Positions 1 through 64,000 of a DNA stretch of 64,000 nt are shown here, in pieces; the first letter of the stretch is position 1, and every line of letters starts with the position of its first letter. The stretch is from assembly GCA_003599025.1 (NCBI GenBank), contig QZIL01000002.1, forward strand, positions 1,371 to 65,370. Reading direction: 5' to 3'. This stretch comes from Nitrospiraceae bacterium. Lineage in GTDB: Bacteria; Nitrospirota; Thermodesulfovibrionia; UBA6902. The position numbers and the translations under genes are program-made. The notes beneath the pieces are model-generated. The model saw nothing but the letters and a program-made list of their open reading frames with translations. It was not told the origin of the DNA and made no database searches.

Positions 1-231
1 CACTTTTCTAGGCCCGATTTTGTCCTGCAGTCTTCCGGCAGGAATCATGACCGCTGCAAATGTAACCAGGGCAATGGAAAAGGCCCACTGCGTAGTAGTC
101 CTGTCCCAGCCAAATTCAGTCTCGAGTGGTTTGACAAATACGCTGAAAGCATAAACAGTCCCGAGAATGATCTGGACTATCAGTGCCCCAGCCAGCACCG
201 TCCAGCGGCCGCTTTTGTTGTTCTCTGTCAT
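1..231 (-). CDS. MFS transporter, oxalate/formate antiporter (OFA)-like; N-terminal part only, gene runs off the window start
   Basis: Absent from the ORF track because no stop lies inside the window. The reverse-strand ATG at 231 reads MTENNKSGRWTVLAGALIVQIILGTVYAFSVFVKPLETEFGWDRTTTQWAFSIALVTFAAVMIPAGRLQDKIGPRKV. This is the typical TM1-loop-TM2 and GRLxDKxGPR signature of OFA-type MFS permeases. The listed ORF 116..307 is another frame and looks spurious. Confidence 0.7.
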   Translation of the reverse strand, partial: MTENNKSGRWTVLAGALIVQIILGTVYAFSVFVKPLETEFGWDRTTTQWAFSIALVTFAAVMIPAGRLQDKIGPRKV

Positions 232-584
232 GAATTTCCCTCCACATTAGAATTAGTAATAAAAGCCTGTTCCGGAACATTGTGGCAATATTGATGCCAT
301 ACATCAACCTGTTGAAATATATGAATTTTCATTTACACCTCTAATGTCATAAACAAGAAAATGACTGGCCGGTGACAGAATTGTGACATAGGCAAGAACG
401 CTTTTTTATAATGTCATTCATCGCTCTTGGACTTTTTCCTTTAGTTAACTCTATGTACTTTAGTTATAACTTATTGATTACTGATGAAATGGTAATGGTA
501 TGACTCATGAAGCTTGACTTTCAAAAATATCGTGATATATTTGTAAATATTAACAATCCTAAATTTCACAGAAAGGAAATAAAT

Positions 585-974
585 ATGAGAAACAGATGGG
601 GGAGTACACTAAAAATACTATTACTGTTGTTTTGCTGCGCATTCCTCCTGGGGTCCTGCGCAACAAAGGGAGTTCCGCCGGTCAAGGAGATAGCAACTGT
701 TGAGAGGTCCATCAATATGGCAAGGGAGAGCAATGCTGAGATTTACGCTCCCCTTGAATTAAGGTATGCGGAGGACAAATTGCAACAGGCAAAGGCGGCT
801 ATGCAGATGGAAGAATACACGAAGGCCGGCCGTTTAACAGACGAAGCAGCTATCGATGCACGACTTGCAGAGACAAAGGCATTAACCGAGAAAGAGAAAA
901 AGAGTGTGAAGGAGACCAAAGACAATATAGATATCCTGCGCAATGAGATCGAAAGGGCCAAAAAATACAAATAA
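585..974 (+). CDS. DUF4398-like helical lipoprotein
   Basis: Track ORF 507..974. I prefer the internal ATG at 585 (AGGAAATAAAT-ATG), which gives MRNRWGSTLKILLLLFCCAFLLGSC with a lipobox. The mature part (SINMARESNAEIYAPLELRYAEDKLQQAKAAM) resembles DUF4398, a domain that commonly precedes OmpA-family genes. Confidence 0.65.
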   Translation: MRNRWGSTLKILLLLFCCAFLLGSCATKGVPPVKEIATVERSINMARESNAEIYAPLELRYAEDKLQQAKAAMQMEEYTKAGRLTDEAAIDARLAETKALTEKEKKSVKETKDNIDILRNEIERAKKYK

Positions 975-1002
975 TAACACTATTAAAATGGAGAAAAATG
1001 CC

Positions 1003-2142
1003 ATGAAAAACAAAGGCACTAATTTATATTATCCGAAATTGCTAGCGATACTTTTTTTGCCGGCAGTACTGCTGCTGACACAGTGCGCAACAGTTCCTGA
1101 GAAAAACGAGGCGCTGGAACGGGCCCGTGCAGCTTATTCGAAGGCACAGAAAAATTCTGCTGTCAATACCTACTCGCCTGTAGCACTTTATGACGCATCC
1201 AAGTCACTTGAACTGGCTGAGAAGGCGAAGAGCCCGGAAGATATTCAGCACTTCTCTTACCTTGCTGAGAAACAGTCGCAGATCGCTGAACTGCTGGCTG
1301 AGAAAAAGACTTTCGAACTTGAGAAAGAAAAACTCAGCGCTGAACGGACCATGATGCTGATGCAGGTCAGGGAACGTGAAGCAGAGAAGGCAAGAAGCGA
1401 GGCAGAGAAAGCCAGGGGTGAGGCGGTTGCTGCAAGAGAGATAGCTGAGAAGCGGGCACTTGAGATTCAGAAGGCAAAGGAAGAGGCAGAGGCATTAGCG
1501 CGTCAGGCTGAGAAGGCAAGAAAAGAAGCAGAGGCAAAAACGCTGGAAATCCAAAAGGCAAAGACCCAGGCTGAAGCCAGGGCGCTGGAACTGGAGAAGG
1601 CGAAAAAAGAAGCAGAGGCAAGAACACTGGAGCTTGAGCAGGCCAGAAAAGAATCTGACATGAGGGCGATGGAGATTGCAAAGGCACGGGAAGAGACAGA
1701 AGCTGCACTGGCACAGAGAAAGCAGCTGGAAAGTGAAATCGAAACGCTGAAGGCAAAGAAAACAGAAAGAGGTCTCGTCCTTACACTGGGAGATATTCTC
1801 TTTGAAAGCGGAAAAGCTGCATTGATGCCGGGAGCGACAATGACAATAGACCAGCTCGTTGAATTCTTGAAGAAATATCCAAACCGCAACATAATAATTG
1901 AAGGGCACACTGACAGCATCGGGAGTGATACATTTAATCTGGGACTTTCTCAAGAGAGGGCCAAAGCAGTACAGGCGCCTCTGATAGCCAAGGGTATTGC
2001 AGCAGAGCGCATCACGACCAAGGGGTATGGCGAGAAATATCCTATAGCCAGCAATGCAAATCCAGCCGGAAGGCAGCAGAACCGCCGGGTGGAGATTATT
2101 ATCCTTGACGAAGGGGTCGGACCTGAAAAGATGATCAGATAA
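1003..2142 (+). CDS. OmpA-family lipoprotein: DUF4398-like N-domain, coiled-coil repeat region, OmpA_C peptidoglycan-binding domain
   Basis: Track ORF 943..2142. The ATG at 1003 follows GGAG by 9 nt and gives MKNKGTNLYYPKLLAILFLPAVLLLTQC (lipobox); ATG 988 is an alternative. The C-terminus LTLGDILFESGKAAL...IIIEGHTDSIGSDTFNLGLSQERAKAV...NRRVEIII is a classic OmpA_C domain. Confidence 0.85.
   Translation: MKNKGTNLYYPKLLAILFLPAVLLLTQCATVPEKNEALERARAAYSKAQKNSAVNTYSPVALYDASKSLELAEKAKSPEDIQHFSYLAEKQSQIAELLAEKKTFELEKEKLSAERTMMLMQVREREAEKARSEAEKARGEAVAAREIAEKRALEIQKAKEEAEALARQAEKARKEAEAKTLEIQKAKTQAEARALELEKAKKEAEARTLELEQARKESDMRAMEIAKAREETEAALAQRKQLESEIETLKAKKTERGLVLTLGDILFESGKAALMPGATMTIDQLVEFLKKYPNRNIIIEGHTDSIGSDTFNLGLSQERAKAVQAPLIAKGIAAERITTKGYGEKYPIASNANPAGRQQNRRVEIIILDEGVGPEKMIR
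1453..1704 (+). repeat. Six tandem 42-nt (14-aa) coiled-coil repeats inside the OmpA-family CDS
   Basis: In-frame units are RALEIQKAKEEAEA / LARQAEKARKEAEA / KTLEIQKAKTQAEA / RALELEKAKKEAEA / RTLELEQARKESDM / RAMEIAKAREETEA. They also generate the long spurious antisense ORFs 1367..1756, 1495..1953 and 1503..1919. Confidence 0.85.
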
Positions 2143-2167
2143 ATACTTAACTTACTCATCTTTAAAA

Positions 2168-2199
2168 GCAATAAGGCCTGGCCTTATTGCTTTTTTTTT
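2168..2199 (+). terminator. Rho-independent terminator after the OmpA-family gene
   Basis: GCAATAAGG-cctgg-CCTTATTGC followed by a T9 run, 26 nt after the stop codon. Confidence 0.8.
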
Positions 2200-2203
2200 G
2201 CTC

Positions 2204-2231
2204 TTGACATGCGCCTCTAAACTGATATGAT
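2204..2231 (+). promoter_or_regulatory. Sigma-70-type promoter for the 34-codon gene
   Basis: TTGACA (2204-2209), a 16-nt spacer, then TATGAT (2226-2231). A 7-bp hairpin GAGCAAT-tgatct-ATTGCTC (2240-2259) lies in the predicted 5' UTR. Confidence 0.55.
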
Positions 2232-2301
2232 TGAAATATGAGCAATTGATCTATTGCTCATAATACCATGTGCTCTGCTGGCCTGAAGGAGGTGAGACAG
2301 G

Positions 2302-2406
2302 ATGACAAAGCCTTTGAGCAAAAAGGCCCTTTTGAGGGAGGCCGCTTTCTGGGGAGGACTTAAGAAGATAGCAAAAGACAACCCCGGGAAGACCTGCCGT
2401 AAATGA
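2302..2406 (+). CDS. Small basic protein, 34 aa (MTKPLSKKALLREAAFWGGLKKIAKDNPGKTCRK); possible peptide precursor
   Basis: Below the ORF-track size cut-off. It has a strong SD (GAAGGAGGTGAgacaggATG), its own promoter upstream and a terminator downstream. It lies 370 nt upstream of a radical-SAM/SPASM gene. Confidence 0.5.
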   Translation: MTKPLSKKALLREAAFWGGLKKIAKDNPGKTCRK

Positions 2407-2451
2407 AAGGGCTGAAAAAGCTAAAGTTGCTGGTCAAGCAACAAAGACAGG

Positions 2452-2509
2452 GATATGGCAGCAGCTTAAAGTACATTCAGTGCGAAATGGTTGCTGCCAT
2501 ATCTTTTTT
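2452..2509 (+). terminator. Hairpin plus T-tract after the 34-codon gene
   Basis: A 12-bp stem GATATGGCAGCA (2452-2463) / TGCTGCCATATC (2492-2503) followed by TTTTTT. The 28-nt loop is long for an intrinsic terminator. Confidence 0.5.
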
Positions 2510-2779
2510 CACTTGAGCCATGAATAGTGACTTATAATCACTGCTGTCCAAAACAGTTGATACAGGAGAGGCTGAATGCCTAAGAAACACAATGACGACT
2601 CCTGTAAAAAAAGAGATTCAGGCAGTCAGTAAAACTGCCATACATCAATATGAACTGAGAAGATTTAAATTGCAAAGCAGGATATGCCATCTCAATATTC
2701 CGTCGATTCATTGTGTTTTTGAGGCATTTGGCCTTCCTTATAAATTTAGTTGGACATGTAAAAAATTAAAGCATTCACT

Positions 2780-3826
2780 ATGTCTATAAATAATTCATTT
2801 GATTTTTTTGTACAGTGGCACCTGACAGAAAGATGCAATCTTAATTGCACACACTGCTATCAGACGGGGAAGAAAACGCATGAAATGACTTTGCCGGAGA
2901 TAAAAGAGACCATAACTGAAATAACCGACACGCTCAACATATGGATGAAGACATACGGAATAAGCTTTACTCCAAGTGTTAATTTGACCGGCGGCGAACC
3001 ATTTCTGAAGAAAGACATATTCACAATCATCGATGAATTCCGCATCAGGGACTTTGAAATATTCCTTCTTACTAACGGGACTCTTGTAGATGCAGACATG
3101 GCCAAAAGACTGTATGCACTTGATATAAAAGGGGTGCAGGTCAGCATCGAAGGTCCGAAAAAAATACATGAGTCGATCAGGGGAAGAGGCAGTTTTTCTG
3201 ACTCTCTCCGTGGGGTATCCAATCTGCTTGAAGCAGGACTGGATGTGACCCTGAATGTGACTTTATCTTACTTGAATGCCGGACACTTTATGGACCTGTT
3301 CAATTTATCATCAGCCCTTGGTGTGCAGAAGCTGGGTTTTTCAAGGCTTGTTCCTTCAGGCAGGGGTGAGGCATTGGTCACGGAAATGTTGAAGACTGAA
3401 GAAGTGAAAGACCTGTATGACAACATCTTTTCCCTTAACACTAACAGCCTCGAAATCGTTACCGGAGACCCTGTAGCGTCCCAGCTAAGAAGGGGAACGG
3501 ATGACAGGGACTGCGGCGACATAGCTCTGGGAGGATGCGCAGCCGGGATTTCCGGATTGACAATACTGCCTGACGGTACACTTCTGCCCTGCCGGCGGCT
3601 GCCGGTCCCCATCGGAAACATATTAAAAGATTCATTGCGCGAGATTTGGGCCGCATCTGAAGTTCTTAATGCACTCCGCGACCGGAGTATGTATAAAGGG
3701 AGGTGCGGTTCCTGCAGGAAGTGGGCACACTGCAGAGGATGCAGGGCCATTGCTTATGCGTATTCAAATACGCAGGGACAGGGCGACTTTCTCGCTCCGG
3801 ACCCTCAGTGTTTTTTTAATCAGTAA
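2780..3826 (+). CDS. Radical SAM enzyme with C-terminal SPASM domain (peptide-maturase / AhbD-NirJ-like class)
   Basis: It carries the CNLNCTHC (CxxxCxxC) radical-SAM cluster motif, then NLTGGEPF. The C-terminal Cys-rich region GGCAAGISGLTILPDGTLLPCRRL...GRCGSCRKWAHCRGCRAIAY...PDPQCFF is typical of SPASM auxiliary clusters. Confidence 0.8.
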   Translation: MSINNSFDFFVQWHLTERCNLNCTHCYQTGKKTHEMTLPEIKETITEITDTLNIWMKTYGISFTPSVNLTGGEPFLKKDIFTIIDEFRIRDFEIFLLTNGTLVDADMAKRLYALDIKGVQVSIEGPKKIHESIRGRGSFSDSLRGVSNLLEAGLDVTLNVTLSYLNAGHFMDLFNLSSALGVQKLGFSRLVPSGRGEALVTEMLKTEEVKDLYDNIFSLNTNSLEIVTGDPVASQLRRGTDDRDCGDIALGGCAAGISGLTILPDGTLLPCRRLPVPIGNILKDSLREIWAASEVLNALRDRSMYKGRCGSCRKWAHCRGCRAIAYAYSNTQGQGDFLAPDPQCFFNQ

Positions 3827-3866
3827 AGGACCTGGTTATGTATGAAAGGGCCTGAACATCTCGCAC

Positions 3867-4031
3867 TTACTCAGCTGCCTTTATGTCCACAATCTTTTCG
3901 ACAGGCACCACGATCCACCCTGCTTCTGACTGAAGATGCACCTCGCCTGATCCAACCTCAATCAAGATTCCCCTGTATACAGTCTCAAATGTAATTACTT
4001 CAACCTCGCTGCCGGTCAATTCCTGCATCAT
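3867..4031 (-). CDS. Hypothetical 54-aa protein (MMQELTGSEVEVITFETVYRGILIEVGSGEVHLQSEAGWIVVPVEKIVDIKAAE)
   Basis: Below the track cut-off. Its ATGATG start overlaps the TGA stop of the upstream yihY-like gene (A-TGA-TG), which suggests translational coupling. I recognise no family. Confidence 0.3.
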   Translation of the reverse strand: MMQELTGSEVEVITFETVYRGILIEVGSGEVHLQSEAGWIVVPVEKIVDIKAAE

Positions 4032-4837
4032 GCCTTCCTGTTTATGCTATTTACAAATTCACCGCCCAGAAGAAATATACATGAGAGATAGTACATCCAC
4101 AGGAGGAACAGAATAAAGGTTGTCAATGAACCGTAAATGGTACCGATGTAAGAGACGTTTCCTACGGCCCATGTAAAGATATGTTTTGCAATCTCCCAGA
4201 GGACAGTAAATAGCAGTGCCCCGGCAAATGCAACTCTAGTGCCGACTTTTACATGGGGCACAATTTTATATACAGCAGTAAATGTAAGCAGGACAAGCAA
4301 AAAAGGGGCGACGTATCTCAATAAGATACCCGCCTTTGAACTTAAGCCGAGCCCGAATATCTGTATGGGATTGTGCCTGAGCACACTGGCAGAGGAACTT
4401 ACAGTGAATGACATGAGCCAGAAAAATATCACGAGGGTGACGATGAAAATGGTCCAGAACATAGACAGCAGGAAATGTCTTTTCTTGGGGACCTTGAATA
4501 TAACATCCATTGCCCGTTCAACTGAATAAAAGAGCTGCAGCGCCAGAAACCCATAAATTACGAGTGTTATAATACTGATTCCCCTGTATGTTATCAGGTT
4601 CCTGATTTCTGTCGTAATATCTGCCGTGGCTGAGGGGAAAAAACTGGTAAGCTTTGAAAGCAGGAAATGATACAGGTCCTGGTTCCCTCCGAGCACATAG
4701 CCGAAGAGGGCAACTATAAGAATACTCAATGGAATTAGCGAGACCATCAGAAAGTAGGCAATCGAGGCCGCAAGATAAAGGCAGTCATCCCGGAAAAATG
4801 ATTTCAGACTGCCGCCTATGGCTTTTAAAAAATACAT
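4028..4837 (-). CDS. YihY/BrkB (virulence factor BrkB / former RNase BN) family membrane protein
   Basis: N-terminus FFRDDCLYLAASIAYFLMVSLIPLSILIVALFGYVLGG, six predicted TM helices and C-terminal GSLTTFILFLLWMYYLSCIFLLGGEF are the YihY family pattern. Confidence 0.8.
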   Translation of the reverse strand: MYFLKAIGGSLKSFFRDDCLYLAASIAYFLMVSLIPLSILIVALFGYVLGGNQDLYHFLLSKLTSFFPSATADITTEIRNLITYRGISIITLVIYGFLALQLFYSVERAMDVIFKVPKKRHFLLSMFWTIFIVTLVIFFWLMSFTVSSSASVLRHNPIQIFGLGLSSKAGILLRYVAPFLLVLLTFTAVYKIVPHVKVGTRVAFAGALLFTVLWEIAKHIFTWAVGNVSYIGTIYGSLTTFILFLLWMYYLSCIFLLGGEFVNSINRKA

Positions 4838-4890
4838 TTATTTGTCTATTAATTCATAAAATGTATTTAACATATTCATGCAGTTATGGG

Positions 4891-6204
4891 CTACTCTTTC
4901 TTCCTCTCTCTGACATATATCTCAACAGGCACCCCCTCAAACGTAAAATGCTGCCGCAACTGCCTTTCCAGAAATTTTATATATGGCTCTTTAATACCTT
5001 CCTTGACATTAGTAAATATAGTAAACCCGGGGGGATCGGTTTTTACCTGGGTAATATAATATATTTTAACGCGCCTGTTGCGATACATCGGAGGCTCCTG
5101 CTTTGATAGCGCCTTTCTGAGAAAAATATTGAGCTCATGAGTGCCTATCCTCTTTGAACCTTCGGCAATTATCCTGTCAATGATAGGGAAAATATTCGTC
5201 ATCCTCTTCCTGCTCATTGCTGAAATGGTCAGAACAGGGACATGCCGCATAAACCAGAGTTTCTGATGTATCTGCTCTTTCACTTCTTCAACAGACACAG
5301 AGTCTTTATCTGCAAGGTCCCATTTATTGTAAATTATAAGGGCATTTTTTTTAGCGGCAAAAACAGCTCCGGCTATTTTCTGGTCCAGTTCAACAATCCC
5401 TGTGGAGGCATCAAGGACGATCAGTGCGATGTTGCTGTCCTCGATATTTTTCAAAGTCCTCATAAATGAGTATCTCTCAATAGTTTCCGCCATTTTGCCC
5501 TTTTTCCGGATGCCGGCCGTGTCTACCAGCACATATTTCCTGTTGTAATAGGAACATACCGAATCCACCGCGTCCCTTGTTGTGCCCGGGGTGGAGCTTA
5601 CGATCATCCTCTCCTTGCCGAGCAGGGAGTTCACCAGCGTTGATTTACCGACATTGGGCCTTCCCACAATCGCTATCCTGGGATATTCTGCTTTCTCTTC
5701 TCCGCCAACTGATAATAACGGTGACATCCCCTCCATAAGTTCCTCAAAGCCGTATCCGTTAAGTGCTGAGACAGGGAATATATCTACCCCAAGAGAATAG
5801 AAATCACCGAGATAGCTGCTTTCTTTTTTGGGGCCGTCTATTTTATTTACCGCATGAAACACCTTCTTGCCATATTTCCTCAGTTCATTGATAAGTTCAA
5901 TGTCCAGCGGCAGAAGACCGCTTTCACCATCCAGCAGCAACAGAATAATATCAGCCTCCTCAACCGCGAGAAGCAGCTGTTTTTTCACTTCCCCGGCAAA
6001 CTCATCTTCACCTTCATGCTGAAACCCCCCTGTATCCACGACCCAGAAGGACTTTTCTTCCCATGATGCCTCCCCGTAGAGCCGGTCCCGAGTAACACCG
6101 GGGAAATCTTCAATAATGGCACGCCGCTTCCTTATTATCCGGTTAAACAGTGTGGACTTGCCTACATTCGGTCTGCCTATAATGGCTACTATGGCCTTTC
6201 GCAT
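4891..6204 (-). CDS. der: Ribosome-associated GTPase Der (EngA), two tandem GTPase domains plus KH-like domain
   Basis: It has two P-loops, IIGRPNVGKSTLFN and IVGRPNVGKSTLVN, plus DTGG/DTAG and NKxD motifs and is 437 aa. Confidence 0.95.
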   Translation of the reverse strand: MRKAIVAIIGRPNVGKSTLFNRIIRKRRAIIEDFPGVTRDRLYGEASWEEKSFWVVDTGGFQHEGEDEFAGEVKKQLLLAVEEADIILLLLDGESGLLPLDIELINELRKYGKKVFHAVNKIDGPKKESSYLGDFYSLGVDIFPVSALNGYGFEELMEGMSPLLSVGGEEKAEYPRIAIVGRPNVGKSTLVNSLLGKERMIVSSTPGTTRDAVDSVCSYYNRKYVLVDTAGIRKKGKMAETIERYSFMRTLKNIEDSNIALIVLDASTGIVELDQKIAGAVFAAKKNALIIYNKWDLADKDSVSVEEVKEQIHQKLWFMRHVPVLTISAMSRKRMTNIFPIIDRIIAEGSKRIGTHELNIFLRKALSKQEPPMYRNRRVKIYYITQVKTDPPGFTIFTNVKEGIKEPYIKFLERQLRQHFTFEGVPVEIYVRERKKE

Positions 6205-6389
6205 TATCTTCCTGTCATATTTGAAAAAATCGGGGGAAATTAATATTAAGTCCTTAATTATAGCACAGGGCCGCCTTCATGAAAGCAGGGTATGATTTAA
6301 TGCCCTGATAATTAAAGCAAAAATAAGCAGCAGTTTTCTGGCCGGATATTAAATTGACCCGATTCGTGACCGCATGTTATCATTTAATA

Positions 6390-7019
6390 ATGAAGAAAAC
6401 CATTTTAATATGCTCTATTATTCTGGTTATCAATGCCTTCAGCATTACCTCCCGGGCTGACATTTATAAATATATTGACAGCAACGGCGTAATTCATTTT
6501 ACGAATGTCCCTGACGGCAAAGGTTATACAAAAATATTAAGTGAAAGCAGTTCCGCATTAAACGGTCCATACGATCATATAATAAGCAATAAGTCGTACA
6601 AATATAATATCGAGCCGGCAATAATCAAAGCCGTCATAACCGCCGAATCCAACTGGGACCCCGGGGCCATATCCCGTAAGGGCGCTATAGGATTGATGCA
6701 ACTTATGCCAACGACAGCGGAAGATATGAGGGTCAGTAACCCTTTTGACCCGGAAGAAAACATAGAAGGCGGCACAAAATACCTGAGGCACCTGCTCAAC
6801 AGGTTCAACGGAGACCTCAACCTTGCGCTTGCAGCGTATAATGCAGGGCCTGCAAGAGTGGAGAGAAACGGGGGCATCCCGGCAATACCAGAGACGATCC
6901 AGTACATTAAAAAAGTAAACAGGATCTACAGCGGTACATCTCAGAAGAAAAACACTCAAATATACAAAGTGACATATGACGACGGTTCAGTCCTTTATAC
7001 AAATACTCCTCCTGAATAA
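6390..7019 (+). CDS. Lytic transglycosylase (SLT domain) with N-terminal DUF4124-like segment
   Basis: Start taken at ATG 6390 (MKKTILICSIILVINAF signal). DIYKYIDSNGVIHFTN is the DUF4124 motif. AVITAESNWDPGAISRKGAIGLMQLMPTTA...AYNAG is the SLT catalytic core. Confidence 0.85.
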   Translation: MKKTILICSIILVINAFSITSRADIYKYIDSNGVIHFTNVPDGKGYTKILSESSSALNGPYDHIISNKSYKYNIEPAIIKAVITAESNWDPGAISRKGAIGLMQLMPTTAEDMRVSNPFDPEENIEGGTKYLRHLLNRFNGDLNLALAAYNAGPARVERNGGIPAIPETIQYIKKVNRIYSGTSQKKNTQIYKVTYDDGSVLYTNTPPE

Positions 7020-7066
7020 TTTATCATCTTCCAAATTTCTTCCCAATAATCTAAAATATTATCCCA

Positions 7067-8050
7067 ATGACAGATATTGCATTACTGCGTGACAGGATAC
7101 TGGAGCTCAAGGAAAAGAAAAAGGCCATTATCCTCGCCCACAATTACCAGCGCGAAGAAGTACAGGACATTGCAGACCATACCGGCGACTCCCTGGAGCT
7201 TTCCCGTATTGCCGCAACAATAGATTGCAGGATAATAGTGTTTTGCGGCGTGCATTTTATGGCTGAAAGCGCCTCGATTCTTTCTCCTGACAAAACCGTG
7301 CTCCTGCCTGAAATCAAGGCCGGCTGCCCGATGGCCGACATGATAACTGTGAGCGGCGCCCGGAACCTCAAGAACTATTTCCCCGGTTTTGAATATACGA
7401 GGGGCTACAGCTACCCTGCTGAATTCACCTTAAAGGAAATCAAGAAACTTCATCCAGGGGTCCCGGTTGTCACATATGTTAATACCACTGCAGAAGTAAA
7501 GGCAGAAAGCGATATCTGCTGCACTTCTGCCAATGGAGTAAAGATAGTGGAGTCCCTGAACACAGATAAAGTCATCTGTGTGCCCGACAAAAACCTCTCC
7601 GCCTGGATTGCCAGAAATACCAAGACAGAGGTGATCGCATGGGACGGTTTCTGCCACGTACATGACAGAGTGACTGCGGAAGATGTTGAGAGGGCAAGGC
7701 AGGAACACCCGGGGTCAGTGGTGCTTGCCCATCCGGAATGCAGGATGGAGGTACTCGAAAAGGCCGACCATGTAACCAGCACCTCAGGCATGATCAGGTT
7801 TGCGAAAGAATCCAGTGCAAAAGAATTCATCATAGGGACAGAGACAGGCCTGATGTACGGTCTCAGGAGACAGAATCCTGACAAGACGTTTTATCCATTG
7901 AGAAAAGACATGGTATGCCCGAACATGAAAAAGACCACTCTCAGCAGTGTATTGCACGCTCTTGAAAGTGAGACGTATAAGATAAAGGTCCCTGAAGAGA
8001 TCAGAGTACCCGCAAAAAGGGCTCTTGACAGAATGCTGGAAGTTAAATAA
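7067..8050 (+). CDS. nadA: Quinolinate synthase
   Basis: ILAHNYQREEVQDIADHTGDSLELS, VFCGVHFMAESA, CPMA, VTYVNTTAEVKA, and HPEC motifs match NadA across the full length. Confidence 0.9.
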   Translation: MTDIALLRDRILELKEKKKAIILAHNYQREEVQDIADHTGDSLELSRIAATIDCRIIVFCGVHFMAESASILSPDKTVLLPEIKAGCPMADMITVSGARNLKNYFPGFEYTRGYSYPAEFTLKEIKKLHPGVPVVTYVNTTAEVKAESDICCTSANGVKIVESLNTDKVICVPDKNLSAWIARNTKTEVIAWDGFCHVHDRVTAEDVERARQEHPGSVVLAHPECRMEVLEKADHVTSTSGMIRFAKESSAKEFIIGTETGLMYGLRRQNPDKTFYPLRKDMVCPNMKKTTLSSVLHALESETYKIKVPEEIRVPAKRALDRMLEVK

Positions 8051-8124
8051 CCCATTTCTTATGCCTTTGCTACCTAAGTAAAATAACCCTTCACAATCTG
8101 TCAGTTAAGTTATACTTATAAATC

Positions 8125-9270
8125 ATGACCCCTATTGAACAAAGCATAATTGACAGAATCAGGATTGAAGGGCCTATAACGTTTGAGGCCTTTATGGGCA
8201 TGGCGCTTTATCAGCCGGAGCTGGGCTATTATTCCTCCCCTCAGACGACCATAGGCAGTGACGGGGATTTTTATACAAGTCCTCACCTGCATCCGGTATT
8301 CGGGGCCGTAATCGGCAGGCAGCTCATGGAAATGTGGATGCTTATGGGAAAACCATCCTCTTTTCATGCCGTTGAAATCGGCGCAGGGGTCGGATACCTC
8401 AGCAGCGATATACTAAATTACTTGCTTAAACATTCTGAGGACCACTCCACTGCACAGGACAGAAACAGTTTCCTGAGTTCACTGAGATATGTAATTGTTG
8501 AGCCTTATGACCACTTTCAGGCAAAACAGAAGGCCCTGCTTAAAGACAGAAAAATATCCTGGGTGAAGTCGGTAAAAGAACTGAAAGATATTAAAGGCTG
8601 TATCTTCTCAAATGAACTTCTCGATGCATTTCCTGTGCATATTGTTGAAATAGACGATGGATTAAAAGAAGTATATGTGACTTATGTCAGAGACAACTTT
8701 GAAGAAAAACTGGATGACATCAGTACACCAGACCTGCTTCATTATATCAATCAGCAGCATATTGAATTACCATCCGGATACAGGACTGAAATTAATCTGC
8801 AGACCAGAAGGTGGCTTGAAGAAATAAATAAGGCTCTGACTCGGGGATTTCTGCTTACAATCGATTACGGATACACTGCAAGGGAATACTTCAGCAGCGA
8901 CAGAACAAAAGGCACCCTTCTCTGCTATCACAAGCACTTATTTAATGAGAACCCTTATCAGCATATCGGGGAGCAGGACATTACGGCACATGTTAATTAT
9001 TCTTCCCTTAAGATTTGGGGGGAGGAGCTTGGACTGAAAACCATAGGCTACTGTCCCCAGGGCACATTTCTCGTGGCTGCGGGGATAAATGAGGTCATAA
9101 CAGAACTCTATGCCGACTCACCCGACTATTTTTCAGAGATATCGAAAATAAAGGGGTTGATAGTCCCCCAGGGCATGGGAGAGTCTCACAGCATCATGGT
9201 CCAGTATAAAGGTGAAGGGCGGCCCAAGCTCCGGGGTTTCTCAATGAGGAACAATTCAGGGTCTCTCTAG
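8125..9270 (+). CDS. SAM-dependent methyltransferase, MidA/NDUFAF7 (DUF185) family
   Basis: GPITFEAFMGMALYQPELGYYSS...DFYTSPHLHPVFG...VEIGAGVGYL...SNELLDAFPVH is the DUF185 signature. Confidence 0.75.
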   Translation: MTPIEQSIIDRIRIEGPITFEAFMGMALYQPELGYYSSPQTTIGSDGDFYTSPHLHPVFGAVIGRQLMEMWMLMGKPSSFHAVEIGAGVGYLSSDILNYLLKHSEDHSTAQDRNSFLSSLRYVIVEPYDHFQAKQKALLKDRKISWVKSVKELKDIKGCIFSNELLDAFPVHIVEIDDGLKEVYVTYVRDNFEEKLDDISTPDLLHYINQQHIELPSGYRTEINLQTRRWLEEINKALTRGFLLTIDYGYTAREYFSSDRTKGTLLCYHKHLFNENPYQHIGEQDITAHVNYSSLKIWGEELGLKTIGYCPQGTFLVAAGINEVITELYADSPDYFSEISKIKGLIVPQGMGESHSIMVQYKGEGRPKLRGFSMRNNSGSL

Positions 9271-10064
9271 CTATTTGCTCTGCCCTGTCTTAAATATTTA
9301 TCTAATCTTTCCAGGCTCGTTATAGCGTCTTTCACATTGTGGGCTTCGAGGGTGTATACACAGTCAATTCCCTGCAATTCGTTGAACAACGTCACAAAAT
9401 CAAAATCACCATCGCCGATAGCAAGATGTTCATCCGCATTTCTCATGTTGTCATGCAGGTGGAGTTCCTTTATATAAGGCTTAATGATTCCAATCCATTC
9501 CTTGAGCGGGAGTTTTGAAAAGAGATTAAAATGACCCGTATCAAAGCATATCCCGAAATTCTCAGATGCCATCTCCTTTGAAAGAAGTCCGAGATGCTCC
9601 GGATCGTCCTCAAATATGTTTTCGACCGCTATTTTAACGCCTAATTCTGAGGCCCTTTTGTTGATAGGTTTCCACGTCTGCAGGCTTCCTTCAAGCCATA
9701 TATCCACCCTGCTGTCATATTTCCACTTGTCATATCCGGAATGAAATACAATCACCCTCGGCCTGAGGATTTCAGCAATGTCCAGTGTCTTTAAAAATCT
9801 ACTGATCGTGATGTCCCGGACCTTTGGGTCAACCCCGCCCGGAGAAAGGTCCATGAAAGGACCATGAATTGAGAGCTGCGGATTATAATCAAGTTTTTTT
9901 TTCAGCTTCAGGATATCGGACTTCTTTATTTTATCAAAACTCCTTGAGCCGAAATAAATCTCGAGGTTCCACTTGTTCTCCCTGAAATACGGGAGATACT
10001 TATCACACGCTTCATACGGGATATGAAAATGAGGGCCTGATAATGCCGGCTGTGATGCTGCCAC
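9267..10064 (-). CDS. Sugar phosphate isomerase/epimerase-type TIM-barrel protein (xylose isomerase-like fold)
   Basis: VFHSGY, AVENIFE, CFDTGHFNLF, and ELHLHDN metal-ligand motifs are typical of the AP-endonuclease-2 / xylose isomerase-like TIM barrel family. Its stop overlaps the end of the convergent methyltransferase gene by 4 nt. Confidence 0.6.
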   Translation of the reverse strand: MAASQPALSGPHFHIPYEACDKYLPYFRENKWNLEIYFGSRSFDKIKKSDILKLKKKLDYNPQLSIHGPFMDLSPGGVDPKVRDITISRFLKTLDIAEILRPRVIVFHSGYDKWKYDSRVDIWLEGSLQTWKPINKRASELGVKIAVENIFEDDPEHLGLLSKEMASENFGICFDTGHFNLFSKLPLKEWIGIIKPYIKELHLHDNMRNADEHLAIGDGDFDFVTLFNELQGIDCVYTLEAHNVKDAITSLERLDKYLRQGRANS

Positions 10065-10342
10065 TATTCGTTCACTGCTTTTTTACTGTCGCAGACCTTC
10101 TTGTCGCATGTTCCGCCGGAGCAGGCCGTGGACTTCTTTGCTTCAGTGGCCTTTTTCCTGTCATCAGACGGGTAATCAGTAACATACCATCCGGACCCCT
10201 TGAGCACAAACGAGGTATTGGTTATCAGCTTCTTTACCTCCCCGCCGCATGAACTGCATTGTGTAAGAGGCTCATCTGATATCTTCTGCATTATCTCGAA
10301 CTGCTGGTTGCATTTTGTACATTTGTATTCATATATCGGCAT
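10064..10342 (-). CDS. FmdB-family zinc-ribbon protein (CxxC_CxxC_SSSS)
   Basis: [40 protein letters not shown] is the FmdB regulatory zinc-ribbon signature. Confidence 0.85.
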
Positions 10343-10457
10343 AGTTATTTCCTTTTAAAGTGATCTGAATTTATCGGACTTGCTTCGGTATTCCGGACCT
10401 GATGTCATTATTTAATCGCTACAACATTTGCTTAAATATATCATATAGTTTCAATCC

Positions 10458-10486
10458 TTGACAAGTTTTCTCGGCTGTGTTAAAAG
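10458..10486 (+). promoter_or_regulatory. Candidate promoter giving a leaderless or near-leaderless nifU mRNA
   Basis: TTGACA (10458-10463), a 17-nt spacer, TAAAAG (10481-10486), then 5 nt to ATG 10492. No SD precedes this ATG. Confidence 0.3.
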
Positions 10487-10491
10487 AAGCT

Positions 10492-11325
10492 ATGTGGGAA
10501 TATACTGACAAAGTCAAAGACCTCTTCCTTCACCCCAAAAACGCAGGTGAAGTAGAAAATCCGGACGCAGTCGGTGAAGTGGGGAGCATTGTATGCGGCG
10601 ACGCGCTGAAGCTCACACTAAAGATAGATAAAGAAACGAACAGGATTACAGACGCTAAATTCAAGACCTTCGGCTGTGCAAGCGCCATAGCATCTTCAAC
10701 TGCAATGACCGAGTTAATAAAGGGCAAGACCCTTGATGAGGCCCTGAATATAACAAATCAGGACATAGCCGATTTTCTCGGGGGACTGCCGCGTGAAAAG
10801 ATGCACTGCTCGGTCATGGGATATGAAGCCCTTGAGGCAGCGGTGGCCAATTACAGGGGGGAAAAACCGTGTGAGGTCGACGAAGGAGAAATAGTTTGCC
10901 TCTGTTTTGGCGTTACGGACCAGAAGATCAGGCGGGTGATCAGGGAAAACAACCTGCATACAGTGGAAGATATTACAAACTATACAAAGGCCGGTGGCGG
11001 ATGCGGCGGATGTATATCGGATATTGAGGACATCCTGAAAGAAGTGTGGTCCGAAAAGGTGACGGAGGAGGCTGTTAAGCCAAAAAGGAAGCTAACTAAT
11101 ATTCAGAAGATCGCATTGATACAGGAGACCATAGAAAGAGAGATACGTCCCCTCCTTCAGGCGGACAATGGTGATATAGAACTTATTGATGTTGACGGAA
11201 ACAGGGTAATCATATCTTTAAGAGGGACATGCACCGGATGCCTGATGGCTGACGTAACGGTAAAGAACATAGAAAAGAAACTGAAAGAACTGGTAAACGA
11301 AGAAATCATCGTCGAGGTCGAATGA
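10492..11325 (+). CDS. nifU: NifU-type Fe-S cluster scaffold (IscU-like N-domain, BFD-like 2Fe-2S domain, NifU C-domain)
   Basis: MWEYTDKVKDLFLHPKNAGEVENPDAVGEVGSIVCGDALKLTL aligns from residue 1 with NifU, so I prefer ATG 10492 over the GTG at 10477. The protein also has central CxCFGV...GGGCGGC and a C-terminal LRGTCTGC motif. Confidence 0.9.
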   Translation: MWEYTDKVKDLFLHPKNAGEVENPDAVGEVGSIVCGDALKLTLKIDKETNRITDAKFKTFGCASAIASSTAMTELIKGKTLDEALNITNQDIADFLGGLPREKMHCSVMGYEALEAAVANYRGEKPCEVDEGEIVCLCFGVTDQKIRRVIRENNLHTVEDITNYTKAGGGCGGCISDIEDILKEVWSEKVTEEAVKPKRKLTNIQKIALIQETIEREIRPLLQADNGDIELIDVDGNRVIISLRGTCTGCLMADVTVKNIEKKLKELVNEEIIVEVE

Positions 11326-12491
11326 ACGTTGTATATCTTGACAATAACGCAACTACAAGGGTCGCTGATGAAGTAAGGGAGGCAATGCTCCCTTATCTGG
11401 ATGAACTGTACGGCAACCCGTCGAGCATGCACACCTTTGGCGGACAGGTGCACAGGAAGATAGAAGTTGCAAGGGAACAGGTTGCCACCCTGATCAATGC
11501 TGAACCAGAGGAGATAATCTTCACAAGCTGCGGCAGCGAGAGCGATAACACTGCCCTGATGAGCTCTATTCTTTCCAGTCCCGGGAAAAGACACATCATA
11601 ACCACCAGGGTGGAGCATCCCGCGGTATTGAATTTCTGCAAGACCATGGCAAGACAGGGCTACAGGGTGACCTTTCTGCCGGTTGACAAAGGCGGAAGGC
11701 TGGACCTCGCAGAACTTAGAGCTGCCATAACAGATGACACCGCAGTTGTTTCAATAATGTACGCCAACAATGAAAGCGGCGTTATCTTCCCTGTGCAGGA
11801 CATAGCGGATATCGTAAAGTCAAAAGACGTTACATTCCATACCGACGCTGTACAGGCTGCAGGGAAAATTCCCCTTGATGTCAAAAAGCTCTCCTGTGAC
11901 ATGATGTCTATCTCAGGGCACAAGATGCATGCAGCAAAAGGGGTGGCCGCACTGTTTATCAGAAGGGGCACACGTTTTTCACCTTATATAATCGGAGGCC
12001 ACCAGGAGAATGGAAGACGGGCAGGTACCGAAAATGTGGCCTCCATAGCCGGTTTTGGAATGGCTGCTGATCTTGCAAAAAAGCATCTGCAGGATGAGGG
12101 TGAAATGGTAAAAACACTCAGGGACAGGCTTGAACAGGGGCTACTGAATACGTGTCCCGATCCGAGGGTCAACGGCGACAGAGAAAACAGGCTCCCAAAT
12201 ACAACAAACATCAGCTTTGAGTATGTCGAAGGCGAAGCCATATTATTAAGGCTGAACGAATTCAACATCTGCGCCTCTTCCGGTTCTGCATGCACATCCG
12301 GCTCACTTGAGCCGTCGCATGTGCTGCGATCCATGGGAGTGCCCTTTACGGCTATTCACGGCTCTGTAAGATTTTCCCTCAGCAGATATACGACCGAAGA
12401 AGAGATAGACTTTGTCATTGAGAAAATGCCTCCGGTTATTAAAGAACTCAGGGAATTAAGCCCCTACGGAGCCAACCCTGCCTGTCATTAG
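11322..12491 (+). CDS. nifS: Cysteine desulfurase, NifS type
   Basis: VYLDNNATTRV, SCGSESDN, SGHKMHAAKGVAALFIR (PLP lysine), and ASSGSACTSGSLEPSHVL (active-site Cys loop) are present. It overlaps the nifU stop by 4 nt. Confidence 0.9.
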   Translation: MNVVYLDNNATTRVADEVREAMLPYLDELYGNPSSMHTFGGQVHRKIEVAREQVATLINAEPEEIIFTSCGSESDNTALMSSILSSPGKRHIITTRVEHPAVLNFCKTMARQGYRVTFLPVDKGGRLDLAELRAAITDDTAVVSIMYANNESGVIFPVQDIADIVKSKDVTFHTDAVQAAGKIPLDVKKLSCDMMSISGHKMHAAKGVAALFIRRGTRFSPYIIGGHQENGRRAGTENVASIAGFGMAADLAKKHLQDEGEMVKTLRDRLEQGLLNTCPDPRVNGDRENRLPNTTNISFEYVEGEAILLRLNEFNICASSGSACTSGSLEPSHVLRSMGVPFTAIHGSVRFSLSRYTTEEEIDFVIEKMPPVIKELRELSPYGANPACH

Positions 12492-12675
12492 AGAGCACCG
12501 CCAGTCCAGTCATTTCCATTTTGTAATTATTGTCCTCATTAAAGATAAACTGATGCAAGCGTCCCAACCTAAACTTCAATCATCCTCAAGGGACACAATA
12601 AAATAGGACCATCTATTGCTTCGTGATATATTAAATATTATGATGCTATATCCGGCTCAATTATCTTATTGAACA

Positions 12676-13035
12676 ATGGAAATACTAAAAAGATGGCTGA
12701 TATCAGGCGTTTCCCTTTTTGCTGCCGCATGGATCGTCCCGGGCATAAGCACGGAAGGGGATTCGCTGACCGTTTATTTAGTAATGGCTATCATACTGGG
12801 GCTAATCAATCTTACTGTGAAACCGGTACTCACACTGCTCTCCCTGCCGATCACAGTTCTTACTCTGGGACTGTTCATGCTTGTCGTTAATGCCATCATG
12901 CTCTGGCTTGCCTCTGCCATAGCAGTCAAACTGTTCAATCTGGGATTCTATGTTGACGGGTTCTGGTCCGCTTTCCTGGGGGCACTTATAGTAAGCGTTG
13001 TTTCCATGATACTGTCGTCTTTTGTCCGGGACTGA
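12676..13035 (+). CDS. Small 4-TM membrane protein, phage holin family IV / DUF360 (YvlD-like)
   Basis: LISGVSLFAAAWIVPGI...VMAIILGLINLTVKPVLTLLSLPITVLTLGLF.LVVNA is the PF04020-type pattern. Confidence 0.6.
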   Translation: MEILKRWLISGVSLFAAAWIVPGISTEGDSLTVYLVMAIILGLINLTVKPVLTLLSLPITVLTLGLFMLVVNAIMLWLASAIAVKLFNLGFYVDGFWSAFLGALIVSVVSMILSSFVRD

Positions 13036-13221
13036 CCCGGTCGTCAGCTTATTCCCTTTTTCTATCAAATTAATGTATAGTATTTCGCTGCCTGAATTAA
13101 AACGCGAATCTCCGGAAGGGCCTGAACGTCAAGGGAAAAGCACCGTTACATATGGTTAACCGCCCTGCTGTTTAATCCGACAACAATTTGTTCCGGAAAA
13201 TAAAAGAGGTAAAGGAGTGGT

Positions 13222-13422
13222 ATGTCAGGAGTGAAAATGTCATTACTGGATAAAAAAATTGCGCAATTCTGTGATAGCTCCACCGAGTTATTGACTGGTA
13301 TCCATGCCCGGCATAAGGGGGGTGCCAGGGGCAGGTCGAATCAGGCAAATAAATTGCTAAAAACCATCAACATACCAGACCCTGACATCGACGTGCCGGA
13401 TGAGGAACCTTTAGAATTATAA
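13222..13422 (+). CDS. Hypothetical 66-aa protein immediately upstream of the ABC-F gene
   Basis: It has a good SD (AAAGGAGTGGT-ATG), its stop lies 1 nt before the ABC-F start, and it has an acidic C-terminus. I recognise no family. Confidence 0.35.
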   Translation: MSGVKMSLLDKKIAQFCDSSTELLTGIHARHKGGARGRSNQANKLLKTINIPDPDIDVPDEEPLEL

Positions 13423-13423
13423 G

Positions 13424-15049
13424 ATGGTCCAGGCAAACAACTTAGACAAAAGCTATGGCCGGCAGGTCATTTTTGACAAGGCCGGATTTACCCTGAATCC
13501 GGGTGAACGCATCGGGCTTGTAGGCAGGAACGGGCATGGCAAAACAACTCTGTTCAAGATGATACTGGGGCAGGAGCGCCCTGATTCAGGTTGCATTAGT
13601 GTTCCGGGCGGATATACGATTGGTCATCTGTCACAGCATATCAGCTTTTCCGGGGAAACGGTGCTTAAGGAGGCATGCCTGAGCCTCCGGAAAAACGAGG
13701 ACGGCATTGATGAAACATATAAGGCGGAAATCATTCTTATGGGGCTGGGATTTGCCCTGGAAGATTTCGCCCTCGATCCACTCTCATTATCAGGGGGGTA
13801 CCAGGTCCGTTTAAATCTTGCAAAGGTGCTTGTCTCCGACCCGAACCTTCTCCTGCTTGACGAGCCGACCAACTACCTTGACATCGTATCTCTCCGCTGG
13901 CTTATACAGTTTCTGCGCAACTGGAAGAAGGAGCTCATAATTATTACACATGACCGTAATTTCATGGACAGCGTGACCACACACACCATGGCCATACACA
14001 GATGCAAAATGCGAAAAGAGGCCGGCCCCACTGAAAAGGTATATCAGCAGCTGCTCCTGGAAGAAGAGATACACGAAAAGACCAGGATCAATGATGATAA
14101 AAAACGTAAAGAGGTTGAGGACTTCATAAACAGGTTCAGGGCAAAGGCTACCAAGGCCAGGGCTGTCCAGTCAAGAATAAAGGCCCTGCAGAAAAAAGAC
14201 CGCCTCGAAAAACTTGCAGAGATCAGGAACCTTGATTTCGCATTCAGATCAGCGCCTTTTACAGGGAAGCAGCTTATGGAAGTCAAAGACCTTGCTTTTT
14301 CATTTGACAATGACGGTCCCGCGCTAATTAACAGACTGAGCTTCTCCGTTGGTAAAAAAGACCGCATAGCCATTATCGGGAAAAACGGCAAGGGCAAGAC
14401 CACCCTGCTGAACCTGCTTGCAAAAGAGCTGAAAGCTGGATCCGGCTCTGTCAGCCACCATGATCAGCTCCAGATGGCCTATTTCGGCCAGACAAATATA
14501 AACCGACTTAACCTGCACAAGACCATCGAAGAAGAGATCATGGATGTGCATCCTGAAGGCAACAGAGGCGCGGCCCGCAGGATATGCGGCATTATGATGT
14601 TTCCGGGAGACAATGCGGTAAAAAAAATCAGTGTCCTTTCCGGAGGGGAAAAGAGCCGGGTCCTGCTCGGCAAGCTGCTTGTCAGCCCTTCCAACATGCT
14701 CCTGCTTGATGAGCCGACAAACCATCTTGATATGGAATCCAATGATTCTCTTGTCGAGGCCATAGATGATTTCAACGGCTCTGTAATTATTGTCACCCAC
14801 AGCGAGATGATGCTCCACGCGCTCGCTACACGCCTGATAGTCTTTGATGACGGGAAGGTCACTCTATTTGAAGGCACATATCAGGACTTCCTTGACCGCG
14901 TCGGCTGGAAGAGTGAAAATGATGCAGGCTTGCCGCGTTTCAACAAGACCAGGGCACTGAACAAGTCTGCTAACAGAAAACAGCTCCGGCGCGAACGGGC
15001 AGAACTGCTGAAAAGAAAATCAGGGGTCTCGCGCATGAGCGCCGGTTAA
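13424..15049 (+). CDS. ABC-F family ATPase (two ABC domains, no TMD)
   Basis: It has two Walker A motifs (GRNGHGKTT, GKNGKGKTT), two signature motifs (LSGGYQVR, LSGGEKSR) and a charged inter-domain linker. Confidence 0.9.
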   Translation: MVQANNLDKSYGRQVIFDKAGFTLNPGERIGLVGRNGHGKTTLFKMILGQERPDSGCISVPGGYTIGHLSQHISFSGETVLKEACLSLRKNEDGIDETYKAEIILMGLGFALEDFALDPLSLSGGYQVRLNLAKVLVSDPNLLLLDEPTNYLDIVSLRWLIQFLRNWKKELIIITHDRNFMDSVTTHTMAIHRCKMRKEAGPTEKVYQQLLLEEEIHEKTRINDDKKRKEVEDFINRFRAKATKARAVQSRIKALQKKDRLEKLAEIRNLDFAFRSAPFTGKQLMEVKDLAFSFDNDGPALINRLSFSVGKKDRIAIIGKNGKGKTTLLNLLAKELKAGSGSVSHHDQLQMAYFGQTNINRLNLHKTIEEEIMDVHPEGNRGAARRICGIMMFPGDNAVKKISVLSGGEKSRVLLGKLLVSPSNMLLLDEPTNHLDMESNDSLVEAIDDFNGSVIIVTHSEMMLHALATRLIVFDDGKVTLFEGTYQDFLDRVGWKSENDAGLPRFNKTRALNKSANRKQLRRERAELLKRKSGVSRMSAG

Positions 15050-15057
15050 GCCCCCTT

Positions 15058-15729
15058 TTAATGATCAAAAGATTTTACTGCATGCATCAGCACCTCGTGG
15101 GTCCCCTTTAACTGCAGCTTGATCTTTATATGCTCGATGTATGTTTCCACGGTCTTTACGCTGAGGTTAAGGCGTTCTGCTATTTCATGTTTCTTAAGCC
15201 CCCGGCCGATAAGCTGATAGACTTCAAGCTCACGGTTGCTGAGGGTCTTGGTAGGCGAACCGGAATCGTCGAAGTTGTCTTTGACGAATCTGTGCAGGAG
15301 CTTAACATTTAATTTATCGCTTACGTATATTTCCCCGCCAAGCACCCTCCTTATCGCAGACAGGAGTTCCATTGAGGACTCCTGTTTCATTATATATCCC
15401 CTTGCACCCGCCTTAAGGCAGCGTTCGGCATAAGCAGCTTCATCGTGCATGGAAAGCACGAGGGCCGGCAGACCCGCATGTGAGTAAGCGAGGTTCTCTA
15501 TCAGCCTGATGCCGCTGCCGTCTCCGAGGGTTATATCGACCAACACAATATCGGGCCTGCTGCCGGCAATGGCCTGTAGAGCCTGAGAGGCATTATAAGC
15601 CTCCCCGCAGACAGCAAGGTCTTCCTCGCTGTTGATAAGGCGCGACAGCCCTTCGCGCAATATGGCATGGTCATCGACAATAAAAACTTTCTTCTTATGT
15701 ACCTTGTGTCCCGTCTTATTGTTCCTCAT
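15058..15729 (-). CDS. Response regulator, NarL/LuxR (REC + HTH_LuxR) family
   Basis: VFIVDDHAILREGL...PDIVLVDITLGDGSG is the receiver domain. LSNRELEVYQLIGRGLKKHEIAERLNLSVKTVETY is the LuxR HTH. Confidence 0.9.
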   Translation of the reverse strand: MRNNKTGHKVHKKKVFIVDDHAILREGLSRLINSEEDLAVCGEAYNASQALQAIAGSRPDIVLVDITLGDGSGIRLIENLAYSHAGLPALVLSMHDEAAYAERCLKAGARGYIMKQESSMELLSAIRRVLGGEIYVSDKLNVKLLHRFVKDNFDDSGSPTKTLSNRELEVYQLIGRGLKKHEIAERLNLSVKTVETYIEHIKIKLQLKGTHEVLMHAVKSFDH

Positions 15730-15785
15730 TTTCTCTCCTTCAGGTGTTGAATGTACGCTGCAGTTGCATTAAATTGTTGATGCCG

Positions 15786-15948
15786 GGCGGACGGGCATGG
15801 CGGAAAAGCTTTACCTGCGATCCCTTAGAGAGACCCACGAAAATATAAATGACGTCTTTCGGACCTCACCGCAAGTTACGTCATGCAGCCGAGGTTTAAT
15901 TCCAATATCAGATCGCATTGTAAAGGTTTTACGGCATGTCCGTCCGCC
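15786..15948. repeat. Imperfect 23-nt inverted repeat enclosing a nested hairpin, in the kinase-regulator intergenic region
   Basis: Arm 15786-15808, GGCGGACGGGCATGGCGGAAAAG, pairs with arm 15926-15948, GTTTTACGGCATGTCCGTCCGCC, at about 19 of 23 positions. An inner 7-bp inverted repeat ATGACGT (15849-15855) / ACGTCAT (15878-15884) is also present. Confidence 0.6.
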
Positions 15949-15973
15949 TGATTTATGCAACATTAAGGTGTAC

Positions 15974-17824
15974 TTATGTACTGGCCTCTCCTATTCCCGC
16001 TTTGATATTGCTTATCTCACTTTCTCTTTTATCAATGAATATACAGGTCACAATAGTGCCTTTATCGATTTCGGACCGGATATCAAGTGAGGCGTTGATT
16101 ATGGTCGCACGGAATTTCATTATTTCGAGTCCCATACTGTTCAGATGGTTTGTCATGACAAAACCCCGCCCGTCGTCTTTTATCGTCATTGTAATTATAT
16201 TATTTTCCCTGCTGAGGCGTACCTCAATATGTTTAGGTCTCGAGTGTCTTGCTGAATTTGTAATGGCCTCCTGGGCAATACGGTAGAGAGGCATCAATGC
16301 GCTTTCGTCATATAACATTACGAACTTACTGCATCTGAGATCGCAGGGTATACCGAATAACCTCTCCGAGTTTGATACAAGCTCGACCATGGCGGTCATC
16401 AGGCTGTACTCACCCTTTTCCAGTATGGGTGAAAGACCTGTTGAAAGGGTCCTTACCTGTGACTTTGACATCTCTACAAGATGTGTAATCCTGGCCGCAT
16501 CTTCGGCCTCAGGGACCATTTTCTTTCTCAATTCGTTTTCAAGCCCCTGCACCATAAAGGAGATAGCGGTAAGCTGCTGCCCGAGGTTATCGTGCAGGTC
16601 ATGCCCTATGCGCCGCTGCTCATGCTCCCTTAGCTCAAGAAGCATTTTTTCAAGATGCCTGCGCTCGTTTATCTCCCTGTTCAGATCTTCCCAGGAAGCA
16701 GTGGCCGTCTTTAAGTTCTCGATCATCTGATCAAATGTCCTTGACAACTGGCCGATTTCATCTTCTGCATCAGTACCTACCTTATAATCGAGGTCCCCCT
16801 GCCCTATTATTTCACTTCCCTTATGCAGCGACCTGATAGGGTTGGAAAATGACTTCGAGACACGAAAGGCCACCAGCATTACGCCGATTAATGTTGCAAT
16901 GAAAATCGCTATCATCCATTCCCTGAGCCGGTTGATGGGGGCGTAGACCTCTTTCAGGTCCTGTTTTGCCACAAAGCCCCAACGGGTCCGGGGGATATAG
17001 GTATAGGCAGCCAGTACAACTTCTCCTCTGTAATCAGGCGTCTCCATGATCCCGGTACCTCCACGTGTAGCTTCTGAAGCGACCCAGTCACTGATATTCA
17101 GCCTGAGGGGTGCGTCCTTCTGCCAGCGCAACTCATTGAGGGCATTGCCGTCTTTACTGACAATGAAGGTCTCTCCAGTGTCCCCAAGTCCCGTACGGTC
17201 TGACAAATGCCTGTACAGAGAAGCCTCAAGATTGAACCTGGCCACAAGAACACCGGTGACAACACTGCTGTCCTTCCTGCTGAAAACAGGGATGGAAAAC
17301 GCCATGCAGGCCTTGTCAAGAGTAGTTGAATAATGAATGTCCTCAATGAACAGCTTCCGGCTTTTCAGTGCCCCCTCAAAGTGGAAGTCATGTGCAGGCC
17401 GCTGGCCTTCACGTTCTTTAACAGTTGAAACAACTATTCTTTTGGTATCCGGGCTGACGATAAAGATCTCATAAAAGTCATCATAGTGCTGCAGATATCT
17501 CTTGAGGAGCTCGCGGGCCTCTGTGACAATGGCCGCCCTTTGCCTGTCATCTTCAGTCCAGCTTCCATACGACCCCAGCACACGCACATTGTTATCGTCA
17601 GCAATGGTGCGGATATCTACTATCCTTTCTTCCAGCCAGTGACTTAATTCAGCAACCTTAATGTCCCTTGTTGCCTCAAGCCGGTTGAATATTGATACCT
17701 TCATGGCATTCACCATATGAAAGTAAATCGCAATATTGACCATAATGAGGGGAAGCATGCCTATAATAAAGAACCAGAAGGCAAGTCGTGTGGCAATGCT
17801 GCTGAATTTAAACCTGTTTCTCAG
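15974..17824 (-). CDS. Sensor histidine kinase: TM, Cache-like periplasmic domain, TM, HAMP, HisKA_3, HATPase_c
   Basis: The HAMP domain reads NPIRSLHKGSEIIGQGDLDYKV...EIGQLSRTFDQM. The H-box is RRIGHDLHDNLGQQLT and the ATPase domain contains IKDDGRGF. The track ORF starts at ATG 17758, in the middle of the first TM helix. The frame is open to a CTG at 17824 preceded by GGAG, so the true start is uncertain. Confidence 0.85.
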   Translation of the reverse strand: MRNRFKFSSIATRLAFWFFIIGMLPLIMVNIAIYFHMVNAMKVSIFNRLEATRDIKVAELSHWLEERIVDIRTIADDNNVRVLGSYGSWTEDDRQRAAIVTEARELLKRYLQHYDDFYEIFIVSPDTKRIVVSTVKEREGQRPAHDFHFEGALKSRKLFIEDIHYSTTLDKACMAFSIPVFSRKDSSVVTGVLVARFNLEASLYRHLSDRTGLGDTGETFIVSKDGNALNELRWQKDAPLRLNISDWVASEATRGGTGIMETPDYRGEVVLAAYTYIPRTRWGFVAKQDLKEVYAPINRLREWMIAIFIATLIGVMLVAFRVSKSFSNPIRSLHKGSEIIGQGDLDYKVGTDAEDEIGQLSRTFDQMIENLKTATASWEDLNREINERRHLEKMLLELREHEQRRIGHDLHDNLGQQLTAISFMVQGLENELRKKMVPEAEDAARITHLVEMSKSQVRTLSTGLSPILEKGEYSLMTAMVELVSNSERLFGIPCDLRCSKFVMLYDESALMPLYRIAQEAITNSARHSRPKHIEVRLSRENNIITMTIKDDGRGFVMTNHLNSMGLEIMKFRATIINASLDIRSEIDKGTIVTCIFIDKRESEISNIKAGIGEAST

Positions 17825-18159
17825 GGGTTGCTCCTGTTATATCTATAACTGTAATTACTTTATTCAGGAAAATATTGTAGTAACTCCCTAACCCTGTTGC
17901 CAGGGGCCTGACTTTATTCAGTCATTACACTATAGGTTTCTTGTATCATTAACTGTGTTTGTTATCAAGTAAAATTAATTAATCAGCCTATAAGTAATAG
18001 ACCTAACAGACCTGCAACCCTCCCTTGGTATTTTCTTCCTTTCAGTGTCAGGCCAGCTCTACCGCATATGCCCCTTGACTTAATACACGAGTGTGTTAGG
18101 CTTTTTATAACAGGCTGAGATAAAACTCCGTATATTTATTTTCAGTATCAGGAGATGAC

Positions 18160-19023
18160 ATGAGACCTGAAGGGCTTAAAACAAGGATATTCCTGGATGG
18201 GGGAGACCCGGGTGAGACCCGGGAAGTCCTCGGTCTCCTCGGTTTTCTTGACGGGCAGACAACCAACCCGACCCTTATCGCCAAAAATCCTGACGCTCGC
18301 AGACGCCTGGAACAGGGCGGGAAATTCAGCGCTGAAGAAATATACCGGTTTTATAAAAGTGTCGTCAGAGAAATCTCGGCCTTTATACCGGAAGGGTCTG
18401 TCTCTGTTGAGGTATATGCAGACCGCGATACGACAGCTGAAAAGATGCTCCTTCAGGGCAAAGAGATGTCTTCATGGATTCCTAATGCGCATATCAAATT
18501 CCCCTCGTCAAGGGAAGGTCTGAGGGCTGCTGAACAGGCCGTCAGAGAGGGCCTGAGGGTCAACATGACCCTCTGTTTCACGCAGGAGCAGGCTGCTGCT
18601 GTATACGCAGCAACCCGGAGTGCAGAAAAAGGGACTGTTTTTGTTTCCCCTTTTATCGGCCGTCTTGATGACAGGGGCGAAAACGGCATGGACATCATCT
18701 CAAACATTATAAGGATGTACAGCAGAGGCGACGGGCATGTGGAAGTACTCACTGCAAGTGTCAGGACCTCTGCTCACATGTACTATGCCCTGAAACTTGG
18801 TTCAGATATCATTACAGCCCCCTTCAGGATTCTGAAGGAGTGGGGAGAGCAGGGACTTCGTATCCCCGGTGATGCCTATGAATACAATGCAGGGACTTTA
18901 ATGAAGATCCCCTATAAGGAAATTGCCCTTTCAAAAAAATGGCAGGATTATAACATCTCTCACGACCTGACGGACAAAGGGATTGAAAAGTTCTCAGAGG
19001 ACTGGAATTCACTTATCACATAA
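18160..19023 (+). CDS. Transaldolase-family protein
   Basis: IFLDGGDPGETRE...DGQTTNPTLIAKN...HIKFPSSREGLRAAEQA...GLRVNMTLCFTQEQA...VSPFIGRLDD is the class-I aldolase/transaldolase pattern with the Schiff-base Lys. Confidence 0.8.
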   Translation: MRPEGLKTRIFLDGGDPGETREVLGLLGFLDGQTTNPTLIAKNPDARRRLEQGGKFSAEEIYRFYKSVVREISAFIPEGSVSVEVYADRDTTAEKMLLQGKEMSSWIPNAHIKFPSSREGLRAAEQAVREGLRVNMTLCFTQEQAAAVYAATRSAEKGTVFVSPFIGRLDDRGENGMDIISNIIRMYSRGDGHVEVLTASVRTSAHMYYALKLGSDIITAPFRILKEWGEQGLRIPGDAYEYNAGTLMKIPYKEIALSKKWQDYNISHDLTDKGIEKFSEDWNSLIT

Positions 19024-19085
19024 CGCAGCTGCAGCAGACTTTCCCCTTTCTATGATTTCCAATTACAGACTATGGATTATATTTT

Positions 19086-19430
19086 TCAGACCCCGAGAGG
19101 CTCCCAGGATTTAAACATCAGCACTTCCTCCCCCGGATTCGGAAGCCCCGCTATCTTCCATGCCTGTACAGGATCGAGGAATTTCTCATTTAAACAGTTA
19201 CTGGGCTGGTGTACATTCTTGCAGACAGCACGGAGTATCGGAAAGAAATTGTATTTTTTATAGTATGTCCTGATGAATTTCAGTATATCGATCCTGTCTT
19301 CTGTCAGCTCCTCCACGCCTTCCCTTTCAGCCAGGGCACAGGCCACCTTTTCGTTCCAGTCTTCATAGTTAAGGAGAAAGCCGTCATCGTCTGTAGTGAC
19401 TTTCAGCTTTCCATATTCAAGTGTTTTCAT
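19086..19430 (-). CDS. DsrC/TusE-family protein lacking the C-terminal ..GCV cysteine
   Basis: Start at ATG 19430 (GAGGTGcatt-ATG). DEDGFL..EDWNEKVACALAEREGV.ELTEDRIDILKFIRTYYKKYNFFPILRAVCKNV...KIAGLPNPG is DsrC-like, but it ends EEVLMFKSWEPLGV instead of the canonical P(K/T)GCV. Confidence 0.75.
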   Translation of the reverse strand: MKTLEYGKLKVTTDDDGFLLNYEDWNEKVACALAEREGVEELTEDRIDILKFIRTYYKKYNFFPILRAVCKNVHQPSNCLNEKFLDPVQAWKIAGLPNPGEEVLMFKSWEPLGV

Positions 19431-19561
19431 AATGCACCTCGCTTCATGTCTAATTTTCTTTTTATACAGGCTATACAGAATCATTATCATAAATAAATCC
19501 GGACGTCAAGCGTCCTCTCAAAGGGCGTCATGTCGAATATGTCCGTGACTTCTACACTGCC

Positions 19562-19589
19562 TTGACTTTTTTTCAAAACATGCTAATCT
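19562..19589 (+). promoter_or_regulatory. Candidate sigma-70 promoter for the cytochrome c gene
   Basis: TTGACT (19562-19567), a 16-nt spacer, TAATCT (19584-19589). It sits about 60 nt upstream of the SD AAAGGAGGTGA. Confidence 0.35.
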
Positions 19590-19649
19590 TCCATTTAAGA
19601 TTGAAGTCAGACTGATTGCAGAGCTCTGAGTGAAAGGAGGTGATATCTA

Positions 19650-20075
19650 ATGACAATATTAATGAGAATAATCATATGCATGATAGTTTGTGGATTGCTA
19701 TCTACTGCTGCCTTTGCAGCCCACGAAGGAGATGTGGGATCGGCTGCTTTTTTATCCGGCGACATAGAAAAAGGCATGATGCTTTTTAAGGACACAAAGT
19801 TTGCCGGCGCAACATCCGGGAAGTCTTGCAACTCATGCCATCCCGACGGAAAAGGATTGGAGAAGGCCGCGGACAAAAAAGAGTTTAATATAATGGGTAA
19901 AAAGCAGACTACGCTTGAAGAAGCGGTTAATTTCTGTATTGAGATGGCTATTAAAGGAAAGGCCATTGACACCAGGTCAGACCAGATGACGGATATAGTC
20001 GCTTATATCAAGACATTGAAGGGAAAGAAGATGGAGAAAGAAAAGCCGATGAAGGAAAAAGGAACGGCTTATTAG
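19650..20075 (+). CDS. Secreted mono-haem c-type cytochrome
   Basis: It has a signal peptide MTILMRIIICMIVCGLLSTAAFA, a single CNSCH haem-binding motif, a strong SD and a Lys-rich C-terminal tail. Confidence 0.8.
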   Translation: MTILMRIIICMIVCGLLSTAAFAAHEGDVGSAAFLSGDIEKGMMLFKDTKFAGATSGKSCNSCHPDGKGLEKAADKKEFNIMGKKQTTLEEAVNFCIEMAIKGKAIDTRSDQMTDIVAYIKTLKGKKMEKEKPMKEKGTAY

Positions 20076-20094
20076 GATAATAAAATATGGTCAT

Positions 20095-20122
20095 GGGCGG
20101 CCTCGACAGGCCGCCTTCTTCA
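20095..20122 (+). terminator. GC-rich hairpin after the cytochrome c gene
   Basis: GGCGGCC-tcgaca-GGCCGCC followed by TTCTTC. The T-tract is weak. Confidence 0.35.
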
Positions 20123-20203
20123 CAAATGCAGCTTAAGTCGTTCTGTAGGCTTAATGTTAATTTATACTGATCAGACGGTAATAATAAAAAAGGAGGTGCG
20201 GTC

Positions 20204-20779
20204 ATGAAAGACAAAATCATATGGGAAACCGTCATGAATAATGCCCTGGGCAGGGCGGAGCGTGAAGGCAAATTGATTTTAGTCGATTTTTTCAATCCCG
20301 GATGAATAGGCTGTCAGCAGATGGATGCAGTTACGTATCCAGATCCCAAAGTCGCAAGTTTCATAGATCAGCATTTCATCCCTCTCAGACTTCATCATGA
20401 TGAGAAACCTTATGCGCAGGAGTTCAACATTCACTGGACCCCTAGCATACTCATACTGGATAAAACACGGAGTGAGCACCACCGCACCATGGGCTTTCTG
20501 TCGCCAGATGATTTTATTCCGTCTCTGTATATCGGAATTGCCAAGGCCTCTTTTGACTCCGAAAATATGGACAGGGCGCTGGTATATTTTGATAATTTGC
20601 TTACAGAATATCCAAAGAGCGACTTTGTACCTCAGGGGATATTTCTCAAGGGCGTCACAAGGTTTAAAATCACTCATGAAGCAAAGCTTCTGAGAGAGGC
20701 CTATGAAAAACTGAGTGCAAATTATCCGGCAAGCTACTGGACCAAGAGGGCATATCCGTACAGGCTTATCAGCACATGA
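20204..20779 (+). CDS. Thioredoxin-fold protein (Thioredoxin_7-like N-domain plus helical C-domain) with in-frame TGA read as selenocysteine in a UxxC motif
   Basis: ATG 20204 has an excellent SD (AAAGGAGGTGcggtc). The frame reads ...GKLILVDFFNPG-TGA(20303-20305)-IGCQQMDAVTYPD and continues into track ORF 20321..20779. The TGA occupies the position of the first Cys of the CxxC redox motif. Confidence 0.7.
20322..20341 (+). promoter_or_regulatory. Candidate bacterial SECIS hairpin
   Basis: U-GGAUGC-[AGUUAC]-GUAUCC-A forms 7 bp including one G-U pair, with a GU-containing apical loop. The stem starts 17 nt after the UGA. Confidence 0.45.
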
Positions 20780-20925
20780 AATTGTCTCGCTGTATGACAT
20801 TGCAGCAGAAAGGTATATAACATGTGTCTCCGGCAGTACTGATGGCGTGAAGAACACACTTGTTTTGCAGGGCAACTGCTTATTGTTATGGGCGCGTTAA
20901 TATGTTAACGATGTATTAACGGTAA

Positions 20926-21180
20926 TCAGCTGCCTTTTTCGAAATTCGTTATAAATTCCCCGATCTTGACCCCGAGATGGACACATTTGATATCGTTCAT
21001 GCACTCATCCGCATCGTTTTTATCAAGATATGTCTGTAGCTCATGGGAATTCTTCTTAAACATGATTATAAAAGCATTTTTCTCTTTACTGAAATCCAGC
21101 CCGACAGAGATATTGTGCTTCATTATCTCCGGGTACATTGCCATCACTTTGTCTTTCAACGCAACATTTGTATATCCCAT
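20926..21180 (-). CDS. Hypothetical 84-aa protein
   Basis: Intact ORF MGYTNVALKDKVMAMYPEIMKHNISVGLDFSKEKNAFIIMFKKNSHELQ... located between the selenoprotein and the TrxR-fusion genes. I recognise no family. Confidence 0.45.
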   Translation of the reverse strand: MGYTNVALKDKVMAMYPEIMKHNISVGLDFSKEKNAFIIMFKKNSHELQTYLDKNDADECMNDIKCVHLGVKIGEFITNFEKGS

Positions 21181-21339
21181 ACTTTCCTCCTTTGTTCAGC
21201 ATCGCAGGGTCATGTCCTTCAGCACCATCAAATAAACTTCGTGCCCTGACTTTATACGACCATTATATCAAATATATTTCTCATATCAAGTCCTGTTTTA
21301 CAGATTGCATTGCCGTACTTATCTGATAAAATACACGTT

Positions 21340-22947
21340 ATGGAAGACAAACTGATTTCTGAAGATGTGCGCAATTCACTGAAGAAGGCATTTACCCGTC
21401 TCACTGATACCGTGACTATTGAGGTCTACACACAGGAGGGCATGAATGATTCCTTCAATGAAGCAGCTGAAATCTTCATGAAAGCCATTTCGCAGCTTAC
21501 TGACAGGATAAAAGTCAATTTTTATAAAACCGGAGATAAAGCTGCAGGGCAGCGCGATGTAAAACGGTCTCCGACAATTCTTATTGATCCTGATAAATGC
21601 AAGATACGGTTTACAGGCTCTCCTGCCGGGGAGGAGGCCGCGGCATTTATCATGACCCTGCTCATGGCCTCCACAGGCAGGACATATCTTTCTGACGACT
21701 CACGGAAACGGCTCGATAGACTCAGGGAAAAAAGACTCGTGCGTGTCTTTGTAAGCCCGACATGTCCCTACTGCCCGCAGCAGGTCATATATGCTGTCTC
21801 TGCAGCGATCGAGAAAAAAGAGCTCATCTCAGTCGAGATCATCGAGATTTATGAGAACCCTGACCTCGCGGAAAAATACGGCGCCATGTCTGTGCCGACA
21901 ACCTTTCTGGGTGAAGAACTCATGGCAGCCGGTCTTCAGCCTGAAGACTCATTCATCGAATCAGTTGTTGAGGGAAAGAAGGTTGAATATGTAATGCCGG
22001 TGGGCCGGGAGGAAATGAGGGATTACGACATCGTTGTAGTCGGTGGCGGCCCGGCAGGGCTTACAGCCGCAATATACGGGGAGCGCAGCGGGTTGAAGTG
22101 TATAGTACTTGAAAAGGCAAATGTAGGCGGGCAGATATCTGTTACTCCGGTGGTCGAAAATTATCCGGGTTTTGCCCAGATCGCCGGGAAAACGCTCGTT
22201 GATCTCATGGCAAAACAGACGCTGGAATATTCTGCTCTTCTTCAGGGTGTGGGAGTCAGTGATGTTACAAACAAAGACGGGATACTGGAGGTGAGCACAG
22301 GCAGGGGGACTTACAGGACCAGGGCGCTTATAATAGCAACCGGCGCATACAGCCGGAAGCTGAATATACCGGGGGAGGACAGGCTTGCGGGAAGGGGAGT
22401 AGGCTACTGTGCAACATGCGACGGATATCTCTTCAAGGACGGGAAAGATGTCATTGTTGCCGGTGGGGGTAACAGTGCCCTTACAGATGCCCTGTACCTT
22501 GACAGCCTTGGGGCCCATGTAACGATCGTACACAGGCGAAACGCCTTCAGGGCAGAAGACAGACTTCAGCAGAGCGTATTCCAGAGAAACATACCTGTTG
22601 AATGGGACAGTATCGTTGAGGAAATCACCGGAGAAAAAAAGGTTGAGAAGGTGTCAGTCAGGAACAAAAAGACCGGAAAGAAAAAGAGCCTCTCTGCCCA
22701 GGGGGTTTTTGTTGCCATAGGATACGAACCGAACAACAGCATCGCAAAAAAACTGGACCTTGAGCTGGATAATGAGGGTTACATCAGGGTGGATGCTCAA
22801 ATGAGAACATCCATGCCCTCTGTTTATGCTGCCGGAGACATAACAGGCGGCATAAAGCAGATTGTTACAGCTGTGTCACAGGGCGCAACTGCCGCGCTTA
22901 CGGTATTTGAAGACATCGCAAGTCCCTACTGGAAGAAGGCCCTTTGA
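21340..22947 (+). CDS. Fusion of a glutaredoxin/PDO-like double thioredoxin-fold N-domain (CPYC) with thioredoxin-disulfide reductase (CATC); AhpF-like architecture
   Basis: The N-domain contains VFVSPTCPYCPQQV. The C-domain has DIVVVGGGPAGLTAAIY (FAD), GVGYCATCDGYLF (redox-active CxxC), VIVAGGGNSALTDALYL (NAD(P)H) and AAGDITGG. Start taken at ATG 21340. Confidence 0.85.
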   Translation: MEDKLISEDVRNSLKKAFTRLTDTVTIEVYTQEGMNDSFNEAAEIFMKAISQLTDRIKVNFYKTGDKAAGQRDVKRSPTILIDPDKCKIRFTGSPAGEEAAAFIMTLLMASTGRTYLSDDSRKRLDRLREKRLVRVFVSPTCPYCPQQVIYAVSAAIEKKELISVEIIEIYENPDLAEKYGAMSVPTTFLGEELMAAGLQPEDSFIESVVEGKKVEYVMPVGREEMRDYDIVVVGGGPAGLTAAIYGERSGLKCIVLEKANVGGQISVTPVVENYPGFAQIAGKTLVDLMAKQTLEYSALLQGVGVSDVTNKDGILEVSTGRGTYRTRALIIATGAYSRKLNIPGEDRLAGRGVGYCATCDGYLFKDGKDVIVAGGGNSALTDALYLDSLGAHVTIVHRRNAFRAEDRLQQSVFQRNIPVEWDSIVEEITGEKKVEKVSVRNKKTGKKKSLSAQGVFVAIGYEPNNSIAKKLDLELDNEGYIRVDAQMRTSMPSVYAAGDITGGIKQIVTAVSQGATAALTVFEDIASPYWKKAL

Positions 22948-22984
22948 CCTGTTTTCTGGACGGTCAACTGCTTGTCCCCGTATT

Positions 22985-23404
22985 TTAAGGACCGAGATAA
23001 CCAAGAAACTCCAGTTCCTCAAGCACCCATTCGTCTTCTGACAGCTCACCGCCGTCTACGTGCTGCAAGGCCCTGGCATATTCTTTCAGGAAGCAATATC
23101 CGAGACGTTTCCTGTCAGTGTCGAGTTTCTTTTCCATGTCAGTCACATTGTCCTTCACTGACCACCTGATCCCGAGGTTTCTGATCACGTCCGCAATCAT
23201 CTCTTCCTGTATTTCTGATTGAATTACCATCGTCATATCATTTTCAGACTCAACAACCAGCTTCATCGGCAGATGAGGCTCCCCGAGGGACAAATTGTTC
23301 TCAGCAGCCCACTCCATTATGTCCGGTACATATTTGACATTAAAAACAAGATAATCAAGACTAAGTTTTTCCAGGTCTTTTTTATATTTTTTTAATGAAA
23401 CCAC
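22985..23404 (-). CDS. Hypothetical acidic 139-aa protein
   Basis: Intact ORF with no family recognised. A 7-bp-arm palindrome TTATCAT-aataat-ATGATAA lies about 55 nt upstream of it. Confidence 0.45.
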   Translation of the reverse strand: MVSLKKYKKDLEKLSLDYLVFNVKYVPDIMEWAAENNLSLGEPHLPMKLVVESENDMTMVIQSEIQEEMIADVIRNLGIRWSVKDNVTDMEKKLDTDRKRLGYCFLKEYARALQHVDGGELSEDEWVLEELEFLGYLGP

Positions 23405-23600
23405 TTCTATCCTCCATTTCTGTTGCAGCCATTATAAATTCATTAATATAAAACCCTACCATATTATCATAATAATATGATAAGTTTCATTGTAAAAAGT
23501 AACAGGCAAAAAAATAACCGCTGTAACTGAATTATATCAAACATTCATTCTGCACCCTGAAATAAAGTTGGCCCTGTGGGAATTAGCTCCTGCAGGGCCT

Positions 23601-23632
23601 TAAAAATAAACTCCGGCAAACTCTGTTGCCGG
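23601..23632 (-). terminator. Rho-independent terminator downstream of the toxin-antitoxin cassette
   Basis: On the minus strand, CCGGCAA-cagagt-TTGCCGG is followed by AGTTTATTTTTA. A second 7-bp hairpin GGCCCTG..CAGGGCC lies just beyond it. Confidence 0.6.
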
Positions 23633-23730
23633 GGATAATAGCTGGCTCCGCGGGCGTGAGGCTCAGCAAAACTTTTTGAGCTATATTTTCGCATTTATAA
23701 TGGTTCCCGTACACTTAAAGAATCCGAGAA

Positions 23731-23749
23731 CCGCTTATCGGCTTTGCCG
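23731..23749. repeat. Direct repeat copy 1 (CCGCTTATCGGCTTTGCCG) flanking the TA cassette
   Basis: This is an exact 19-mer also present at 24698-24716. Similarity continues weakly for about 10 nt on the 3' side. Confidence 0.8.
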
Positions 23750-23828
23750 AAAATCCTGAGTATTACAAGGGCATCAAGACATTGTTTAGAAATATATCCT
23801 CTATCCCTGTTTCAGCTTCCTCAGAAAC

Positions 23829-24296
23829 TCAACGAGGATTCCTTCTTTTATCCGATAACTCTTTCTGAACCAATTCAAGCGTTAACAGTTCAACAGATTC
23901 TTTATCAAGTGCCCCCGATCTGAAAGAATCCCATATTATGCCAAGTGTTCCCTTTGGCTTAAGTCCTTTAAATCTAGCAACTGTCCTTGCTTTAGCTTCG
24001 TCAATAAAAACTCTGTCGATATTGTCTCTGACAGCAAGGCTTATAACTGCCCTTTCACCATGCCCCATAAAATTGGGAAGGTCTTTTAAAATTGTGATCT
24101 TATCAGGTTCGATTTTCCGGCTTTTAAGATATCCCATTATCTGTTTTGCATCTTCCTTCTTGTTTTTGAGTCCCCTGATAATTTCAGCTTCAACTTGTGA
24201 AGGGATGCGAAGATTATAATTATTTAGAAGCTTAAGTTTTTGCAGTTTGGCAAGAAAGATCAATGGAGAGGCGTTACATACAATCCTCTCGATCAT
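23829..24296 (-). CDS. DUF3368 (PIN-like) domain protein, putative toxin
   Basis: MIERIVCNASPLIFLAKLQKLKLL...IPSQVEAEI matches the N-terminal pattern of DUF3368 PIN-like nucleases. It is paired with an upstream UPF0175 gene. Confidence 0.75.
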   Translation of the reverse strand: MIERIVCNASPLIFLAKLQKLKLLNNYNLRIPSQVEAEIIRGLKNKKEDAKQIMGYLKSRKIEPDKITILKDLPNFMGHGERAVISLAVRDNIDRVFIDEAKARTVARFKGLKPKGTLGIIWDSFRSGALDKESVELLTLELVQKELSDKRRNPR

Positions 24297-24576
24297 TAAT
24301 TCATATCCTCTGCCAATTCTTCCATTGAGTAATCTATATGAATGTCGGCTTTTTTCAATTTCTCAATCATCTCCCATATATCTATGGAAAGCATCGAAGC
24401 CGCCTTCTGGAGGGTTATTTTGCGGTTCTTATAAAGATTAAGCACATTTGTTTCATTCAATACATTAAGCCCCTGTTCAATGCACGCGGTATCAGTTCTT
24501 CAACTTTTATTCCGTGCACCTTTGAAACCCTCTCGGCTTCTTTATAAAGATTGTCTTTCAGTTTTACCGCTTTCAT
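24296..24576 (-). pseudogene. UPF0175-family antitoxin gene interrupted by a frameshift
   Basis: The reverse-strand ATG at 24576 has a strong SD (GGGAGGTGAATA) and reads MKAVKLKDNLYKEAERVSKVHGIKVEELIPRALNRGLMY-stop (24457). The UPF0175 core LNLYKNRKITLQKAASMLSIDIWEMIEKLKKADIHIDYSMEELAEDMN continues in another frame to 24296, overlapping the toxin ATG. Total length is 281 nt, which is not a multiple of 3. The shift is near AACAGGGGCTTAATG. Confidence 0.65.
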
Positions 24577-24697
24577 TATTCACCTCCCATTTTCCGTTAT
24601 TATATCAGAGATCCCTTAACTCCACAAAAAGTTGTCCTCTCTCTCTACTAATGACATTCACGGTAATGGGGGGCGTGTCCAGTTGAAAAAAATTAGC

Positions 24698-24716
24698 CCG
24701 CTTATCGGCTTTGCCG
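24698..24716. repeat. Direct repeat copy 2 (CCGCTTATCGGCTTTGCCG) flanking the TA cassette
   Basis: Exact match to 23731-23749. It lies between the stop of the DUF4143 ATPase gene and the antitoxin start. Confidence 0.8.
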
Positions 24717-24763
24717 GATTTCTTGACGGTGGCTGAATTCTATAAAAAGGCTGACGCGGAGGA

Positions 24764-25972
24764 CTAAAGCAGTGTTTTAATAAACTGTGTGATATGCATA
24801 TGCCTTATGCCTTTTTCACCGCCTTCGATCATCTTGTCCATCGAGACAACGAATTTGGGGTAATTGTCGGATATCCGGAGCAAATTTCCAAATTCTCTGT
24901 CCCAGGTCTTTTTATCAGGCACAAGGTACGCTACCTGCACATAAAGCTTCTCTCCCTTCTTCTCGCCGACAAAATCGACTTCCCTTGTGCCCATCTGCCC
25001 TACTGTAACTGCATATCCTGATGCCCTGAGATGCATATAAACTATGTTTTCGAGTACCTTGTTAATGTCGGAGAGGCGGTAACTGATAAGTGCATGTCTT
25101 AGCCCGCAGTCCTGGAAATAATATTTATCATTGATCTCAAAAATCCGTTTGCCGCCTATCTCAGAGCGGCGCACCTTAAAGATGAGAAACGCGTCCGATA
25201 AGAAAGAAAGGTAATTGAGAACTATATTGGGTGAGATATTTGTCTTCTGGGATTTAAGAAAATCACTGATCTTCTTTGCAGAAACCAGACTCCCCACATT
25301 ATCCGCTACATACTCTACAAGTCTCTCAAGAAATGCTACGTTTCTAACGCTGTACCTTGCTACTACGTCCTTGAAAAGTATTGTGTTGGTTACGCTCTTC
25401 AGATAATCATAGACAACTTCATCGTTCATCTCCAGATTGATCAGATACGGGAGTCCCCCGTATTTGATATATTTCAAAAGGGAATCTTCGTTATTTTCAA
25501 GTTTGTGGAAAATCAGGAATTCGGGGTATGACAGGCTATAAACCTCAATTTCTACATATCTGCCCGATAAATAAGTTGCCAGCTCTCCAGAGAGAAGATC
25601 GGCATTGCTTCCGGTACAGTAAATATCATATCCACCGCTTGCCTGAAGGTCCCTCAGTGCCTTTTCAAACTGAGAAATACCCTGAATTTCATCTATAAAA
25701 AGGAAGAGCTTCTTCTTCCCTTTGGCTGACTGCTTAACATAGCGCAGCAGGTCCCGGTAATCCCGGATAGCTTCAAATTCATGCAGCTCCTTGTTGATAT
25801 AGAGGATATTGTTCTTTTTAATCCCCTGCCCGAAAAGCTCATCCATGATTTGAAGCAGCAGATAACTTTTCCCTACCCTCCTCTGACCCACAAGGACTTT
25901 GATTACGTCCTTATTCATGAAGGGTCTTATCCGCTCAAGATAATATGTCCGCTTAATATTCTTTTTATTCAT
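24764..25972 (-). CDS. AAA+ ATPase of the AAA_14/DUF4143 family
   Basis: YLERIRPFMNKDVIKVLVGQRRVGKSYLL (Walker A), LFLFIDEIQ (Walker B) and a C-terminal DUF4143-like region are present. Confidence 0.8.
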   Translation of the reverse strand: MNKKNIKRTYYLERIRPFMNKDVIKVLVGQRRVGKSYLLLQIMDELFGQGIKKNNILYINKELHEFEAIRDYRDLLRYVKQSAKGKKKLFLFIDEIQGISQFEKALRDLQASGGYDIYCTGSNADLLSGELATYLSGRYVEIEVYSLSYPEFLIFHKLENNEDSLLKYIKYGGLPYLINLEMNDEVVYDYLKSVTNTILFKDVVARYSVRNVAFLERLVEYVADNVGSLVSAKKISDFLKSQKTNISPNIVLNYLSFLSDAFLIFKVRRSEIGGKRIFEINDKYYFQDCGLRHALISYRLSDINKVLENIVYMHLRASGYAVTVGQMGTREVDFVGEKKGEKLYVQVAYLVPDKKTWDREFGNLLRISDNYPKFVVSMDKMIEGGEKGIRHMHITQFIKTLL

Positions 25973-26143
25973 GATTAAAACTCTTGCATTATTGTCTAAT
26001 AGTTTTAATTGTACTTAAAACTCATAATTTGAGCAACAAGGATTGTGCGATAATTAAGCCGGACGAAAAATATCATCCATTTCCCACAGAGTGTTCCCCA
26101 GGAGACACCCAGGACGGAAAGAATGACATGATGAGATTTATAG

Positions 26144-26533
26144 TTACGTGTTGCCGCCATGAAAAATAAAGTATATCGCACTTGCCCATAACACGATTGC
26201 CAGAATCAGGCTGATCAACACAGCGGCGCTGCCAAGGTCTTTTGCATGCTTGGCAAGGACATGATACTCGGGGGAGGTCATGTCCACAATCGACTCAATG
26301 GAAGAATTTATCAGTTCGACAATGAGGACTATCGTGTGGGCTACGAACAGCAAGCATTTAAAAGCGATAGACAGAGGCAGAAGAAACAGAATAACTGACA
26401 GGACAGCAAAAAAGAATATCTCCTGACGGAATGAGGCCTCGTTCTTAAAAGCAAAGCACAGACCATTAATTGAATATAAAAAAGCGGATATGATGCGGGC
26501 AAAACCCCTCTTTGTGTATGGCTTTCCGTTCAT
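26144..26533 (-). CDS. dgkA: Diacylglycerol kinase (prokaryotic DgkA family)
   Basis: The protein is 129 aa with 3 TM helices. AFKNEASFRQE and ELINSSIESIVD are DgkA motifs. Confidence 0.85.
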   Translation of the reverse strand: MNGKPYTKRGFARIISAFLYSINGLCFAFKNEASFRQEIFFFAVLSVILFLLPLSIAFKCLLFVAHTIVLIVELINSSIESIVDMTSPEYHVLAKHAKDLGSAAVLISLILAIVLWASAIYFIFHGGNT

Positions 26534-26539
26534 GAAAAG

Positions 26540-27205
26540 TCATGCCTCGTGATGGGGGACAGCGTGCCTGATCATCTTTCCTTCTGCGAGATAAATCACC
26601 ATCTCGGCTATGTTGGTCGCATGGTCGGCAATTCGTTCAAGATACTGCGTTACAAAGCTTATCTTCATCGCCCTTGAAACCGTCGTCGGGTCCTGGGCCA
26701 TGAAAAATGCCAGTTCTCTCAATACCTCATGCTTCAGGTCGTCTACTTCATCGTCCCTCATGATCACATCCATCGCAAGCTTTTTGTCTTTTCTTACAAA
26801 GGCATCAAGCGCATCACGCGTCATCCCCTGGGCGAGTTCTCTCATCTTCGGGATATCTATATATGGCTTCAAAATGGGCTCTTCGTTCAGTTCAATCGCC
26901 CGCTCCGCGATGTTGACCGCAAGGTCTCCCATCCTTTCAAGGTCCGTGGTTATCTTCATTGCGGTTGTGATAAACCGCAGGTCAACGGCCATCGGCTGTT
27001 TCAATGCTATGAGCCTTATTGAATCTTCGTCAATCTCCACGTCCAGCATGTTTATTATGCGGTCGGTCTCGATGACCCTGCCAGCCAGCTCATTGTCCCT
27101 TTTCACAAGGGCGTGTATGGAATTCCTGATCGCATCCTCGACCAAAGCGCCCATTTTCAGCAGCTTGTCCTTTAACTTATGCAACTCTTCATCGAAAACA
27201 CTCAT
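26540..27205 (-). CDS. phoU: Phosphate signalling complex protein PhoU
   Basis: It has two PhoU repeats with E(R)xGD motifs (DLERMGDLAVNIAE, YLERIADHATNIAE) and is the last gene of the pst operon. Confidence 0.9.
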   Translation of the reverse strand: MSVFDEELHKLKDKLLKMGALVEDAIRNSIHALVKRDNELAGRVIETDRIINMLDVEIDEDSIRLIALKQPMAVDLRFITTAMKITTDLERMGDLAVNIAERAIELNEEPILKPYIDIPKMRELAQGMTRDALDAFVRKDKKLAMDVIMRDDEVDDLKHEVLRELAFFMAQDPTTVSRAMKISFVTQYLERIADHATNIAEMVIYLAEGKMIRHAVPHHEA

Positions 27206-27969
27206 TATCCAAACCTCCCCGTGACATAGTCTTCGGTCAGTTTTTCCGAAGGTGCGGTGAATATTTTTTGGGTCATGTCGAATTCAATCAACTCACCGAG
27301 CATCATGAACCCGGTCCAGTCGGATATCCGCGCTGCCTGCTGCATATTGTGGGTCACGATAACGATAGTGACGTCCTTCTTCAGGACCGCGGTAAGCTCT
27401 TCTATCTTGGCCGTGGATATAGGATCAAGGGCCGATGTCGGCTCGTCAAAAAGCAGCACCTGCGGGTCAACTGCCAGGGCCCTCGCAATGACGAGTCTCT
27501 GCTGCTGCCCGCCGGAAAGTTCATACGCGCTTGCATTGAGCTTGTCCTTTACCTCGTCCCAGAGCACTGAATGCACAAGCGCCCGCTCAACCTGTTCTGC
27601 AAGGGCGGCCTTCTTGCTGACACCCTTGAGTTTCAACCCATAAGCGATATTGTCAAATATGCTCATGGGAAAAGGCGTCGGTTTCTGGAAGACCATCCCG
27701 ATCCGGCTTCTCAGGGCGATGAGGTCCGAGCTGTTTGAGAGGATATTCTCGCCCTGAAAAAGTATATCCCCTTTATAAATGTTCCCTGGATAAAGGTCAT
27801 GCATCCTGTTAAAACACCTGAGCAGAGTGGTCTTTCCGCAGCCCGACGGGCCGATCAGTGACGTGACCATGTTTTTGTGAATAGGCAGATTTATCTTTTT
27901 GAGGGCATGAACATTCCCCGCATAATGGAAATCAAGGTCTTTGACCTCGATCTCAATATTGTCAGCCAC
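27205..27969 (-). CDS. pstB: Phosphate ABC transporter ATP-binding protein
   Basis: [36 protein letters not shown], and [12 protein letters not shown] are present, and the C-terminus is typical of PstB. Confidence 0.95.
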
Positions 27970-28808
27970 TATTTATACCTCCATTTGATAATGAGTCGTC
28001 CGGCCATTGTAAGGACCAGTATGAATATCGTAATGACAAATGATGCGGCCCAGGCCTGCTCATGCCAGTTATCATAAGGCCCCATCGCGTACTGGAATAT
28101 GGTGACCGTCAGTGAAGCAACGGGCTGGCCCATATTTGTAGAGAAAAAAGAATTATTAAAGGCTGTAAACAGAAGAGGAGCGGTCTCTCCGGCCACTCTT
28201 GCTATCGAAAGCAAAATCCCCGTAAGTATCCCTGTTGCCGCGCCGCGGTACACCACCTGCGTAATGACTTTATAATACGGGGCGCCGAGCGCAAAGGCGG
28301 CCTCTCTCAGGGTCCAGGGGACAAGAGAAAGCATGTCTTCCGTAGTCCTGAGCACTACCGGGACCATAATGACCGAAAGCGCGACAGCGCCTGCCCAACC
28401 GCTGAAATGTCCGAGCGGCCTTACAAGAACGGCATATATAAAAGTGCCTATTACGATAGACGGGACACTGACCATGATATCTGAGAGGATGCTGATGATC
28501 AGCGCTATCTTTCTGCCTCTGGCGTATTCCGCAAGGAACGTGCCTCCAAGCACGCCGAGAGGCACGCCTATCAATGTCGCGAATCCCGTTATCAGCAACT
28601 GTCCGATAAAGGCATGCCTCAGCCCTCCCCCCGCAACCCCCGGAGGCACGGGATCATTAATAAAGAGACCCGGCTTCAACGCCTTTATCCCGTGTATGAG
28701 AACGTCGCCTAAAATGATTACAAGCCAGAAAAGTCCCAGCAAAGCTGCTAATGTGCACAGTACAAGAGCGACAAATCCTCCTATTTTCCTCCGACTCTGC
28801 CTTGTCAT
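27969..28808 (-). CDS. pstA: Phosphate ABC transporter permease PstA
   Basis: It is a six-TM permease with the EAAxALG-type motif [14 protein letters not shown], in operon context. Confidence 0.9.
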
Positions 28809-29746
28809 CGTGAATATTTCCTCTCAGCCCTGAGTAGAAAGAATTTCGCTATTGCAAGTGTGATAAAGCTCATTACGAACAGAATAAGAGCGAGATAATA
28901 AAGTGATGAAAAATACATGTCGGTGTCCGCTTCCGAAAACTCGTTGGCAAGGGTGACTGTAATTGTTGCCGCCGCATCAAAAAGGGATGTTGTTATCCGG
29001 TGGTTGTTTCCCAGGACAAATGCGACCGCCATAGTCTCTCCGAGCGCCCTCCCCAGGGAGAGGACAATGCCGCCGAATACGCCGAGCTTTGAATAGGGGA
29101 TAACGATGTTTTTGACGACCTCCCATTTTGTGGCGCCGAGCGCATACGCGGATTCCTTCACTATAGAGGGGGTGAGATTAAAGGCGTCTCTGGATATGCT
29201 CGCGGTAAAGGGGATGATCATGATGCTCAGGATAACGCTTGCCGTCAGGATGTCTATCCCCATAGGCGTCCCCTGAAAAAGGATGCCTATAAACGGCACA
29301 TCGGCAAATATCGATTTAAGCAATGGTTCTATATGCCTGCTCATTATCGGGGTCAGGGTAAAGAGCCCCCACATGCCGTAGATGATGCTCGGGATAGCAG
29401 CAAGGAGTTCAATGGCTGCGCCGATAGGCCCCTTTAAGAAATTCGGGGATATCTCTGTGACAAATATCGCGATCCCCACGGCAACCGGGATGGCGATCAT
29501 TAATGAAAGGAAGGTCGTCAGAATCGTTCCGTATATATTCGTCAGCGCCCCGAACGATTCCCTGACCGGGTCCCAATCCGTAGATGTAAGAAAATTCCAG
29601 ATGCCGAATTTTTCTATCGCGGGATAAGACTCGTCAACAAGGGTATAAAGTATCCCGGCAATAAGTATGATGACGGAGAAGGCAGAAACCGCGGTAATGG
29701 ACGAAAATATTGTATCAACAGAATTCTTTTTCGGAGTTGTCGGCAC
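28805..29746 (-). CDS. pstC: Phosphate ABC transporter permease PstC
   Basis: It is a permease with KESAYALGATKWEV, in operon context, and overlaps pstA by 4 nt. Confidence 0.9.
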   Translation of the reverse strand: MPTTPKKNSVDTIFSSITAVSAFSVIILIAGILYTLVDESYPAIEKFGIWNFLTSTDWDPVRESFGALTNIYGTILTTFLSLMIAIPVAVGIAIFVTEISPNFLKGPIGAAIELLAAIPSIIYGMWGLFTLTPIMSRHIEPLLKSIFADVPFIGILFQGTPMGIDILTASVILSIMIIPFTASISRDAFNLTPSIVKESAYALGATKWEVVKNIVIPYSKLGVFGGIVLSLGRALGETMAVAFVLGNNHRITTSLFDAAATITVTLANEFSEADTDMYFSSLYYLALILFVMSFITLAIAKFFLLRAERKYSR

Positions 29747-29819
29747 TTATCGTAACCTTTCATCGACAGGGGAAAAAGAGAGGCAGGCGCAAGACCTGCC
29801 CCTCCTTCGAAGTTATTGT

Positions 29820-30830
29820 CTACTGAATGCCGTTGGCCTTCCAGTAAGCCCTGATCTTTTCCTTCAGCGATCCGGGCAGCGGCACATATACAAGCTCTTT
29901 GGCCTTTGCATCGCCGTTTTTAAATGCCCAGTCATAAAATTTCACTACGTTTTTATTCTCATCTGTTTTTTCCTTTGCAAGGAGTATGAAGGTCGCGCCT
30001 GCAACCGGCCAGGCGTTTTTGCCGGGGGCGTTCACAAGCCAGAGATGAAAATGTTTTTTAGGGTCAAAATCACCTGTTGCGGCAGCATCTTCAAAAGCGT
30101 CGAAACTCGGCGCCACAAAATTACCCGCGGGATTCTTGAGAAGAGTATATGCGAGCCTGTTCTGCTCCGCATAGGCAAACTCGACATAGCCGATAGAGTT
30201 TGCTGTCCTTTGTGTATAATTTGCAACCCCTTCATTGCCTTTGCCGCCTATGCCGGCAGGCCATTTCACCGATGTCCCGGCCCCTACCTTATCTTTCCAT
30301 GAAGGGCAGACGCCGCTGAGATACTCAGTAAATATGGCGGTCGTTCCCGAGCCATCCGACCTGTGCACAACCGTAATCTCATTGTGCGCCAGATCTGTTT
30401 TAGGGTTTAAGGACTTGATGCCCTTGTCATCCCAATATTTGATATCTCCGAGATATATCTTGCAGACAGTGTCGGAATCAAGCCTCAGTTCTCCAGCTTT
30501 TACCCCCGGGAGATTCACCACAGGGACAACTCCGCCGATAACGGCAGGGAATTGCAGTAGATTGTCTTTGTTCAACTGCTCCGTTGTCAGAGGCTTATCA
30601 GATGCGCCGAAGTCCACGGTCCTCTCGGTAATCTGCTTGATCCCCCCGCCCGAACCGATGGACTGATAGTTCAACTGGGTCCCGGTCACCTTGTTATAGT
30701 CAAAAGCCCATGCGGAATACACGGGATAGGGAAATGTGGCCCCTGCTCCGTTTATCATCTCAGCCGCATACGCCTGAGCAAATGACATAATCAATAACAC
30801 AATAATTGTTAATTTCAAAATCGTCTTCAT
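29820..30830 (-). CDS. pstS: Phosphate-binding protein PstS
   Basis: A signal peptide is followed by INGAGATFPYPVYSAWA..YQSIGSGGGIKQ...FGASD, the PstS phosphate-binding signature. Confidence 0.9.
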   Translation of the reverse strand: MKTILKLTIIVLLIMSFAQAYAAEMINGAGATFPYPVYSAWAFDYNKVTGTQLNYQSIGSGGGIKQITERTVDFGASDKPLTTEQLNKDNLLQFPAVIGGVVPVVNLPGVKAGELRLDSDTVCKIYLGDIKYWDDKGIKSLNPKTDLAHNEITVVHRSDGSGTTAIFTEYLSGVCPSWKDKVGAGTSVKWPAGIGGKGNEGVANYTQRTANSIGYVEFAYAEQNRLAYTLLKNPAGNFVAPSFDAFEDAAATGDFDPKKHFHLWLVNAPGKNAWPVAGATFILLAKEKTDENKNVVKFYDWAFKNGDAKAKELVYVPLPGSLKEKIRAYWKANGIQ

Positions 30831-31174
30831 GTTGTCTCCTTTTCAGATTTTTAAGCTTTACTTCAAATGTTATGGCAGGCTTACAAAGAGATTAATTTTA
30901 AAACACTATTGCATTCCCCCTTTCTTCTGCAGCGTTAATGCCCTGCTATATGGTCTTCCTGGTCGTCAAAAACATTCTCTATCAGCTGGAAAACAAAAAG
31001 ATTCGGTTTGGCTTTGAGGACCATTATCAACACGATTACGCAGATTGAAAGGGCTATAACGAGTAAAATCATGCTCTACGATAGCATCAGGAATGTTACA
31101 GCAATATGAAACATGTGTTAAATTATGATGAAGAAGAGATTGTGTCGTGATGTACGTACCATGGACCACATTAT

Positions 31175-31429
31175 TTATGCAACCATTTCCGCATTGCACG
31201 GGACTTTATGGATTATCCTGATCATATAAAATCCGCCTGCTTCGTTAATAACGGTTTTGCACCCTAACAGAATTTCGGCAAACCCTTTTATTGCCATGCA
31301 TTTTTCATATTCCTTAGAATCACAAAAAACGAGAACCTCCCCTTTGCTCATGTCCGCGTTGACGGCATCTCTTATCTGCATAAAAGCGTCTTTGTAAGGA
31401 ATCCCTCTCATATCAAGAATCACAGTCAT
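31175..31429 (-). CDS. TusA/SirA-fold small protein lacking the catalytic Cys
   Basis: ILDMRGIPYKDAFMQIRDAVNADMSKGEVLVFCDSKE...IKGFAE aligns with the TusA pattern LDxRGLxCPxPxxxxxxALxxMxxGExLxVxxDD. The CP is replaced here by PY. Confidence 0.45.
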   Translation of the reverse strand: MTVILDMRGIPYKDAFMQIRDAVNADMSKGEVLVFCDSKEYEKCMAIKGFAEILLGCKTVINEAGGFYMIRIIHKVPCNAEMVA

Positions 31430-31591
31430 ACCTCCTCTTAAAAATTATTTTCATTTAAATATCATGAAATGTTCGTACATAGCATTGATTGCTATGAAGA
31501 TAACAGAAGAATGTTAAAACAATATTAAAGTCATATGAAATTCAGATTAAATCATGCGTTTGCATCCGCAATCACCGGACTTCCGTCTTTG

Positions 31592-31876
31592 TTAATACGG
31601 TCTGTTTTCCCTTCCTCGCAAAGTAAGATGATGCAGTTCTTCGCTCGCGGCCAGGTCTTTTATATACGCATAAATATCTATTGCGGATGGATCATACATT
31701 ATGGTTATGCTGCCGGTCAGTGGATTTGCGCTGATATCTTTTATGCCTTCAGATCGATTATCGGCAGATATTTTCTCTGCAAGCACTTTCAGTTCTGCCA
31801 TCGTCATCGATTTCAGCATAGGTATGTGTACTCTGATTCTTCCCGGTATGTGATGTTTGACGGTATAAGAAATCAT
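31592..31876 (-). CDS. HMA-like (HMA_2-type) domain protein, no CxxC (paralogue 1)
   Basis: From ATG 31876 it reads MISYTVKHHIPGRIRVHIPMLK...IKDISANPLTGSITIMYDP. The same xPGRxRV...N.xTGSxxIxY pattern recurs in three other proteins of this locus. The track ORF starts at a GTG at 31897. Confidence 0.6.
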   Translation of the reverse strand: MISYTVKHHIPGRIRVHIPMLKSMTMAELKVLAEKISADNRSEGIKDISANPLTGSITIMYDPSAIDIYAYIKDLAASEELHHLTLRGRENRPY

Positions 31877-32073
31877 TTTCCACCCATAACTATCCACTTT
31901 TTTTTAATTGTGATCGAGCGTCATCAATACGGTATCAAGATTATTGTTACACCGTTATAACACTAGTGTTACATTCCAGTGAAAAGTAGGCATGTAATGA
32001 AAGATCCTATAGACGCGCTGTTTTGACGGTGTTAGACTTCTTGTATCGATATACAAGAATCACTGGAGGCATT

Positions 32074-32364
32074 ATGGGATTACTCAATAATGGTTTAAAA
32101 GGGAATGTGTTGACCGGACTCGCAATCGGTCTCGGCGCTGCGATACTGGCCCCGGCAGTGCTCCCGGCGCTGGCAGGAGCGGCAAAGCCCCTGCTCAAAG
32201 CCGCCATCAAGGGCGGTCTTGTTCTCTATGAGAAGGGAAAAGAGACTTTTGCCGAGCTGAGTGAAGTCACGGAAGATATCATCGCGGAGGCCAAAGCCGA
32301 AATGGCTGAAGTACACAACGAAGCTGAGCCCGCCCCGGCTCCTGAAGGAGAAACGGGGGCATGA
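32074..32364 (+). CDS. DUF5132-like small protein
   Basis: Start at ATG 32074 (GGAGGcatt-ATG). GLAIGLGAAILAPAVLPALAGAAKPLLKAAIKGGLVLYEKGKETFAELSEVTEDIIAEAKAE matches the DUF5132 pattern. Confidence 0.6.
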   Translation: MGLLNNGLKGNVLTGLAIGLGAAILAPAVLPALAGAAKPLLKAAIKGGLVLYEKGKETFAELSEVTEDIIAEAKAEMAEVHNEAEPAPAPEGETGA

Positions 32365-32365
32365 T

Positions 32366-32845
32366 ATGCAGGTTGCTTTTGTAAGTCACCAGACAGGGAC
32401 CCGGCTCAGGATCAAGGTGCCTTCAAAGAGGAAGGACAAAGATTTTCTTTCTTCTCTTGCAGCAGAGATATCCGGGATTGATGGAGTAACAAATGTTGAG
32501 ATCAACAAGCATACCGGCAGCATATTGATCCATCATTCACATGTTCCCGTCAGCATTGTTGAAACGATAAAAGCAAATAAGCTTCTCGCATTTGCAGGTC
32601 AACGATTTGCCCGCACACACCTTCACCGGAGGGTCAACGATGCATTCAAGGAGGCTGACGTCGCCATGCGCGATATTACGGGGAACGAGCTGGATATCGG
32701 CGGGGCCGCGTTTCTCGCGCTTATAGGAGCAGGAATCTATCAGGTATGGAGGGGGAATGTCACTGCAATCCCCTGGTACGCAGCCGGATGGTATGCCCTT
32801 AATATTTTTCTTAAAGCTACTTCCGATAAAGAGCACTCCGTCTGA
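32366..32845 (+). CDS. HMA-like domain protein with C-terminal membrane segment (paralogue 2)
   Basis: The ATG lies 1 nt after the DUF5132 stop (ATGATATG). It reads MQVAFVSHQTGTRLRIKVPSKR...VTNVEINKHTGSILIHHS, followed by C-terminal hydrophobic helices GGAAFLALIGAGIYQVW..AIPWYAAGWYALNIFL. Confidence 0.6.
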   Translation: MQVAFVSHQTGTRLRIKVPSKRKDKDFLSSLAAEISGIDGVTNVEINKHTGSILIHHSHVPVSIVETIKANKLLAFAGQRFARTHLHRRVNDAFKEADVAMRDITGNELDIGGAAFLALIGAGIYQVWRGNVTAIPWYAAGWYALNIFLKATSDKEHSV

Positions 32846-32969
32846 TTTAACAGAAATTTAACCGGGCAGTCACGGGCCTGTAAAGGGGGGTTCGTTATCA
32901 TAATGTATCATTTTTTTTAATTGCATAACCAGTCGATTCATTTCAAAACGTCAAAAAAGGAGGTCTACT

Positions 32970-33650
32970 ATGACGAATGAACAAGCAATAGGCGAAGAGG
33001 ATTTTCAGGAAGGCATCGGCAGGGCCGGTTCCACGGTAAAGGAGGGCGTCATCAGCAGCCTTAAAGGAATCAATGAGATCGAGGCTGAGATCGTAACGCT
33101 TGTACGAAGCACCGTATCCAATGCGATCCGTGCAGCGGGGGAAGTAGCGACAGAGAGCGTCGATATCACGAGAGATGTCATGAAGGGCGCGATTCAGGCA
33201 ACTGAAGAAGTTGGCACAGGTCTCATCCTGAGCACCAAAAGCGTTGCAAAGGGAATAGTCATGGGCGTAAGTGACGTTGGCGGAGATGTAATTACCGTTT
33301 CCAGCCAGACAGTAAAAGGCGCTGTAAAGGGGGCTGCAGATATAGGAGCAGATGTGGCTCTCGTGGCGCGGCGGGCAGTTGACGGCGTAATCGAAGCAGG
33401 CAAGGAAGTCGGCGCCAATGCGGGTGATGTCGCAATATCTGCGGTAAACGGCGCTTTGGAAGCAGCAGGCGCTATCGGCAGCACGGCAGTGCACTCTGTC
33501 AGGGAGATGCTTCTGGGCGTGGTTGGAGGGGTAAAGGATGTTGCAAACGCCGCGCTCCCGAAACCGCGGAGGACTGAAACTGCTGCATCAGCCAGGACTG
33601 CGGCCCCGGTGAAGGTTACTACCAAGACACGGGGCAAACGGGGTAAATAA
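32970..33650 (+). CDS. Ala/Gly/Val-rich repeat protein with basic C-terminal tail
   Basis: It has a strong SD (AAAAAGGAGGTCTACT-ATG). Degenerate repeats of the type V..(K)GA(I/V)..A...G..V run through most of the 226 aa, and the tail is KPRRTETAASARTAAPVKVTTKTRGKRGK. I recognise no family. Confidence 0.55.
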   Translation: MTNEQAIGEEDFQEGIGRAGSTVKEGVISSLKGINEIEAEIVTLVRSTVSNAIRAAGEVATESVDITRDVMKGAIQATEEVGTGLILSTKSVAKGIVMGVSDVGGDVITVSSQTVKGAVKGAADIGADVALVARRAVDGVIEAGKEVGANAGDVAISAVNGALEAAGAIGSTAVHSVREMLLGVVGGVKDVANAALPKPRRTETAASARTAAPVKVTTKTRGKRGK

Positions 33651-33655
33651 TTAGT

Positions 33656-36600
33656 GTGGTCCATACCGTTCACGATTCAGTAAAAGGCCGGGTCAGATTT
33701 AGGGTTGAAGGACTTTACAGAACAGAGACTCTCAGGACAAAAATTGAAGAGGCGCTAGGTCGTCATCCGGACATAACAGGCTTTTCCTCAAATGTCCTGA
33801 CCGGGAGCGTTATTGTCAATTTCAACTCAGGCAATACCTCTGAAATAATAAGCAGGGTCATCGAGGCCGTGGTAAAGGAGTATAACGGCAATAATCATGC
33901 GCCCGGGAGACTTCGCTCACAACAAAATTCCCGCAGCCTGACCGCATCAGTCAATAGATCAACAGGGAGCAATACGGAGCCGGGCGGGAAACTGAACAAG
34001 AGCAGGCGACAGGTCCGCCAGAGCGTCATCCATGCAGAAGACCAGCCTCGTACGCATTGGCACCAGAAAAGCGCCGGTGAAGCCCTTGATTCTGCGGGTG
34101 TGATGCCGGCAGCGGGGCTTTCGGGCAGCGCCGCGTCTGAGCGGCTAAAAAAATTCGGACCAAATCTTCTCCCGGAATCCGTTCCTCGTTCCGGCCTCAG
34201 TATATTTTTTGACCAGTTTAAATCCCTTCCTGTTGCCCTTCTTGGGGTTGCGGCAGCCGTCTCCATAGCTACAGGAGGCATCGCCGATGCTGTCGTAATC
34301 GCGGGAGTGGTCGTCATTAACGGAGTCATCGGCTATACAACCGAGACACAGGCGGAAAAGACCATCCATTCTCTAAAAAGCCTTGTGAGGCCGTCTGCAT
34401 TATGCATAAGAGACGGGGCGCTGAATAATATTTCTGCTGAAAGTATAGTCCCCGGTGATGTTCTTCTCCTGAAACCGGGAAGTTATATAGCAGCGGACGC
34501 ACGGCTGATCGAATCACATCATCTGAGCGTTGATGAATCAGCGCTTACCGGTGAGAGCATGCCGGTCATAAAAAGCGTCCAGACGCTGACTGAATGGGAT
34601 ATACCGCTTGCAGACAGGACGAATATGGTTTATATGGGAACGCTTGTGACCGGGGGACAGGGCCTTGCAGTTGTAACGGCAACCGGTAAATTTACGGAGA
34701 TCGGCAAAATACAGACACTTGTAGGCGACGCGCGTCCTCCTGAAACGCCGATGGAACGGCAGCTTGACAAAATGGGCACACAGCTTGTTTTTATCAGCGG
34801 CGCTGTATGCGGTCTTGTCTTTGTGATCGGACTGCTTAGAGGGTACGGGTTCGTACAGATGCTCAAGACCTCTATTTCACTTGCCGTAGCAGCGGTGCCG
34901 GAGGGACTGCCGACGGTTGCGACTACAACACTGGCGCTCGGCATCAGGAATATGAGAAAACACAACGTCCTTATCCGTCACCTTGACGCGGTAGAAACCC
35001 TCGGCTCTGTACAGACCATCTGTCTTGACAAGACCGGGACCATTACCCTGAACAAAATGACCGTTACCTCCATGTTCATCGGGATGAAGAGGTTAAAGGT
35101 CTCTGACGGAAGATTCCGAAACGGCGACTGTGATATAAATCCGTATGAGTGCGATGAGCTGCTGAGACTTATTCATATCTCATGTCTATGTAATGAAAGC
35201 GACGTCTCCAGTGAAAACGGTGAGTTATTACTCAGGGGCTCGTCTACCGAGAACGCCCTTCTCCAGGTGGCAATAAGCACGGGCGTTCATGTGCCTGAAC
35301 TCCGGCACAAATTCCCTCTCAGGACTATAAGGCACAGGTCTGAAAACAGCAATATTATGGTCACCGTGCACGATATGCATCCTAATTCATCTCACGACAG
35401 GAGGGCGACGATATTCGCAGTAAAAGGCAGTCCGCAGGATGTCCTGTCAATCTGTGCGTGGCACATGCAGGACGGTCGTAAACTCCCCCTCACTACAGAG
35501 AGCAGGGAGGCGATTCAGATCGAAAATGAAAGGATGGCCGGAGAGGCCCTGCGGGTGCTTGGATTTGCCTATGAGTATTCCGATGAATTGAATGAATTGC
35601 CGGAAATGCCGAATATCACCGATAAGGCGCTCGGTTCCATGCCCTTTGTCTGGCTCGGTCTTTCCGGAATGATGGACCCTGTAAGAAACGGCGTAAAGGA
35701 GCTTATAGGCATGTATCATGTAGCAGGAATTGATACGGTCATGATCACCGGAGACCAGGGACCGACCGCTTACTCCATCGGCAAAGAACTGGACCTCAGC
35801 AACGGCAGTCAACTTGAAATACTCGATTCAACACACCTGAACAGCCTTGATCCGGATATCCTGAAGGCGCTGGCTGAAAAGGTACACGTATTCTCGCGCG
35901 TAAGTCCAGCCAATAAGCTCCAGATCGTCCAGTCGCTTCAGTCCTCCGGCAGGGTTGTGGCGATGACAGGGGACGGCATCAATGACGGACCGGCGCTTAA
36001 GGCTGCCGATATAGGCATTGCGATGGGGCACACCGGCACGGACGTGGCGCGTGAAGTCGCCGACGTCGTGATTGAAGACGACAACCTCGAGACTATGATC
36101 ATAGCGATCAGTCAGGGGAGAACTATCTATAACAATATCAGGAAATCAGTCCACTTTCTCCTTTCAACAAACCTGAGTGAGATCATGGTCATGTTCACTT
36201 CCCTGTCTACAGGCATGGGACAGCCGCTCACTGCCATGCAGCTGCTCTGGATCAATCTCATCTCGGACATAGCGCCGGGACTTGCGCTCGCGCTTGAGCC
36301 GCCTGAACCTGATGTGCTCAGCATGCCTCCGAGAAATCCTGCTGAACCGATTATCAGAAAAGATGATTTTAAACGGATAGCCTTTGAATCAGCAATGCTT
36401 TCAGCAGGGGCTATGGGGGCCTACGGCTATGGGATCATGAGATATGGAATGGGGGCGCAGGCAGGTACTATGGCATTTATGAGCCTCACCTTCGGACAGA
36501 TACTCCATGCATTAAGCTGCCGTTCAGAAAACCACAGTATTTATGACAATGCAGGGGCGAACGGCCGTTCGCCCCTACCGCCGAACCGTTATCTTAATGC

Positions 36601-36841
36601 CGCCCTTGCAGGCTCTGCGGCATTGCAGGGACTGGTAATGTTTGTGCCCGGTCTGCGAAACCTGCTCGGACTTTCGCCACTCGGTTTTGCAGACTGGCTT
36701 GTCGTTGGAGGCGCATCAGTAACGCCTCTCCTGATAAATGAAGCTACCAAGAAATCTCATGGAAAGCTGCTGAAGCCATTCGGAGGAGACACGAATGGCA
36801 ACGCTATAAGCGTTCATCACGCAGAGGAGGCATTGGCATGA
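33656..36841 (+). CDS. P2-type cation-translocating P-type ATPase with N-terminal HMA-like domain (paralogue 3)
   Basis: Motifs present are TGES (ALTGESMPV), PEGLP in TM4, DKTGTITLN, MITGD and TGDGINDGPALKAADIGIAMG, plus Cation_ATPase_N and C regions. The first ~70 aa, VHTVHDSVKGRVRFRVEGLYR...SSNVLTGSVIVNFN, are the HMA-like fold without CxxC. It has a GTG start. Confidence 0.9.
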   Translation: MVHTVHDSVKGRVRFRVEGLYRTETLRTKIEEALGRHPDITGFSSNVLTGSVIVNFNSGNTSEIISRVIEAVVKEYNGNNHAPGRLRSQQNSRSLTASVNRSTGSNTEPGGKLNKSRRQVRQSVIHAEDQPRTHWHQKSAGEALDSAGVMPAAGLSGSAASERLKKFGPNLLPESVPRSGLSIFFDQFKSLPVALLGVAAAVSIATGGIADAVVIAGVVVINGVIGYTTETQAEKTIHSLKSLVRPSALCIRDGALNNISAESIVPGDVLLLKPGSYIAADARLIESHHLSVDESALTGESMPVIKSVQTLTEWDIPLADRTNMVYMGTLVTGGQGLAVVTATGKFTEIGKIQTLVGDARPPETPMERQLDKMGTQLVFISGAVCGLVFVIGLLRGYGFVQMLKTSISLAVAAVPEGLPTVATTTLALGIRNMRKHNVLIRHLDAVETLGSVQTICLDKTGTITLNKMTVTSMFIGMKRLKVSDGRFRNGDCDINPYECDELLRLIHISCLCNESDVSSENGELLLRGSSTENALLQVAISTGVHVPELRHKFPLRTIRHRSENSNIMVTVHDMHPNSSHDRRATIFAVKGSPQDVLSICAWHMQDGRKLPLTTESREAIQIENERMAGEALRVLGFAYEYSDELNELPEMPNITDKALGSMPFVWLGLSGMMDPVRNGVKELIGMYHVAGIDTVMITGDQGPTAYSIGKELDLSNGSQLEILDSTHLNSLDPDILKALAEKVHVFSRVSPANKLQIVQSLQSSGRVVAMTGDGINDGPALKAADIGIAMGHTGTDVAREVADVVIEDDNLETMIIAISQGRTIYNNIRKSVHFLLSTNLSEIMVMFTSLSTGMGQPLTAMQLLWINLISDIAPGLALALEPPEPDVLSMPPRNPAEPIIRKDDFKRIAFESAMLSAGAMGAYGYGIMRYGMGAQAGTMAFMSLTFGQILHALSCRSENHSIYDNAGANGRSPLPPNRYLNAALAGSAALQGLVMFVPGLRNLLGLSPLGFADWLVVGGASVTPLLINEATKKSHGKLLKPFGGDTNGNAISVHHAEEALA

Positions 36842-38046
36842 AAAAGGACTTCATATTTTCCTCGGAGTCGGTCACTGAAGGGCACCCGGACAAGTTATGC
36901 GATCAGATCAGTGACGCGATCGTCGATCATTTTCTCCAGCAGGACCCTTTTTCGTCCGTTATAGCTGAGTGCGCTGTCTCGACCGCCATTCTCTTCATCG
37001 CTGCCAGGTTTTCATCTGAAGCATATGTCGACTTCTCAAACGTGGCGCGCAATGTTATAAGCCAGATAGGTTACGAACAGAAGGAGTTCAACAGTAAGAC
37101 CTGCAGCATTATTACGAGCCTTAAGGAACTGCCCCTCACTGAAGAACATAATTTCGATGAGCGGAAGCTCACGGAGGAGGAGATGGACCATATTCCGGTA
37201 AGGAACCAGGTCACGCTCTTTGGTTTTGCGTGCGATCAGACAGCCTCCTTTATGCCTCTTCCGGTATGGCTTGCACACAAGCTCTCAAGACGGTTGACAT
37301 CGGTAAGGGTACAGAAAATCCTTCCCTACCTCATGCCTGACGGCAAAACACAGGTGGGAGTTGAATATGTAGACAGCAGGCCGCGCAGGATCCACAGTGT
37401 TACTGTTATTGCTTCCCAGCTTAAGCCGTCTGTCAAAGGGGGGCCTGATCTTCAGCAGTTGAGGGACGATATTATTGACAACATAGTCACCCCGGCATTC
37501 CATGATGAAGAAATAAAGCCTGATGACAGGACAGGAATTTTTATTAATCCTGACGGCCCTTTCATCGTCGGCGGGCCTTCTGTCCATTCCGGACTCACCG
37601 GGCGCAAAAATGCGATAGACACCTATGGAGAGTATTCACGCCACAGCGGCGCAGCCCTCAGCGGAAAGGACCCGGTAAGGATCGACCGGGTAGGCGCGTA
37701 CGCAGCGCGCTACGCGGCCAAAAATGCGGTTGCGGCAGGACTGGCCCGTGAATGCGAGGTCCAGCTCAGCTATTCGATAGGTCGTGCACGGCCGGTCAGC
37801 ATCCAGGTCGAGACCTTCGGCACCGGCAGGATACCGGACGATAAGATTGCCGGACTCATCGGGAGACACTTTGATTTTCGTATCGCCGGCATACTCCGGC
37901 GGTTCAACCTAAGATACCTTCCCTCCATCATCAAGGGAGGGTTTTACAGAAAGCTTAGCGCCTATGGTCACGTAGGTAGAATGGACATCGGGCTCCCCTG
38001 GGAGCTGACAGACAAGTCGGCAGAAATCAGGGACGACGCAAAATGA
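36838..38046 (+). CDS. Divergent S-adenosylmethionine synthetase (MetK)-like protein
   Basis: SESVTEGHPDKLCDQISDAIVD, PDGKTQV, GLTGRKNAIDTYG, SGKDPVRIDRVGAYAARYAAKNAVAAGLA, and AYGHVGR align with MetK over the full length. Several catalytic motifs are altered (see findings). The start overlaps the ATPase stop (ATGA). Confidence 0.75.
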   Translation: MKKDFIFSSESVTEGHPDKLCDQISDAIVDHFLQQDPFSSVIAECAVSTAILFIAARFSSEAYVDFSNVARNVISQIGYEQKEFNSKTCSIITSLKELPLTEEHNFDERKLTEEEMDHIPVRNQVTLFGFACDQTASFMPLPVWLAHKLSRRLTSVRVQKILPYLMPDGKTQVGVEYVDSRPRRIHSVTVIASQLKPSVKGGPDLQQLRDDIIDNIVTPAFHDEEIKPDDRTGIFINPDGPFIVGGPSVHSGLTGRKNAIDTYGEYSRHSGAALSGKDPVRIDRVGAYAARYAAKNAVAAGLARECEVQLSYSIGRARPVSIQVETFGTGRIPDDKIAGLIGRHFDFRIAGILRRFNLRYLPSIIKGGFYRKLSAYGHVGRMDIGLPWELTDKSAEIRDDAK

Positions 38047-39020
38047 CACTGAGCGAGTTACTTGCAACATACACGGCGCATTCCGGCAATTTCACGTGGA
38101 TAAATATAGACGACCCTGACACCGAGCATTTAAACGCCCTGAAAACGCTCCACCCGTTCAATGACCTCAATCTCGAAGACTGTCTTTCAGAGACCCAGAT
38201 ACCGAAGATCGATGAGTATGATGACTACCTCTTCATCGTCCTCCACTTCCCGCGCTATGTGAAGGCAAAAAGATATTCCGTCCCCATACAGCTCTCGGTC
38301 TTCCTGGGGAAGAATTTTCTCGTGACCGTTCATAACGGCGAACTGAAGCCGCTGCAAAATCTCTTCTCCACGTACCGGAAAGGCAATCACCCTGTTGCGG
38401 AATCGAACGGCAGGAATCAACCTGCAAACGGCCTGTCATCGCCTGCAAGCCTGCTTTACTCGATCATTTACAATCTGTCTGAAAACCTGTTTGTGATGTC
38501 TTCAAAAATACTGACCAGCATTGTGGAGATTGAAGAGGCTGTCTTTGACGAGCACGTCAGCGCGGTCCACGAGGTGACCGGGCTTCGTCATAACCTTGCC
38601 AACTTCAGAAGGATCGTGTTTCCGCTGAAACGCGTCATCCATGATCTCGAAAAAAAGGTCCTGCAGTTTACGAGGGAAGACATGGGCATATACTTCAGCG
38701 ACCTCACGGACTACATAGACAAGGTCTGGACGACCCTTGAAGAATGCAGGGAGACGCTCGATATCTACAAGGAAACAGACATAATCATAAGCTCCAACAG
38801 GACCAACAAGATACTGACCGTCCTCACCATCCTGTTCACCTTTTCCATACCCGTGACAGTAATGGGGACCCTTTACGGCATGAATGTTCACCTGCCCGGC
38901 GGCGTGGACAAGCCATGGATGTTTCTCGGCCCCTATACGACCTTTATTGTCATAATGACCGCTTCGATCATGCAGGTGCTGTGCATGTTCTATATTTTCA
39001 GGCGATTGAGGTGGCTTTGA
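38043..39020 (+). CDS. corA: CorA-family divalent cation channel
   Basis: It has a cytoplasmic alpha/beta domain, two C-terminal TM helices and the YGMN signature (GTLYGMNVHLPGG). It overlaps the metK-like stop by 4 nt. Confidence 0.85.
   Translation: MTLSELLATYTAHSGNFTWINIDDPDTEHLNALKTLHPFNDLNLEDCLSETQIPKIDEYDDYLFIVLHFPRYVKAKRYSVPIQLSVFLGKNFLVTVHNGELKPLQNLFSTYRKGNHPVAESNGRNQPANGLSSPASLLYSIIYNLSENLFVMSSKILTSIVEIEEAVFDEHVSAVHEVTGLRHNLANFRRIVFPLKRVIHDLEKKVLQFTREDMGIYFSDLTDYIDKVWTTLEECRETLDIYKETDIIISSNRTNKILTVLTILFTFSIPVTVMGTLYGMNVHLPGGVDKPWMFLGPYTTFIVIMTASIMQVLCMFYIFRRLRWL
38969..39014 (+). repeat. 46-nt exact direct repeat, copy 1 (3' end of corA)
   Basis: CATGCAGGTGCTGTGCATGTTCTATATTTTCAGGCGATTGAGGTGG is repeated exactly at 40004-40049. 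Confidence 0.9.
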
Positions 39021-39121
39021 AGGAATAGACAGCGTGCCTGCCTGTTGTCAGACAGGTTACCTGACCCGGAGCATCGGTACCGCAGGTTTAACGAGACACA
39101 ATGAGACGAAGGAGACTTACC

Positions 39122-39673
39122 ATGACAGATACATTTGAAACAGTACTCGCAAATGTTCACACAGGCATTGGACAGGGTGGCGTTTTAGAGCAGATCGATA
39201 AACTGTATCGTAAGCAGCAAAGGCTGACATTATTTCAAATGCTCGAAAAGGTTGATAATGAAGAGATAGAATATTTTCCGGTCGTTCTCTATAAGCATAT
39301 TAAGCAAGTTGGGAAAAAGAGGCCGGCCTCATTGCGGTTCTCCCTGCCGCTATGGAAATATCATGATGAGATTTTTTGGCAATCGCTCGGCGATTATGTC
39401 ATTCTCGCAGTGCATCGTGTAAAAGACATAGACTTCGACAGGGAAAGAGGCCTGATGAAGGTGGAATATTTTGCTAAAATAAAAGGCCGGATAAAATATC
39501 CGGAAGACATCAGGGAGATAATCCGGAAGATTGCTTATCTTGTGGATACTGAAGCCTTACCGACTGATTTCACACGCTTCCGGCGCATGACAGAGCGGCG
39601 TGACAGCCTGGGCGAGATGAGCAAAGAACAGGCTGCACTCATCGGGGCGGCATTGAAGTTTATCCAAATATAG
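39122..39673 (+). CDS. Hypothetical 183-aa protein inside the corA-flanked insert
   Basis: Start at ATG 39122 (GAAGGAGActtacc-ATG). I recognise no family. Confidence 0.5.
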   Translation: MTDTFETVLANVHTGIGQGGVLEQIDKLYRKQQRLTLFQMLEKVDNEEIEYFPVVLYKHIKQVGKKRPASLRFSLPLWKYHDEIFWQSLGDYVILAVHRVKDIDFDRERGLMKVEYFAKIKGRIKYPEDIREIIRKIAYLVDTEALPTDFTRFRRMTERRDSLGEMSKEQAALIGAALKFIQI

Positions 39674-39699
39674 CAGAGGGCAATTCACACCAGCCCCAG

Positions 39700-39906
39700 A
39701 TGAGGCTTGTTCATAACGGGGTACAAGGAGCTATGCAAAAGGTTCTATCCGTAGTTAATCTCAAGGGCGGCGCCGTGATACTCACTGACCGGATTTCACA
39801 CGGGGCAGACGACTACCGCTTTGTAGCGCTCTGGCTTGACGAGCGCATCAGCGGGATGGCGGGATCCGGGTCAACTCAGGTTCGCCATATGATATCTTCT
39901 CTATAA
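39700..39906 (+). CDS. Hypothetical small ORF (weak)
   Basis: It is an open frame only. A possible internal start is MQKVLSVV after AAGGAG. I recognise no family. Confidence 0.2.
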   Translation: MRLVHNGVQGAMQKVLSVVNLKGGAVILTDRISHGADDYRFVALWLDERISGMAGSGSTQVRHMISSL

Positions 39907-39950
39907 AACAGGTTTGAACTTCTAAACAGTTCGGTCTTGCGCAGAACCGA

Positions 39951-40055
39951 TTATCGTTTCTCAGTTCTTACACAACTTTTATGATTGCTCTTGCCGCTTC
40001 ATGCATGCAGGTGCTGTGCATGTTCTATATTTTCAGGCGATTGAGGTGGTTATAG
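39951..40055 (+). pseudogene. Remnant of a second corA 3' end (last TM helix only)
   Basis: It reads LSFLSSYTTFMIALAASCMQVLCMFYIFRRLRWL-stop, compared with FLGPYTTFIVIMTASIMQVLCMFYIFRRLRWL-stop at the end of intact corA. An in-frame TGA lies at 39915. Confidence 0.75.
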
Positions 40056-40213
40056 CGGGATGATTTCTTCTGTTCCGATTCTTCGCCTCCACTGCCCGGT
40101 TCAGGGACCGTTCTGATACCTTCCAGCAAGTCGGCAAGATCATGACCTTCCGCCTTTCCTCTTCTCTCGTAGAGCTCATAGGCTGCATGACCTGTCATGT
40201 TTTGCGGATTCAT
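40025..40213 (-). CDS. DUF2934-like small protein
   Basis: Start at ATG 40213 (AAGGAGGTGcatcc-ATG). AAYELYERRGKAEGHDLADLLEG matches the DUF2934 core (AYxLWExRGxxxGxDxxDW). Confidence 0.55.
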   Translation of the reverse strand: MNPQNMTGHAAYELYERRGKAEGHDLADLLEGIRTVPEPGSGGEESEQKKSSRYNHLNRLKI

Positions 40214-40246
40214 GGATGCACCTCCTTTCATCTTAATCTCATTCTC

Positions 40247-40639
40247 CTATAAGACATGCCTGGACGGTGTAGCCATTCGTCTCAGCGTCTCGTAATGTTC
40301 CTGGCAGTTCCTGCAGTGGCGGGTAAAAGGAACGGCCCTCAGCCTTTCCTCCCCGATTTCATTATCACACGCTTCACATATGTGATAAGTCCCGTCATTG
40401 AGCCGCTTCAGTGCCTCATCAATTGATTTGATCAGATAAGCCTGGTTGCCGAACAGCGTGCTCTGCATATTCTCGATTTGAGTAATTACCGCCATATCAC
40501 CCTCATCAAATCCCGGACCAAGGATTTCTCTTACTTCTCCCGAACGCATGGTCTTCATACCATCTTTTGTGCTTTGCAGTATGATTTTTCTTTTTTCAAA
40601 AAGCATACTCTTTACTTCTTGACTCACGATATTTTTCAT
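40247..40639 (-). CDS. DksA/TraR-family C4 zinc-finger protein
   Basis: A coiled-coil N-part is followed by GTYHICEACDNEIGEERLRAVPFTRHCRNCQE, the CxxC-N17-CxxC DksA/TraR finger. Confidence 0.85.
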   Translation of the reverse strand: MKNIVSQEVKSMLFEKRKIILQSTKDGMKTMRSGEVREILGPGFDEGDMAVITQIENMQSTLFGNQAYLIKSIDEALKRLNDGTYHICEACDNEIGEERLRAVPFTRHCRNCQEHYETLRRMATPSRHVL

Positions 40640-40869
40640 AGCAGCCTCCTGATAAATTTATTAAATACAGGATCAGTATATAAAGAAGATGGTTGCCTTT
40701 TGATGACAGCCGTATGAAATCTCGGTTAAAGCGTAAGAGGGGCATGAGGACAGCTCTTATAATTTAACAACCTTTTAATTGAATCTTCATAATAACGTAA
40801 CGCTGCCGGGATTAAAATTAATTTCTTTAAAAGAAACTGAAAGACAGTTGCTTATCACGGAGCGCTGAC

Positions 40870-41628
40870 ATGAAAAGGAATTTGCGCATGCGTCGCATGC
40901 CTGACATCATACTCTACACAGTTGCATTCCTGCTGATCACCTGCTCCCACGTGTCCGGCCAGGAGAATTTCGGCCCGGAAGAATGGATCAGGCGGGCGGA
41001 ACGGACGTTGTCCTCAGTTACCAGTTACGCGGCCGTTTTTCACAAGCAGGAAAGGATAGGAGACACACTCAACAAGAAAGAAACGATTTATCTGAAATTC
41101 ATGAAGCCTTTTAAAGTTTATATGAAATGGATAAAGGAACCTTCTTGTGGAAGGGAGGCCATTTATGCGGACGGCAGCAATAAAAATCTCGTGAAGGTCC
41201 ATGAATGCGGACTTGCAGGGTTTATGGACCTGGACCTCGATCCTGGCGGGCACATAATAATGAGGGGGAGCCGTCATCCGATGACTGATGCCGGTATTGA
41301 GAACCTCGTTCATTTCATCGGACGGGAGATCCGGACAGGGATGAAAAACAAAGAGCTTGATGTTATCGACAGGGGCGATGAAATTGTTTATGGCCGCAAG
41401 ACCAGAAAGGTGGAATTCATCTTCCCCTCATCCGCGATAAAAGGGTATTACTGTTACAGGTCAATATTAAATATCGATATTGAAACCGATCTGCCGGTCA
41501 AGGCGTGTCTGTTCGACTGGAAGGACAGGGTCATCGAGAGGTATGGATATGAATCCCTGCATCTGGACCCCGGTCTCACAGATACTGACTTTGACCCATC
41601 CAACCCGGAATACGCGTTCAGGGGGTAG
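40870..41628 (+). CDS. DUF1571-like secreted protein (LolA-like fold family)
   Basis: It has a signal sequence, then SYAAVFHKQERIGDTLNKKETIYLKFMKPFKVYMKWIKEPSCGREAIYADG...HPMTDAGIENL, which resembles DUF1571. Confidence 0.55.
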   Translation: MKRNLRMRRMPDIILYTVAFLLITCSHVSGQENFGPEEWIRRAERTLSSVTSYAAVFHKQERIGDTLNKKETIYLKFMKPFKVYMKWIKEPSCGREAIYADGSNKNLVKVHECGLAGFMDLDLDPGGHIIMRGSRHPMTDAGIENLVHFIGREIRTGMKNKELDVIDRGDEIVYGRKTRKVEFIFPSSAIKGYYCYRSILNIDIETDLPVKACLFDWKDRVIERYGYESLHLDPGLTDTDFDPSNPEYAFRG

Positions 41629-41815
41629 GCCGTCCGCATTTCTCTTACATCCCGTATTCGGAACAACGGATTGTTTCACCGGCAAATTGCTTGAGCACTA
41701 CAGGAAGAGGCTGAGACATGCGGCTTTACATCATGATGACGGGAACATTAGCAGGGGGAATGCAACAGATATGCAACAGATATGCAATAGGGAGGTAAAA
41801 CAACAAAGCAGCCGC

Positions 41816-42187
41816 TCAGATCAGCAGACCGATGAGCGAAAGTGCGGAGCCTTCAAAGGCCTTTTCAAGCGCCATACCAAGGGCGGCCCTGCCTATAACA
41901 CGGCCTGTCTTTTCCGCGGCATTATGTAAGTATCCATCATTTGACATCGCCTTTTTCCGGTCGAAATACCCTTTGCGCTCAAGCAGGCCGATTATGTCCT
42001 CATAGTTCGTTGTGCGGTTGTTATAGTTAATCAGGAGACTCCCTGTGATGGGATTGAAGTCAACTGCGGCAATCCCCTGAATTGTGCTGAGGGCAAACTT
42101 GAGTTCGTCTGCGGCAGCATCGTTTCTCTTAAGAAGCGGGCTCTTTACCCTGAGCCTTCCCGGAACATTATGCATGTAATAGCTCAT
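41816..42187 (-). CDS. HMA-like domain protein (paralogue 4)
   Basis: ATG 42187 (AAGGAGGAAGC-ATG) overlaps the stop of the upstream zinc-ribbon gene (ATGA). It reads MSYYMHNVPGRLRVKSPLLKR...IAAVDFNPITGSLLINYNN and has a hydrophobic C-terminus SALSLIGLLI. Confidence 0.6.
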   Translation of the reverse strand: MSYYMHNVPGRLRVKSPLLKRNDAAADELKFALSTIQGIAAVDFNPITGSLLINYNNRTTNYEDIIGLLERKGYFDRKKAMSNDGYLHNAAEKTGRVIGRAALGMALEKAFEGSALSLIGLLI

Positions 42188-42483
42188 GCTTCCTCCTTGA
42201 GAAAATATTTTTTGAAGGTTTTGCATACCGGATATCCCGAACATCTGAACCTGATGACATTGCCCTCCAGCTTATAAACATTCATGGGCTTCCCGCATTC
42301 AGGACACACCGGCTTGCCCTGTACCATCGGCTTCCTTGTCCCCATGGTGAATTGCCTGCTGCACATAAGACACAGGTAACGCTGCTTCCCTGTCTTGATC
42401 CTGCCGTTTTTGTATACTGCATCAGCAGAACAGGCTGGGCACTGTATCTCTGCCTTGTCGGTCATGACAGTATCTGTTTTCAT
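42184..42483 (-). CDS. Double zinc-ribbon protein (InsA-like CxxC..CxxC ribbon plus topoisomerase-type C4 finger)
   Basis: The first ribbon is CPACSADAVYKNGRIKTGKQRYLCLMCSRQF, similar to the IS1 InsA finger. The second is CPECGKPMNVYKLEGNVIRFRCSGYPVCK, similar to zf-C4_Topoisom. Confidence 0.6.
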   Translation of the reverse strand: MKTDTVMTDKAEIQCPACSADAVYKNGRIKTGKQRYLCLMCSRQFTMGTRKPMVQGKPVCPECGKPMNVYKLEGNVIRFRCSGYPVCKTFKKYFLKEEA

Positions 42484-42596
42484 ATTATTATGATATACAT
42501 GCTATGTTGCGCAATGATGAACGGCATATTAAATTTCTGTAACATTTCCTGCGGGTGAAGACGAGGTGGGATGAGTTGTTCTGCGGACAATTATGC

Positions 42597-43040
42597 TTAT
42601 TTTACTTCTTCTGTTTCCTTGATCCATGTTTCAATCTTTGCCCTGATCGCGTCTCTTATCTTTCTTGTCTCCCGGAGTTTTTCTTCATGTGTCCCTTTCA
42701 GCGCTGAAGGGTCGGGAAAGCTCCAGTGCAGCCTCTTCGCAAATCCGGGAAAGACTGGGCATTTCTGGCCGCTGGTTTCATCACACACGGTTATAACATA
42801 GTGGAACAGCTTCCCCTGCCTGAGGAAATCAAAAACACTTTTTGCGACATTCCGGGAAATGTCCGTCCCTGTTTCCTTCATGACCTCCACGACAAGGGGG
42901 TTCAGTGCGCCCGGTTCAAGTCCTGCGCTTTCAGCCTCGAACCTGCCGGCCCCGAGGGTGTTTAAAAACACCTCGGCCATCTGGCTGCGCGCGCTGTTAT
43001 GGATGCATACGAAGAGGACTTTCTTTTTGCCCACGATCAA
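42597..43040 (-). CDS. arsC: Arsenate reductase, LMW-PTP (thioredoxin-coupled) type
   Basis: [16 protein letters not shown] is the CX5R P-loop. The distal cysteines lie in [18 protein letters not shown]. Confidence 0.85.
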
Positions 43041-43255
43041 TGCTCCAGGCTGTGCGAACTGACTGAGTAAGAGCCGAACTCAATCATATTCTGCAGCGAC
43101 CGTTTATATACTGAACATGCCTCATGATGCCTGCTCATGCATAATTTAATTTCAACACCTTCCATATTTTTAATAAGACTGTTGGCGGCCTCGCACACGC
43201 TCCCGCCTATACTGCCTTTAAGGTTCGGACAAATGACAACGCCTATGGATCTCAT
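43037..43255 (-). CDS. Hypothetical Cys-containing 72-aa protein co-transcribed with arsC
   Basis: Start at ATG 43255 (AAGGAGGGaacagga-ATG). It reads [51 protein letters not shown]... and overlaps the arsC start by 4 nt. I recognise no family. Confidence 0.45.
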
Positions 43256-43388
43256 TCCTGTTCCCTCCTTAACATAAGTTATAGACAAATTATAGAGGAC
43301 CGGCTGTTACATGTGCGTTACAGTAAGGTTAAGATTTTTTTACCATCAGCAGGCGCCGTGATACGTTACAGTCGACAATGTACAGGAT

Positions 43389-44402
43389 TTACAGCTGTTT
43401 TGCAGTGCTGATTTCATCTTTCAGAAGTATCTCCACAGACGCCTTCCCGCGCAGGGACTTTGCGTAGAGATCAGCTTCCTGTTTTGCCTTTTCCTCAACG
43501 AGGGACTGACGTATCTGATCCTTGACGCTGTCATATGCCAGGATGGTTTCCGGCTTTCTTTCGCTGACCTTGAAAATATGAAACCCATATCCGGTCTCTA
43601 CAACATCGCTTGTTTCTCCAGGCTTCAGACTGAAGACAACGGCTTCGAGTTCCTTTTCAAGCTGCCCTGTCCTGACATAGCCTATATCGCCGCCGTCCGT
43701 CCTTGTAGGACCATCCGACTGCTCACGCGCAAGGGCCGCAAAATCCTGCCCGGCCTTCAGCTTCTTCATGATCTGGTCGGCCTTCTTCCTCGCCTCCTGT
43801 TTGCGGGAGTCCTCCAATTTAGGGTCAAGGTGAATGAGGATATGGCTTGCCCTGACCTGAAGCGGCTGCTTGAAGAGGTCCAGACGGCCCTCGTAATAGT
43901 TCATCATTTCGCTGTCAGTGACCGCAACCTTTGCGGCAAAGCGCCGTTCAATAAACTGCTGCACTGCGCTGTTTCTCTCCAGCCTGGCCCGCAATATATC
44001 CTCCGACATATTTTTCCTGCTTAACTGGTTTCTGAACTCCGTCACGCTCGGGAACTGCTGCATCAGCGCATTTATCCCCTTATTGACAGAGTTCTCATCC
44101 GGCTTGATGCCTGCCTTCCGGCTCTCCTGATTGAGGATTTCGAGCCGGACCAGGCTTTCAAGAACATCTACCTGGACGGCTTCGACCTGGCGCGTGGTAA
44201 GAGGCCTTCCAAACTCCAGAAGCGCCCTCTGTATTTTCAGGACCGCTTCATCAAATTCCACCTTTTCAATCGGCGCCCCGTTCACCATGGCCGCTTTATT
44301 GACCGGCTGGGGCTTCGCATCTTCCGCCCTGGCGGGAAAGGACATAACCATGAGACTGACAACCATTAACACGATATGATAAGTTAAGACTCTTCTCAGC
44401 AT
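43389..44402 (-). CDS. Periplasmic SurA/PpiD-like chaperone with parvulin (PpiC) PPIase domain
   Basis: It has a signal peptide and a SurA_N-like helical part, then RASHILIHL...DFAALAREQSDGPTRTDGGDIGYV...GYGFHIFKV, the parvulin rotamase core. Confidence 0.85.
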   Translation of the reverse strand: MLRRVLTYHIVLMVVSLMVMSFPARAEDAKPQPVNKAAMVNGAPIEKVEFDEAVLKIQRALLEFGRPLTTRQVEAVQVDVLESLVRLEILNQESRKAGIKPDENSVNKGINALMQQFPSVTEFRNQLSRKNMSEDILRARLERNSAVQQFIERRFAAKVAVTDSEMMNYYEGRLDLFKQPLQVRASHILIHLDPKLEDSRKQEARKKADQIMKKLKAGQDFAALAREQSDGPTRTDGGDIGYVRTGQLEKELEAVVFSLKPGETSDVVETGYGFHIFKVSERKPETILAYDSVKDQIRQSLVEEKAKQEADLYAKSLRGKASVEILLKDEISTAKQL

Positions 44403-44418
44403 TTTTCTTTACCTCACT

Positions 44419-45105
44419 TTATTTATTAATTTTCTTTTTTTCAATTTCCTCACGGTACTGCTGGAGGAGCTGCTCCAGCTCCACCTTCTTTACCTGTGTC
44501 AGGGGCTCCTTCTCCAGAAGGATTGTCCCCAGTCCCTTGTTCCTGTAATTCGTCACCAGCTCCTCCGCGATAATACCGAGGTCGGCATTATTCGCTTTGC
44601 AGCGGCCCAGGTCCTGCGCCGTCTTTTCCTGTTCAGCCTGAACAGTCTTTTTCTCAGCCGCTGACTTTTTTAACTCTGCCTGAAGCGCCTGCTTTTCTTC
44701 GGCCAGCTTTTTCAACTCACTGTCAAGGTCCTTGTTCTTCCGTCCCGTTTCCCGGGCCTCTTTATCGGCCCTGACAGCCGCCTCTTCCGATGTTTTGACC
44801 CTCAGCTCCAGCCCCTGCATCTGTCCGTTAAGTTTATTTAACTGCGCATCAAGTGTCTGCTTCTCGCTTCCGAGCCTGTCCAGTTCCGCCTGGGCCTGCT
44901 GTTCGGAAACAGACTCCTCATATTTCCCCTCCGCCATCTTTTTTTGCATGAAGGCGACTTTCTTTCCGGCCTCCTTGATCTTTTCATGCGCGGCCTCCCG
45001 CTCCTTATTGACTCTGCTGTTGCCAATGCTCAATCCGATGATCAGGCCGATAATGAGCGCTGCTACGGGGATTATGATTTTTAAAGGCCGGGACATACTG
45101 TTCAT
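44419..45105 (-). CDS. Membrane-anchored coiled-coil protein
   Basis: An N-terminal TM helix (IIIPVAALIIGLIIGLSIG) is followed by about 190 aa of heptad-rich Glu/Lys/Gln sequence. I recognise no family. Confidence 0.6.
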   Translation of the reverse strand: MNSMSRPLKIIIPVAALIIGLIIGLSIGNSRVNKEREAAHEKIKEAGKKVAFMQKKMAEGKYEESVSEQQAQAELDRLGSEKQTLDAQLNKLNGQMQGLELRVKTSEEAAVRADKEARETGRKNKDLDSELKKLAEEKQALQAELKKSAAEKKTVQAEQEKTAQDLGRCKANNADLGIIAEELVTNYRNKGLGTILLEKEPLTQVKKVELEQLLQQYREEIEKKKINK

Positions 45106-45120
45106 TTTTTACCTCCAGAC

Positions 45121-46977
45121 TTAAAATCTTGCATTTAAATCCACCTGCAGCACATCTATCGCCTGCTTAGGGCCGCTTATCTCATCCGCGGTCAGCCATC
45201 GAAGGGTAAGCCAGGCGTTCTTCATCAGGCCATATTCCGCTCCCAGTATCCAGCCCCTGGCATTTGTGCCTCCAAGGTGAAAGTCAGAATCCGTGAAGGC
45301 ATCCACAACTGCGTCGCCCCCCAGGTATTTATAATAGAGATACGCCTTCCAGGACGGGACCCAATCGTCGGGTGTCTCAATAGCGGGGGAATCAACGGAC
45401 ATCCCGAACTGATAGCCTGTAATATCTTTTTCAGGATCTGCTAGCCCGGTAAGATCAGAAACCTCGGATTTATCAAACCCGTAGTTCTTGACAAAATCGC
45501 CGAGGAAAACAACATGAACAGGGTCCCAGAACCCGATATCGAGGGTCCCGGTCAGGTTCATCTCCTTGAACTTTGATGCAAGCCCCACCTTGAAACTGTT
45601 GTTCGGATCAATATAGAACAAGGTGTTTCCCTTTTGCTGATACTGGGGGGCCGACCAGTCGGTGGGTCCGCTTTTATCCAGGGAATTATTGTTTCTCACG
45701 CCGGTGATGTTACTGAATAAATAGTAGGCCGCTCCGACTTTCGCGGATATCCCTTTCTTATGCTTCTTTTCCATCCCGATCTGTCCGCCCGTGAGCCACT
45801 TGGCCTTGGTGGAGAAGTCATCATACTGCAGGGGGAAAGCGCCTTCGGTAAGATAAAATGTCCATGAGTCTGTAATTGGCTTCCGCAAATTCAGGGCAAG
45901 CCCCTCGAAGTTTAAATCGCTGTCCCACACAAGGTCTGATGAAAACCAGGGATTGGGCATCCTTCCGCCATATGCAGTGAAAAGGGTCGGGAGGTAACCA
46001 GGTGACTTCTGATTAAACTTGAGATAGGCCTGCTCCAGGACTATGCCGTCTTTGTTCATATAATCGCCCAGGAGGGTATTGGTTGAAACTGGATTTGACG
46101 AATTCCCTGTAGCGAGACGTAAAGCGGCCTGCAGCTTTTGAGTTCCAAGCGGGTCTTCCGATATGTCCAGCTCAGTTCCGAAGCGGACCCGGTACTTGAA
46201 GCGATACTGGTTCGACCGTGTGTTAATAAGCTCCTGTGTATCAGCGCCCTGAGATATCCTGGTGAACTCATCAAAGTTGTTCTCGTCATACCGGTCATTC
46301 TCATACCGCAGCCGAACATCGCCGCTGAAACGCACGCGCTTGGTCCACTCAGGCGCGGCCGCGGCAAGTTCGGCGACCTTTCCGCCGTACAGCAGCTCCG
46401 CGATCTTCTGTTCAACGTATGACACTTTTTGATTGAGCTCCGCGATCTTTTCTTTCTCCTGTGCAGACGCCTCTTCAGCGGCAGGGACTGCATCTGCCGT
46501 CTTTATTTCCTTCGGCAGCGCCTCCTGCGCTTCGGTCTTCAACTGTTCAGGGATGCTTTTCCTGATCTCCTCGGTGACACTCGCAGTGATCTTCCCGATC
46601 TGTTCCTTCTCACGGTCCTGAAGCTCCCTGGACAACTCCTCCCTGACCTGGGCCATGATCTGTTCCTTGAGCTTTTGCATAAGTTCAGCGGTAACGGCTG
46701 CTGATATCCTGTCGATCATTTCCTGCTCGCTGAGCTGTGAAGCCGCAGGACCACCGTCTTTTTCTCCGGCCGGGGCAGATCCATCCTCCCGGCGCTGCTG
46801 ATCAGACCGGTCCGCTTCACTCCGGGGAGGTGTCTTCTCATGCCTGATCGTCAGCGGCACAGGGGCCGTGGCGCATCCGAAAATAATCGTCAGAAGCAAA
46901 ACCGCGATGCCTTTACTGATATGTCTTCTCAATTCCGTTGATGCTGTAAACACCGTAACTATGTCACTTCTTTTCAT
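45121..46977 (-). CDS. Outer-membrane protein: signal/possible lipobox, Glu-rich coiled-coil N-region, porin-like beta-barrel
   Basis: The N-terminus LLLTIIFGCATAP is a possible lipobox. Roughly residues 90-200 are charged coiled coil. The remainder shows alternating aromatic/Gly beta-strand patterning, and the C-terminal ...VLQVDLNARF is an OMP beta-signal with terminal Phe. Confidence 0.65.
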   Translation of the reverse strand: MKRSDIVTVFTASTELRRHISKGIAVLLLTIIFGCATAPVPLTIRHEKTPPRSEADRSDQQRREDGSAPAGEKDGGPAASQLSEQEMIDRISAAVTAELMQKLKEQIMAQVREELSRELQDREKEQIGKITASVTEEIRKSIPEQLKTEAQEALPKEIKTADAVPAAEEASAQEKEKIAELNQKVSYVEQKIAELLYGGKVAELAAAAPEWTKRVRFSGDVRLRYENDRYDENNFDEFTRISQGADTQELINTRSNQYRFKYRVRFGTELDISEDPLGTQKLQAALRLATGNSSNPVSTNTLLGDYMNKDGIVLEQAYLKFNQKSPGYLPTLFTAYGGRMPNPWFSSDLVWDSDLNFEGLALNLRKPITDSWTFYLTEGAFPLQYDDFSTKAKWLTGGQIGMEKKHKKGISAKVGAAYYLFSNITGVRNNNSLDKSGPTDWSAPQYQQKGNTLFYIDPNNSFKVGLASKFKEMNLTGTLDIGFWDPVHVVFLGDFVKNYGFDKSEVSDLTGLADPEKDITGYQFGMSVDSPAIETPDDWVPSWKAYLYYKYLGGDAVVDAFTDSDFHLGGTNARGWILGAEYGLMKNAWLTLRWLTADEISGPKQAIDVLQVDLNARF

Positions 46978-47083
46978 TATGTTCTCTCATGACCTCTCTT
47001 TCTGGGAAGTAAAACCAAACACTCATTAAGCAGTTTTTTTTAACTTCTGACTTCTCACTTCTTACTTTCCAACTTCTTTGTTG

Positions 47084-47797
47084 TTAGCTCTTAAAAGTCA
47101 TTTTGATCTTCATCGTACGAGGCATGCCGTCAGGCGGCGAATCGCTGAAACTGATATTGCCCAGGACCTGGTTTACCGTCTCATCCATTTTATGGTTCCC
47201 TGATGAGCCTATGATCCTGTGCTCAACGATATCGCCATCCGTGTCCACTTTCAATTTCACAACTACCTGAAGCGTTCCTCTTGGCAGCCCGCCTTCCATG
47301 TCCCAGAGCTTCATGATCCTTTTATGGATCTCACTTTCCACAAAGTGTGCATATCCGCCGTATTTAGACAGGAGAGACAGATTGCCGAGCCCGTTCCCTC
47401 CTTCTCCGGCAAGGAGGCTTCTCCCCCCTTTTTTCGCAACCAGCCCGAAGGCGTCGCTCCCCGCTGTGCCGTCCGAATCCACGCCGAGGCTGTCCCCCGC
47501 AGGCGCGTTGTCCGGCTCACCGGCAGGCCTGTCATTCGAGGCCGCCTCTTGCGGGACCTGAGCAATAACTTCCTCCTTCTGCTCCTGCCTGACCGGCTCA
47601 GGCTCCGGCGGTTTTTCCTTTATCTGCGGCGGGGGCGGCTTCAACAGGGTCACCATGGTAACGTTGTTTTTTTTCTGCGGACTATCGTCAGATATCACCA
47701 TTATTATGAAATAAACTGCAACAACGCACAGAGCGACCATCAGGGCAATGAACCCCCATGAGGCAGCGGACATTTTTTCAGTTTGTCTGTCGGACAT
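47084..47797 (-). CDS. tonB: TonB-family energy transducer
   Basis: It has an N-terminal TM anchor, a Pro-rich spacer (LKPPPPQIKEKPPEPEPV) and a C-terminal TonB_C-like domain (LQVVVKLKVDTDGDIVEHRIIGSSGNHKMDETV). Confidence 0.8.
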   Translation of the reverse strand: MSDRQTEKMSAASWGFIALMVALCVVAVYFIIMVISDDSPQKKNNVTMVTLLKPPPPQIKEKPPEPEPVRQEQKEEVIAQVPQEAASNDRPAGEPDNAPAGDSLGVDSDGTAGSDAFGLVAKKGGRSLLAGEGGNGLGNLSLLSKYGGYAHFVESEIHKRIMKLWDMEGGLPRGTLQVVVKLKVDTDGDIVEHRIIGSSGNHKMDETVNQVLGNISFSDSPPDGMPRTMKIKMTFKS

Positions 47798-47806
47798 ACG
47801 TTCCTC

Positions 47807-48217
47807 CTATTTGACGAGCTTTTGCGTCACGAGCGCAAGCTGGGTAATCTCCAGCCTCTGGAGCAAATCCAGCACCTCTATGACGCCTTTGTACGCTATT
47901 TTTTCATCTCCCCGGATCACCACGGGCAAATTAGGGTCCGCAGCTTTGTATTGGCGGAGCCTGTCTTCCAGTTCTCCCATAGTCACAGGGAAGCTGTCGA
48001 GATACATGGTCCCTTCCGAGGTGATGGTGATCGCCTTTGTCGTGGCCTTGACCTTGCCGGCAGCCGCGCTCGCCTTTGGAAGGTTGACGCTGATCCCCTG
48101 TACGGACGCCGTCACTACGATCATGAACACTAAAAGGAGGTTCCATGCAAGGTCCAGCATGGGAACGACGTTGATCTCATCGTATATCTCATGTTCTTCG
48201 TAGGGGTTATGCCTCAT
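47807..48217 (-). CDS. exbD: ExbD/TolR-family protein
   Basis: From ATG 48217 it reads MRHNPYEEHEIYDEINVVPMLDLAWNLLLVFMIV, the canonical ExbD TM with conserved Asp. This is followed by VNLPKA....ITITSEG..YLD and VVIRGDEKIAYKGVIEVLD. It overlaps the exbB-like gene by 11 nt. Confidence 0.85.
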   Translation of the reverse strand: MRHNPYEEHEIYDEINVVPMLDLAWNLLLVFMIVVTASVQGISVNLPKASAAAGKVKATTKAITITSEGTMYLDSFPVTMGELEDRLRQYKAADPNLPVVIRGDEKIAYKGVIEVLDLLQRLEITQLALVTQKLVK

Positions 48218-50063
48218 GACGCGGCCCTTTCTCCTCTTCCAGCTTAAGAATGAAGTCATCGATGAAGACATTGACGTCCGCATTCATGTTCTTGATATTG
48301 CCGGTAATATAGCTGCTTGCGAACAGGGCTGGAATTGCGATCAGGAGGCCTGCCATGGTACAGGCAAGCGCAGAGGCGACCCCGGGCGCAATGGCTGCGA
48401 GGTTCGCTTCGCCGCTCTCTGCAAGGCTTGCAAAGGTGTTCATGACCCCCCAGACCGTGCCGAGAAGACCCAAAAACGGCCCGCCCGCAACACTCATGTT
48501 CATGATAACCATGCCAGCCGCCAGTTTTCTGCTTTCATACATGGCCTGCTTTTCCACCGCTGCTTTAAACCCGTTCATGGCCCTTTCCGACAACCCGCTC
48601 CCGTGTTTTGATGTTTCCCCTTTTTTCTCCATCAAACGCCTCAGCTCAACACAGCCTGCGCGATACACCCGGTAGAGCGTCGAATGCTGAAAGTCCTGTT
48701 CCTTGTCAAAGAGGGACATCGGATTATCCATCCCTCTGAAATTCTCCGAGAAGGTTTCGTTCCCTTTTCCGGCAAGACGGAATATTGTTATCTTCTGCTG
48801 AAAGATGTACACGGACGCGAATCCCATGAGGATCAGAAATCCGATAATAAGCCAGCCGTCAAGGGTGATGGTCCTGATAATGACCTTCATGAGATGGACT
48901 GTCAGCGATTCTCCGCTGCCTCCGCCTTCCTCCGGCTCCATGTAAGACATCAGCATGCCGTCCGGTCCCTGGCCCTGGAAGGCGGCCCTTATCCATCCGG
49001 CAGATCTGGCTGTGCCGGACAATTGCATCTCGTCCACATCTCCGGTAAAGACATTGCTCCCTTTCACCGATGCGCCGATGATGATGTCGGCAGCCGGCGC
49101 AGGGACCATTCCCTTGAGTTTGATATACGCGGCCTGTCTGCCGTCGAGATACAGTGTGATCTGGTTGTCAGGGTCTGCTGTCACGGCCAGATGGTGCCAG
49201 CCCTTCGGGGTCAGTACCGCTGTTTTCGGCGTCACCGTCGCCTGCCCCTTGCCGGTACTGAGACTACAGTAGACCTTCGATTCTTCCACTCCAACAGTGA
49301 ACGACTGCTTCCCGTCGTCCCAGGATAAAAAATGCGTATTGCCTTCAGACTGGTTGACGCGGACCCACGTGGAGAAGGTAAACCCCTTGGTAAAATTAAG
49401 CGACGACGCCCTGGTAATAGTCATCAACTCTCCGGCCCCGCTGAACTGGGCGCCGTTTCCCACAACTGAAGGGACACCGAGCTTCCCTGAAAACGAGGCC
49501 GCGTGATTGCTGTAGGCCGTTGCGTCACGCGGATTGCCATCCTCATCGCCCAGGTGATAGACAGCCACCTGGTTCACATCGTACGTGCCGCCCGCGTCCT
49601 GGCCGTCAGGTGCAGAATCATTCCCATAATACATCCATATGGAATCCTGACTGCCGCCCCCGGATATCCTGGGGACCTTGACCCATATGAGGGCGATCTC
49701 TTCTATAGGATCAAACTTCTCTATGTGATATTTCAGGGGAGACTTATCGTCAAGGCTTACAAACCTGAGGTCCGAACCATCCTCTTTTGCGCTTGGAAAA
49801 CTGAAGTTGCCTGTATGCAGGCGGACCAGCAGCGGGACATCAGCGACATTCTCATCGATTCCGGCCCCGTTTGAAGAAGTATCAAATTGAATCTTCATCC
49901 TCTGCTGCCACTTCCCGTCCCACCATGCATTAGCATCAGGGACCATAAACAGTCCGATAGTAATCATCAGCAACACAATCAGCGCTGAGATTTTATTCAG
50001 CCTCAGTTCCGATAAAAAGGCCCCCGGAACACCTCTTTCAACTTTGTCTTTCTTTCTGTCCAC
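48207..50063 (-). CDS. Fusion protein: DUF2341 + LamG/concanavalin-like lectin domain + MotA/TolQ/ExbB proton channel
   Basis: A signal-anchor is followed by WWDGKWQQRMKIQFDTS...VPLLVRLH...GSDLRFV (DUF2341). Next comes FTFSTWVR...GWHHLAVTAD...ITLYLDG..VDEMQLS (LamG-like). It ends with three TM helices containing GGPFLGLLGTVWGVMNTF...IAPGVASALACTMAGLLIAIPA (ExbB core). Confidence 0.8.
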   Translation of the reverse strand: MDRKKDKVERGVPGAFLSELRLNKISALIVLLMITIGLFMVPDANAWWDGKWQQRMKIQFDTSSNGAGIDENVADVPLLVRLHTGNFSFPSAKEDGSDLRFVSLDDKSPLKYHIEKFDPIEEIALIWVKVPRISGGGSQDSIWMYYGNDSAPDGQDAGGTYDVNQVAVYHLGDEDGNPRDATAYSNHAASFSGKLGVPSVVGNGAQFSGAGELMTITRASSLNFTKGFTFSTWVRVNQSEGNTHFLSWDDGKQSFTVGVEESKVYCSLSTGKGQATVTPKTAVLTPKGWHHLAVTADPDNQITLYLDGRQAAYIKLKGMVPAPAADIIIGASVKGSNVFTGDVDEMQLSGTARSAGWIRAAFQGQGPDGMLMSYMEPEEGGGSGESLTVHLMKVIIRTITLDGWLIIGFLILMGFASVYIFQQKITIFRLAGKGNETFSENFRGMDNPMSLFDKEQDFQHSTLYRVYRAGCVELRRLMEKKGETSKHGSGLSERAMNGFKAAVEKQAMYESRKLAAGMVIMNMSVAGGPFLGLLGTVWGVMNTFASLAESGEANLAAIAPGVASALACTMAGLLIAIPALFASSYITGNIKNMNADVNVFIDDFILKLEEEKGPRHEA

Positions 50064-50066
50064 CTC

Positions 50067-53000
50067 TTACTCCTCCTCTTCCTCTTGAACTAAATCTATG
50101 ACTTTCACGTCCAGCCACTTCATTAAGATGTCATCTATCATCTGGGCCGCCTGGGCAGTCCTTTCCGCAGCTATGCCGGGGGTCGCATCACCAGCCATCT
50201 GGCCGGGCTGCGCAACGGAGCCGGCGCCGCCTGTGAGACCTCCAAGGGCCGCGCCGCTTGTAGACGCCTGAGGCACGCCGACAGACCCTGCCGAGAAACT
50301 GATATTGGCCGAATTCTTGACTTCCAGCGCCGCAAGGATGATCTTTCCTCCTGTGATCCCTGCCTCGCCTGCATCGATCACGCCGCTTGGGGCGGTGAGA
50401 TGTATATCTCCAGGCTCCGGCATCGCCAGAGGTCCCGACCCGTCAGGATCAAAGGTCACGGCGCGGATGCCGCTGCCAAGGACTGGGGGGCTGAACACTT
50501 TTCTGTAAATGCCTGAGCCGGCGGGATATTCCTCCATCCTGGCAGGCGAAGCGCTGACAGCCGTTCTCGATCCCCGTCCGGCATTTATGTTTCCCTCGTC
50601 GCTCCAGATAGTGATATCACCGCCATAAAAGGTCATGATCCGTGATTCGTTTACGTTCACGTCATACCCGGTAAAGATGTTGATTGCGCCGCCTCCCCCC
50701 GTCCATACGCCGGTAAAGTCATCACTTTTCTGACCGGCAATGGGCAAGGCTGTCTTGCCGAGGTTCATGCTACCAGCGGCGATAACAAAGATATCGGACT
50801 GCCCGATCGACGTTCCTATCTGAGAGGCGATCATGTTTATGTTGCCTTCGCCTGAGGGTGTTCCAAGCAGCGGTTTGATTGTCGCGTCCCTTGTTGTCTC
50901 CCGAAGCTCGGCAGCCTCCGCTGATTTGCCTTCAGAAAGCAATTCCGCATACTGATCGCCTGCATCGCGAATATCGTCAAAGAAGGTCCTGATCATGTCG
51001 GCAGGCAGGTTCTGATCATACCCCGACAAGACGACGAGTGTGCTCTTTTCAGTGCCTAACAGGACATTGTTGCCGTTTCCGATCGCCTGGAGACCGCCAT
51101 ATATCAATTTCTGATCTACCACGGCGTTGTTTGAAGTTCCCAGGTCGATCGAGTTGCCTGCCTGGACCAGGAAAACGCCCGGGCCGCCCTGGATCAGGCC
51201 TCCTGTTTTGCTCTTTTTTTCATACTGCATCCGGATATCGCGCCCTGCCTTGATCATGGTGACATCCCCCGTACTAATGTTCTGTCCCTCATAGGTCATA
51301 TCGAGGATGTCCCGTCCTGCCCGTATCTCGGTCTTTTTCGCCGCGTAAAGTCCGAGGTTTCTGATGTCCCTGCCCGCGCTGATCCCGATTTCCCGGGTGT
51401 CGCCGGAGTGCAGCGGCGAGGCAAGTGCCTGGAGTACGGCATCTTCAGGCTTAAAGTAGCCATGATGGTTATAAAGAGTCCTTTCCGTATTCCAGGTCAG
51501 ACCGCCGTTACTTACTAAATCTTTGTAAACCCGGAAGAGGCCATACCAGTACTTTGGAGCGATATCGGACATCGTGATACCCGCCGCCTTGCCGGAATAA
51601 CTGGATGCCGTGCGTACTGCCTGTACAATATCCACCCCGGCATCAAGCCGAAGCCTGCCATCCGGAGAAGATGTCAGGGTAAGGTCATCACTGAGCAGTA
51701 GGATGTTCCCCCCGGCTTTAATTTCTACATTGGCCGGTAAGATTTTCGCGAACTTCGATATATCATGTCCAGTAGGTGTATATAGCGGAGATACACCGGC
51801 AAAGGTCAGATCTTCCCCTGCCTTCAGGCTGATACCGGTATATTGCGTGTAAGTGCAGTTTATCCAGTAGTATTGATTTAATTGATCGCTTGCAAGTGAG
51901 GGGTTCAACACCGAGCCGATCTTCATCGCTCCCTCAGCGGCCACGGACATCCGGCTGTCAAAGAGCTCGATCTGCTGGGACTTATCAGCGCTGCCGAAAT
52001 TCCCCATGGCGTGAATCTCTCCTTGCCCCATCCTGTTCAGTAACCGGCCATCGACGTTGCCGCCGGCATAGATGGCGAGGTCACCTTCGCCAAAGGCGCC
52101 TGCCTGGGTCAGGAAATCCGAACCAGTGCGGATGTAAAGATCGCCCCCCCCCATGGCGGCAAGACCGGACGTCGTATCAAACTGTTTCTTTTCTTTGGGT
52201 GATGATAAGGTATAAACAGACTGCCGCGCATAACTTGCCGAGAACCAGCCGTATTTTTCCAAAACGGTGTTATTCCGCGTGCTCCCCCCGGGCTTCAAGA
52301 TGGGCGTGAAATAATCCCAGGCATTCGTAGCAGGAGGCATGGCGCTGGTCCATTCTCCATTTGAAATCGTCCCCACATGCCGGCCCACATCCAGAGTGAT
52401 GTTCCCGCCATCGGCATATCTCCAGTAATATGTGAGGGTGTTGGAATTAGGGGTGTTAAAGTAATTGTCTTTATCAGCCAGCATGGGTTTAGGCTTACTT
52501 GACGGGTCATCATAAGGCGGGTCTACATCTGTCGTATCATCTGTTCGAAGCATACCAGTCGTGCGAATAGCGCCCAGGGTGCTCAGACCGGATACTATTG
52601 CCGTATTGAGCTGGAGGTCCCGGCCGATATCTATAGCGATATCCCCGGTGGCGGTCTGTATGGCGCCGCCGTTGATTATAAGGTCCCGTCCGATGTCCCC
52701 TTGTATGTCCCCGTAAGGAGAGGCAAGGTTATATCGCATGGTCGGATCAATCATAAAGCCTAACGGAGTGTCCTGCCCCCTGCCGACAAGCGTGTCTCGC
52801 CCCGAGGCGAATCTGACAGGCGCGTGTTCGGTGTAAACAACTTTCTGGTCCGCGATTTTCAGGTCCCCTTTGCCATGGACAACTGCAAGGGGGGCTGCGC
52901 CAACAGTGTACGAACCCGCGACGAGGTTGAATGCCCAGGAATCCCTGCCCGCGCTGCCCGGCAGGTTTGCCAGGGACGTAGGATGGTCGACAAGGTTGTT

Positions 53001-56000
53001 ATTGATGTAGAGATTGCCGCCTGCCCGGAGTGTAAGGACACCCGGCTCCTGTTCGCCGCCGAAGCGGACACCGCTCACGTCCCATTGCGTGTTCCAGTTG
53101 ATATCGCCGATGCTCACCACTTCGATGCCGGGAAGGTAGTGGAAGGAGGTGGTATCGGCGTCCACTTTGTTACTCAGCCTCTCGACAGGGGCATTTGCGT
53201 AGTGGGCATGAGCATCATCAAGCGCCGATGTAAAGTTAAAACCATCGTAGCCATACCTCCTGACGGCCTCCACGTAGAGCGCTGATGCGCCTGTTACAGA
53301 GTGGTTGAGTGAGATGGCGACATCTCTGAAACCTTCACTGTCATTTCTCCTGGCCCGCAGATAGACGATGCCGCCTTCGCTGCCGGACACATTTATCTCT
53401 TCCGCATTGACGATGACATCTCCTTCACTGGAACTGAGCTGAACATAACCACCCTCTCCGCCGTTTATTCCACCGGCTAAAATACTCCCATCGAGGTTGA
53501 GGTCATCTTGTGCATATAACTCTACTGTCCCGCCGTCCGGGTAGTAAGAACCCTCGTAAGCAGAGGCGTCAATTATCCCGTCAACATTGATTGCCCCACC
53601 GTCGGCAGTCAATTTGATCTTGTGCGCTTTTAACATCTCGCCGTTGTCAATGTCGATGTCTCCGGACCGGGCCCTGAGGTCGAGGGAAGCCGTGAAGCCG
53701 CCTTCTTCGACTTTACTGATCAGAGTAGAAAATTCAATGATCTCTTTCGCAAATTTATTCGTGTCAACGACCAGTGAGCCGCCGCGCCCGATGCTTTTAT
53801 CCTTTTTCTTTCCTGCGGCGCCCTTGACGTCGCCATAGATCATAACCCCTCCCACCGGCGCCGACAAGGTTATAATTCCTGCATCGCCCTGCGCACCGGC
53901 AGAGACATCGATGAGAGAGCCATTCTGCAGCTCGATTTTGCCGCTTTGTTCCTGTCCGGTTTCATCGATGAAGTTAGTTGCCAGGACCACACGCCCGCCG
54001 GGTGCGTCGTCAGTCCCCCGCGCAATGATCGAGCCGCCATCTTTCAAGATAATACCGTCTTCATCGCTGGGGGCCAGGAATTTGCCGTCTTCACCTTTTG
54101 CTCCCGCAGTTGTGAGTTTAATGTCCCCTCCGTCCACCTGCAGGACGGTCCCCAACTCGATTTTCCGTGCAGCAAACTCCAGTGTCCCGCCCGGGACACC
54201 GGTCGTCGCGGCCTGTCCATTATCCGGTCTCATCATCCTGATAAGGTTGGCCGGGTTGAGATCATTCTTGCCGGCCCCGGCAATCACACGAAAATCCGGC
54301 GGCTGATAGGTCCCTCCGGCCTCGTGGGCCGCGCCGGTCGTCACGCGTGCGGCTGTGATCTCAAGGTCGGCATTCCCCGTAGCAAGGCTCCCTTTCCCCT
54401 TGAAAACAACATCGCCTGCGCTGTTGAGCGCAATGGTCCTGAATCCTCCTAAAAGTATGTCTCCACTGCCCACTGTAACCTGTTCAGAGGCATTCACTGC
54501 AAAAATCCCCGCCTCTGTATCGTGCCCGGCGGTTGATGATGCATCCGTCCTGTCTCCTGAATTCGTGAGGGTAACTGCCGGCGCCGCAAGAGTAACTCCC
54601 GGACCATTATCTCCGATGATCCTTGCAGCGTCCATGGTAATGCTTTCTGCTGCGATAAGGTCATAGGCGTCCATAAACCTGATTTCTGTGGCAACGTCGG
54701 AATAACCTGCGATAAACGTCATGTCCTCAAACTGGCTGAATGCCTGAAGTAACTTCTTGTTCAGAAAAAGGCCGGCGTCATTTGATGTCTTCCGGGCCTC
54801 CGTGAATGTAATGGCCCGGCTTTTCAGCGTAATTGCACTGTTGTCCACCTGAAGGGCTCCCTGAATTTCATCTACTTTATTCACTTCGAAAATGATATTG
54901 TGGGCAGCATGCAAAAGGGAGTCCGGCCCGGCGGAAAGACTGCCCGGGGTATTCAGTGTGAGCACCCCTTCACCGCTGTCTTTATCTTTTTCCGTCCTGG
55001 CATAAAGCGTCGTGGGCCTCTCAGAGGTCCCCTCCATGATCGTAATATTGTCCCGGGCCGATACCGAGATGCCGGCTGCCTCCAGGTACGTTCCGCTTTC
55101 AAATATGATCGATTCCGTATTGAGCTTATCCTGCGGTGTATCAGGGTTCAGATATCCCAGTTCGACCTCTCTGAATTCCCTGTTTGACAGCCCGCGGGCG
55201 TCTATGGTTAATTTATCCTTCAGGTCCATGAGGTATGCAGTGGAATCAAAGCTGGTTTCGTAACCGAATCCACCGGGGAGAAGACTGCCGGTCATCTGCT
55301 CAACGCTTATGTTTTTGCCGCTCAGGGAGATTTTACCACCCCGGTAAATGGAGGCAAGCGGGCCGGCATTCAAGTCGCCGTCGATAATCGTAGTGTTCCC
55401 CTTGACTGTCAAATCCCCCGCATTACCCGCGATCATGCCCTGTTTGTCGAAATGCCCCTCTGTCATGACATCAGACGCGGACCTGACACTGTAGACCTGG
55501 GGCCGCGTGCCGAGTATCGTGGTGTCCGCAACGCCCGCATATCCGACGACCAGCGGATATCCATATTTCGACACCAACCACGGACCAGGGATGGATGGGC
55601 CGGCCTGAAGCTCGAGTATATAAGCCCCGGGCATGAAGGCATACCGCGCATTTTGTGCGTTCCCGGGGCCGAGCGGGACCATGGTATACATGCCCTCACT
55701 CAGACCACCCCCTCCCTTTAAATATACTGACGTCCCCGGCATCTGGAACCCGTTGTCCTTAAACACGATATAGCGGCCGCTCTTTTCAAGAGGATTACCG
55801 GTCCCTTCTATGCCCGGCAGGAACCTGTAGGCAAAAAATGAACCGCCGCCCGAGGCGTCAATCTTCGCTCCTTCACGGACAATGGTTTCATCAGCTTCGA
55901 GCTCAATACCCTTTTGGGGAAGAGTCTCTTGACCGAAAGGTAACGTTACGATATTTGTATCATCGGCGGCGTCGAACTGTCCCGGCTTCTTTTTGTCCTC

Positions 56001-59000
56001 GGTGACCCAGATGTTGTTGGAGTTGATCGCATCGTACAGTACCTCCGTATCTCCGGCGGTTGTCAAAACACTGCCCCCGGCCAGATAGATGCGGCTGCCG
56101 GCAGCGGTGGTAAGCGGGTTGTCATCATGATAAGGGTCCTCGTCGATGACAGCAGTTGTGAGTGTGATAGTCCCCAGGGGAGCTGCTAATGTGCCCCTGT
56201 GTTCGATCCCTGTGCCTGCCTCAACCGTAAGGTTTCCGCCTGCCGAGTAGATTGGACCGCCCGTACGTGTATCCGAGGGGAGAATGGTAATCTTGCCGTC
56301 GGCATGCAGGGTGTAATCAGAGTATATATTGGGATAGATTGTGCCGAGTGTATCCTGATACGTGTAAAAATTCCCCGGATAGATGCGGTCTGCTTTAAAA
56401 ATCATATCGCCTGCTGTGACAAGCTTGCCGGGTTTTACAAGCGCCTCTCCGGCTTTGCCTGAGAGCTTGTATGACGCCTGGCTCAGGCGAATGTCCCGCC
56501 TCGCTTCAATATGGACGTCCTTAAACCCGGTAAACTGCACGGTCCCGATCACATCGACCCATGTGCCTTTCAGGTTAATGAGAGCGTCTCCTGTCACGCC
56601 GCTTACCCCTGGTGTTTGTGTAACGGGGTAGTAACTGTTTGCCAGAACGATCCACGGCGCTTCAAGAGTCACCCCGTTCGACCCGGGACCCTCGATTTCC
56701 GGGGCATCGAGGGTCAACTTTCTGTTGAGTGCGACATTCATGGGCCCGCTGAACCGGAGAGATTTCCAGCTCCTCAGGGTCAGGTCATCGAAACCCAGGT
56801 CCTTATAACGGACAATGTCTTCGGCCCTGACAACCAGTGGATTGTTTTCATTTTGCCGGCTGATGGCCAGGGCGGCCCTCTTTATCCCTGCCATGTTCAC
56901 CCCGGTCTTCACATCGCCCATCCAGTCCATAGCATTTATGTAATTCAGAGTAAGGCTCCCGGGGTCTCCGGCCTCCTGGAAAGTGATAATGCTTCCATCC
57001 GCGGCCCTTATCCTGTTCTCGATTCTTTCAGACCCGGAGATGTCAATAATGGAACCTTCCTCCAGGGTCACATTGTACCCCGTAAGGGTAACGCTCCCTG
57101 CCTTGACCGGCTGATAATTCACCTCAAAGCCCTTTGGCGTTGTTGAAGGATCAGGCCGGTTGTAGCCTCCGGCCAATATTCTCGCGGTCGATTTGATTAT
57201 CATATCCGCGCTATTGCCTTCACCTTTAAGATTGATCGCACCCCCGCGAGCTTCGAGTGTCCCTGCTATCGTAACAGAGGTTTTCGCCTTACCCGAACCT
57301 GAAAAAGTGATTTCCCCCCCGGGCGCCGTCCGGACCGAGGCCCTTTCGGAAACAGTAATTCCAGCCTGATCGACATCAATGTCGTGCTGTCTTAAATTTC
57401 CCTGGTTATATCCCGTGGCCCCGGTAAAGTCACTGCCGGCAGTCCCTTTGAAGGAAGATGTCCCGGCCATGTATGCCGTGGACTCACTGAGCCTGAGGAG
57501 ATCGGGCCGGACGGGGACCTCAGCGCCCGCGACATTTGCCGCCTGCAGGGCAGACACAGGGGCGTTCAGCCGTACCAGAGACGTGGAGATGGCAATGTCG
57601 GGATCTATAACAATGTCTCCATAACTTTTAAGCGTGATGTTCGTAAAGCCTGTATCGTCGAAGCGATCGCCGGCCAGCAGGAGCGTCCCGCTGTTCAGAT
57701 CATCTTTGTACAGACCGCCAGATGCCGCATTAAAACCCGACCAGTCATTCCCTTCGGACCCCACACGGATCTCCGTGGATGTCAAGGTGATGGAGCCTCC
57801 TGATATCTTCCCGCTCCCATCAGCCAGTGCATATCCCCGGAGATCTCCATCAAGCATGATATTCGATCCCTGGATGGTCAATGCGCCTGCATTCGCGCCC
57901 TTGACTTTGCCCCCGGGGTCAATAGAATAACCGCCGCTTACATCCGCAATGGCCCCGGCCTGTATGAAGACACCATCTCCCAAATCCGTTTCATCAAGAA
58001 TTTCAATAACGCCGCCCCCGGTCAGGCCGTATCTGAAATCGGTATTGCCTGCTTTTCCCGCATGAGTATTGTCGATCCTCTCCCCTGAAACATCCAGCAT
58101 GCTTCCTTGTCCGAGGACAATCCTCTCCTGCAGCGGAACAAAGCTGCCTTCCTCTTTAAGGTTCCCGTTATAATCCGTGGGACTTGTAAGGTTCTCCCTG
58201 ATTAACATCCTGATCGTACCGGCAGGCGCCTTAATCTTCCCTCTGTGCTCAATCCTGCGCGTATCAATTTCAAAAGCGCCTCCCGGCTGCAAAGTAATAC
58301 CGGCCCCCTGCGCCGTCTGGACAGTCTCCAGCGCCGCTAACTGTATGGTATCCAGTTTCGCGTCATTCAGGGTCTTCGCTGAAAGGACAGTAGGCTGTTT
58401 CTCCGGCAAGCTGGAATCAGGGGTGATACCGGAATGGGGTGATGTTTCGGAAAGGATTAATATAGAAGACGGCTGGCTGCTCAACGCTTCATTATATGTA
58501 TCAATATCGCCTAAGATAAACGTGCCTGCCTTCGGAGCTTCAAGGCCGCGCGCCGCAGAAATGGCATACTCCTCTGATCCCCTGTCTGTAGTTACAAGAT
58601 TCTGGTGAATTCCACGCATCACACTCCCGTCGAGCCGACCGTCCAGGTAGACCGTAGCCGCTTTCAACCTGAGTGTACCTGCATCGCCGCCCTTTAACTG
58701 GCTGGGGACATGCGTCTGCAGCGGAGATGCGCCGCCGTAATAAAGGCCGTAATATGAGTCCTTAGTGCCGAACCGTTCAAATACCTTCTCATACTGCCCG
58801 ATAGTCTTGTCATACCTGATATTCAAGGGGGCACTGCTGATATCATATATCTTCTTGCCTGACACTAATTTTGTTGAATTTATAAAACCCTCGGCATAGC
58901 GGGCCGCGCCGCCGGAAAAATCAAGCAGCGCCCCCTCTTTGATAATTATGTCGCCCGCATTGACTGTTATGTCTATCATCCCGGTCTGGGACTTCCACTT

Positions 59001-60473
59001 CCACGTTCCGGTTTTGTCGTCTTTTTCTTTTCTAAGGGCGCCCCCGATGCTGCGCTCCAGGGCCGTCCTTTCCCCGCTCAGGTACACCTGTGAAAGATCG
59101 CCGATGGCAGTGCCTGAAGTGACAGGGGTTGTGATCTTCATTCCCGGTACGAGACCGCTCTTCTGTCCATAGGCATCGCGGAGCTCGACACTGGTCAGTT
59201 TGAAGTCAGAGAGGATTGATGGAGGAAGATATGCCTCAACGCCGCTTACATCGATACGGCTGCCTGCTTCGAGATATACCCTCTGTCCGGCTTTCAGCAC
59301 GACATTTCCTGCAGGCGCAGTAACGGCCCCCCTCAGCTCGATCGAGCCTGCTGACGTCTCTGAAATACTGCCTTCAGGATCCAGAATATCCAGGCCCTTG
59401 ATGGTCACCTCAGGCTGGATAATAAATGTATCACTGACCGTTTCTGTTGTTGACGGGTTGACCGGAAGGGAGATTTCACTGTTCTTCCCTGTTGTTACTT
59501 TGCCTGCGGCCCTGAGCTCTACCTCTCCTTTGTTGTTCTTGAAGGCGGTCATGGACCGAATCGTCCCCATCTGATCAACAGCTCCTCCGTACATGCCTGC
59601 CAGTCCCCCATCGGCATACAGCCGTCCCCCTTCCTGGTTCACGGAATAGCCGGACCCGGCTTGTTTTACGATGACATAATAAGCCACTCTATTATTGTTA
59701 TGTACCAGATCTGCATCAGTACCCGCAATCAGGCCTATCTGCCCTGCCGGGGTGTTAATCACTCCGGCATTTTCTGTAAAAGGCCCGAGGAGAAAGACCT
59801 GCCCTCCGTCTTTGGCGTTTATCTCTCCATGGTTCGAGACGAAGGCGTTAGGATCAAGCGTTGCCGTGTCGTCAATCTCTTTGCGGTAATTCTCATGTTT
59901 GAATTTGAGGACGTTGCCGATAAAATCCTCATCCTTGATGTTCAAAGCCGAGGCCGCGAGGCTGCCGACGTTGATCCTGGAGCCAGGGCCGAAGAGGATG
60001 CCGTTCTGGTTTATGAGATATATCTTTCCGTCTGCTGTAAGTTTTCCTAAAATGTAGGAAGGGTCCTTGTCCCATATCCGGTTGAGGGCGGCCCAGTCTG
60101 CATTTCCCTTCTGGTCGAAACGGACCTCTGAATCAGCTCCGATATCAAAGGTCTTCCAGTTTATTATGGCCTTTTCTTCGGTCTGGTTAATTGTCATTTT
60201 ATTGCCCTGAATACCCGGCGTTTCCGCGCCCCTCTCAATGTTGTTTAACTCTGGAAGAGCATGCGCCGATGGTCCATTGAACGTCCTCATCCCCCCGGAA
60301 AAGCCGGGGATAGTGACCCCGGGACCTGTTTTATTGGGTAAATTTATATTAGGAGCCGCGGACTTTCCGCTGTATACGCCGGGTTGGGCGGCCAGTACGA
60401 AATCAGGAAGCAGCACAAGGAGGCACAAAATCACCCGGAGCATCTTGTCTATAAAGCCCTTTAACATATTCAT
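50067..60473 (-). CDS. Giant two-partner-secretion exoprotein (TpsA; filamentous haemagglutinin family), 3468 aa
   Basis: After the signal peptide, the N-terminal TPS domain reads NQTEEKAIINWKTFDIGADSEVRFDQ...ALNRI...SYILGKLTADGKIYLINQNGILFGPGSRINVGSLAASAL. About 3000 aa of Gly/Asp/Thr/Ala-rich beta-helix-type sequence follow. The conserved C-terminal region GDITIWSDEGNINAGRGS... is like the C-terminal domain of FHA-family proteins, and the acidic tail is QEEEEE. Confidence 0.9.
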   Translation of the reverse strand: MNMLKGFIDKMLRVILCLLVLLPDFVLAAQPGVYSGKSAAPNINLPNKTGPGVTIPGFSGGMRTFNGPSAHALPELNNIERGAETPGIQGNKMTINQTEEKAIINWKTFDIGADSEVRFDQKGNADWAALNRIWDKDPSYILGKLTADGKIYLINQNGILFGPGSRINVGSLAASALNIKDEDFIGNVLKFKHENYRKEIDDTATLDPNAFVSNHGEINAKDGGQVFLLGPFTENAGVINTPAGQIGLIAGTDADLVHNNNRVAYYVIVKQAGSGYSVNQEGGRLYADGGLAGMYGGAVDQMGTIRSMTAFKNNKGEVELRAAGKVTTGKNSEISLPVNPSTTETVSDTFIIQPEVTIKGLDILDPEGSISETSAGSIELRGAVTAPAGNVVLKAGQRVYLEAGSRIDVSGVEAYLPPSILSDFKLTSVELRDAYGQKSGLVPGMKITTPVTSGTAIGDLSQVYLSGERTALERSIGGALRKEKDDKTGTWKWKSQTGMIDITVNAGDIIIKEGALLDFSGGAARYAEGFINSTKLVSGKKIYDISSAPLNIRYDKTIGQYEKVFERFGTKDSYYGLYYGGASPLQTHVPSQLKGGDAGTLRLKAATVYLDGRLDGSVMRGIHQNLVTTDRGSEEYAISAARGLEAPKAGTFILGDIDTYNEALSSQPSSILILSETSPHSGITPDSSLPEKQPTVLSAKTLNDAKLDTIQLAALETVQTAQGAGITLQPGGAFEIDTRRIEHRGKIKAPAGTIRMLIRENLTSPTDYNGNLKEEGSFVPLQERIVLGQGSMLDVSGERIDNTHAGKAGNTDFRYGLTGGGVIEILDETDLGDGVFIQAGAIADVSGGYSIDPGGKVKGANAGALTIQGSNIMLDGDLRGYALADGSGKISGGSITLTSTEIRVGSEGNDWSGFNAASGGLYKDDLNSGTLLLAGDRFDDTGFTNITLKSYGDIVIDPDIAISTSLVRLNAPVSALQAANVAGAEVPVRPDLLRLSESTAYMAGTSSFKGTAGSDFTGATGYNQGNLRQHDIDVDQAGITVSERASVRTAPGGEITFSGSGKAKTSVTIAGTLEARGGAINLKGEGNSADMIIKSTARILAGGYNRPDPSTTPKGFEVNYQPVKAGSVTLTGYNVTLEEGSIIDISGSERIENRIRAADGSIITFQEAGDPGSLTLNYINAMDWMGDVKTGVNMAGIKRAALAISRQNENNPLVVRAEDIVRYKDLGFDDLTLRSWKSLRFSGPMNVALNRKLTLDAPEIEGPGSNGVTLEAPWIVLANSYYPVTQTPGVSGVTGDALINLKGTWVDVIGTVQFTGFKDVHIEARRDIRLSQASYKLSGKAGEALVKPGKLVTAGDMIFKADRIYPGNFYTYQDTLGTIYPNIYSDYTLHADGKITILPSDTRTGGPIYSAGGNLTVEAGTGIEHRGTLAAPLGTITLTTAVIDEDPYHDDNPLTTAAGSRIYLAGGSVLTTAGDTEVLYDAINSNNIWVTEDKKKPGQFDAADDTNIVTLPFGQETLPQKGIELEADETIVREGAKIDASGGGSFFAYRFLPGIEGTGNPLEKSGRYIVFKDNGFQMPGTSVYLKGGGGLSEGMYTMVPLGPGNAQNARYAFMPGAYILELQAGPSIPGPWLVSKYGYPLVVGYAGVADTTILGTRPQVYSVRSASDVMTEGHFDKQGMIAGNAGDLTVKGNTTIIDGDLNAGPLASIYRGGKISLSGKNISVEQMTGSLLPGGFGYETSFDSTAYLMDLKDKLTIDARGLSNREFREVELGYLNPDTPQDKLNTESIIFESGTYLEAAGISVSARDNITIMEGTSERPTTLYARTEKDKDSGEGVLTLNTPGSLSAGPDSLLHAAHNIIFEVNKVDEIQGALQVDNSAITLKSRAITFTEARKTSNDAGLFLNKKLLQAFSQFEDMTFIAGYSDVATEIRFMDAYDLIAAESITMDAARIIGDNGPGVTLAAPAVTLTNSGDRTDASSTAGHDTEAGIFAVNASEQVTVGSGDILLGGFRTIALNSAGDVVFKGKGSLATGNADLEITAARVTTGAAHEAGGTYQPPDFRVIAGAGKNDLNPANLIRMMRPDNGQAATTGVPGGTLEFAARKIELGTVLQVDGGDIKLTTAGAKGEDGKFLAPSDEDGIILKDGGSIIARGTDDAPGGRVVLATNFIDETGQEQSGKIELQNGSLIDVSAGAQGDAGIITLSAPVGGVMIYGDVKGAAGKKKDKSIGRGGSLVVDTNKFAKEIIEFSTLISKVEEGGFTASLDLRARSGDIDIDNGEMLKAHKIKLTADGGAINVDGIIDASAYEGSYYPDGGTVELYAQDDLNLDGSILAGGINGGEGGYVQLSSSEGDVIVNAEEINVSGSEGGIVYLRARRNDSEGFRDVAISLNHSVTGASALYVEAVRRYGYDGFNFTSALDDAHAHYANAPVERLSNKVDADTTSFHYLPGIEVVSIGDINWNTQWDVSGVRFGGEQEPGVLTLRAGGNLYINNNLVDHPTSLANLPGSAGRDSWAFNLVAGSYTVGAAPLAVVHGKGDLKIADQKVVYTEHAPVRFASGRDTLVGRGQDTPLGFMIDPTMRYNLASPYGDIQGDIGRDLIINGGAIQTATGDIAIDIGRDLQLNTAIVSGLSTLGAIRTTGMLRTDDTTDVDPPYDDPSSKPKPMLADKDNYFNTPNSNTLTYYWRYADGGNITLDVGRHVGTISNGEWTSAMPPATNAWDYFTPILKPGGSTRNNTVLEKYGWFSASYARQSVYTLSSPKEKKQFDTTSGLAAMGGGDLYIRTGSDFLTQAGAFGEGDLAIYAGGNVDGRLLNRMGQGEIHAMGNFGSADKSQQIELFDSRMSVAAEGAMKIGSVLNPSLASDQLNQYYWINCTYTQYTGISLKAGEDLTFAGVSPLYTPTGHDISKFAKILPANVEIKAGGNILLLSDDLTLTSSPDGRLRLDAGVDIVQAVRTASSYSGKAAGITMSDIAPKYWYGLFRVYKDLVSNGGLTWNTERTLYNHHGYFKPEDAVLQALASPLHSGDTREIGISAGRDIRNLGLYAAKKTEIRAGRDILDMTYEGQNISTGDVTMIKAGRDIRMQYEKKSKTGGLIQGGPGVFLVQAGNSIDLGTSNNAVVDQKLIYGGLQAIGNGNNVLLGTEKSTLVVLSGYDQNLPADMIRTFFDDIRDAGDQYAELLSEGKSAEAAELRETTRDATIKPLLGTPSGEGNINMIASQIGTSIGQSDIFVIAAGSMNLGKTALPIAGQKSDDFTGVWTGGGGAINIFTGYDVNVNESRIMTFYGGDITIWSDEGNINAGRGSRTAVSASPARMEEYPAGSGIYRKVFSPPVLGSGIRAVTFDPDGSGPLAMPEPGDIHLTAPSGVIDAGEAGITGGKIILAALEVKNSANISFSAGSVGVPQASTSGAALGGLTGGAGSVAQPGQMAGDATPGIAAERTAQAAQMIDDILMKWLDVKVIDLVQEEEEE

Positions 60474-60490
60474 TGGTCCCTCCAGGCCGA

Positions 60491-62092
60491 TTAAAAAATT
60501 GCCTTTACCAGAAAATGGACTCTCTGGTCGCCGCTCTTTATCCTGTCCGTCGACCTGAGGGCCACTGCCCAGTCCAGTTCGTATTCAATATTCTTTGTTA
60601 TCGAGCCCCGCACTCCTGCCCCCGCCCCCTCTATTTTTGTGCTCTTGTCCTGTCCGGGAAGCGGTGATTTGATGGACATTGCCGCCACGTCATAGAAGAT
60701 ATAGGGGCCCGTCCGGAGCCACTTTCCAATTCCGGTCGTTTCAACAGGGTCAGGGAAAGAGACCTCCAACGTACAATGCACACCGTTGTCTCCTGAGGCT
60801 TCGCTTTCTTTATATCCCCTCACGGTGTCCATGCCGCCTGCCGTATATTGCTCATTGTCGATAAGCGGCTGATCAGACACCTGTCCGTCCACTTTAGCGA
60901 AAAGGACCATTCCGAGCGGCAGCTTCTGTGTCCGCTGGATGCCCAGATTGGCATAGAGGTAATTTGCCCTTGCCTTGAAGCGCTTGTCCTCAAACTCCGT
61001 TTCCCTGGAGCCTAATCCGCGCAGGGACAGGTTAAGTCCCCCGCTGAACTGGGTCGTCCCGCCCAACTCATCAGGCAGTGAAGCGCTGTACGAAAGTGAG
61101 AGCGGCAGATACGAAACGGGGGTCTCCGTTGTCTCTCCGCTTTCTGTTGTGAAACCGACGGCCTGATCGAAATGCTTGTAATCTATGCCGAGTGTCATGT
61201 TATGGTCGTAGAGCTTATATGACGGCAGGGGCATCACATAGCGCGCCCCGAATATCTCCCCCTTGCCTGTCACCTTGAACCCCTCGCCGAACGCGGTGTC
61301 ACTGTCAGACCAGATGCCGTAAAACGCAAGCTGGCGGTCTTTGTCCCATGGCGACGGAAGTACATATGAAGCGCCCAGCACCTGCGCCTCCTTTATCTTC
61401 TGCGGCGATGCCTGGTACTGAAAGGACAGGCTGTGTTCCTTTTGCCAGAGATTGTCATAGCGGACCATGGCGTTCAGCCGCAGTTCAGACGTGTCATGAC
61501 TGGCCCTGTTGTTGAGCTCAAGGGAGCCGTGCAAAGGCAGACGGTCCTCAACTTTCAGCTCTATATCGATGGTCCCCGGTTTCTTTCCGGGGGACATACT
61601 CGGGGTGACCTTGAAATCAGGATTTCTGTTCAGGAAGGCGATATCACTCTGCACGTCCGGCAGATAGATTATCCTTCCCGGCCAGAGGGACTTCAGGTCC
61701 CTCATGACCTTCCCCGATGTAAAATACCGGTTTCCGGTGACCTTCACTTGCCCTATCCGTCCCTCTATTACCTCAAGCTTTACGATGTTGTCCTGCAATG
61801 TCTGTTCCGGGATATTCACGATCACCGAAGGATACCCTGCATTGTGATAGAGCCTCTCAAGGGCGTCCCGCGCCTTTTCTACGTCAGCAACTGTCTTTCC
61901 GGTGCCGGTGAAGGGCATAACGGCGGCCCTCAGCTCAAGCGGGGACAAAAGGCTGTTCCCTGTTATTTCAAAATCCCTGATCATAAATCCTATGTCCTCG
62001 TTGTCCGCAGCCGGGCATTCTTCATGCGCCAGCGCATTGATCACAAAAATAGCAGCCATAAGATAGAAGATGAACGGAGTAATCCTCTTCAT
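60491..62092 (-). CDS. TpsB transporter (ShlB/FhaC/HecB family; POTRA domains plus Omp85-type barrel)
   Basis: POTRA reads IRDFEITGNSLLSPLELRAAVMPFTGTGKTVADVEKARDALERLYHNAGY. A second POTRA follows, then a barrel containing the TAGGMDTVRGY (VRGY/F L6 loop) motif and a terminal Phe (LVKAIF). Confidence 0.9.
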   Translation of the reverse strand: MKRITPFIFYLMAAIFVINALAHEECPAADNEDIGFMIRDFEITGNSLLSPLELRAAVMPFTGTGKTVADVEKARDALERLYHNAGYPSVIVNIPEQTLQDNIVKLEVIEGRIGQVKVTGNRYFTSGKVMRDLKSLWPGRIIYLPDVQSDIAFLNRNPDFKVTPSMSPGKKPGTIDIELKVEDRLPLHGSLELNNRASHDTSELRLNAMVRYDNLWQKEHSLSFQYQASPQKIKEAQVLGASYVLPSPWDKDRQLAFYGIWSDSDTAFGEGFKVTGKGEIFGARYVMPLPSYKLYDHNMTLGIDYKHFDQAVGFTTESGETTETPVSYLPLSLSYSASLPDELGGTTQFSGGLNLSLRGLGSRETEFEDKRFKARANYLYANLGIQRTQKLPLGMVLFAKVDGQVSDQPLIDNEQYTAGGMDTVRGYKESEASGDNGVHCTLEVSFPDPVETTGIGKWLRTGPYIFYDVAAMSIKSPLPGQDKSTKIEGAGAGVRGSITKNIEYELDWAVALRSTDRIKSGDQRVHFLVKAIF

Positions 62093-62098
62093 CTTTCG

Positions 62099-62989
62099 CT
62101 ATTTCCCCATGCCGCTTGCGGCCAGCTTTGCGTGCTCAGCCTTGTCGACCGTCACGTCACAGAACAGTTTTTCCCCTCCGAATGGATGCCTGTAGTTAAT
62201 GGTAATAATTTCGTCAGTTACGTCGGTAATACGGCCTACAAGGGGACCGCTGCGGACCAGGCTGCCTTTGCGGGCTTTGATATCGAGTTTATAATTCTTT
62301 TCATCATGATAAATACGTCCCAGTCCAAAAGGTGTCTGTATCACATCTCCGGGAGTAGCGTTAAAACGGACCGTTACCTTCCCCCCGGTGACAGCGGTAA
62401 CTCTCCCCGGGAATGACGGGTCGATGCTAAATGATTGCCCTACTTCCGGTGACTTGCCGGTCCGGTCCGCGTATTCGTCCACCGGCATTGTCATTACCTT
62501 CGGCCGCGTGCGAACACGCGCCATTCGCAGTATGTAATACTCTTCGTCTTTCGCCGATGACTCCAGGGCAGTGATCTCCAGTTGACGCCGCTCTCCCTCT
62601 TGCATGCCGGCCACCGCTCTGGCAAGCCGTTCCAGGACCGCTTCATCAAAGGGCTCTTCAGGCCTTAATGGGAACGGCTCATCAGGGCGGACCGCTACAA
62701 CCGAGAGGGGGCCGGTCTCTTTTCTCGTGACAAAAATACCGGACTTCGACTGTTCATCGGGGACGCTGCCGGAGGCCGCGACCACTTCTCCGCTTTTCAA
62801 ACGGCATAAATAACTGATTTCAGCCCTGTCCCCGGTCTCAACAATCCCGGCCTTTGCAGTGTCTGAGACATCACCTTGAACATCCTTAGCAGTGTCTGCT
62901 GCCCAACTAAACACGGATTGCGTCAGCAGCAAAGCCGCCGTCAAACTGATCATAGTCCCGCGGGAAAATATCCGGGGATTACCCCTCAT
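62099..62989 (-). CDS. Secreted FKBP-type PPIase, SlyD-like with insert-in-flap domain
   Basis: Start taken at ATG 62989 (GGGGGAGAca-ATG), giving MRGNPRIFSRGTMISLTAALLLTQSVFSWA; the track ORF extends to 63079. GDRAEISYLCRLKSGEVV, VAGMQEGERRQLEI, and INYRHPFGGEKLFCDVTV match FKBP/SlyD (DFNHPLAGKxLxFxV). Confidence 0.7.
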   Translation of the reverse strand: MRGNPRIFSRGTMISLTAALLLTQSVFSWAADTAKDVQGDVSDTAKAGIVETGDRAEISYLCRLKSGEVVAASGSVPDEQSKSGIFVTRKETGPLSVVAVRPDEPFPLRPEEPFDEAVLERLARAVAGMQEGERRQLEITALESSAKDEEYYILRMARVRTRPKVMTMPVDEYADRTGKSPEVGQSFSIDPSFPGRVTAVTGGKVTVRFNATPGDVIQTPFGLGRIYHDEKNYKLDIKARKGSLVRSGPLVGRITDVTDEIITINYRHPFGGEKLFCDVTVDKAEHAKLAASGMGK

Positions 62990-63044
62990 TGTCTCCCCCA
63001 GCGATTGTGTCCGCGCAAAAACCTGTTTTTGATATGCCGATTTT

Positions 63045-63251
63045 TTATAAAGCTCCATGATGCACACCATTCCCTCCATTTTTCTTTATCCCGTTCCCTC
63101 CATGCATGAGCGCCGTCTGTGCGACTTCGACCTCCTCGGATTTTTCTACCCGCCCGAGGCTGCCCTGGGTGAAGTTGATTTTTAGGTACCCGCTGAATTC
63201 CTCATCGGAAAGACTCTTGATTGCATCGGCAAGTCTTTTCATTCTGTCCAT
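63045..63251 (-). CDS. Small protein, YezD/DUF2292-like; first gene of the TPS operon
   Basis: Start at ATG 63251 (ACAGGAGGTttatca-ATG). FSGYLKINFTQGSLGRVEKSEEVEV resembles the DUF2292 pattern (GSVTIxxxxGRVVQIEKTEK). Confidence 0.4.
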   Translation of the reverse strand: MDRMKRLADAIKSLSDEEFSGYLKINFTQGSLGRVEKSEEVEVAQTALMHGGNGIKKNGGNGVHHGAL

Positions 63252-63493
63252 TGATAAACCTCCTGTCATAAGTCAAACCTCGTGATATGAACTTATTGAA
63301 TTACACTTCAATGCCACACATTGGAAAGTAAATGCAACAGAGAATTACAAGTTGATGACTGGTATCGTACCACCCGCTTTGTTAATACATCATTACATGG
63401 TTGTTAAACTTTTATTAAAAGAAAGTAAGGGCGTCGGAGTAAAGATTTTTTCCATTCAGCCGATAATGAATGCCAGGATATGCAACACTATTA

Positions 63494-63584
63494 GTCGTTT
63501 TCGATAAAGGCAAACCATGGGCAACCATGGGACGCAAAGCCACGGGTCCCGATTATCGGGACAGCCGGGTCGCCGAAAAAACGA
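63494..63584 (+). ncRNA. c-di-GMP-I (GEMM-I) class riboswitch aptamer
   Basis: The conserved core is GGCAAACC(63509-16)-AUGG-GCAA-CCAU-GGGACGCAAAGCC(63529-41), with a 6-bp CCAUGG/CCAUGG stem capped by a GNRA loop. The second hairpin is CGG-GUCCCGA-UUA-UCGGGAC-AG-CCG, followed by GGGUCGCC. The closing P1 stem pairs UUUUCG(63498-503) with CGAAAA(63574-79). This is a near base-for-base match to the invariant blocks of the V. cholerae Vc2 aptamer as I remember it. Confidence 0.8.
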
Positions 63585-63638
63585 GTCCCTCCGGAGCAGG
63601 GCCGTTTTCGGTAAGCAAAACAGCTTTGGGAGGGATGG
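63585..63638 (+). promoter_or_regulatory. Riboswitch expression platform with anti-SD element
   Basis: UCCCUCC (63586-92) is complementary to the SD GGAGGGA (63629-35) of the protease gene. CCGUUUUCGG (63602-11) can compete for the 3' strand of P1. Confidence 0.5.
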
Positions 63639-64000
63639 ATGTTCAATCCGCAGAGGCTCATCGTCATTATTTTTTTTCTCATCGGCATTACTGCATCAGG
63701 AAGCAATAAGACAATCTCAGACCACACCTTAAAACCCCACTTTATTCCCCGCGATGTTTATTATTCATGGCAGTGGCATCTGCCCGGGATAAAGGCCCCT
63801 GCCGCATGGGACATTACAAGGGGAGACCCGGGGGTCATCATTGCGGTGCTTGATTCAGGAGTGGACAGCGCACACCCGAACTTAAGCGGAGGCAAGGTGA
63901 TGAACGGGTATAATTTTGTCGATGATACTTCAAATACATTGACCGATTCCTATGGACACGGGACCATGATCGCGGGAATTGCAGCGGCCCCCACTGGAAC
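63639..64000 (+). CDS. Subtilisin-like (S8) serine protease, N-terminal part; gene runs off the window end
   Basis: Not in the ORF track because there is no stop in the window. It reads MFNPQRLIVIIFFLIGITASG (signal) ...WHLPGIKAPAAWDITRGDPGVIIAVLDSGVDSAHPNL (catalytic Asp) ...DSYGHGTMIAGIAAA (catalytic His). Confidence 0.85.
   Translation, partial: MFNPQRLIVIIFFLIGITASGSNKTISDHTLKPHFIPRDVYYSWQWHLPGIKAPAAWDITRGDPGVIIAVLDSGVDSAHPNLSGGKVMNGYNFVDDTSNTLTDSYGHGTMIAGIAAAPTG

What the first reader, a model, noticed from the sequence alone, without database searches (positions are those of the whole stretch)
43389..63251. Two-partner secretion system hard-wired to its own ExbB-ExbD-TonB motor, two PPIases and a coiled-coil/beta-barrel pair (20-kb operon)
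Ten genes from 63251 down to 43389 are all on the minus strand. Junctions range from an 11-nt overlap to a 55-nt gap, apart from one 107-nt gap at 46978-47083. In order they are:
- a YezD-like 68-aa protein;
- a secreted SlyD/FKBP PPIase;
- TpsB;
- the 3468-aa TpsA;
- a DUF2341-LamG-ExbB fusion;
- ExbD;
- TonB;
- a 618-aa coiled-coil plus beta-barrel OM protein;
- a 228-aa membrane-anchored coiled-coil protein;
- a SurA/parvulin PPIase.
Classical TPS systems need only TpsA and TpsB, and no energy source at the outer membrane is known for them. ExbBD-TonB normally powers plug-containing TonB-dependent receptors, and none is encoded here. The tpsA stop (50067) lies 3 nt from the exbB-like start (50063), so adjacency is unlikely to be accidental.
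Hypothesis: a proton-motive-force-driven step acts in export, anchoring, retraction or release of a giant beta-helical exoprotein. The lectin-like periplasmic domain of the ExbB fusion and the coiled-coil proteins would form an envelope-spanning scaffold, and the two PPIases would act as dedicated periplasmic chaperones. To my knowledge the only precedent for TonB-dependent protein export is the Oar/PopC case in Myxococcus, which is unrelated to TPS.
Basis: partly seen in the sequence, partly recalled or inferred. Interest (0 to 1): 0.8.

Follow-up and report, generated by a model that had tools for sequence, protein, structure and literature searches.

The report
Giant secreted filament wired to motor
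A 20-kb operon joins a two-partner secretion system for a 3468-residue surface filament to its own proton-driven TolQR/ExbBD-TonB-type motor, a pairing that recurs in every related genome examined, has no description I could find, and would challenge the view that this secretion pathway needs no energy at the outer membrane.

Summary
Ten minus-strand genes (43389-63269) encode TpsB, a 3468-aa TpsA, a DUF2341-LamG-ExbB/TolQ fusion, ExbD/TolR, a TonB/TolA-like protein, a stalked Porin_5 barrel, a membrane-anchored coiled-coil protein, and SlyD-like and SurA-like PPIases.

The linkage is not accidental:
- In unbiased samples of two phyla, 11 of 11 genomes with the TpsA C-terminal domain (DUF3739) have the DUF2341-ExbB gene within 1 kb.
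- None of the other 145 Nitrospirota genomes sampled has the combination.
- The gene order holds across Nitrospirota and several Desulfobacterota orders.
- This genome has a separate canonical TonB-ExbB next to a TonB-dependent receptor, so the operon's motor is a dedicated extra copy.

New findings:
- TpsA ends in a disordered tail with a conserved strand motif (KWLxVxVxxF plus acidic residues). A complex prediction gave weak support for binding to the TonB-like C-domain.
- The barrel is OmpM-like, not a plugged receptor.
- c-di-GMP riboswitches accompany the cluster in at least three distant genomes.
- TpsA length is tightly conserved at about 3350 aa.

The mechanism is inferred, not shown. 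I found no prior description. I rate it a new variant of a known kind, of high interest.

The parts
63045..63269 (-). Small protein, first gene of the operon. It is 74 aa from the longest ORF, or 68 aa from M7 at 63251.
   Evidence: ORF. No Pfam or NCBIfam family. Only a weak DUF2292/YezD lead. Homologues of 50-60% identity lie near the cluster in L002, L005, L007, L017, L087 and L089. Its position and strand vary between genomes.
62099..63079 (-). Periplasmic SlyD/SlpA-like FKBP with an enlarged insert-in-flap domain. The probable start is M31 at 62989, with a signal peptide ending ...SWA|AD.
   Evidence: Sub-threshold FKBP_C and FKBP26_IF hits. A profile of 6 orthologues hits 1ix5 at 1e-8, SlpA at 7e-6 and SlyD at 4e-3. 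An orthologue sits directly upstream of tpsB in 5 of 5 distant genomes.
60491..62092 (-). TpsB, an Omp85-family transporter of 533 aa.
   Evidence: ShlB 3e-22 and POTRA_2 7e-15. There is a single orthologue of 50-61% identity adjacent to tpsA in 5 of 5 genomes.
50067..60473 (-). TpsA, a 3468-aa beta-helical exoprotein. The TPS domain spans aa 89-305 and DUF3739 spans aa 3284-3401.
   Evidence: Domains. The family has 385 clusters with a median length of 3350 aa and an IQR of 3239-3443. Identity is collinear at 30-60% over the whole length.
50070..50285 (-). TpsA C-terminal tail (aa 3397-3468). It is disordered and ends in a helix plus the conserved strand motif D-x-F/I-x-x-K-W-L-x-V-x-V-x-x-F/L and an acidic end. 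The motif occupies aa 3447-3468 (50070-50135). It is a candidate TonB-box-like handle.
   Evidence: The motif is present in the 21 aligned homologues, degenerate in a few (KMLVFRF in L021, KVLKVEV in L025). pLDDT is below 50 from residue 349 of the 420-aa model. The complex prediction with the TonB-like C-domain scored 0.45 against a best control of 0.02, a verdict of weak support.
48207..50063 (-). Motor A subunit. A signal or anchor segment is followed by a periplasmic DUF2341 + LamG module (aa 48-393) fused to a TolQ/ExbB channel with three TM helices.
   Evidence: Domains. It scores 126 bits against tolQ and 81 bits against exbB. PDB TolQ scores 93 bits and ExbB 71 bits. The channel threonines T536 and T569 are invariant. 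About 900 homologues exist.
47807..48283 (-). Motor B subunit, ExbD/TolR-like. The probable start is M23 at 48217, giving 136 aa.
   Evidence: ExbD 8e-26. It scores 82 bits against tolR and 62 bits against ExbD_2. The transmembrane Asp is retained ('PMLDLAW'). Homologues are about 135 aa long.
47084..47797 (-). TonB/TolA-like transducer. It has a TM helix without His, a Pro-rich spacer, a conserved motif LGxDxxGxAGSDAFGLxxKKGGR, and a C-terminal TonB-type domain (aa ~149-237).
   Evidence: TonB_2 3e-11, TonB_C 2e-6 and tonB_Cterm 34.5 bits against a cut-off of 27.1. Conservation is from alignment A4.
45121..46977 (-). Outer-membrane Porin_5 protein. It has a lipobox (IFG|C), a disordered and helical periplasmic stalk (to aa ~210), a barrel of about 16-18 strands, and a C-terminal Phe.
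   Evidence: Porin_5 1e-121. The model shows a barrel at 215-617 and a long helix at 165-207. The best fold match is OmpM1 of Veillonella (E 1e-12, TM 0.73), followed by OprB, MOMP, OmpF and DcaP. No plug domain is present.
44419..45105 (-). Inner-membrane-anchored coiled-coil protein of 228 aa.
   Evidence: It has an N-terminal TM helix and belongs to no family. It is conserved downstream of the porin in most loci. It is missing in the Geobacter-type loci L008-L010, whose porin ORFs (601-651 aa) are among the longer ones.
43389..44402 (-). Periplasmic SurA-like parvulin PPIase of 337 aa, the last gene of the operon.
   Evidence: Rotamase 1e-28 and SurA_N_3 5e-13. Full-length matches at the same position occur in L002, L003, L004, L010 and L028. 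Only partial matches occur in L008 and L009.
63500..63578 (+). c-di-GMP-I-GGC riboswitch aptamer in the divergent intergenic region. It lies upstream of a plus-strand subtilase gene.
   Evidence: RF03167 scores 73.3 bits against a gathering score of 59, E 6e-16. It is one of only 6 c-di-GMP-I-type matches in the 3.13-Mb assembly.
63639..64000 (+). Start of a 352-aa Peptidase_S8 subtilase. It runs past the window end to window-equivalent 64697.
   Evidence: Peptidase_S8 6e-49. Its role in TpsA processing is only an analogy with SphB1/FhaB, drawn from my own knowledge.

Best explanation
This is a dedicated, co-inherited cell-surface machine.

Proposed parts and roles:
- A TpsB/TpsA pair exports a fixed-length beta-helical filament of about 3350 aa.
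- A private proton-motive-force motor of the TolQR/ExbBD class is mechanically coupled to that filament from the periplasmic side. The coupling goes through its TonB/TolA-like arm.
- The A subunit carries a periplasmic crown of DUF2341-LamG domains.

Proposed sequence of events:
1. TpsA is threaded out N-terminus first through TpsB.
2. Its conserved, disordered C-terminal tail stays in the periplasm, as the C-termini of FhaB and CdiA do.
3. The strand motif KWLxVxVxxF at the end of the tail is gripped by the TonB-like C-domain through strand addition.
4. The motor then uses proton flow to pull on or hold the tail. This gates completion of export, anchoring under load, or release of the filament.

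Supporting roles:
- The OmpM-like stalked porin and the membrane-anchored coiled-coil protein form the envelope-spanning scaffold.
- The SlyD-like and SurA-like PPIases, plus thioredoxins in some genomes, chaperone the giant unfolded chain and the two barrels.
- Expression is tied to c-di-GMP, that is, to the sessile lifestyle.

What is shown: the gene content, conserved linkage and co-occurrence, intact motor residues, the tail motif, the barrel fold class, and the riboswitches.

What is inferred: periplasmic retention of the tail, its binding to the TonB-like domain, and what the force achieves.
For: Linkage:
- The order TpsA -> fusion ExbB -> ExbD -> TonB -> Porin_5 -> coiled coil holds in loci from Nitrospirota, Geobacter, Desulfuromonadaceae, Syntrophobacteraceae, Desulfosarcina and Desulfobulbus elongatus.
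- TpsB and the FKBP-like gene lie directly upstream in 5 of 5 genomes.

Co-occurrence:
- The same 6 of 151 Nitrospirota genomes have DUF3739, an adjacent ~610-650-aa DUF2341 frame and a full-length Porin_5. None of the other 145 does.
- In Desulfobacterota, 5 of 201 genomes have DUF3739, and all 5 have DUF2341 within 1 kb.

A dedicated motor:
- A separate canonical TonB + ExbB sits next to a TonB-dependent receptor on C16.
- All equivalog models score below cut-off.
- The ExbD Asp and the ExbB threonines are kept.

The tail:
- It is disordered in the model.
- The motif recurs in the 21 aligned homologues, degenerate in a few.
- The complex prediction scored 0.45 against a best control of 0.02, with a verdict of weak support. 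Partner pLDDT was at least 47, and the runs agreed in at least 88% of contacts. The mark was reached by 58 of 80 solved complexes and 2 of 110 mismatches. At a score of 0.60 or under it was reached by only 7 of those 80 solved complexes and by both mismatches.

Other points:
- The barrel is OmpM-like and has no plug.
- TpsA is conserved collinearly and in length, which fits a mechanical element rather than a polymorphic toxin.

c-di-GMP-I riboswitches:
- One heads the extended operon in G001 (L087).
- One sits between tpsB and tpsA in D. elongatus, where it is 1 of only 2 in that genome.
- Two flank the locus in this genome, out of 6 in the assembly.
Against: - No experiment or transcript data exist.
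- The complex prediction is only weak support, and by the tool's own calibration such a pass is more often wrong than right without a strong prior.
- Periplasmic retention of the tail is assumed by analogy with FhaB and CdiA (my own knowledge).
- No alternative partner of the TonB-like domain was tested: the porin stalk, the LamG crown, the TpsB POTRA domains or the coiled-coil protein.
- The tail motif could instead be a chaperone signal, a TpsB signal or a folding cap.
- In the window genome no riboswitch lies on the operon's own strand directly upstream of the first gene. c-di-GMP control of this copy is therefore indirect.
- Short Porin_5 relatives pair with PstS-like binding proteins, and a divergent PBP_like_2 gene travels with the cluster. 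Both points favour an uptake role.
Confidence: 0.4

Rival explanations
1. Energised uptake system. TpsA is a surface-exposed or shed capture protein for a scarce or insoluble substrate. The stalked Porin_5 barrel is the import channel, gated by the TonB-like protein through its periplasmic stalk. The PBP_like_2 protein that travels with the cluster receives the cargo. This would work like HxuA/HxuB/HxuC, with the porin replacing the plugged receptor.
For: - HxuABC is a precedent for a TPS pair serving TonB-dependent import (PMC4873976, found).
- Short Porin_5 relatives in other Nitrospirota sit beside PstS-like PBP_like_2 genes (L096, L097).
- A divergent 430-aa PBP_like_2 protein lies within about 10 kb of the cluster in the loci checked from at least 7 genomes.
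- ExbBD-TonB systems normally power import.
Against: - The barrel has about 16-18 strands and is porin- or OmpM-like. It has no plug domain and no universally conserved strand motif at its N-terminus.
- No ABC or other inner-membrane importer is conserved in the cluster.
- A conserved 3350-aa filament length and a conserved C-terminal tail are not what a simple binding protein would need.
- c-di-GMP control is typical of adhesins and matrix rather than nutrient import (my own knowledge).
Confidence: 0.2
2. Tol-Pal-like envelope tether or gliding-type force transducer with no direct grip on TpsA. The motor, the TonB/TolA-like arm, the stalked porin and the coiled-coil protein form a trans-envelope link. 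It stabilises or moves the outer-membrane platform that carries the TpsB-TpsA filament, as Agl-Glt does for the adhesin CglB.
For: - The A and B subunits are closer to TolQ and TolR than to ExbB and ExbD.
- The gene order motor-motor-arm-OM protein-coiled coil parallels tolQ-tolR-tolA-tolB-pal-cpoB (my own knowledge).
- The best fold match of the barrel is an outer-membrane attachment porin with a periplasmic stalk.
- Agl-Glt combines a TolQR-type motor, TonB-C-domain proteins, outer-membrane barrels and an adhesin (PMC11761067).
- There is a weak GltJ hit at E 0.003 in the TM and Pro-rich part.
Against: - It does not explain why the tpsA 3' end and the motor gene are adjacent in the great majority of assessable loci (tpsB intervenes in L002, L013 and L018). 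It also does not explain why TpsA carries a conserved disordered C-terminal tail.
- No peptidoglycan-binding domain (SLH, OmpA or Pal-like) was detected in the porin.
- No cytoplasmic track or polarity proteins like those of Agl-Glt are in the cluster.
- The GltJ hit is far below cut-off.
Confidence: 0.25
3. Co-regulated but mechanistically independent modules. An ordinary TPS adhesin system and an ordinary accessory TonB or Tol paralogue share an operon because both serve the same lifestyle. There is no physical coupling.
For: - Operon membership alone does not prove interaction.
- The complex prediction is only weak.
Against: - There is perfect co-occurrence and adjacency in 11 of 11 sampled genomes in two phyla, and absence of either specific part alone in the Nitrospirota sample.
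- Gene order is conserved across lineages whose proteins share only 30-50% identity.
- The operon has a higher GC (52-56%) than its genome (45.9%) and is absent from the sampled genomes of the host's own class. This points to transfer as a unit.
- The DUF2341-LamG-ExbB architecture was found only in this context among the loci retrieved.
Confidence: 0.05

Closest known systems
Two-partner secretion (type Vb), e.g. FhaB/FhaC of Bordetella and CdiA/CdiB
   Same: TpsA has an N-terminal TPS domain and TpsB has POTRA plus an Omp85-type barrel. TpsA is a giant beta-helical exoprotein. The proposed periplasmic retention of the C-terminus has precedents in the FhaB prodomain and in CdiA secretion arrest (my own knowledge).
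   Different: Classical TPS has no dedicated energy source at the outer membrane. Here a motor gene follows tpsA closely in the great majority of homologous loci examined. The C-terminus is a conserved DUF3739 cap plus tail. It is not a polymorphic toxin, and no immunity gene is present. Dedicated periplasmic PPIases are part of the operon.
ExbB-ExbD-TonB with TonB-dependent transporters
   Same: It has a three-component TolQ/ExbB-family motor with intact proton-path residues. It has a Pro-rich periplasm-spanning arm with a TonB-type C-domain. The proposed grip is on a short strand motif, like a TonB box.
   Different: No 22-strand plugged receptor is in the cluster. The A subunit carries a 350-aa periplasmic DUF2341-LamG module. 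The TM helix of the arm lacks the conserved His. The candidate 'box' is at the C-terminus of a secreted protein. All equivalog models are below cut-off. A canonical TonB system exists elsewhere in the genome.
Tol-Pal system
   Same: The A and B subunits score best against TolQ and TolR. The gene order is similar: motor, arm, outer-membrane partner, coiled-coil protein. TolA binds a disordered terminal peptide of TolB by strand addition (my own knowledge), which is the mode proposed here.
   Different: No TolB beta-propeller and no Pal or OmpA-like peptidoglycan-binding lipoprotein is present. The genome has another TolQ-like gene on C40. The cluster is rare (2-4% of sampled genomes), whereas Tol-Pal is near-universal (my own knowledge).
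Agl-Glt gliding machinery of Myxococcus (and, by analogy, GldLM/SprB of Bacteroidota)
   Same: A proton-driven TolQR-type motor, inner-membrane proteins with TonB-like C-domains, outer-membrane barrels and a surface adhesin form one trans-envelope force-transmitting machine (PMC11761067, PMC9946355).
   Different: There is no homology beyond the motor class. The adhesin here is a TPS filament rather than a VWA lipoprotein. No cytoplasmic platform genes are present. Motility of the host organisms is unknown.
HxuA/HxuB/HxuC of Haemophilus influenzae
   Same: A TPS pair is genetically and functionally coupled to a TonB-energised outer-membrane step (PMC4873976).
   Different: HxuC is a classical plugged TonB-dependent receptor that uses the housekeeping TonB, and HxuA is about 100 kDa. 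Here there is a private motor, no plugged receptor and a 3468-aa filament.
OmpM / DcaP-type stalked trimeric porins
   Same: The 618-aa protein is predicted as a porin-size barrel with an N-terminal periplasmic helical stalk. Its best structural match is OmpM1.
   Different: No SLH domain is present. The family is Porin_5. The N-terminus is a lipobox in the Nitrospirota copies and a repeated helical 'EALxxLLxxKGxISxEEA' motif in most others. Trimer formation was not tested.

Membership tests
Two-partner secretion system (T5bSS) | An exoprotein with an N-terminal TPS domain (NPNL/NPNG-type). | tested here: met
   PF05860 scores 85.9 bits against a cut-off of 33.5. TIGR01901 adhes_NPXG scores 76.6 bits against a cut-off of 29.1.
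Two-partner secretion system (T5bSS) | A cognate Omp85-family transporter with POTRA domains, encoded adjacently. | tested here: met
   ShlB scores 79.9 bits and POTRA_2 scores 55.1 bits, with a 17-nt gap to tpsA. The gene is adjacent in 5 of 5 other genomes.
Two-partner secretion system (T5bSS) | Export that needs only TpsA and TpsB, with no outer-membrane energy input. | not testable with these tools
   This needs secretion assays in motor mutants. The conserved motor linkage is the reason to doubt it here.
ExbB-ExbD-TonB system | ExbB, ExbD and TonB-C domains encoded together, with proton-path residues intact. | tested here: met
   PF01618, PF02472, PF03544 and TIGR01352 all score above cut-off. 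The ExbD Asp is present, and ExbB T536 and T569 are invariant.
ExbB-ExbD-TonB system | Orthology to canonical ExbB, ExbD and TonB (equivalog level). | tested here: not met
   exbB scores 81 against 206, ExbD_2 scores 62 against 123, and TonB PRK10819 scores 16.5 against 377. All are below cut-off.
ExbB-ExbD-TonB system | A plug-containing 22-strand TonB-dependent transporter as client. | tested here: not met
   No Plug or TonB_dep_Rec match lies on contig C2. The four in the genome are on C6, C14 and C16, and the one on C16 has its own TonB/ExbB. The cluster's barrel is porin-like and has no plug.
Tol-Pal system | TolQ, TolR and TolA together with TolB and Pal. | tested here: not met
   tolQ scores 126 against 221 and tolR scores 82 against 127, both below cut-off. 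No TolB or Pal domains occur in the ten proteins.
Contact-dependent inhibition (CdiA/CdiB/CdiI) | A polymorphic C-terminal toxin after a demarcation motif, followed by an immunity gene. | tested here: not met
   The C-terminal 420 aa are 36-53% identical across phyla and end in a conserved tail. The next gene is the motor A subunit in nearly every locus, or tpsB in three.
OmpM-like stalked attachment porins | A porin barrel, a periplasmic coiled-coil stalk and an SLH peptidoglycan-binding domain. | tested here: inconclusive
   The barrel and helical stalk are predicted. OmpM1 is the best match at E 1e-12 with TM 0.73 by target. No SLH domain was detected. The stalk region has low pLDDT.
SlyD/SlpA-type FKBP PPIase | An FKBP fold with an insert-in-flap chaperone domain. 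| tested here: met
   The profile of 6 orthologues hits 1ix5 at 1.2e-8, 4dt4 at 7e-6 and SlyD at 4e-3. The single sequence is sub-threshold in Pfam. Catalytic activity was not tested.
c-di-GMP-I riboswitch regulon | An aptamer above the Rfam gathering score, positioned 5' of a gene of the system on the same strand. | tested here: inconclusive
   This is met in G001 (head of the extended operon) and D. elongatus (before tpsA). In this genome the two aptamers control the divergent subtilase (63500-63578) and the upstream ORF245-PBP_like_2 genes, not the first operon gene directly.

The most novel reading that the evidence does not exclude
This could be a previously unrecognised class of energised type V secretion or adhesion machine. 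In it, a private proton-driven 5:2 motor grips the periplasmic C-terminal tail of a fixed-length TpsA filament through a TonB/TolA-like arm. The motor then does mechanical work on the filament: gated export or release, load-bearing anchoring, or retraction. The machine would be switched by c-di-GMP. It is spread by horizontal transfer among anaerobic sediment bacteria and syntrophs (Nitrospirota, Geobacterales, Syntrophales, Desulfobacterales, Desulfobulbales).
Probability: 0.35. Interest if true: 0.9.

Novelty: new variant of a known kind. Interest (0 to 1): 0.75.

Why it matters
Type V secretion, including two-partner secretion, is taught as self-sufficient at the outer membrane, where no ATP or proton gradient is available.

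This system differs in several ways:
- The gene set is conserved, horizontally mobile and has 10-12 members.
- In it a TpsA/TpsB pair travelled with its own TolQR/ExbBD-TonB-class motor in every genome examined.
- It would be the first case of proton-motive force being routed to a TPS exoprotein.

It would also give a function to the DUF2341-LamG appendage on ExbB-like stators. A 2025 survey of MotAB relatives listed that appendage as unexplained (PMC12505986).

The question is directly testable. The candidate handle is a short conserved C-terminal motif. The motor has a single essential Asp. At least one cultured host exists (Desulfobulbus elongatus DSM 2908, L021).

The c-di-GMP riboswitch link and the strict length conservation point to a mechanical role in attachment or aggregation. 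The hosts are syntrophic and metal- or sulfur-cycling anaerobes, which gives the system ecological relevance.

Tried and rejected
- **Literature:** eight searches found no description of the linkage. They covered DUF2341+ExbB, DUF3739, the Pfam accessions, TPS+ExbB/ExbD/TonB, TPS+TolQ, and riboswitch+hemagglutinin+TonB. The library lacks most subscription journals, so absence is not proven.
- **Sequencing runs:** none was listed for window 46500-51500, and no RNA holder was listed. No transcript evidence either way could be obtained, and read laying was not used.
- **Promoter and terminator scans:** inside the operon they gave counts no higher than shuffled sequence. They are uninformative.
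- **L004 (NC10 MAG):** it first looked like a TpsA-less variant. It is a junction in which the N-terminus of carbamoyl-phosphate synthase replaces the first ~90 residues of the fusion protein. That indicates a rearrangement or misassembly, so I rejected it as a counter-example.
- **Fold search of the TpsA C-terminal model:** no significant PDB match, only generic beta-helices.
- **Porin_5 protein against PDB sequences:** nothing.
- **cc228:** no family by Pfam, NCBIfam or Atlas.
- **'YezD-like' label for the small protein:** only a weak lead.
- **CDI-toxin reading:** rejected because the C-terminus is conserved.
- **Plugged-receptor reading of the 618-aa barrel:** rejected.
- **Downstream genes** (LMW phosphatase 42597-43040, zinc-ribbon 42184-42483, HMA_2 41816-42244): they have no counterpart in the conserved loci, so I left them out of the system.
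- **Not tested:** only one complex job was available. Alternative partners of the TonB-like domain (porin stalk, LamG crown, POTRA domains, cc228) were not tested.

Full report
**1. What is in the window**

Ten ORFs lie head to tail on the minus strand from 63269 to 43389. Pfam and NCBIfam identify them as follows:
- A small protein with no family.
- A weak FKBP-like protein.
- TpsB, with ShlB and POTRA_2.
- A 3468-aa TpsA, with a TPS domain at aa 89-305 and DUF3739 at aa 3284-3401.
- A 618-aa fusion of DUF2341, Laminin_G_3 and MotA_ExbB.
- ExbD.
- A TonB_2/TonB_C protein.
- A 618-aa Porin_5 protein (E 1e-121).
- A 228-aa coiled-coil protein with no family.
- A SurA_N + Rotamase PPIase.

ExbD starts at M23, which gives the 11-nt overlap. 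The FKBP-like gene starts at M31, which gives the 55-nt gap. The TonB-to-porin gap is 106 nt. The 3-nt tpsA/exbB spacing assumes the GTG at 50063.

Upstream of the first gene lies a divergent intergenic region and a plus-strand gene. Downstream are unrelated small genes: an LMW phosphatase, a zinc ribbon and HMA_2. Consensus promoter and terminator scans inside the operon are no better than shuffled sequence.

**2. The linkage is conserved and specific**

The fusion protein has about 900 relatives, and the best 120 nearly all share the three-domain architecture. Sources name Nitrospirota, Thermodesulfovibrionales and 'Deltaproteobacteria'.

A scan of one genome per species returned 28 loci with full-length or nearly full-length matches. 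tblastn with the window's ten proteins shows the order TpsA, fusion ExbB, ExbD, TonB-like, Porin_5, coiled coil. The SurA-like gene often follows. The order holds in these lineages:
- Nitrospirota
- Geobacter and Geoanaerobacter
- Desulfuromonadaceae
- Syntrophobacteraceae
- Desulfosarcina
- other Desulfobacterales
- Desulfobulbus elongatus DSM 2908

In three loci tpsB sits between tpsA and the motor. The one apparent TpsA-less locus (L004) is a chimeric junction with carbamoyl-phosphate synthase.

In five distant genomes a single TpsB orthologue and the FKBP-like gene lie directly upstream of tpsA.

Unbiased samples give the clearest figure:
- Among 151 Nitrospirota genomes, exactly six (including this one) have a strong DUF3739 match. 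The same six have a 610-650-aa DUF2341 frame within 1 kb and a full-length Porin_5 gene 3-5 kb away. None of the other 145 has this combination.
- Among 201 Desulfobacterota genomes, five have DUF3739, and all five have DUF2341 within 1 kb.

The system is therefore rare (2-4% of genomes), patchy and inherited as a block. In this genome the operon is 52-56% GC against 45.9% for the assembly. The sampled genomes of its own class lack the cluster. Both facts fit acquisition by horizontal transfer.

**3. The motor is a private paralogue**

The assembly (70% complete) holds four TonB-dependent receptors, none of them on this contig. It also holds a separate TonB and ExbB beside one of those receptors on C16.

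The operon's A and B subunits score higher against TolQ and TolR than against ExbB and ExbD. All equivalog models are below their cut-offs. The motor belongs to the TolQR/ExbBD class but is neither the housekeeping TonB system nor Tol-Pal.

The proton-path residues are intact. The ExbD transmembrane Asp is present, and two channel threonines are invariant in 26 sequences.

The topology places the 350-aa DUF2341-LamG module in the periplasm, attached to the first channel helix. By analogy with solved ExbB and TolQ pentamers, five such modules would crown each stator.

The TonB-like protein has four parts:
- a TM helix without His;
- a Pro-rich spacer;
- a strikingly conserved Gly-rich motif (LGxDxxGxAGSDAFGLxxKKGGR);
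- a TonB-type C-domain.

A 2025 survey of MotAB relatives lists DUF2341 appendages on such stators as of unknown function (PMC12505986).

**4. The outer-membrane and periplasmic parts**

An AlphaFold model of the Porin_5 protein (23-sequence alignment, mean pLDDT 68, barrel mostly above 80) shows N-terminal helices and a barrel of about 16-18 strands. Its best PDB match is OmpM1 of Veillonella, an attachment porin with a periplasmic stalk. OprB, MOMP, OmpF and DcaP follow. It is not a 22-strand plugged receptor.

The window copy has a lipobox. Most homologues instead carry repeated helical 'EALxxLLxxKGxISxEEA' motifs.

The 228-aa protein is a membrane-anchored coiled coil. It is missing in the Geobacter-type loci, whose porin ORFs are among the longer ones. 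This hints, weakly, that the two share a structural role.

The FKBP-like protein is confirmed at profile level as a SlyD/SlpA-type FKBP with an insert domain. Some genomes add a thioredoxin or FKBP-thioredoxin gene at the same place.

**5. The filament and its tail**

The TpsA family has at least 385 clusters. Its length is tightly held, with a median of 3350 aa and an interquartile range of 3239-3443. Twelve full-length members from different lineages align collinearly. Identity is 30-48% throughout and peaks at the TPS domain and at residues 3201-3400. This is not the pattern of a polymorphic toxin or a freely expanding adhesin.

A model of the last 420 residues shows three features:
- beta-helix coils with a helical hairpin insert;
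- a well-predicted DUF3739 cap;
- a final 72 residues with pLDDT below 50.

That tail ends, in the 21 aligned homologues, with a helix, the strand-like motif KWLxVxVxxF (degenerate in a few) and an acidic run. Because TPS substrates leave N-terminus first, this tail is the last part to remain in the periplasm. It therefore looks like a handle.

The result was a score of 0.45 (runs 0.46, 0.43, 0.45), with a best control of 0.02 and a verdict of weak support. Partner pLDDT was at least 47, and contacts agreed in at least 88%. The mark was reached by 58 of 80 solved complexes and 2 of 110 mismatches. At 0.60 or under, only 7 of those 80 solved complexes reached it, and both passing mismatches did. 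This is a lead, not a demonstration.

**6.

Rfam finds a c-di-GMP-I-GGC aptamer at 63500-63578 on the plus strand. It lies upstream of a 352-aa S8 subtilase that runs off the window.

Beyond the window, at G000:C2:69916-69992, a second c-di-GMP-I aptamer heads three genes:
- a secreted 245-aa protein with a PEP-CTERM-like tail;
- a 430-aa PBP_like_2 protein;
- an Lcl_C-like protein.

The assembly has only six such aptamers.

Related arrangements occur elsewhere:
- In the Nitrospirota genome G001 the order is contiguous on one strand: riboswitch, ORF263, PBP_like_2, small protein, FKBP-like, TpsB, TpsA.
- In D. elongatus, one of only two aptamers in the genome lies between tpsB and tpsA.
- The sub-module of small protein, ORF245 and PBP_like_2 recurs near the cluster in L005, L007 and L017. 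An aptamer was found in L005 and L089; L007 and L017 were not scanned. L089 has a PBP_like_2 match and an unverified ORF in place of ORF245.

The system therefore belongs to a c-di-GMP-controlled surface programme. For the window's own operon the control is not direct.

**7. Mechanism and rivals**

The best-supported model is a proton-driven motor that acts on the filament through the periplasmic tail. The stalked porin and the coiled-coil protein serve as scaffold, and the PPIases serve as chaperones. My confidence in this is 0.4.

| Explanation | Confidence | Main support |
|---|---|---|
| Motor grips the TpsA tail | 0.4 | Conserved tail motif; weak complex support |
| Tol-Pal- or Agl-Glt-like tether or transducer with no direct grip on TpsA | 0.25 | TolQ/TolR-like scores; OmpM-like barrel |
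| Uptake system like HxuABC | 0.2 | Short Porin_5 relatives pair with PstS-like binding proteins; a divergent PBP_like_2 gene travels with the cluster |
| Independent modules sharing an operon | 0.05 | Very unlikely given the co-occurrence data |

None of these can be settled without experiments or a fuller set of controlled complex predictions.

**8. Novelty**

All the parts belong to known families, but the combination is not described in any paper I could search. I rate it a new variant of a known kind.

If the motor really does work on a TPS filament, it would be a new class of energised type V machine. I put that probability at about 0.35.

Noticed in passing
window 63500-63578 (+) and 63639-64000 (+): A c-di-GMP-I-GGC riboswitch (73 bits) lies upstream of an S8 subtilase that is transcribed divergently from the operon. 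Subtilases mature some TpsA proteins, for example SphB1 with FhaB (my own knowledge). This one could process or shed the filament.
   Followed up: partly
G000:C2:67824-69992 (window-equivalent 66454-68622, outside the window); locus L095 3424-5593: A second c-di-GMP-I riboswitch heads a 245-aa secreted protein with a VPxP...LLGSGLLGLVGxRRK tail (PEP-CTERM-like) and a Cys-rich 430-aa PBP_like_2 protein. This pair recurs near the TPS-motor cluster in at least 7 other genomes.
   Followed up: partly
G000:C2:70916-72726 (L095 6517-8327): A group II intron lies just upstream of the riboswitch-led genes. It comprises RF00029 and RF01999 plus a 416-aa RT/maturase ORF.
   Followed up: no
G000:C2:74920-75972: An exosortase-like gene (PF09721, 30 bits) sits on the same contig, a few kb beyond the PEP-CTERM-like proteins. 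A stronger exosortase is at C14:200-961.
   Followed up: no
G000 contigs C34 (277-513, 19072-19302), C87 (11433-11663), C7 (30631-35715): This genome encodes several other giant proteins (open frames of 1330-3339 aa) that carry DUF2341 domains. They are unrelated to the motor fusion.
   Followed up: no
window 43000-63300 versus the flanks and the whole genome: The operon is 50-56% GC, against 45.9% for the assembly and 45-49% for its flanks. The cluster was not found in the sampled genomes of the host's own class. Both facts suggest horizontal acquisition.
   Followed up: partly
L096 5059-7408; L097 3750-6091; L098 4696-6072: Shorter Porin_5 proteins (414-458 aa, no stalk) occur in other Nitrospirota. 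In L096 and L097 they sit next to PstS-like PBP_like_2 genes, which hints that the barrel family derives from anion or phosphate porins.
   Followed up: partly
L004 9788-11566: In an NC10 MAG, the first ~57 residues of carbamoyl-phosphate synthase large subunit are fused in frame to the DUF2341-LamG-ExbB protein, and tpsA is missing. This is probably a deletion or an assembly chimera.
   Followed up: yes
L088 2667-3950; L090 10914-12113; L090 5665-9634: Some Desulfobacterota versions insert a thioredoxin or FKBP-thioredoxin gene between the FKBP-like gene and tpsB. One version carries two PMT_2 + TPR (glycosyltransferase-like) genes upstream, which may glycosylate the filament.
   Followed up: no
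TpsA family (P0126-P0245): The length of the giant exoprotein is unusually uniform across phyla, with a median of 3350 aa and an IQR of 3239-3443. This suggests a filament of defined length.
   Followed up: partly
window 47420-47490 (TonB-like aa ~104-125): The motif LGxDxxGxAGSDAFGLxxKKGGR in the linker of the TonB-like protein is nearly invariant across the 23 homologues aligned. It has no known function and could be a docking site for ExbD or the LamG crown.
   Followed up: no

What the first reader, a model, noticed from the sequence alone, without database searches (positions are those of the whole stretch)
63494..64000. GEMM-I cyclic-dinucleotide riboswitch controlling a subtilisin-like protease, divergent from the TPS operon
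The 5' leader of the S8 protease gene contains the invariant GEMM-I blocks in the correct order and pairing context. These are GGCAAACC, a GNRA-capped hairpin, GGGACGCAAAGCC, a second hairpin, GGGUCGCC and a closing P1. Downstream, UCCCUCC can sequester the SD GGAGGGA. The three ORFs listed by the track across this region are artefacts.
Biologically the placement is suggestive. In Bordetella the TpsA protein FhaB is matured by a subtilisin-like protease (SphB1). Here an S8 protease gene sits head-to-head with the TPS operon and would be under second-messenger control.
Ligand identity is open. The base just 5' of GGCAAACC is A here (AAAGGCAAACC), whereas Vc2 has AGGGCAAACC. A G-to-A change at the nearby specificity position is what distinguishes 3',3'-cGAMP-sensing GEMM-Ib variants. 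I cannot map the numbering reliably by eye.
Basis: partly seen in the sequence, partly recalled or inferred. Interest (0 to 1): 0.6.

Follow-up and report, generated by a model that had tools for sequence, protein, structure and literature searches.

The report
c-di-GMP riboswitch before a protease gene
A textbook RNA sensor for the bacterial "settle down" signal c-di-GMP sits in front of a secreted subtilisin-type protease gene. It probably shuts the protease off when the signal is high, which is an ordinary control scheme in a neat genomic setting.

Summary
Window 63500-63578 (+) is a full-length class I c-di-GMP riboswitch aptamer. It scores 75.8 bits on RF01051 (cut-off 35) and 73.3 bits on RF03167 (cut-off 59). 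It ends 60 nt before the start codon of a 352-aa thermitase-like S8 protease with an intact catalytic triad.

The three ligand-contact bases are canonical: G20=63509, A47=63536, C92=63573. The expected ligand is therefore c-di-GMP. The Rfam "GGC-variant" label is a cross-hit.

The same leader precedes every close orthologue of this protease, five sequence types in all. It is 88% identical although synonymous sites of the gene are saturated.

The leader can form three mutually exclusive helices: P1, an anti-P1 hairpin built on a repeat of the P1 5' strand, and an anti-SD:SD helix. This predicts a translational OFF switch, but it must be kinetic and is untested.

The cassette lies, in opposite orientation, inside a widely conserved locus: GEMM-I riboswitch (mostly predicted ON), PEP-CTERM protein, then the giant TpsA operon. 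About 60 other such loci lack the protease, so an SphB1-like dedicated role is weakly supported. This is a new member of a known kind, of modest interest.

The parts
63494..63504 (+). 5' strand of the extended P1 helix (GUCGUUUUCGA)
   Evidence: It pairs with 63574-63584 as 9 bp with a 2-nt bulge in the MFE folds. All P1 cells pair in 6 aligned leaders.
63500..63578 (+). c-di-GMP-I (GEMM-I) aptamer, type with a GYRA (GCAA) tetraloop
   Evidence: RF01051 scores 75.8 bits against a cut-off of 35. RF03167 scores 73.3 bits against a cut-off of 59. My own model R1 scores 100 bits.
63509..63509 (+). Equivalent of Vc2 G20, which recognises G-alpha of the ligand; it is G here
   Evidence: It is the last unpaired base before the G-C/C-G two-pair helix in both Rfam alignments. 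The role of G20 is described in PMC6140456.
63536..63536 (+). Equivalent of Vc2 A47, which intercalates between the two ligand bases; it is A here
   Evidence: The RF01051 consensus is GACGCAAAgCc and the RF03167 consensus is GACGCGAAgCc. The window has GACGCAAAGCC, so it mismatches the GGC model at exactly this column.
63573..63573 (+). Equivalent of Vc2 C92, which forms a Watson-Crick pair with G-beta; it is C here
   Evidence: It is the second of the two unpaired bases (GC) between P2 and the 3' strand of P1 in the cmscan alignment. The role of C92 is described in PMC6140456.
63573..63584 (+). Switching sequence: 3' strand of P1 (CCGAAAAAACGA, includes C92)
   Evidence: It can pair either with 63494-63503 (P1) or with 63602-63611 (anti-P1).
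63586..63592 (+). Anti-SD (UCCCUCC)
   Evidence: It is complementary to 63629-63635. Together with 63593-63597:63623-63627 it forms a 12-bp helix of about -27 kcal/mol.
63602..63611 (+). P1 mimic (CCGUUUUCGG), a near-repeat of the P1 5' strand CGUUUUCG
   Evidence: It pairs with 63573-63583. This pairing potential is kept in all five orthologue types despite indels between the two sub-helices.
63573..63611 (+). Anti-P1 (anti-sequestor) hairpin enclosing the anti-SD
   Evidence: It folds at -12.6 kcal/mol alone. In the nascent transcript that ends before the SD it holds 0.97-1.0 of the ensemble in four orthologue types and 0.29 in L126.
63586..63635 (+). SD-sequestering hairpin
   Evidence: It is part of the MFE of the full leader. 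It pairs in 87.5% of cells over 6 leaders.
63628..63634 (+). Shine-Dalgarno sequence GGGAGGG
   Evidence: It lies 5 nt upstream of the ATG.
63639..64000 (+). Start of the S8 (thermitase-like) protease gene. The full gene is 352 aa and ends 697 nt beyond the window (G000:C2:65009-66067).
   Evidence: Pfam Peptidase_S8 E=6e-49. Thermitase 1THM E=1.7e-57. Asp72, His107, Asn198 and Ser260 are present and conserved. dN/dS is 0.13-0.19.

Best explanation
Window 63494-63638 is the 5' leader of a secreted thermitase-like S8 protease mRNA. It contains a canonical class I c-di-GMP riboswitch.

Most likely it acts on translation as an OFF switch, in three steps:
1. Without ligand, the 3' strand of P1 (63573-63584) pairs with a downstream copy of the P1 5' strand (63602-63611). 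The resulting hairpin locks the anti-SD (63586-63592) inside it, so the SD stays free when it emerges.
2. With c-di-GMP bound, P1 and the binding pocket hold the 3' strand.
3. The anti-SD is then free to capture the SD (63628-63634), and the protease is not made.

Shown: the aptamer, its canonical contact bases, its strict linkage to this protease family, and the three competing pairings. Inferred: ligand binding, the direction of the switch, and that the decision is made during transcription.
For: Aptamer:
- Scores are 75.8 bits on RF01051 and 73.3 bits on RF03167 over the full models.
- G20, A47 and C92 are canonical.

Linkage to the protease:
- The aptamer sits about 60 nt before the start codon in all five close orthologue types: window, G003, SKS1.bin28, L129 and L126-128.
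- This holds also where the neighbours differ.
- No S8 homologue at 52% identity or less that was checked has it.

Selection on the leader:
- The leader is 88% identical although dS of the adjacent gene is 1.0-2.3.

Switch mechanism:
- No terminator-like site lies on the + strand.
- P1, anti-P1 and the sequestor can each pair in 87-100% of cells across the leaders.
- The A-to-G change at column 85 stays pairable in both P1 and anti-P1.
- Before the SD is transcribed, anti-P1 beats P1 by 2-8 kcal/mol in all five types, which is the size of gap that ligand binding can overturn.
- G003 replaces the anti-SD but gains GUUUUCCG:CGGAGGGC pairing. It shows SD accessibility of 0.50 without P1 and 0.21 with P1.

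Precedent: the zmpI protease of C. difficile is under a class I c-di-GMP riboswitch and is repressed by c-di-GMP (PMC6366702).
Against: - At equilibrium the sequestor helix (-22 to -27 kcal/mol) beats the anti-P1 hairpin (-12 to -15 kcal/mol). Predicted SD accessibility is therefore low with or without P1 in 4 of 5 orthologue types. The model works only if folding is kinetically controlled.
- There is no significant covariation. The five leaders are too alike and shuffles reach the observed scores.
- No RNA-seq data exist for this organism.
- Ligand binding and regulation are untested.
Confidence: 0.6

Rival explanations
1. The riboswitch is an ON switch acting on transcription. The anti-P1 hairpin followed by UUUU would be a weak intrinsic terminator that forms without ligand. 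c-di-GMP would stabilise P1 and allow read-through.
For: The hairpin 63582-63604 is GC-rich at its top and is followed by UUUU. An A-tract lies upstream of it, as in many terminators. The pepA-type GEMM-I switches in the same loci are mostly predicted ON.
Against: - The U run is only 4-5 nt in all orthologue types. It is followed by a conserved CGG that pairs with the CCG of the P1 strand, so the Us lie inside a helix.
- The terminator scan finds nothing on the + strand.
- Read-through RNA with P1 formed would still have its SD masked by the conserved anti-SD.
Confidence: 0.12
2. The aptamer binds c-di-GMP, but the SD is masked in both states. Regulation would then act at another level, such as mRNA stability, Rho access or a trans-acting factor, or it would only fine-tune a mostly silent gene.
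For: Equilibrium ensembles give the same low SD accessibility with and without P1 in 4 of 5 orthologue types.
Against: A near-exact repeat of the P1 5' strand is kept exactly where it can compete for the P1 3' strand. The whole platform is conserved at 88% against saturated synonymous sites. Both point to a working switch.
Confidence: 0.15
3. The ligand is not c-di-GMP but 3',3'-cGAMP (GEMM-Ib) or the unknown ligand of the Rfam c-di-GMP-I-GGC variant.
For: cmscan keeps RF03167 as the best clan member by E-value.
Against: - Position 20 is G, not A. Position 47 is A, not the G of the RF03167 consensus. Position 92 is C.
- RF01051 gives the higher bit score.
- RF03167 passes its cut-off in 94 of 301 Nitrospirota genomes. 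All 22 top hits I could parse have A at position 47, so the label is a cross-hit.
Confidence: 0.05
4. Biological role: the protease is the dedicated maturation or release protease of the neighbouring giant TpsA, analogous to SphB1. This concerns the role of the protease and is not exclusive of the switch mechanism above.
For: The cassette lies head-to-head with the first gene of the TPS operon in 4 of 5 orthologue types, across TpsB identities of 63-100%. TpsB orthologue and protease co-occur in the same 2 of 61 related genomes.
Against: - 63 of 65 loci with an orthologous TpsB show no S8 gene in the fetched flanks.
- One cassette (L126-128) lies between an acyltransferase gene and a flagellar rod gene.
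- The protein has no autotransporter domain and no lipobox. With only a signal peptide it is predicted to be periplasmic or secreted.
Confidence: 0.2

Closest known systems
c-di-GMP-I (GEMM-I) riboswitch, Rfam RF01051; type example Vc2 of Vibrio cholerae
   Same: It has the same fold: P1, a two-pair helix plus a GNRA-capped hairpin, and a second hairpin. The contact bases G20, A47 and C92 are the same. It also lies in a 5' leader.
   Different: The tetraloop is GCAA (type 2) rather than GAAA with a receptor. P1 is extended to 9 bp. The expression platform is specific to this protease family.
c-di-GMP-I-GGC variant, Rfam RF03167
   Same: The scaffold is very similar. The window scores 73.3 bits, above the family's cut-off of 59.
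   Different: The single consensus difference at a ligand-contact column (G in place of A47) is not present here. I do not file the element under this variant.
Cdi-1-12 / zmpI of Clostridioides difficile (class I riboswitch repressing a secreted protease that releases c-di-GMP-induced adhesins; PMC6366702)
   Same: A class I c-di-GMP riboswitch sits in front of a secreted protease gene. The predicted repression by c-di-GMP matches. Neighbouring surface-protein genes lie under c-di-GMP riboswitches of the opposite predicted sign.
   Different: The protease there is a zinc metalloprotease, not an S8 enzyme. The partner switches there are class II and the host is a monoderm. The mechanism there is transcriptional. 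Here the substrates and the direction of the switch are only predicted.
LapD/LapG control of the giant adhesin LapA in Pseudomonas fluorescens (from my own knowledge)
   Same: The logic is the same: low c-di-GMP gives an active protease and loss of a giant surface adhesin.
   Different: LapG is a cysteine protease controlled post-translationally by a c-di-GMP-binding protein. No RNA sensor is involved, and LapA is a type I secretion substrate.
SphB1/FhaB of Bordetella (from my own knowledge)
   Same: A subtilisin-family protease is linked with a two-partner-secretion adhesin.
   Different: SphB1 is a large lipoprotein autotransporter. Here the enzyme is a 352-aa thermitase-like protein with no such domains, and most related TPS loci lack it.
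Thermitase (PDB 1THM) and Ak.1 protease (1DBI)
   Same: Residues 36-311 align with the whole mature enzyme at E=1.7e-57. The Asp/His/Ser triad and the oxyanion Asn are present.
   Different: The window's protein and its G003 orthologue lack the roughly 80-aa N-terminal prodomain that the other three orthologue types keep. They carry a 40-aa C-terminal tail.

Membership tests
c-di-GMP-I riboswitch (RF01051) | Covariance-model score at or above the gathering score (35 bits) over the full model | tested here: met
   75.8 bits, model positions 1-87, E=4.9e-15.
c-di-GMP-I riboswitch (RF01051) | P1, a two-pair helix plus a GNRA-capped hairpin, and a second hairpin, in that order | tested here: met
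   Seen in the cmscan structure line and in the MFE fold. In 6 leaders, 100% of cells pair in P1, the two-pair helix and the first hairpin, and 90% in P2.
c-di-GMP-I riboswitch (RF01051) | Ligand-contact bases G20, A47 and C92 | tested here: met
   G63509, A63536 and C63573, by alignment to both Rfam consensus sequences. The roles of G20 and C92 are from PMC6140456. The role of A47 is from my own knowledge of the Vc2 structure.
c-di-GMP-I riboswitch (RF01051) | Binds c-di-GMP and changes gene expression | not testable with these tools
   Needs in-line probing or ITC, plus reporter assays.
c-di-GMP-I-GGC variant (RF03167) | Score at or above the gathering score (59 bits) | tested here: met
   73.3 bits.
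c-di-GMP-I-GGC variant (RF03167) | G at the A47-equivalent. This is my inference of what the name means, drawn from the one consensus difference at a contact column; the defining paper PMC5358364 is not held. | tested here: not met
   The window has A at 63536, shown as a blank in the match line. All 22 parsed top RF03167 hits in Nitrospirota also have A.
GEMM-Ib (3',3'-cGAMP riboswitch) | A in place of G20 | tested here: not met
   63509 is G in the window and in all orthologous leaders.
Peptidase S8 (subtilase), thermitase group | S8 domain with the Asp-His-Ser triad in that order and an oxyanion Asn | tested here: met
   PF00082 E=6e-49. D72, H107, N198 and S260 are conserved in 5 orthologues. 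1THM E=1.7e-57.
Peptidase S8 (subtilase), thermitase group | N-terminal prodomain (intramolecular chaperone) | tested here: not met
   It is absent in the window and G003 (352 aa) and present in SKS1.bin28, L129 and L126 (421-432 aa). dN/dS of 0.13-0.19 still indicates a functional gene.
Mycosin (TIGR03921) | Score above the curated cut-off (278.75 bits) | tested here: not met
   223.5 bits. No C-terminal membrane anchor is seen.
SphB1-type TpsA maturation protease | Lipoprotein signal and C-terminal autotransporter domain | tested here: not met
   Only the S8 domain is found in the 352 aa. The signal region has no Cys.
SphB1-type TpsA maturation protease | Cleaves the partner TpsA | not testable with these tools
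   Needs genetics or biochemistry.

The most novel reading that the evidence does not exclude
Two class I c-di-GMP riboswitches of opposite sign could form an RNA-only toggle inside one adhesin locus.

At high c-di-GMP, the switch before the PEP-CTERM surface protein at the head of the giant-TpsA locus would turn its gene on. The inserted, oppositely oriented switch would shut off the S8 protease.

At low c-di-GMP the protease would be made and would trim or release these surface proteins.

This would be a diderm, riboswitch-based counterpart of LapD/LapG and of ZmpI/CD2831. It would have been acquired as a mobile riboswitch-protease cassette.
Probability: 0.25. Interest if true: 0.55.

Novelty: new member of a known kind. 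Interest (0 to 1): 0.35.

Why it matters
The element adds a subtilase to the set of secreted proteases placed under class I c-di-GMP riboswitches. It does so in an uncultured subsurface Nitrospirota lineage (class Thermodesulfovibrionia).

It shows that a riboswitch and its gene can travel as one unit. The same cassette is found in two genomic contexts.

It also shows that the giant-TpsA locus studied earlier in this genome has a widely conserved head led by a c-di-GMP riboswitch.

On the practical side, Rfam's RF03167 model labels many canonical Nitrospirota GEMM-I riboswitches as "GGC variants". Automatic annotation of ligand variants there should be checked at the contact bases.

Tried and rejected
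- The paper that defined the GGC variant could not be read. I inferred the definition from the two Rfam consensus sequences.
- Two metagenome DNA-pattern scans for more leaders gave nothing orthologous. One hit (L060) is an unrelated tandem GEMM-I from a high-GC organism. The genome-collection scan returned only the two known relatives.
- Covariation tests on six leaders are not significant.
- Equilibrium two-state modelling did not reproduce a switch in 4 of 5 orthologue types. Only the truncated-transcript (kinetic) view did.
- No RNA-seq or metatranscriptome run holds this stretch.
- I considered that riboswitch 1 (RS1, the one before the protease) is a recent copy of the riboswitch before the neighbouring pepA-like gene (the PEP-CTERM surface protein; RS2). 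I rejected this. RS1 has the G21-C46 pair and the pepA type has C21-G46, and their platforms differ.
- I considered a frameshift in the diverged C-terminal stretch of the window's protease. No other reading frame restores the motif seen in the orthologues.
- I considered a sigma-70 promoter for the leader. None was found in the window by the scan, although L126 has a clear TTGACA-N17-TAGACT.

Full report
**1. What is there**

Infernal matches 63500-63578 (+) over the full length of two related Rfam models:
- c-di-GMP-I-GGC (RF03167): 73.3 bits, cut-off 59, E=5.5e-17.
- c-di-GMP-I (RF01051): 75.8 bits, cut-off 35.

It is the only Rfam match above threshold in the 64-kb window.

The window is G000:C2:1371-65370. 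The genome has six class I hits. The other five precede two multihaem cytochrome genes, two fibronectin-III surface-protein genes and a PEP-CTERM protein gene. This is the usual gene set for the class.

**2. Which ligand**

cmscan keeps RF03167 only because clan competition goes by E-value. The bit score is higher for RF01051.

The two consensus sequences differ at one ligand-contact column: GACGCAAAgCc in RF01051 and GACGCGAAgCc in RF03167. The window has A there (63536).

The base just before the two-pair helix, equivalent to Vc2 G20, is G (63509). The base before the P1 3' strand, equivalent to C92, is C (63573).
- G20 reads G-alpha and C92 pairs with G-beta. cGAMP riboswitches have A at position 20 (PMC6140456).
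It is A in both Rfam consensus sequences.
- The site is therefore the canonical c-di-GMP site.

RF03167 passes its own cut-off in 94 of 301 Nitrospirota genomes. All 22 top hits that I could parse have A at position 47. In this phylum the label is a cross-hit.

I could not read the paper that defined the variant. My reading of "GGC" as G20/G47/C92 is therefore an inference.

**3. What it controls**

The next gene starts at 63639, with the SD GGGAGGG five bases upstream. In the genome it runs 352 aa.
- It is a Peptidase_S8 protein (E=6e-49).
- The nearest solved relatives are thermitase and Ak.1 protease, aligned over the whole mature enzyme.
- Asp72, His107, Asn198 and Ser260 are present.
- It has a signal peptide, but no lipobox, autotransporter or membrane anchor.
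- It misses the mycosin cut-off.

A search of 5.8 billion proteins found only four close relatives at 65-72% identity. The next hits are at 52% or less and are longer thermitase-like enzymes with a prodomain.

All five orthologue types carry the same aptamer about 60 nt before the start codon. None of the more distant S8 loci that I checked does.

Three orthologue types keep an N-terminal prodomain of about 80 aa. The window and G003 have lost it. dN/dS is 0.13-0.19 throughout, so the gene is under purifying selection.

Synonymous sites are saturated (dS 1.0-2.3), yet the leader from P1 to the ATG is 88% identical. The whole leader, not just the aptamer, is under selection.

**4. How it probably works**

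No terminator-like site follows the aptamer. The leader offers three competing helices.

(a) P1 is extended to 9 bp: 63495-63503 pairs with 63574-63584.

(b) The anti-P1 hairpin is formed when the P1 3' strand, including C92, pairs with 63602-63611. That segment is a near-repeat of the P1 5' strand (CGUUUUCG against CGUUUUCGG). The hairpin encloses the anti-SD and pairs part of it (CCCU:AGGG).

(c) The sequestor is formed when 63586-63597 pairs with 63623-63635 and covers the SD.

All three can form in every orthologue type. Indels fall between the sub-helices, and an A-to-G change stays pairable in both (a) and (b). G003 has lost most of the anti-SD but can mask its SD with GUUUUCCG:CGGAGGGC.

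In transcripts that end before the SD is made, anti-P1 is favoured over P1 by 2-8 kcal/mol in all five types. Ligand binding could reverse a gap of this size.

The logic resembles thiM-type OFF switches. Without ligand the anti-SD is locked away and the gene is translated. With ligand P1 holds, the anti-SD is free, and the SD is masked.

The weak point is that at equilibrium the sequestor (-22 to -27 kcal/mol) beats anti-P1 (-12 to -15 kcal/mol). The SD is then predicted to be masked in both states in 4 of 5 types. The switch must therefore be kinetic, with the ribosome competing against refolding.

There is no significant covariation, and no transcript data exist.

My confidence is about 0.95 for a c-di-GMP class I riboswitch of this gene and about 0.55 for the OFF direction.

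**5. The setting**

I fetched 65 loci with TpsB orthologues from Nitrospirota, Desulfobacterota and Pseudomonadota.

The S8 gene is present in only two of them, G003 and SKS1.bin28.

A covariance model built here found a class I aptamer in 23 of them. In 19 it lies on the same strand as the TPS operon and upstream of it.

The first ORF behind these aptamers is a protein of about 250 aa. It ends in a VPxPA/PEP-CTERM sorting signal in 17 of the 20 first ORFs that are neither the S8 protease nor TpsA. A protein of 400-450 aa follows, then the small first gene of the TPS operon, an FKBP-like gene, TpsB and TpsA.

The window's genome keeps this order on its minus strand. A second riboswitch at C2:69916-69992 leads a 245-aa pepA-like protein and a 430-aa PBP-like protein.

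The riboswitch-protease cassette lies between that unit and the TPS operon, pointing the other way. G003 and SKS1.bin28 have the same layout, including the second riboswitch. A fourth orthologue type (L129) also abuts the TPS genes. The fifth (L126-128) sits between an acyltransferase gene and a flagellar rod gene.

The conserved unit is therefore riboswitch plus protease. It behaves like an inserted cassette.

With the same equilibrium test, the pepA-type switches come out ON in 12 of 17 and OFF in none. The window's own second riboswitch scores flat in that test. A separate fold shows that its P1 3' strand (CCUGAG) can pair with the SD region (CUCAGG), which points to ON. The protease switch comes out OFF or flat, and never ON.

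**6. Comparison with the known**

The element is a member of RF01051. It is not a GGC or cGAMP variant, because the defining bases were tested and not met.

The closest functional precedent is C. difficile. There the protease ZmpI is repressed through a class I c-di-GMP riboswitch, and the adhesins it releases are induced through class II riboswitches (PMC6366702).

LapD/LapG uses the same logic through proteins (from my own knowledge).

The SphB1 analogy rests on adjacency alone. The protein lacks SphB1's domains, and most related TPS loci lack any such protease.

Earlier notes of this scan report class I c-di-GMP switches before protease and surface-protein genes in other phyla. The arrangement is therefore ordinary.

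**7. Verdict**

This is a new member of a known kind, of modest interest.

The attractive idea of a toggle made of two opposite riboswitches, which would decide between displaying and shedding surface proteins, is not excluded and is testable. It rests on predicted directions only.

Noticed in passing
window 63361-63409 (read on the minus strand, upstream of the 74-aa ORF): A motif of about 50 nt (TGTAATrAT .. TTAACAAAGC .. TGGTAACATAsC) is conserved upstream of the first TPS-operon gene. It occurs in loci with the protease cassette (L061, L119) and without it (L062, L064, L065, L085). It is a candidate promoter or operator of the TPS operon.
   Followed up: partly
window 63045-63269 (-): The 74-aa ORF is a real, conserved small gene. 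Its first 50 or so residues recur at 48-78% identity in front of the FKBP-like and TpsB genes in 17 loci. It matches no Pfam or NCBIfam family.
   Followed up: partly
G000:C2:67823-69992 (about 4.5 kb beyond the window's end), and loci L062-L117: A second class I riboswitch, followed by a pepA-like VPxPA/PEP-CTERM protein and a PBP-like protein, forms a widely conserved head of this type of giant-TpsA locus. It occurs in 19 of 65 loci across three phyla. In two loci (L091, L108) an aptamer sits directly before tpsA.
   Followed up: partly
G000:C66:6424-6511 (-) and G000:C19:5575-5663 (-): Two class I aptamers before fibronectin-III surface-protein genes have U at the C92-equivalent (..GGUUGUCGAA). 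This is a change at a ligand-contact base and could alter specificity.
   Followed up: no
G000:C2:66831-67697 (-): Two adjacent ORFs (137 aa and 138 aa) are one 288-aa gene for a beta-propeller-like region plus a DsbA-like domain, with an in-frame TGA at the first Cys of the redox motif (FSDYQ-TGA-PYC). It is a likely selenocysteine UxxC protein. The best NCBIfam hit is a thioredoxin-like (seleno)lipoprotein family.
   Followed up: partly
G000:C2:70916-72240 (-): There is a group II intron: domain V/VI matches RF00029 at 52.9 bits, next to a 416-aa reverse-transcriptase ORF. It lies just upstream of the second riboswitch.
   Followed up: no
Nitrospirota genomes G017-G343 (loci L130-L158): Rfam RF03167 (GGC variant) exceeds its gathering score in 94 of 301 Nitrospirota genomes. 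All 22 top hits that I could parse carry the canonical A47. The family cut-off does not separate the variant from canonical aptamers in this phylum.
   Followed up: partly
S8 protease, residues 22-35 (window 63702-63743) compared with orthologues: The window's protease and its G003 orthologue have lost the prodomain of about 80 aa that the three other orthologue types keep. They nevertheless evolve under purifying selection. How they fold without the prodomain is unexplained.
   Followed up: partly
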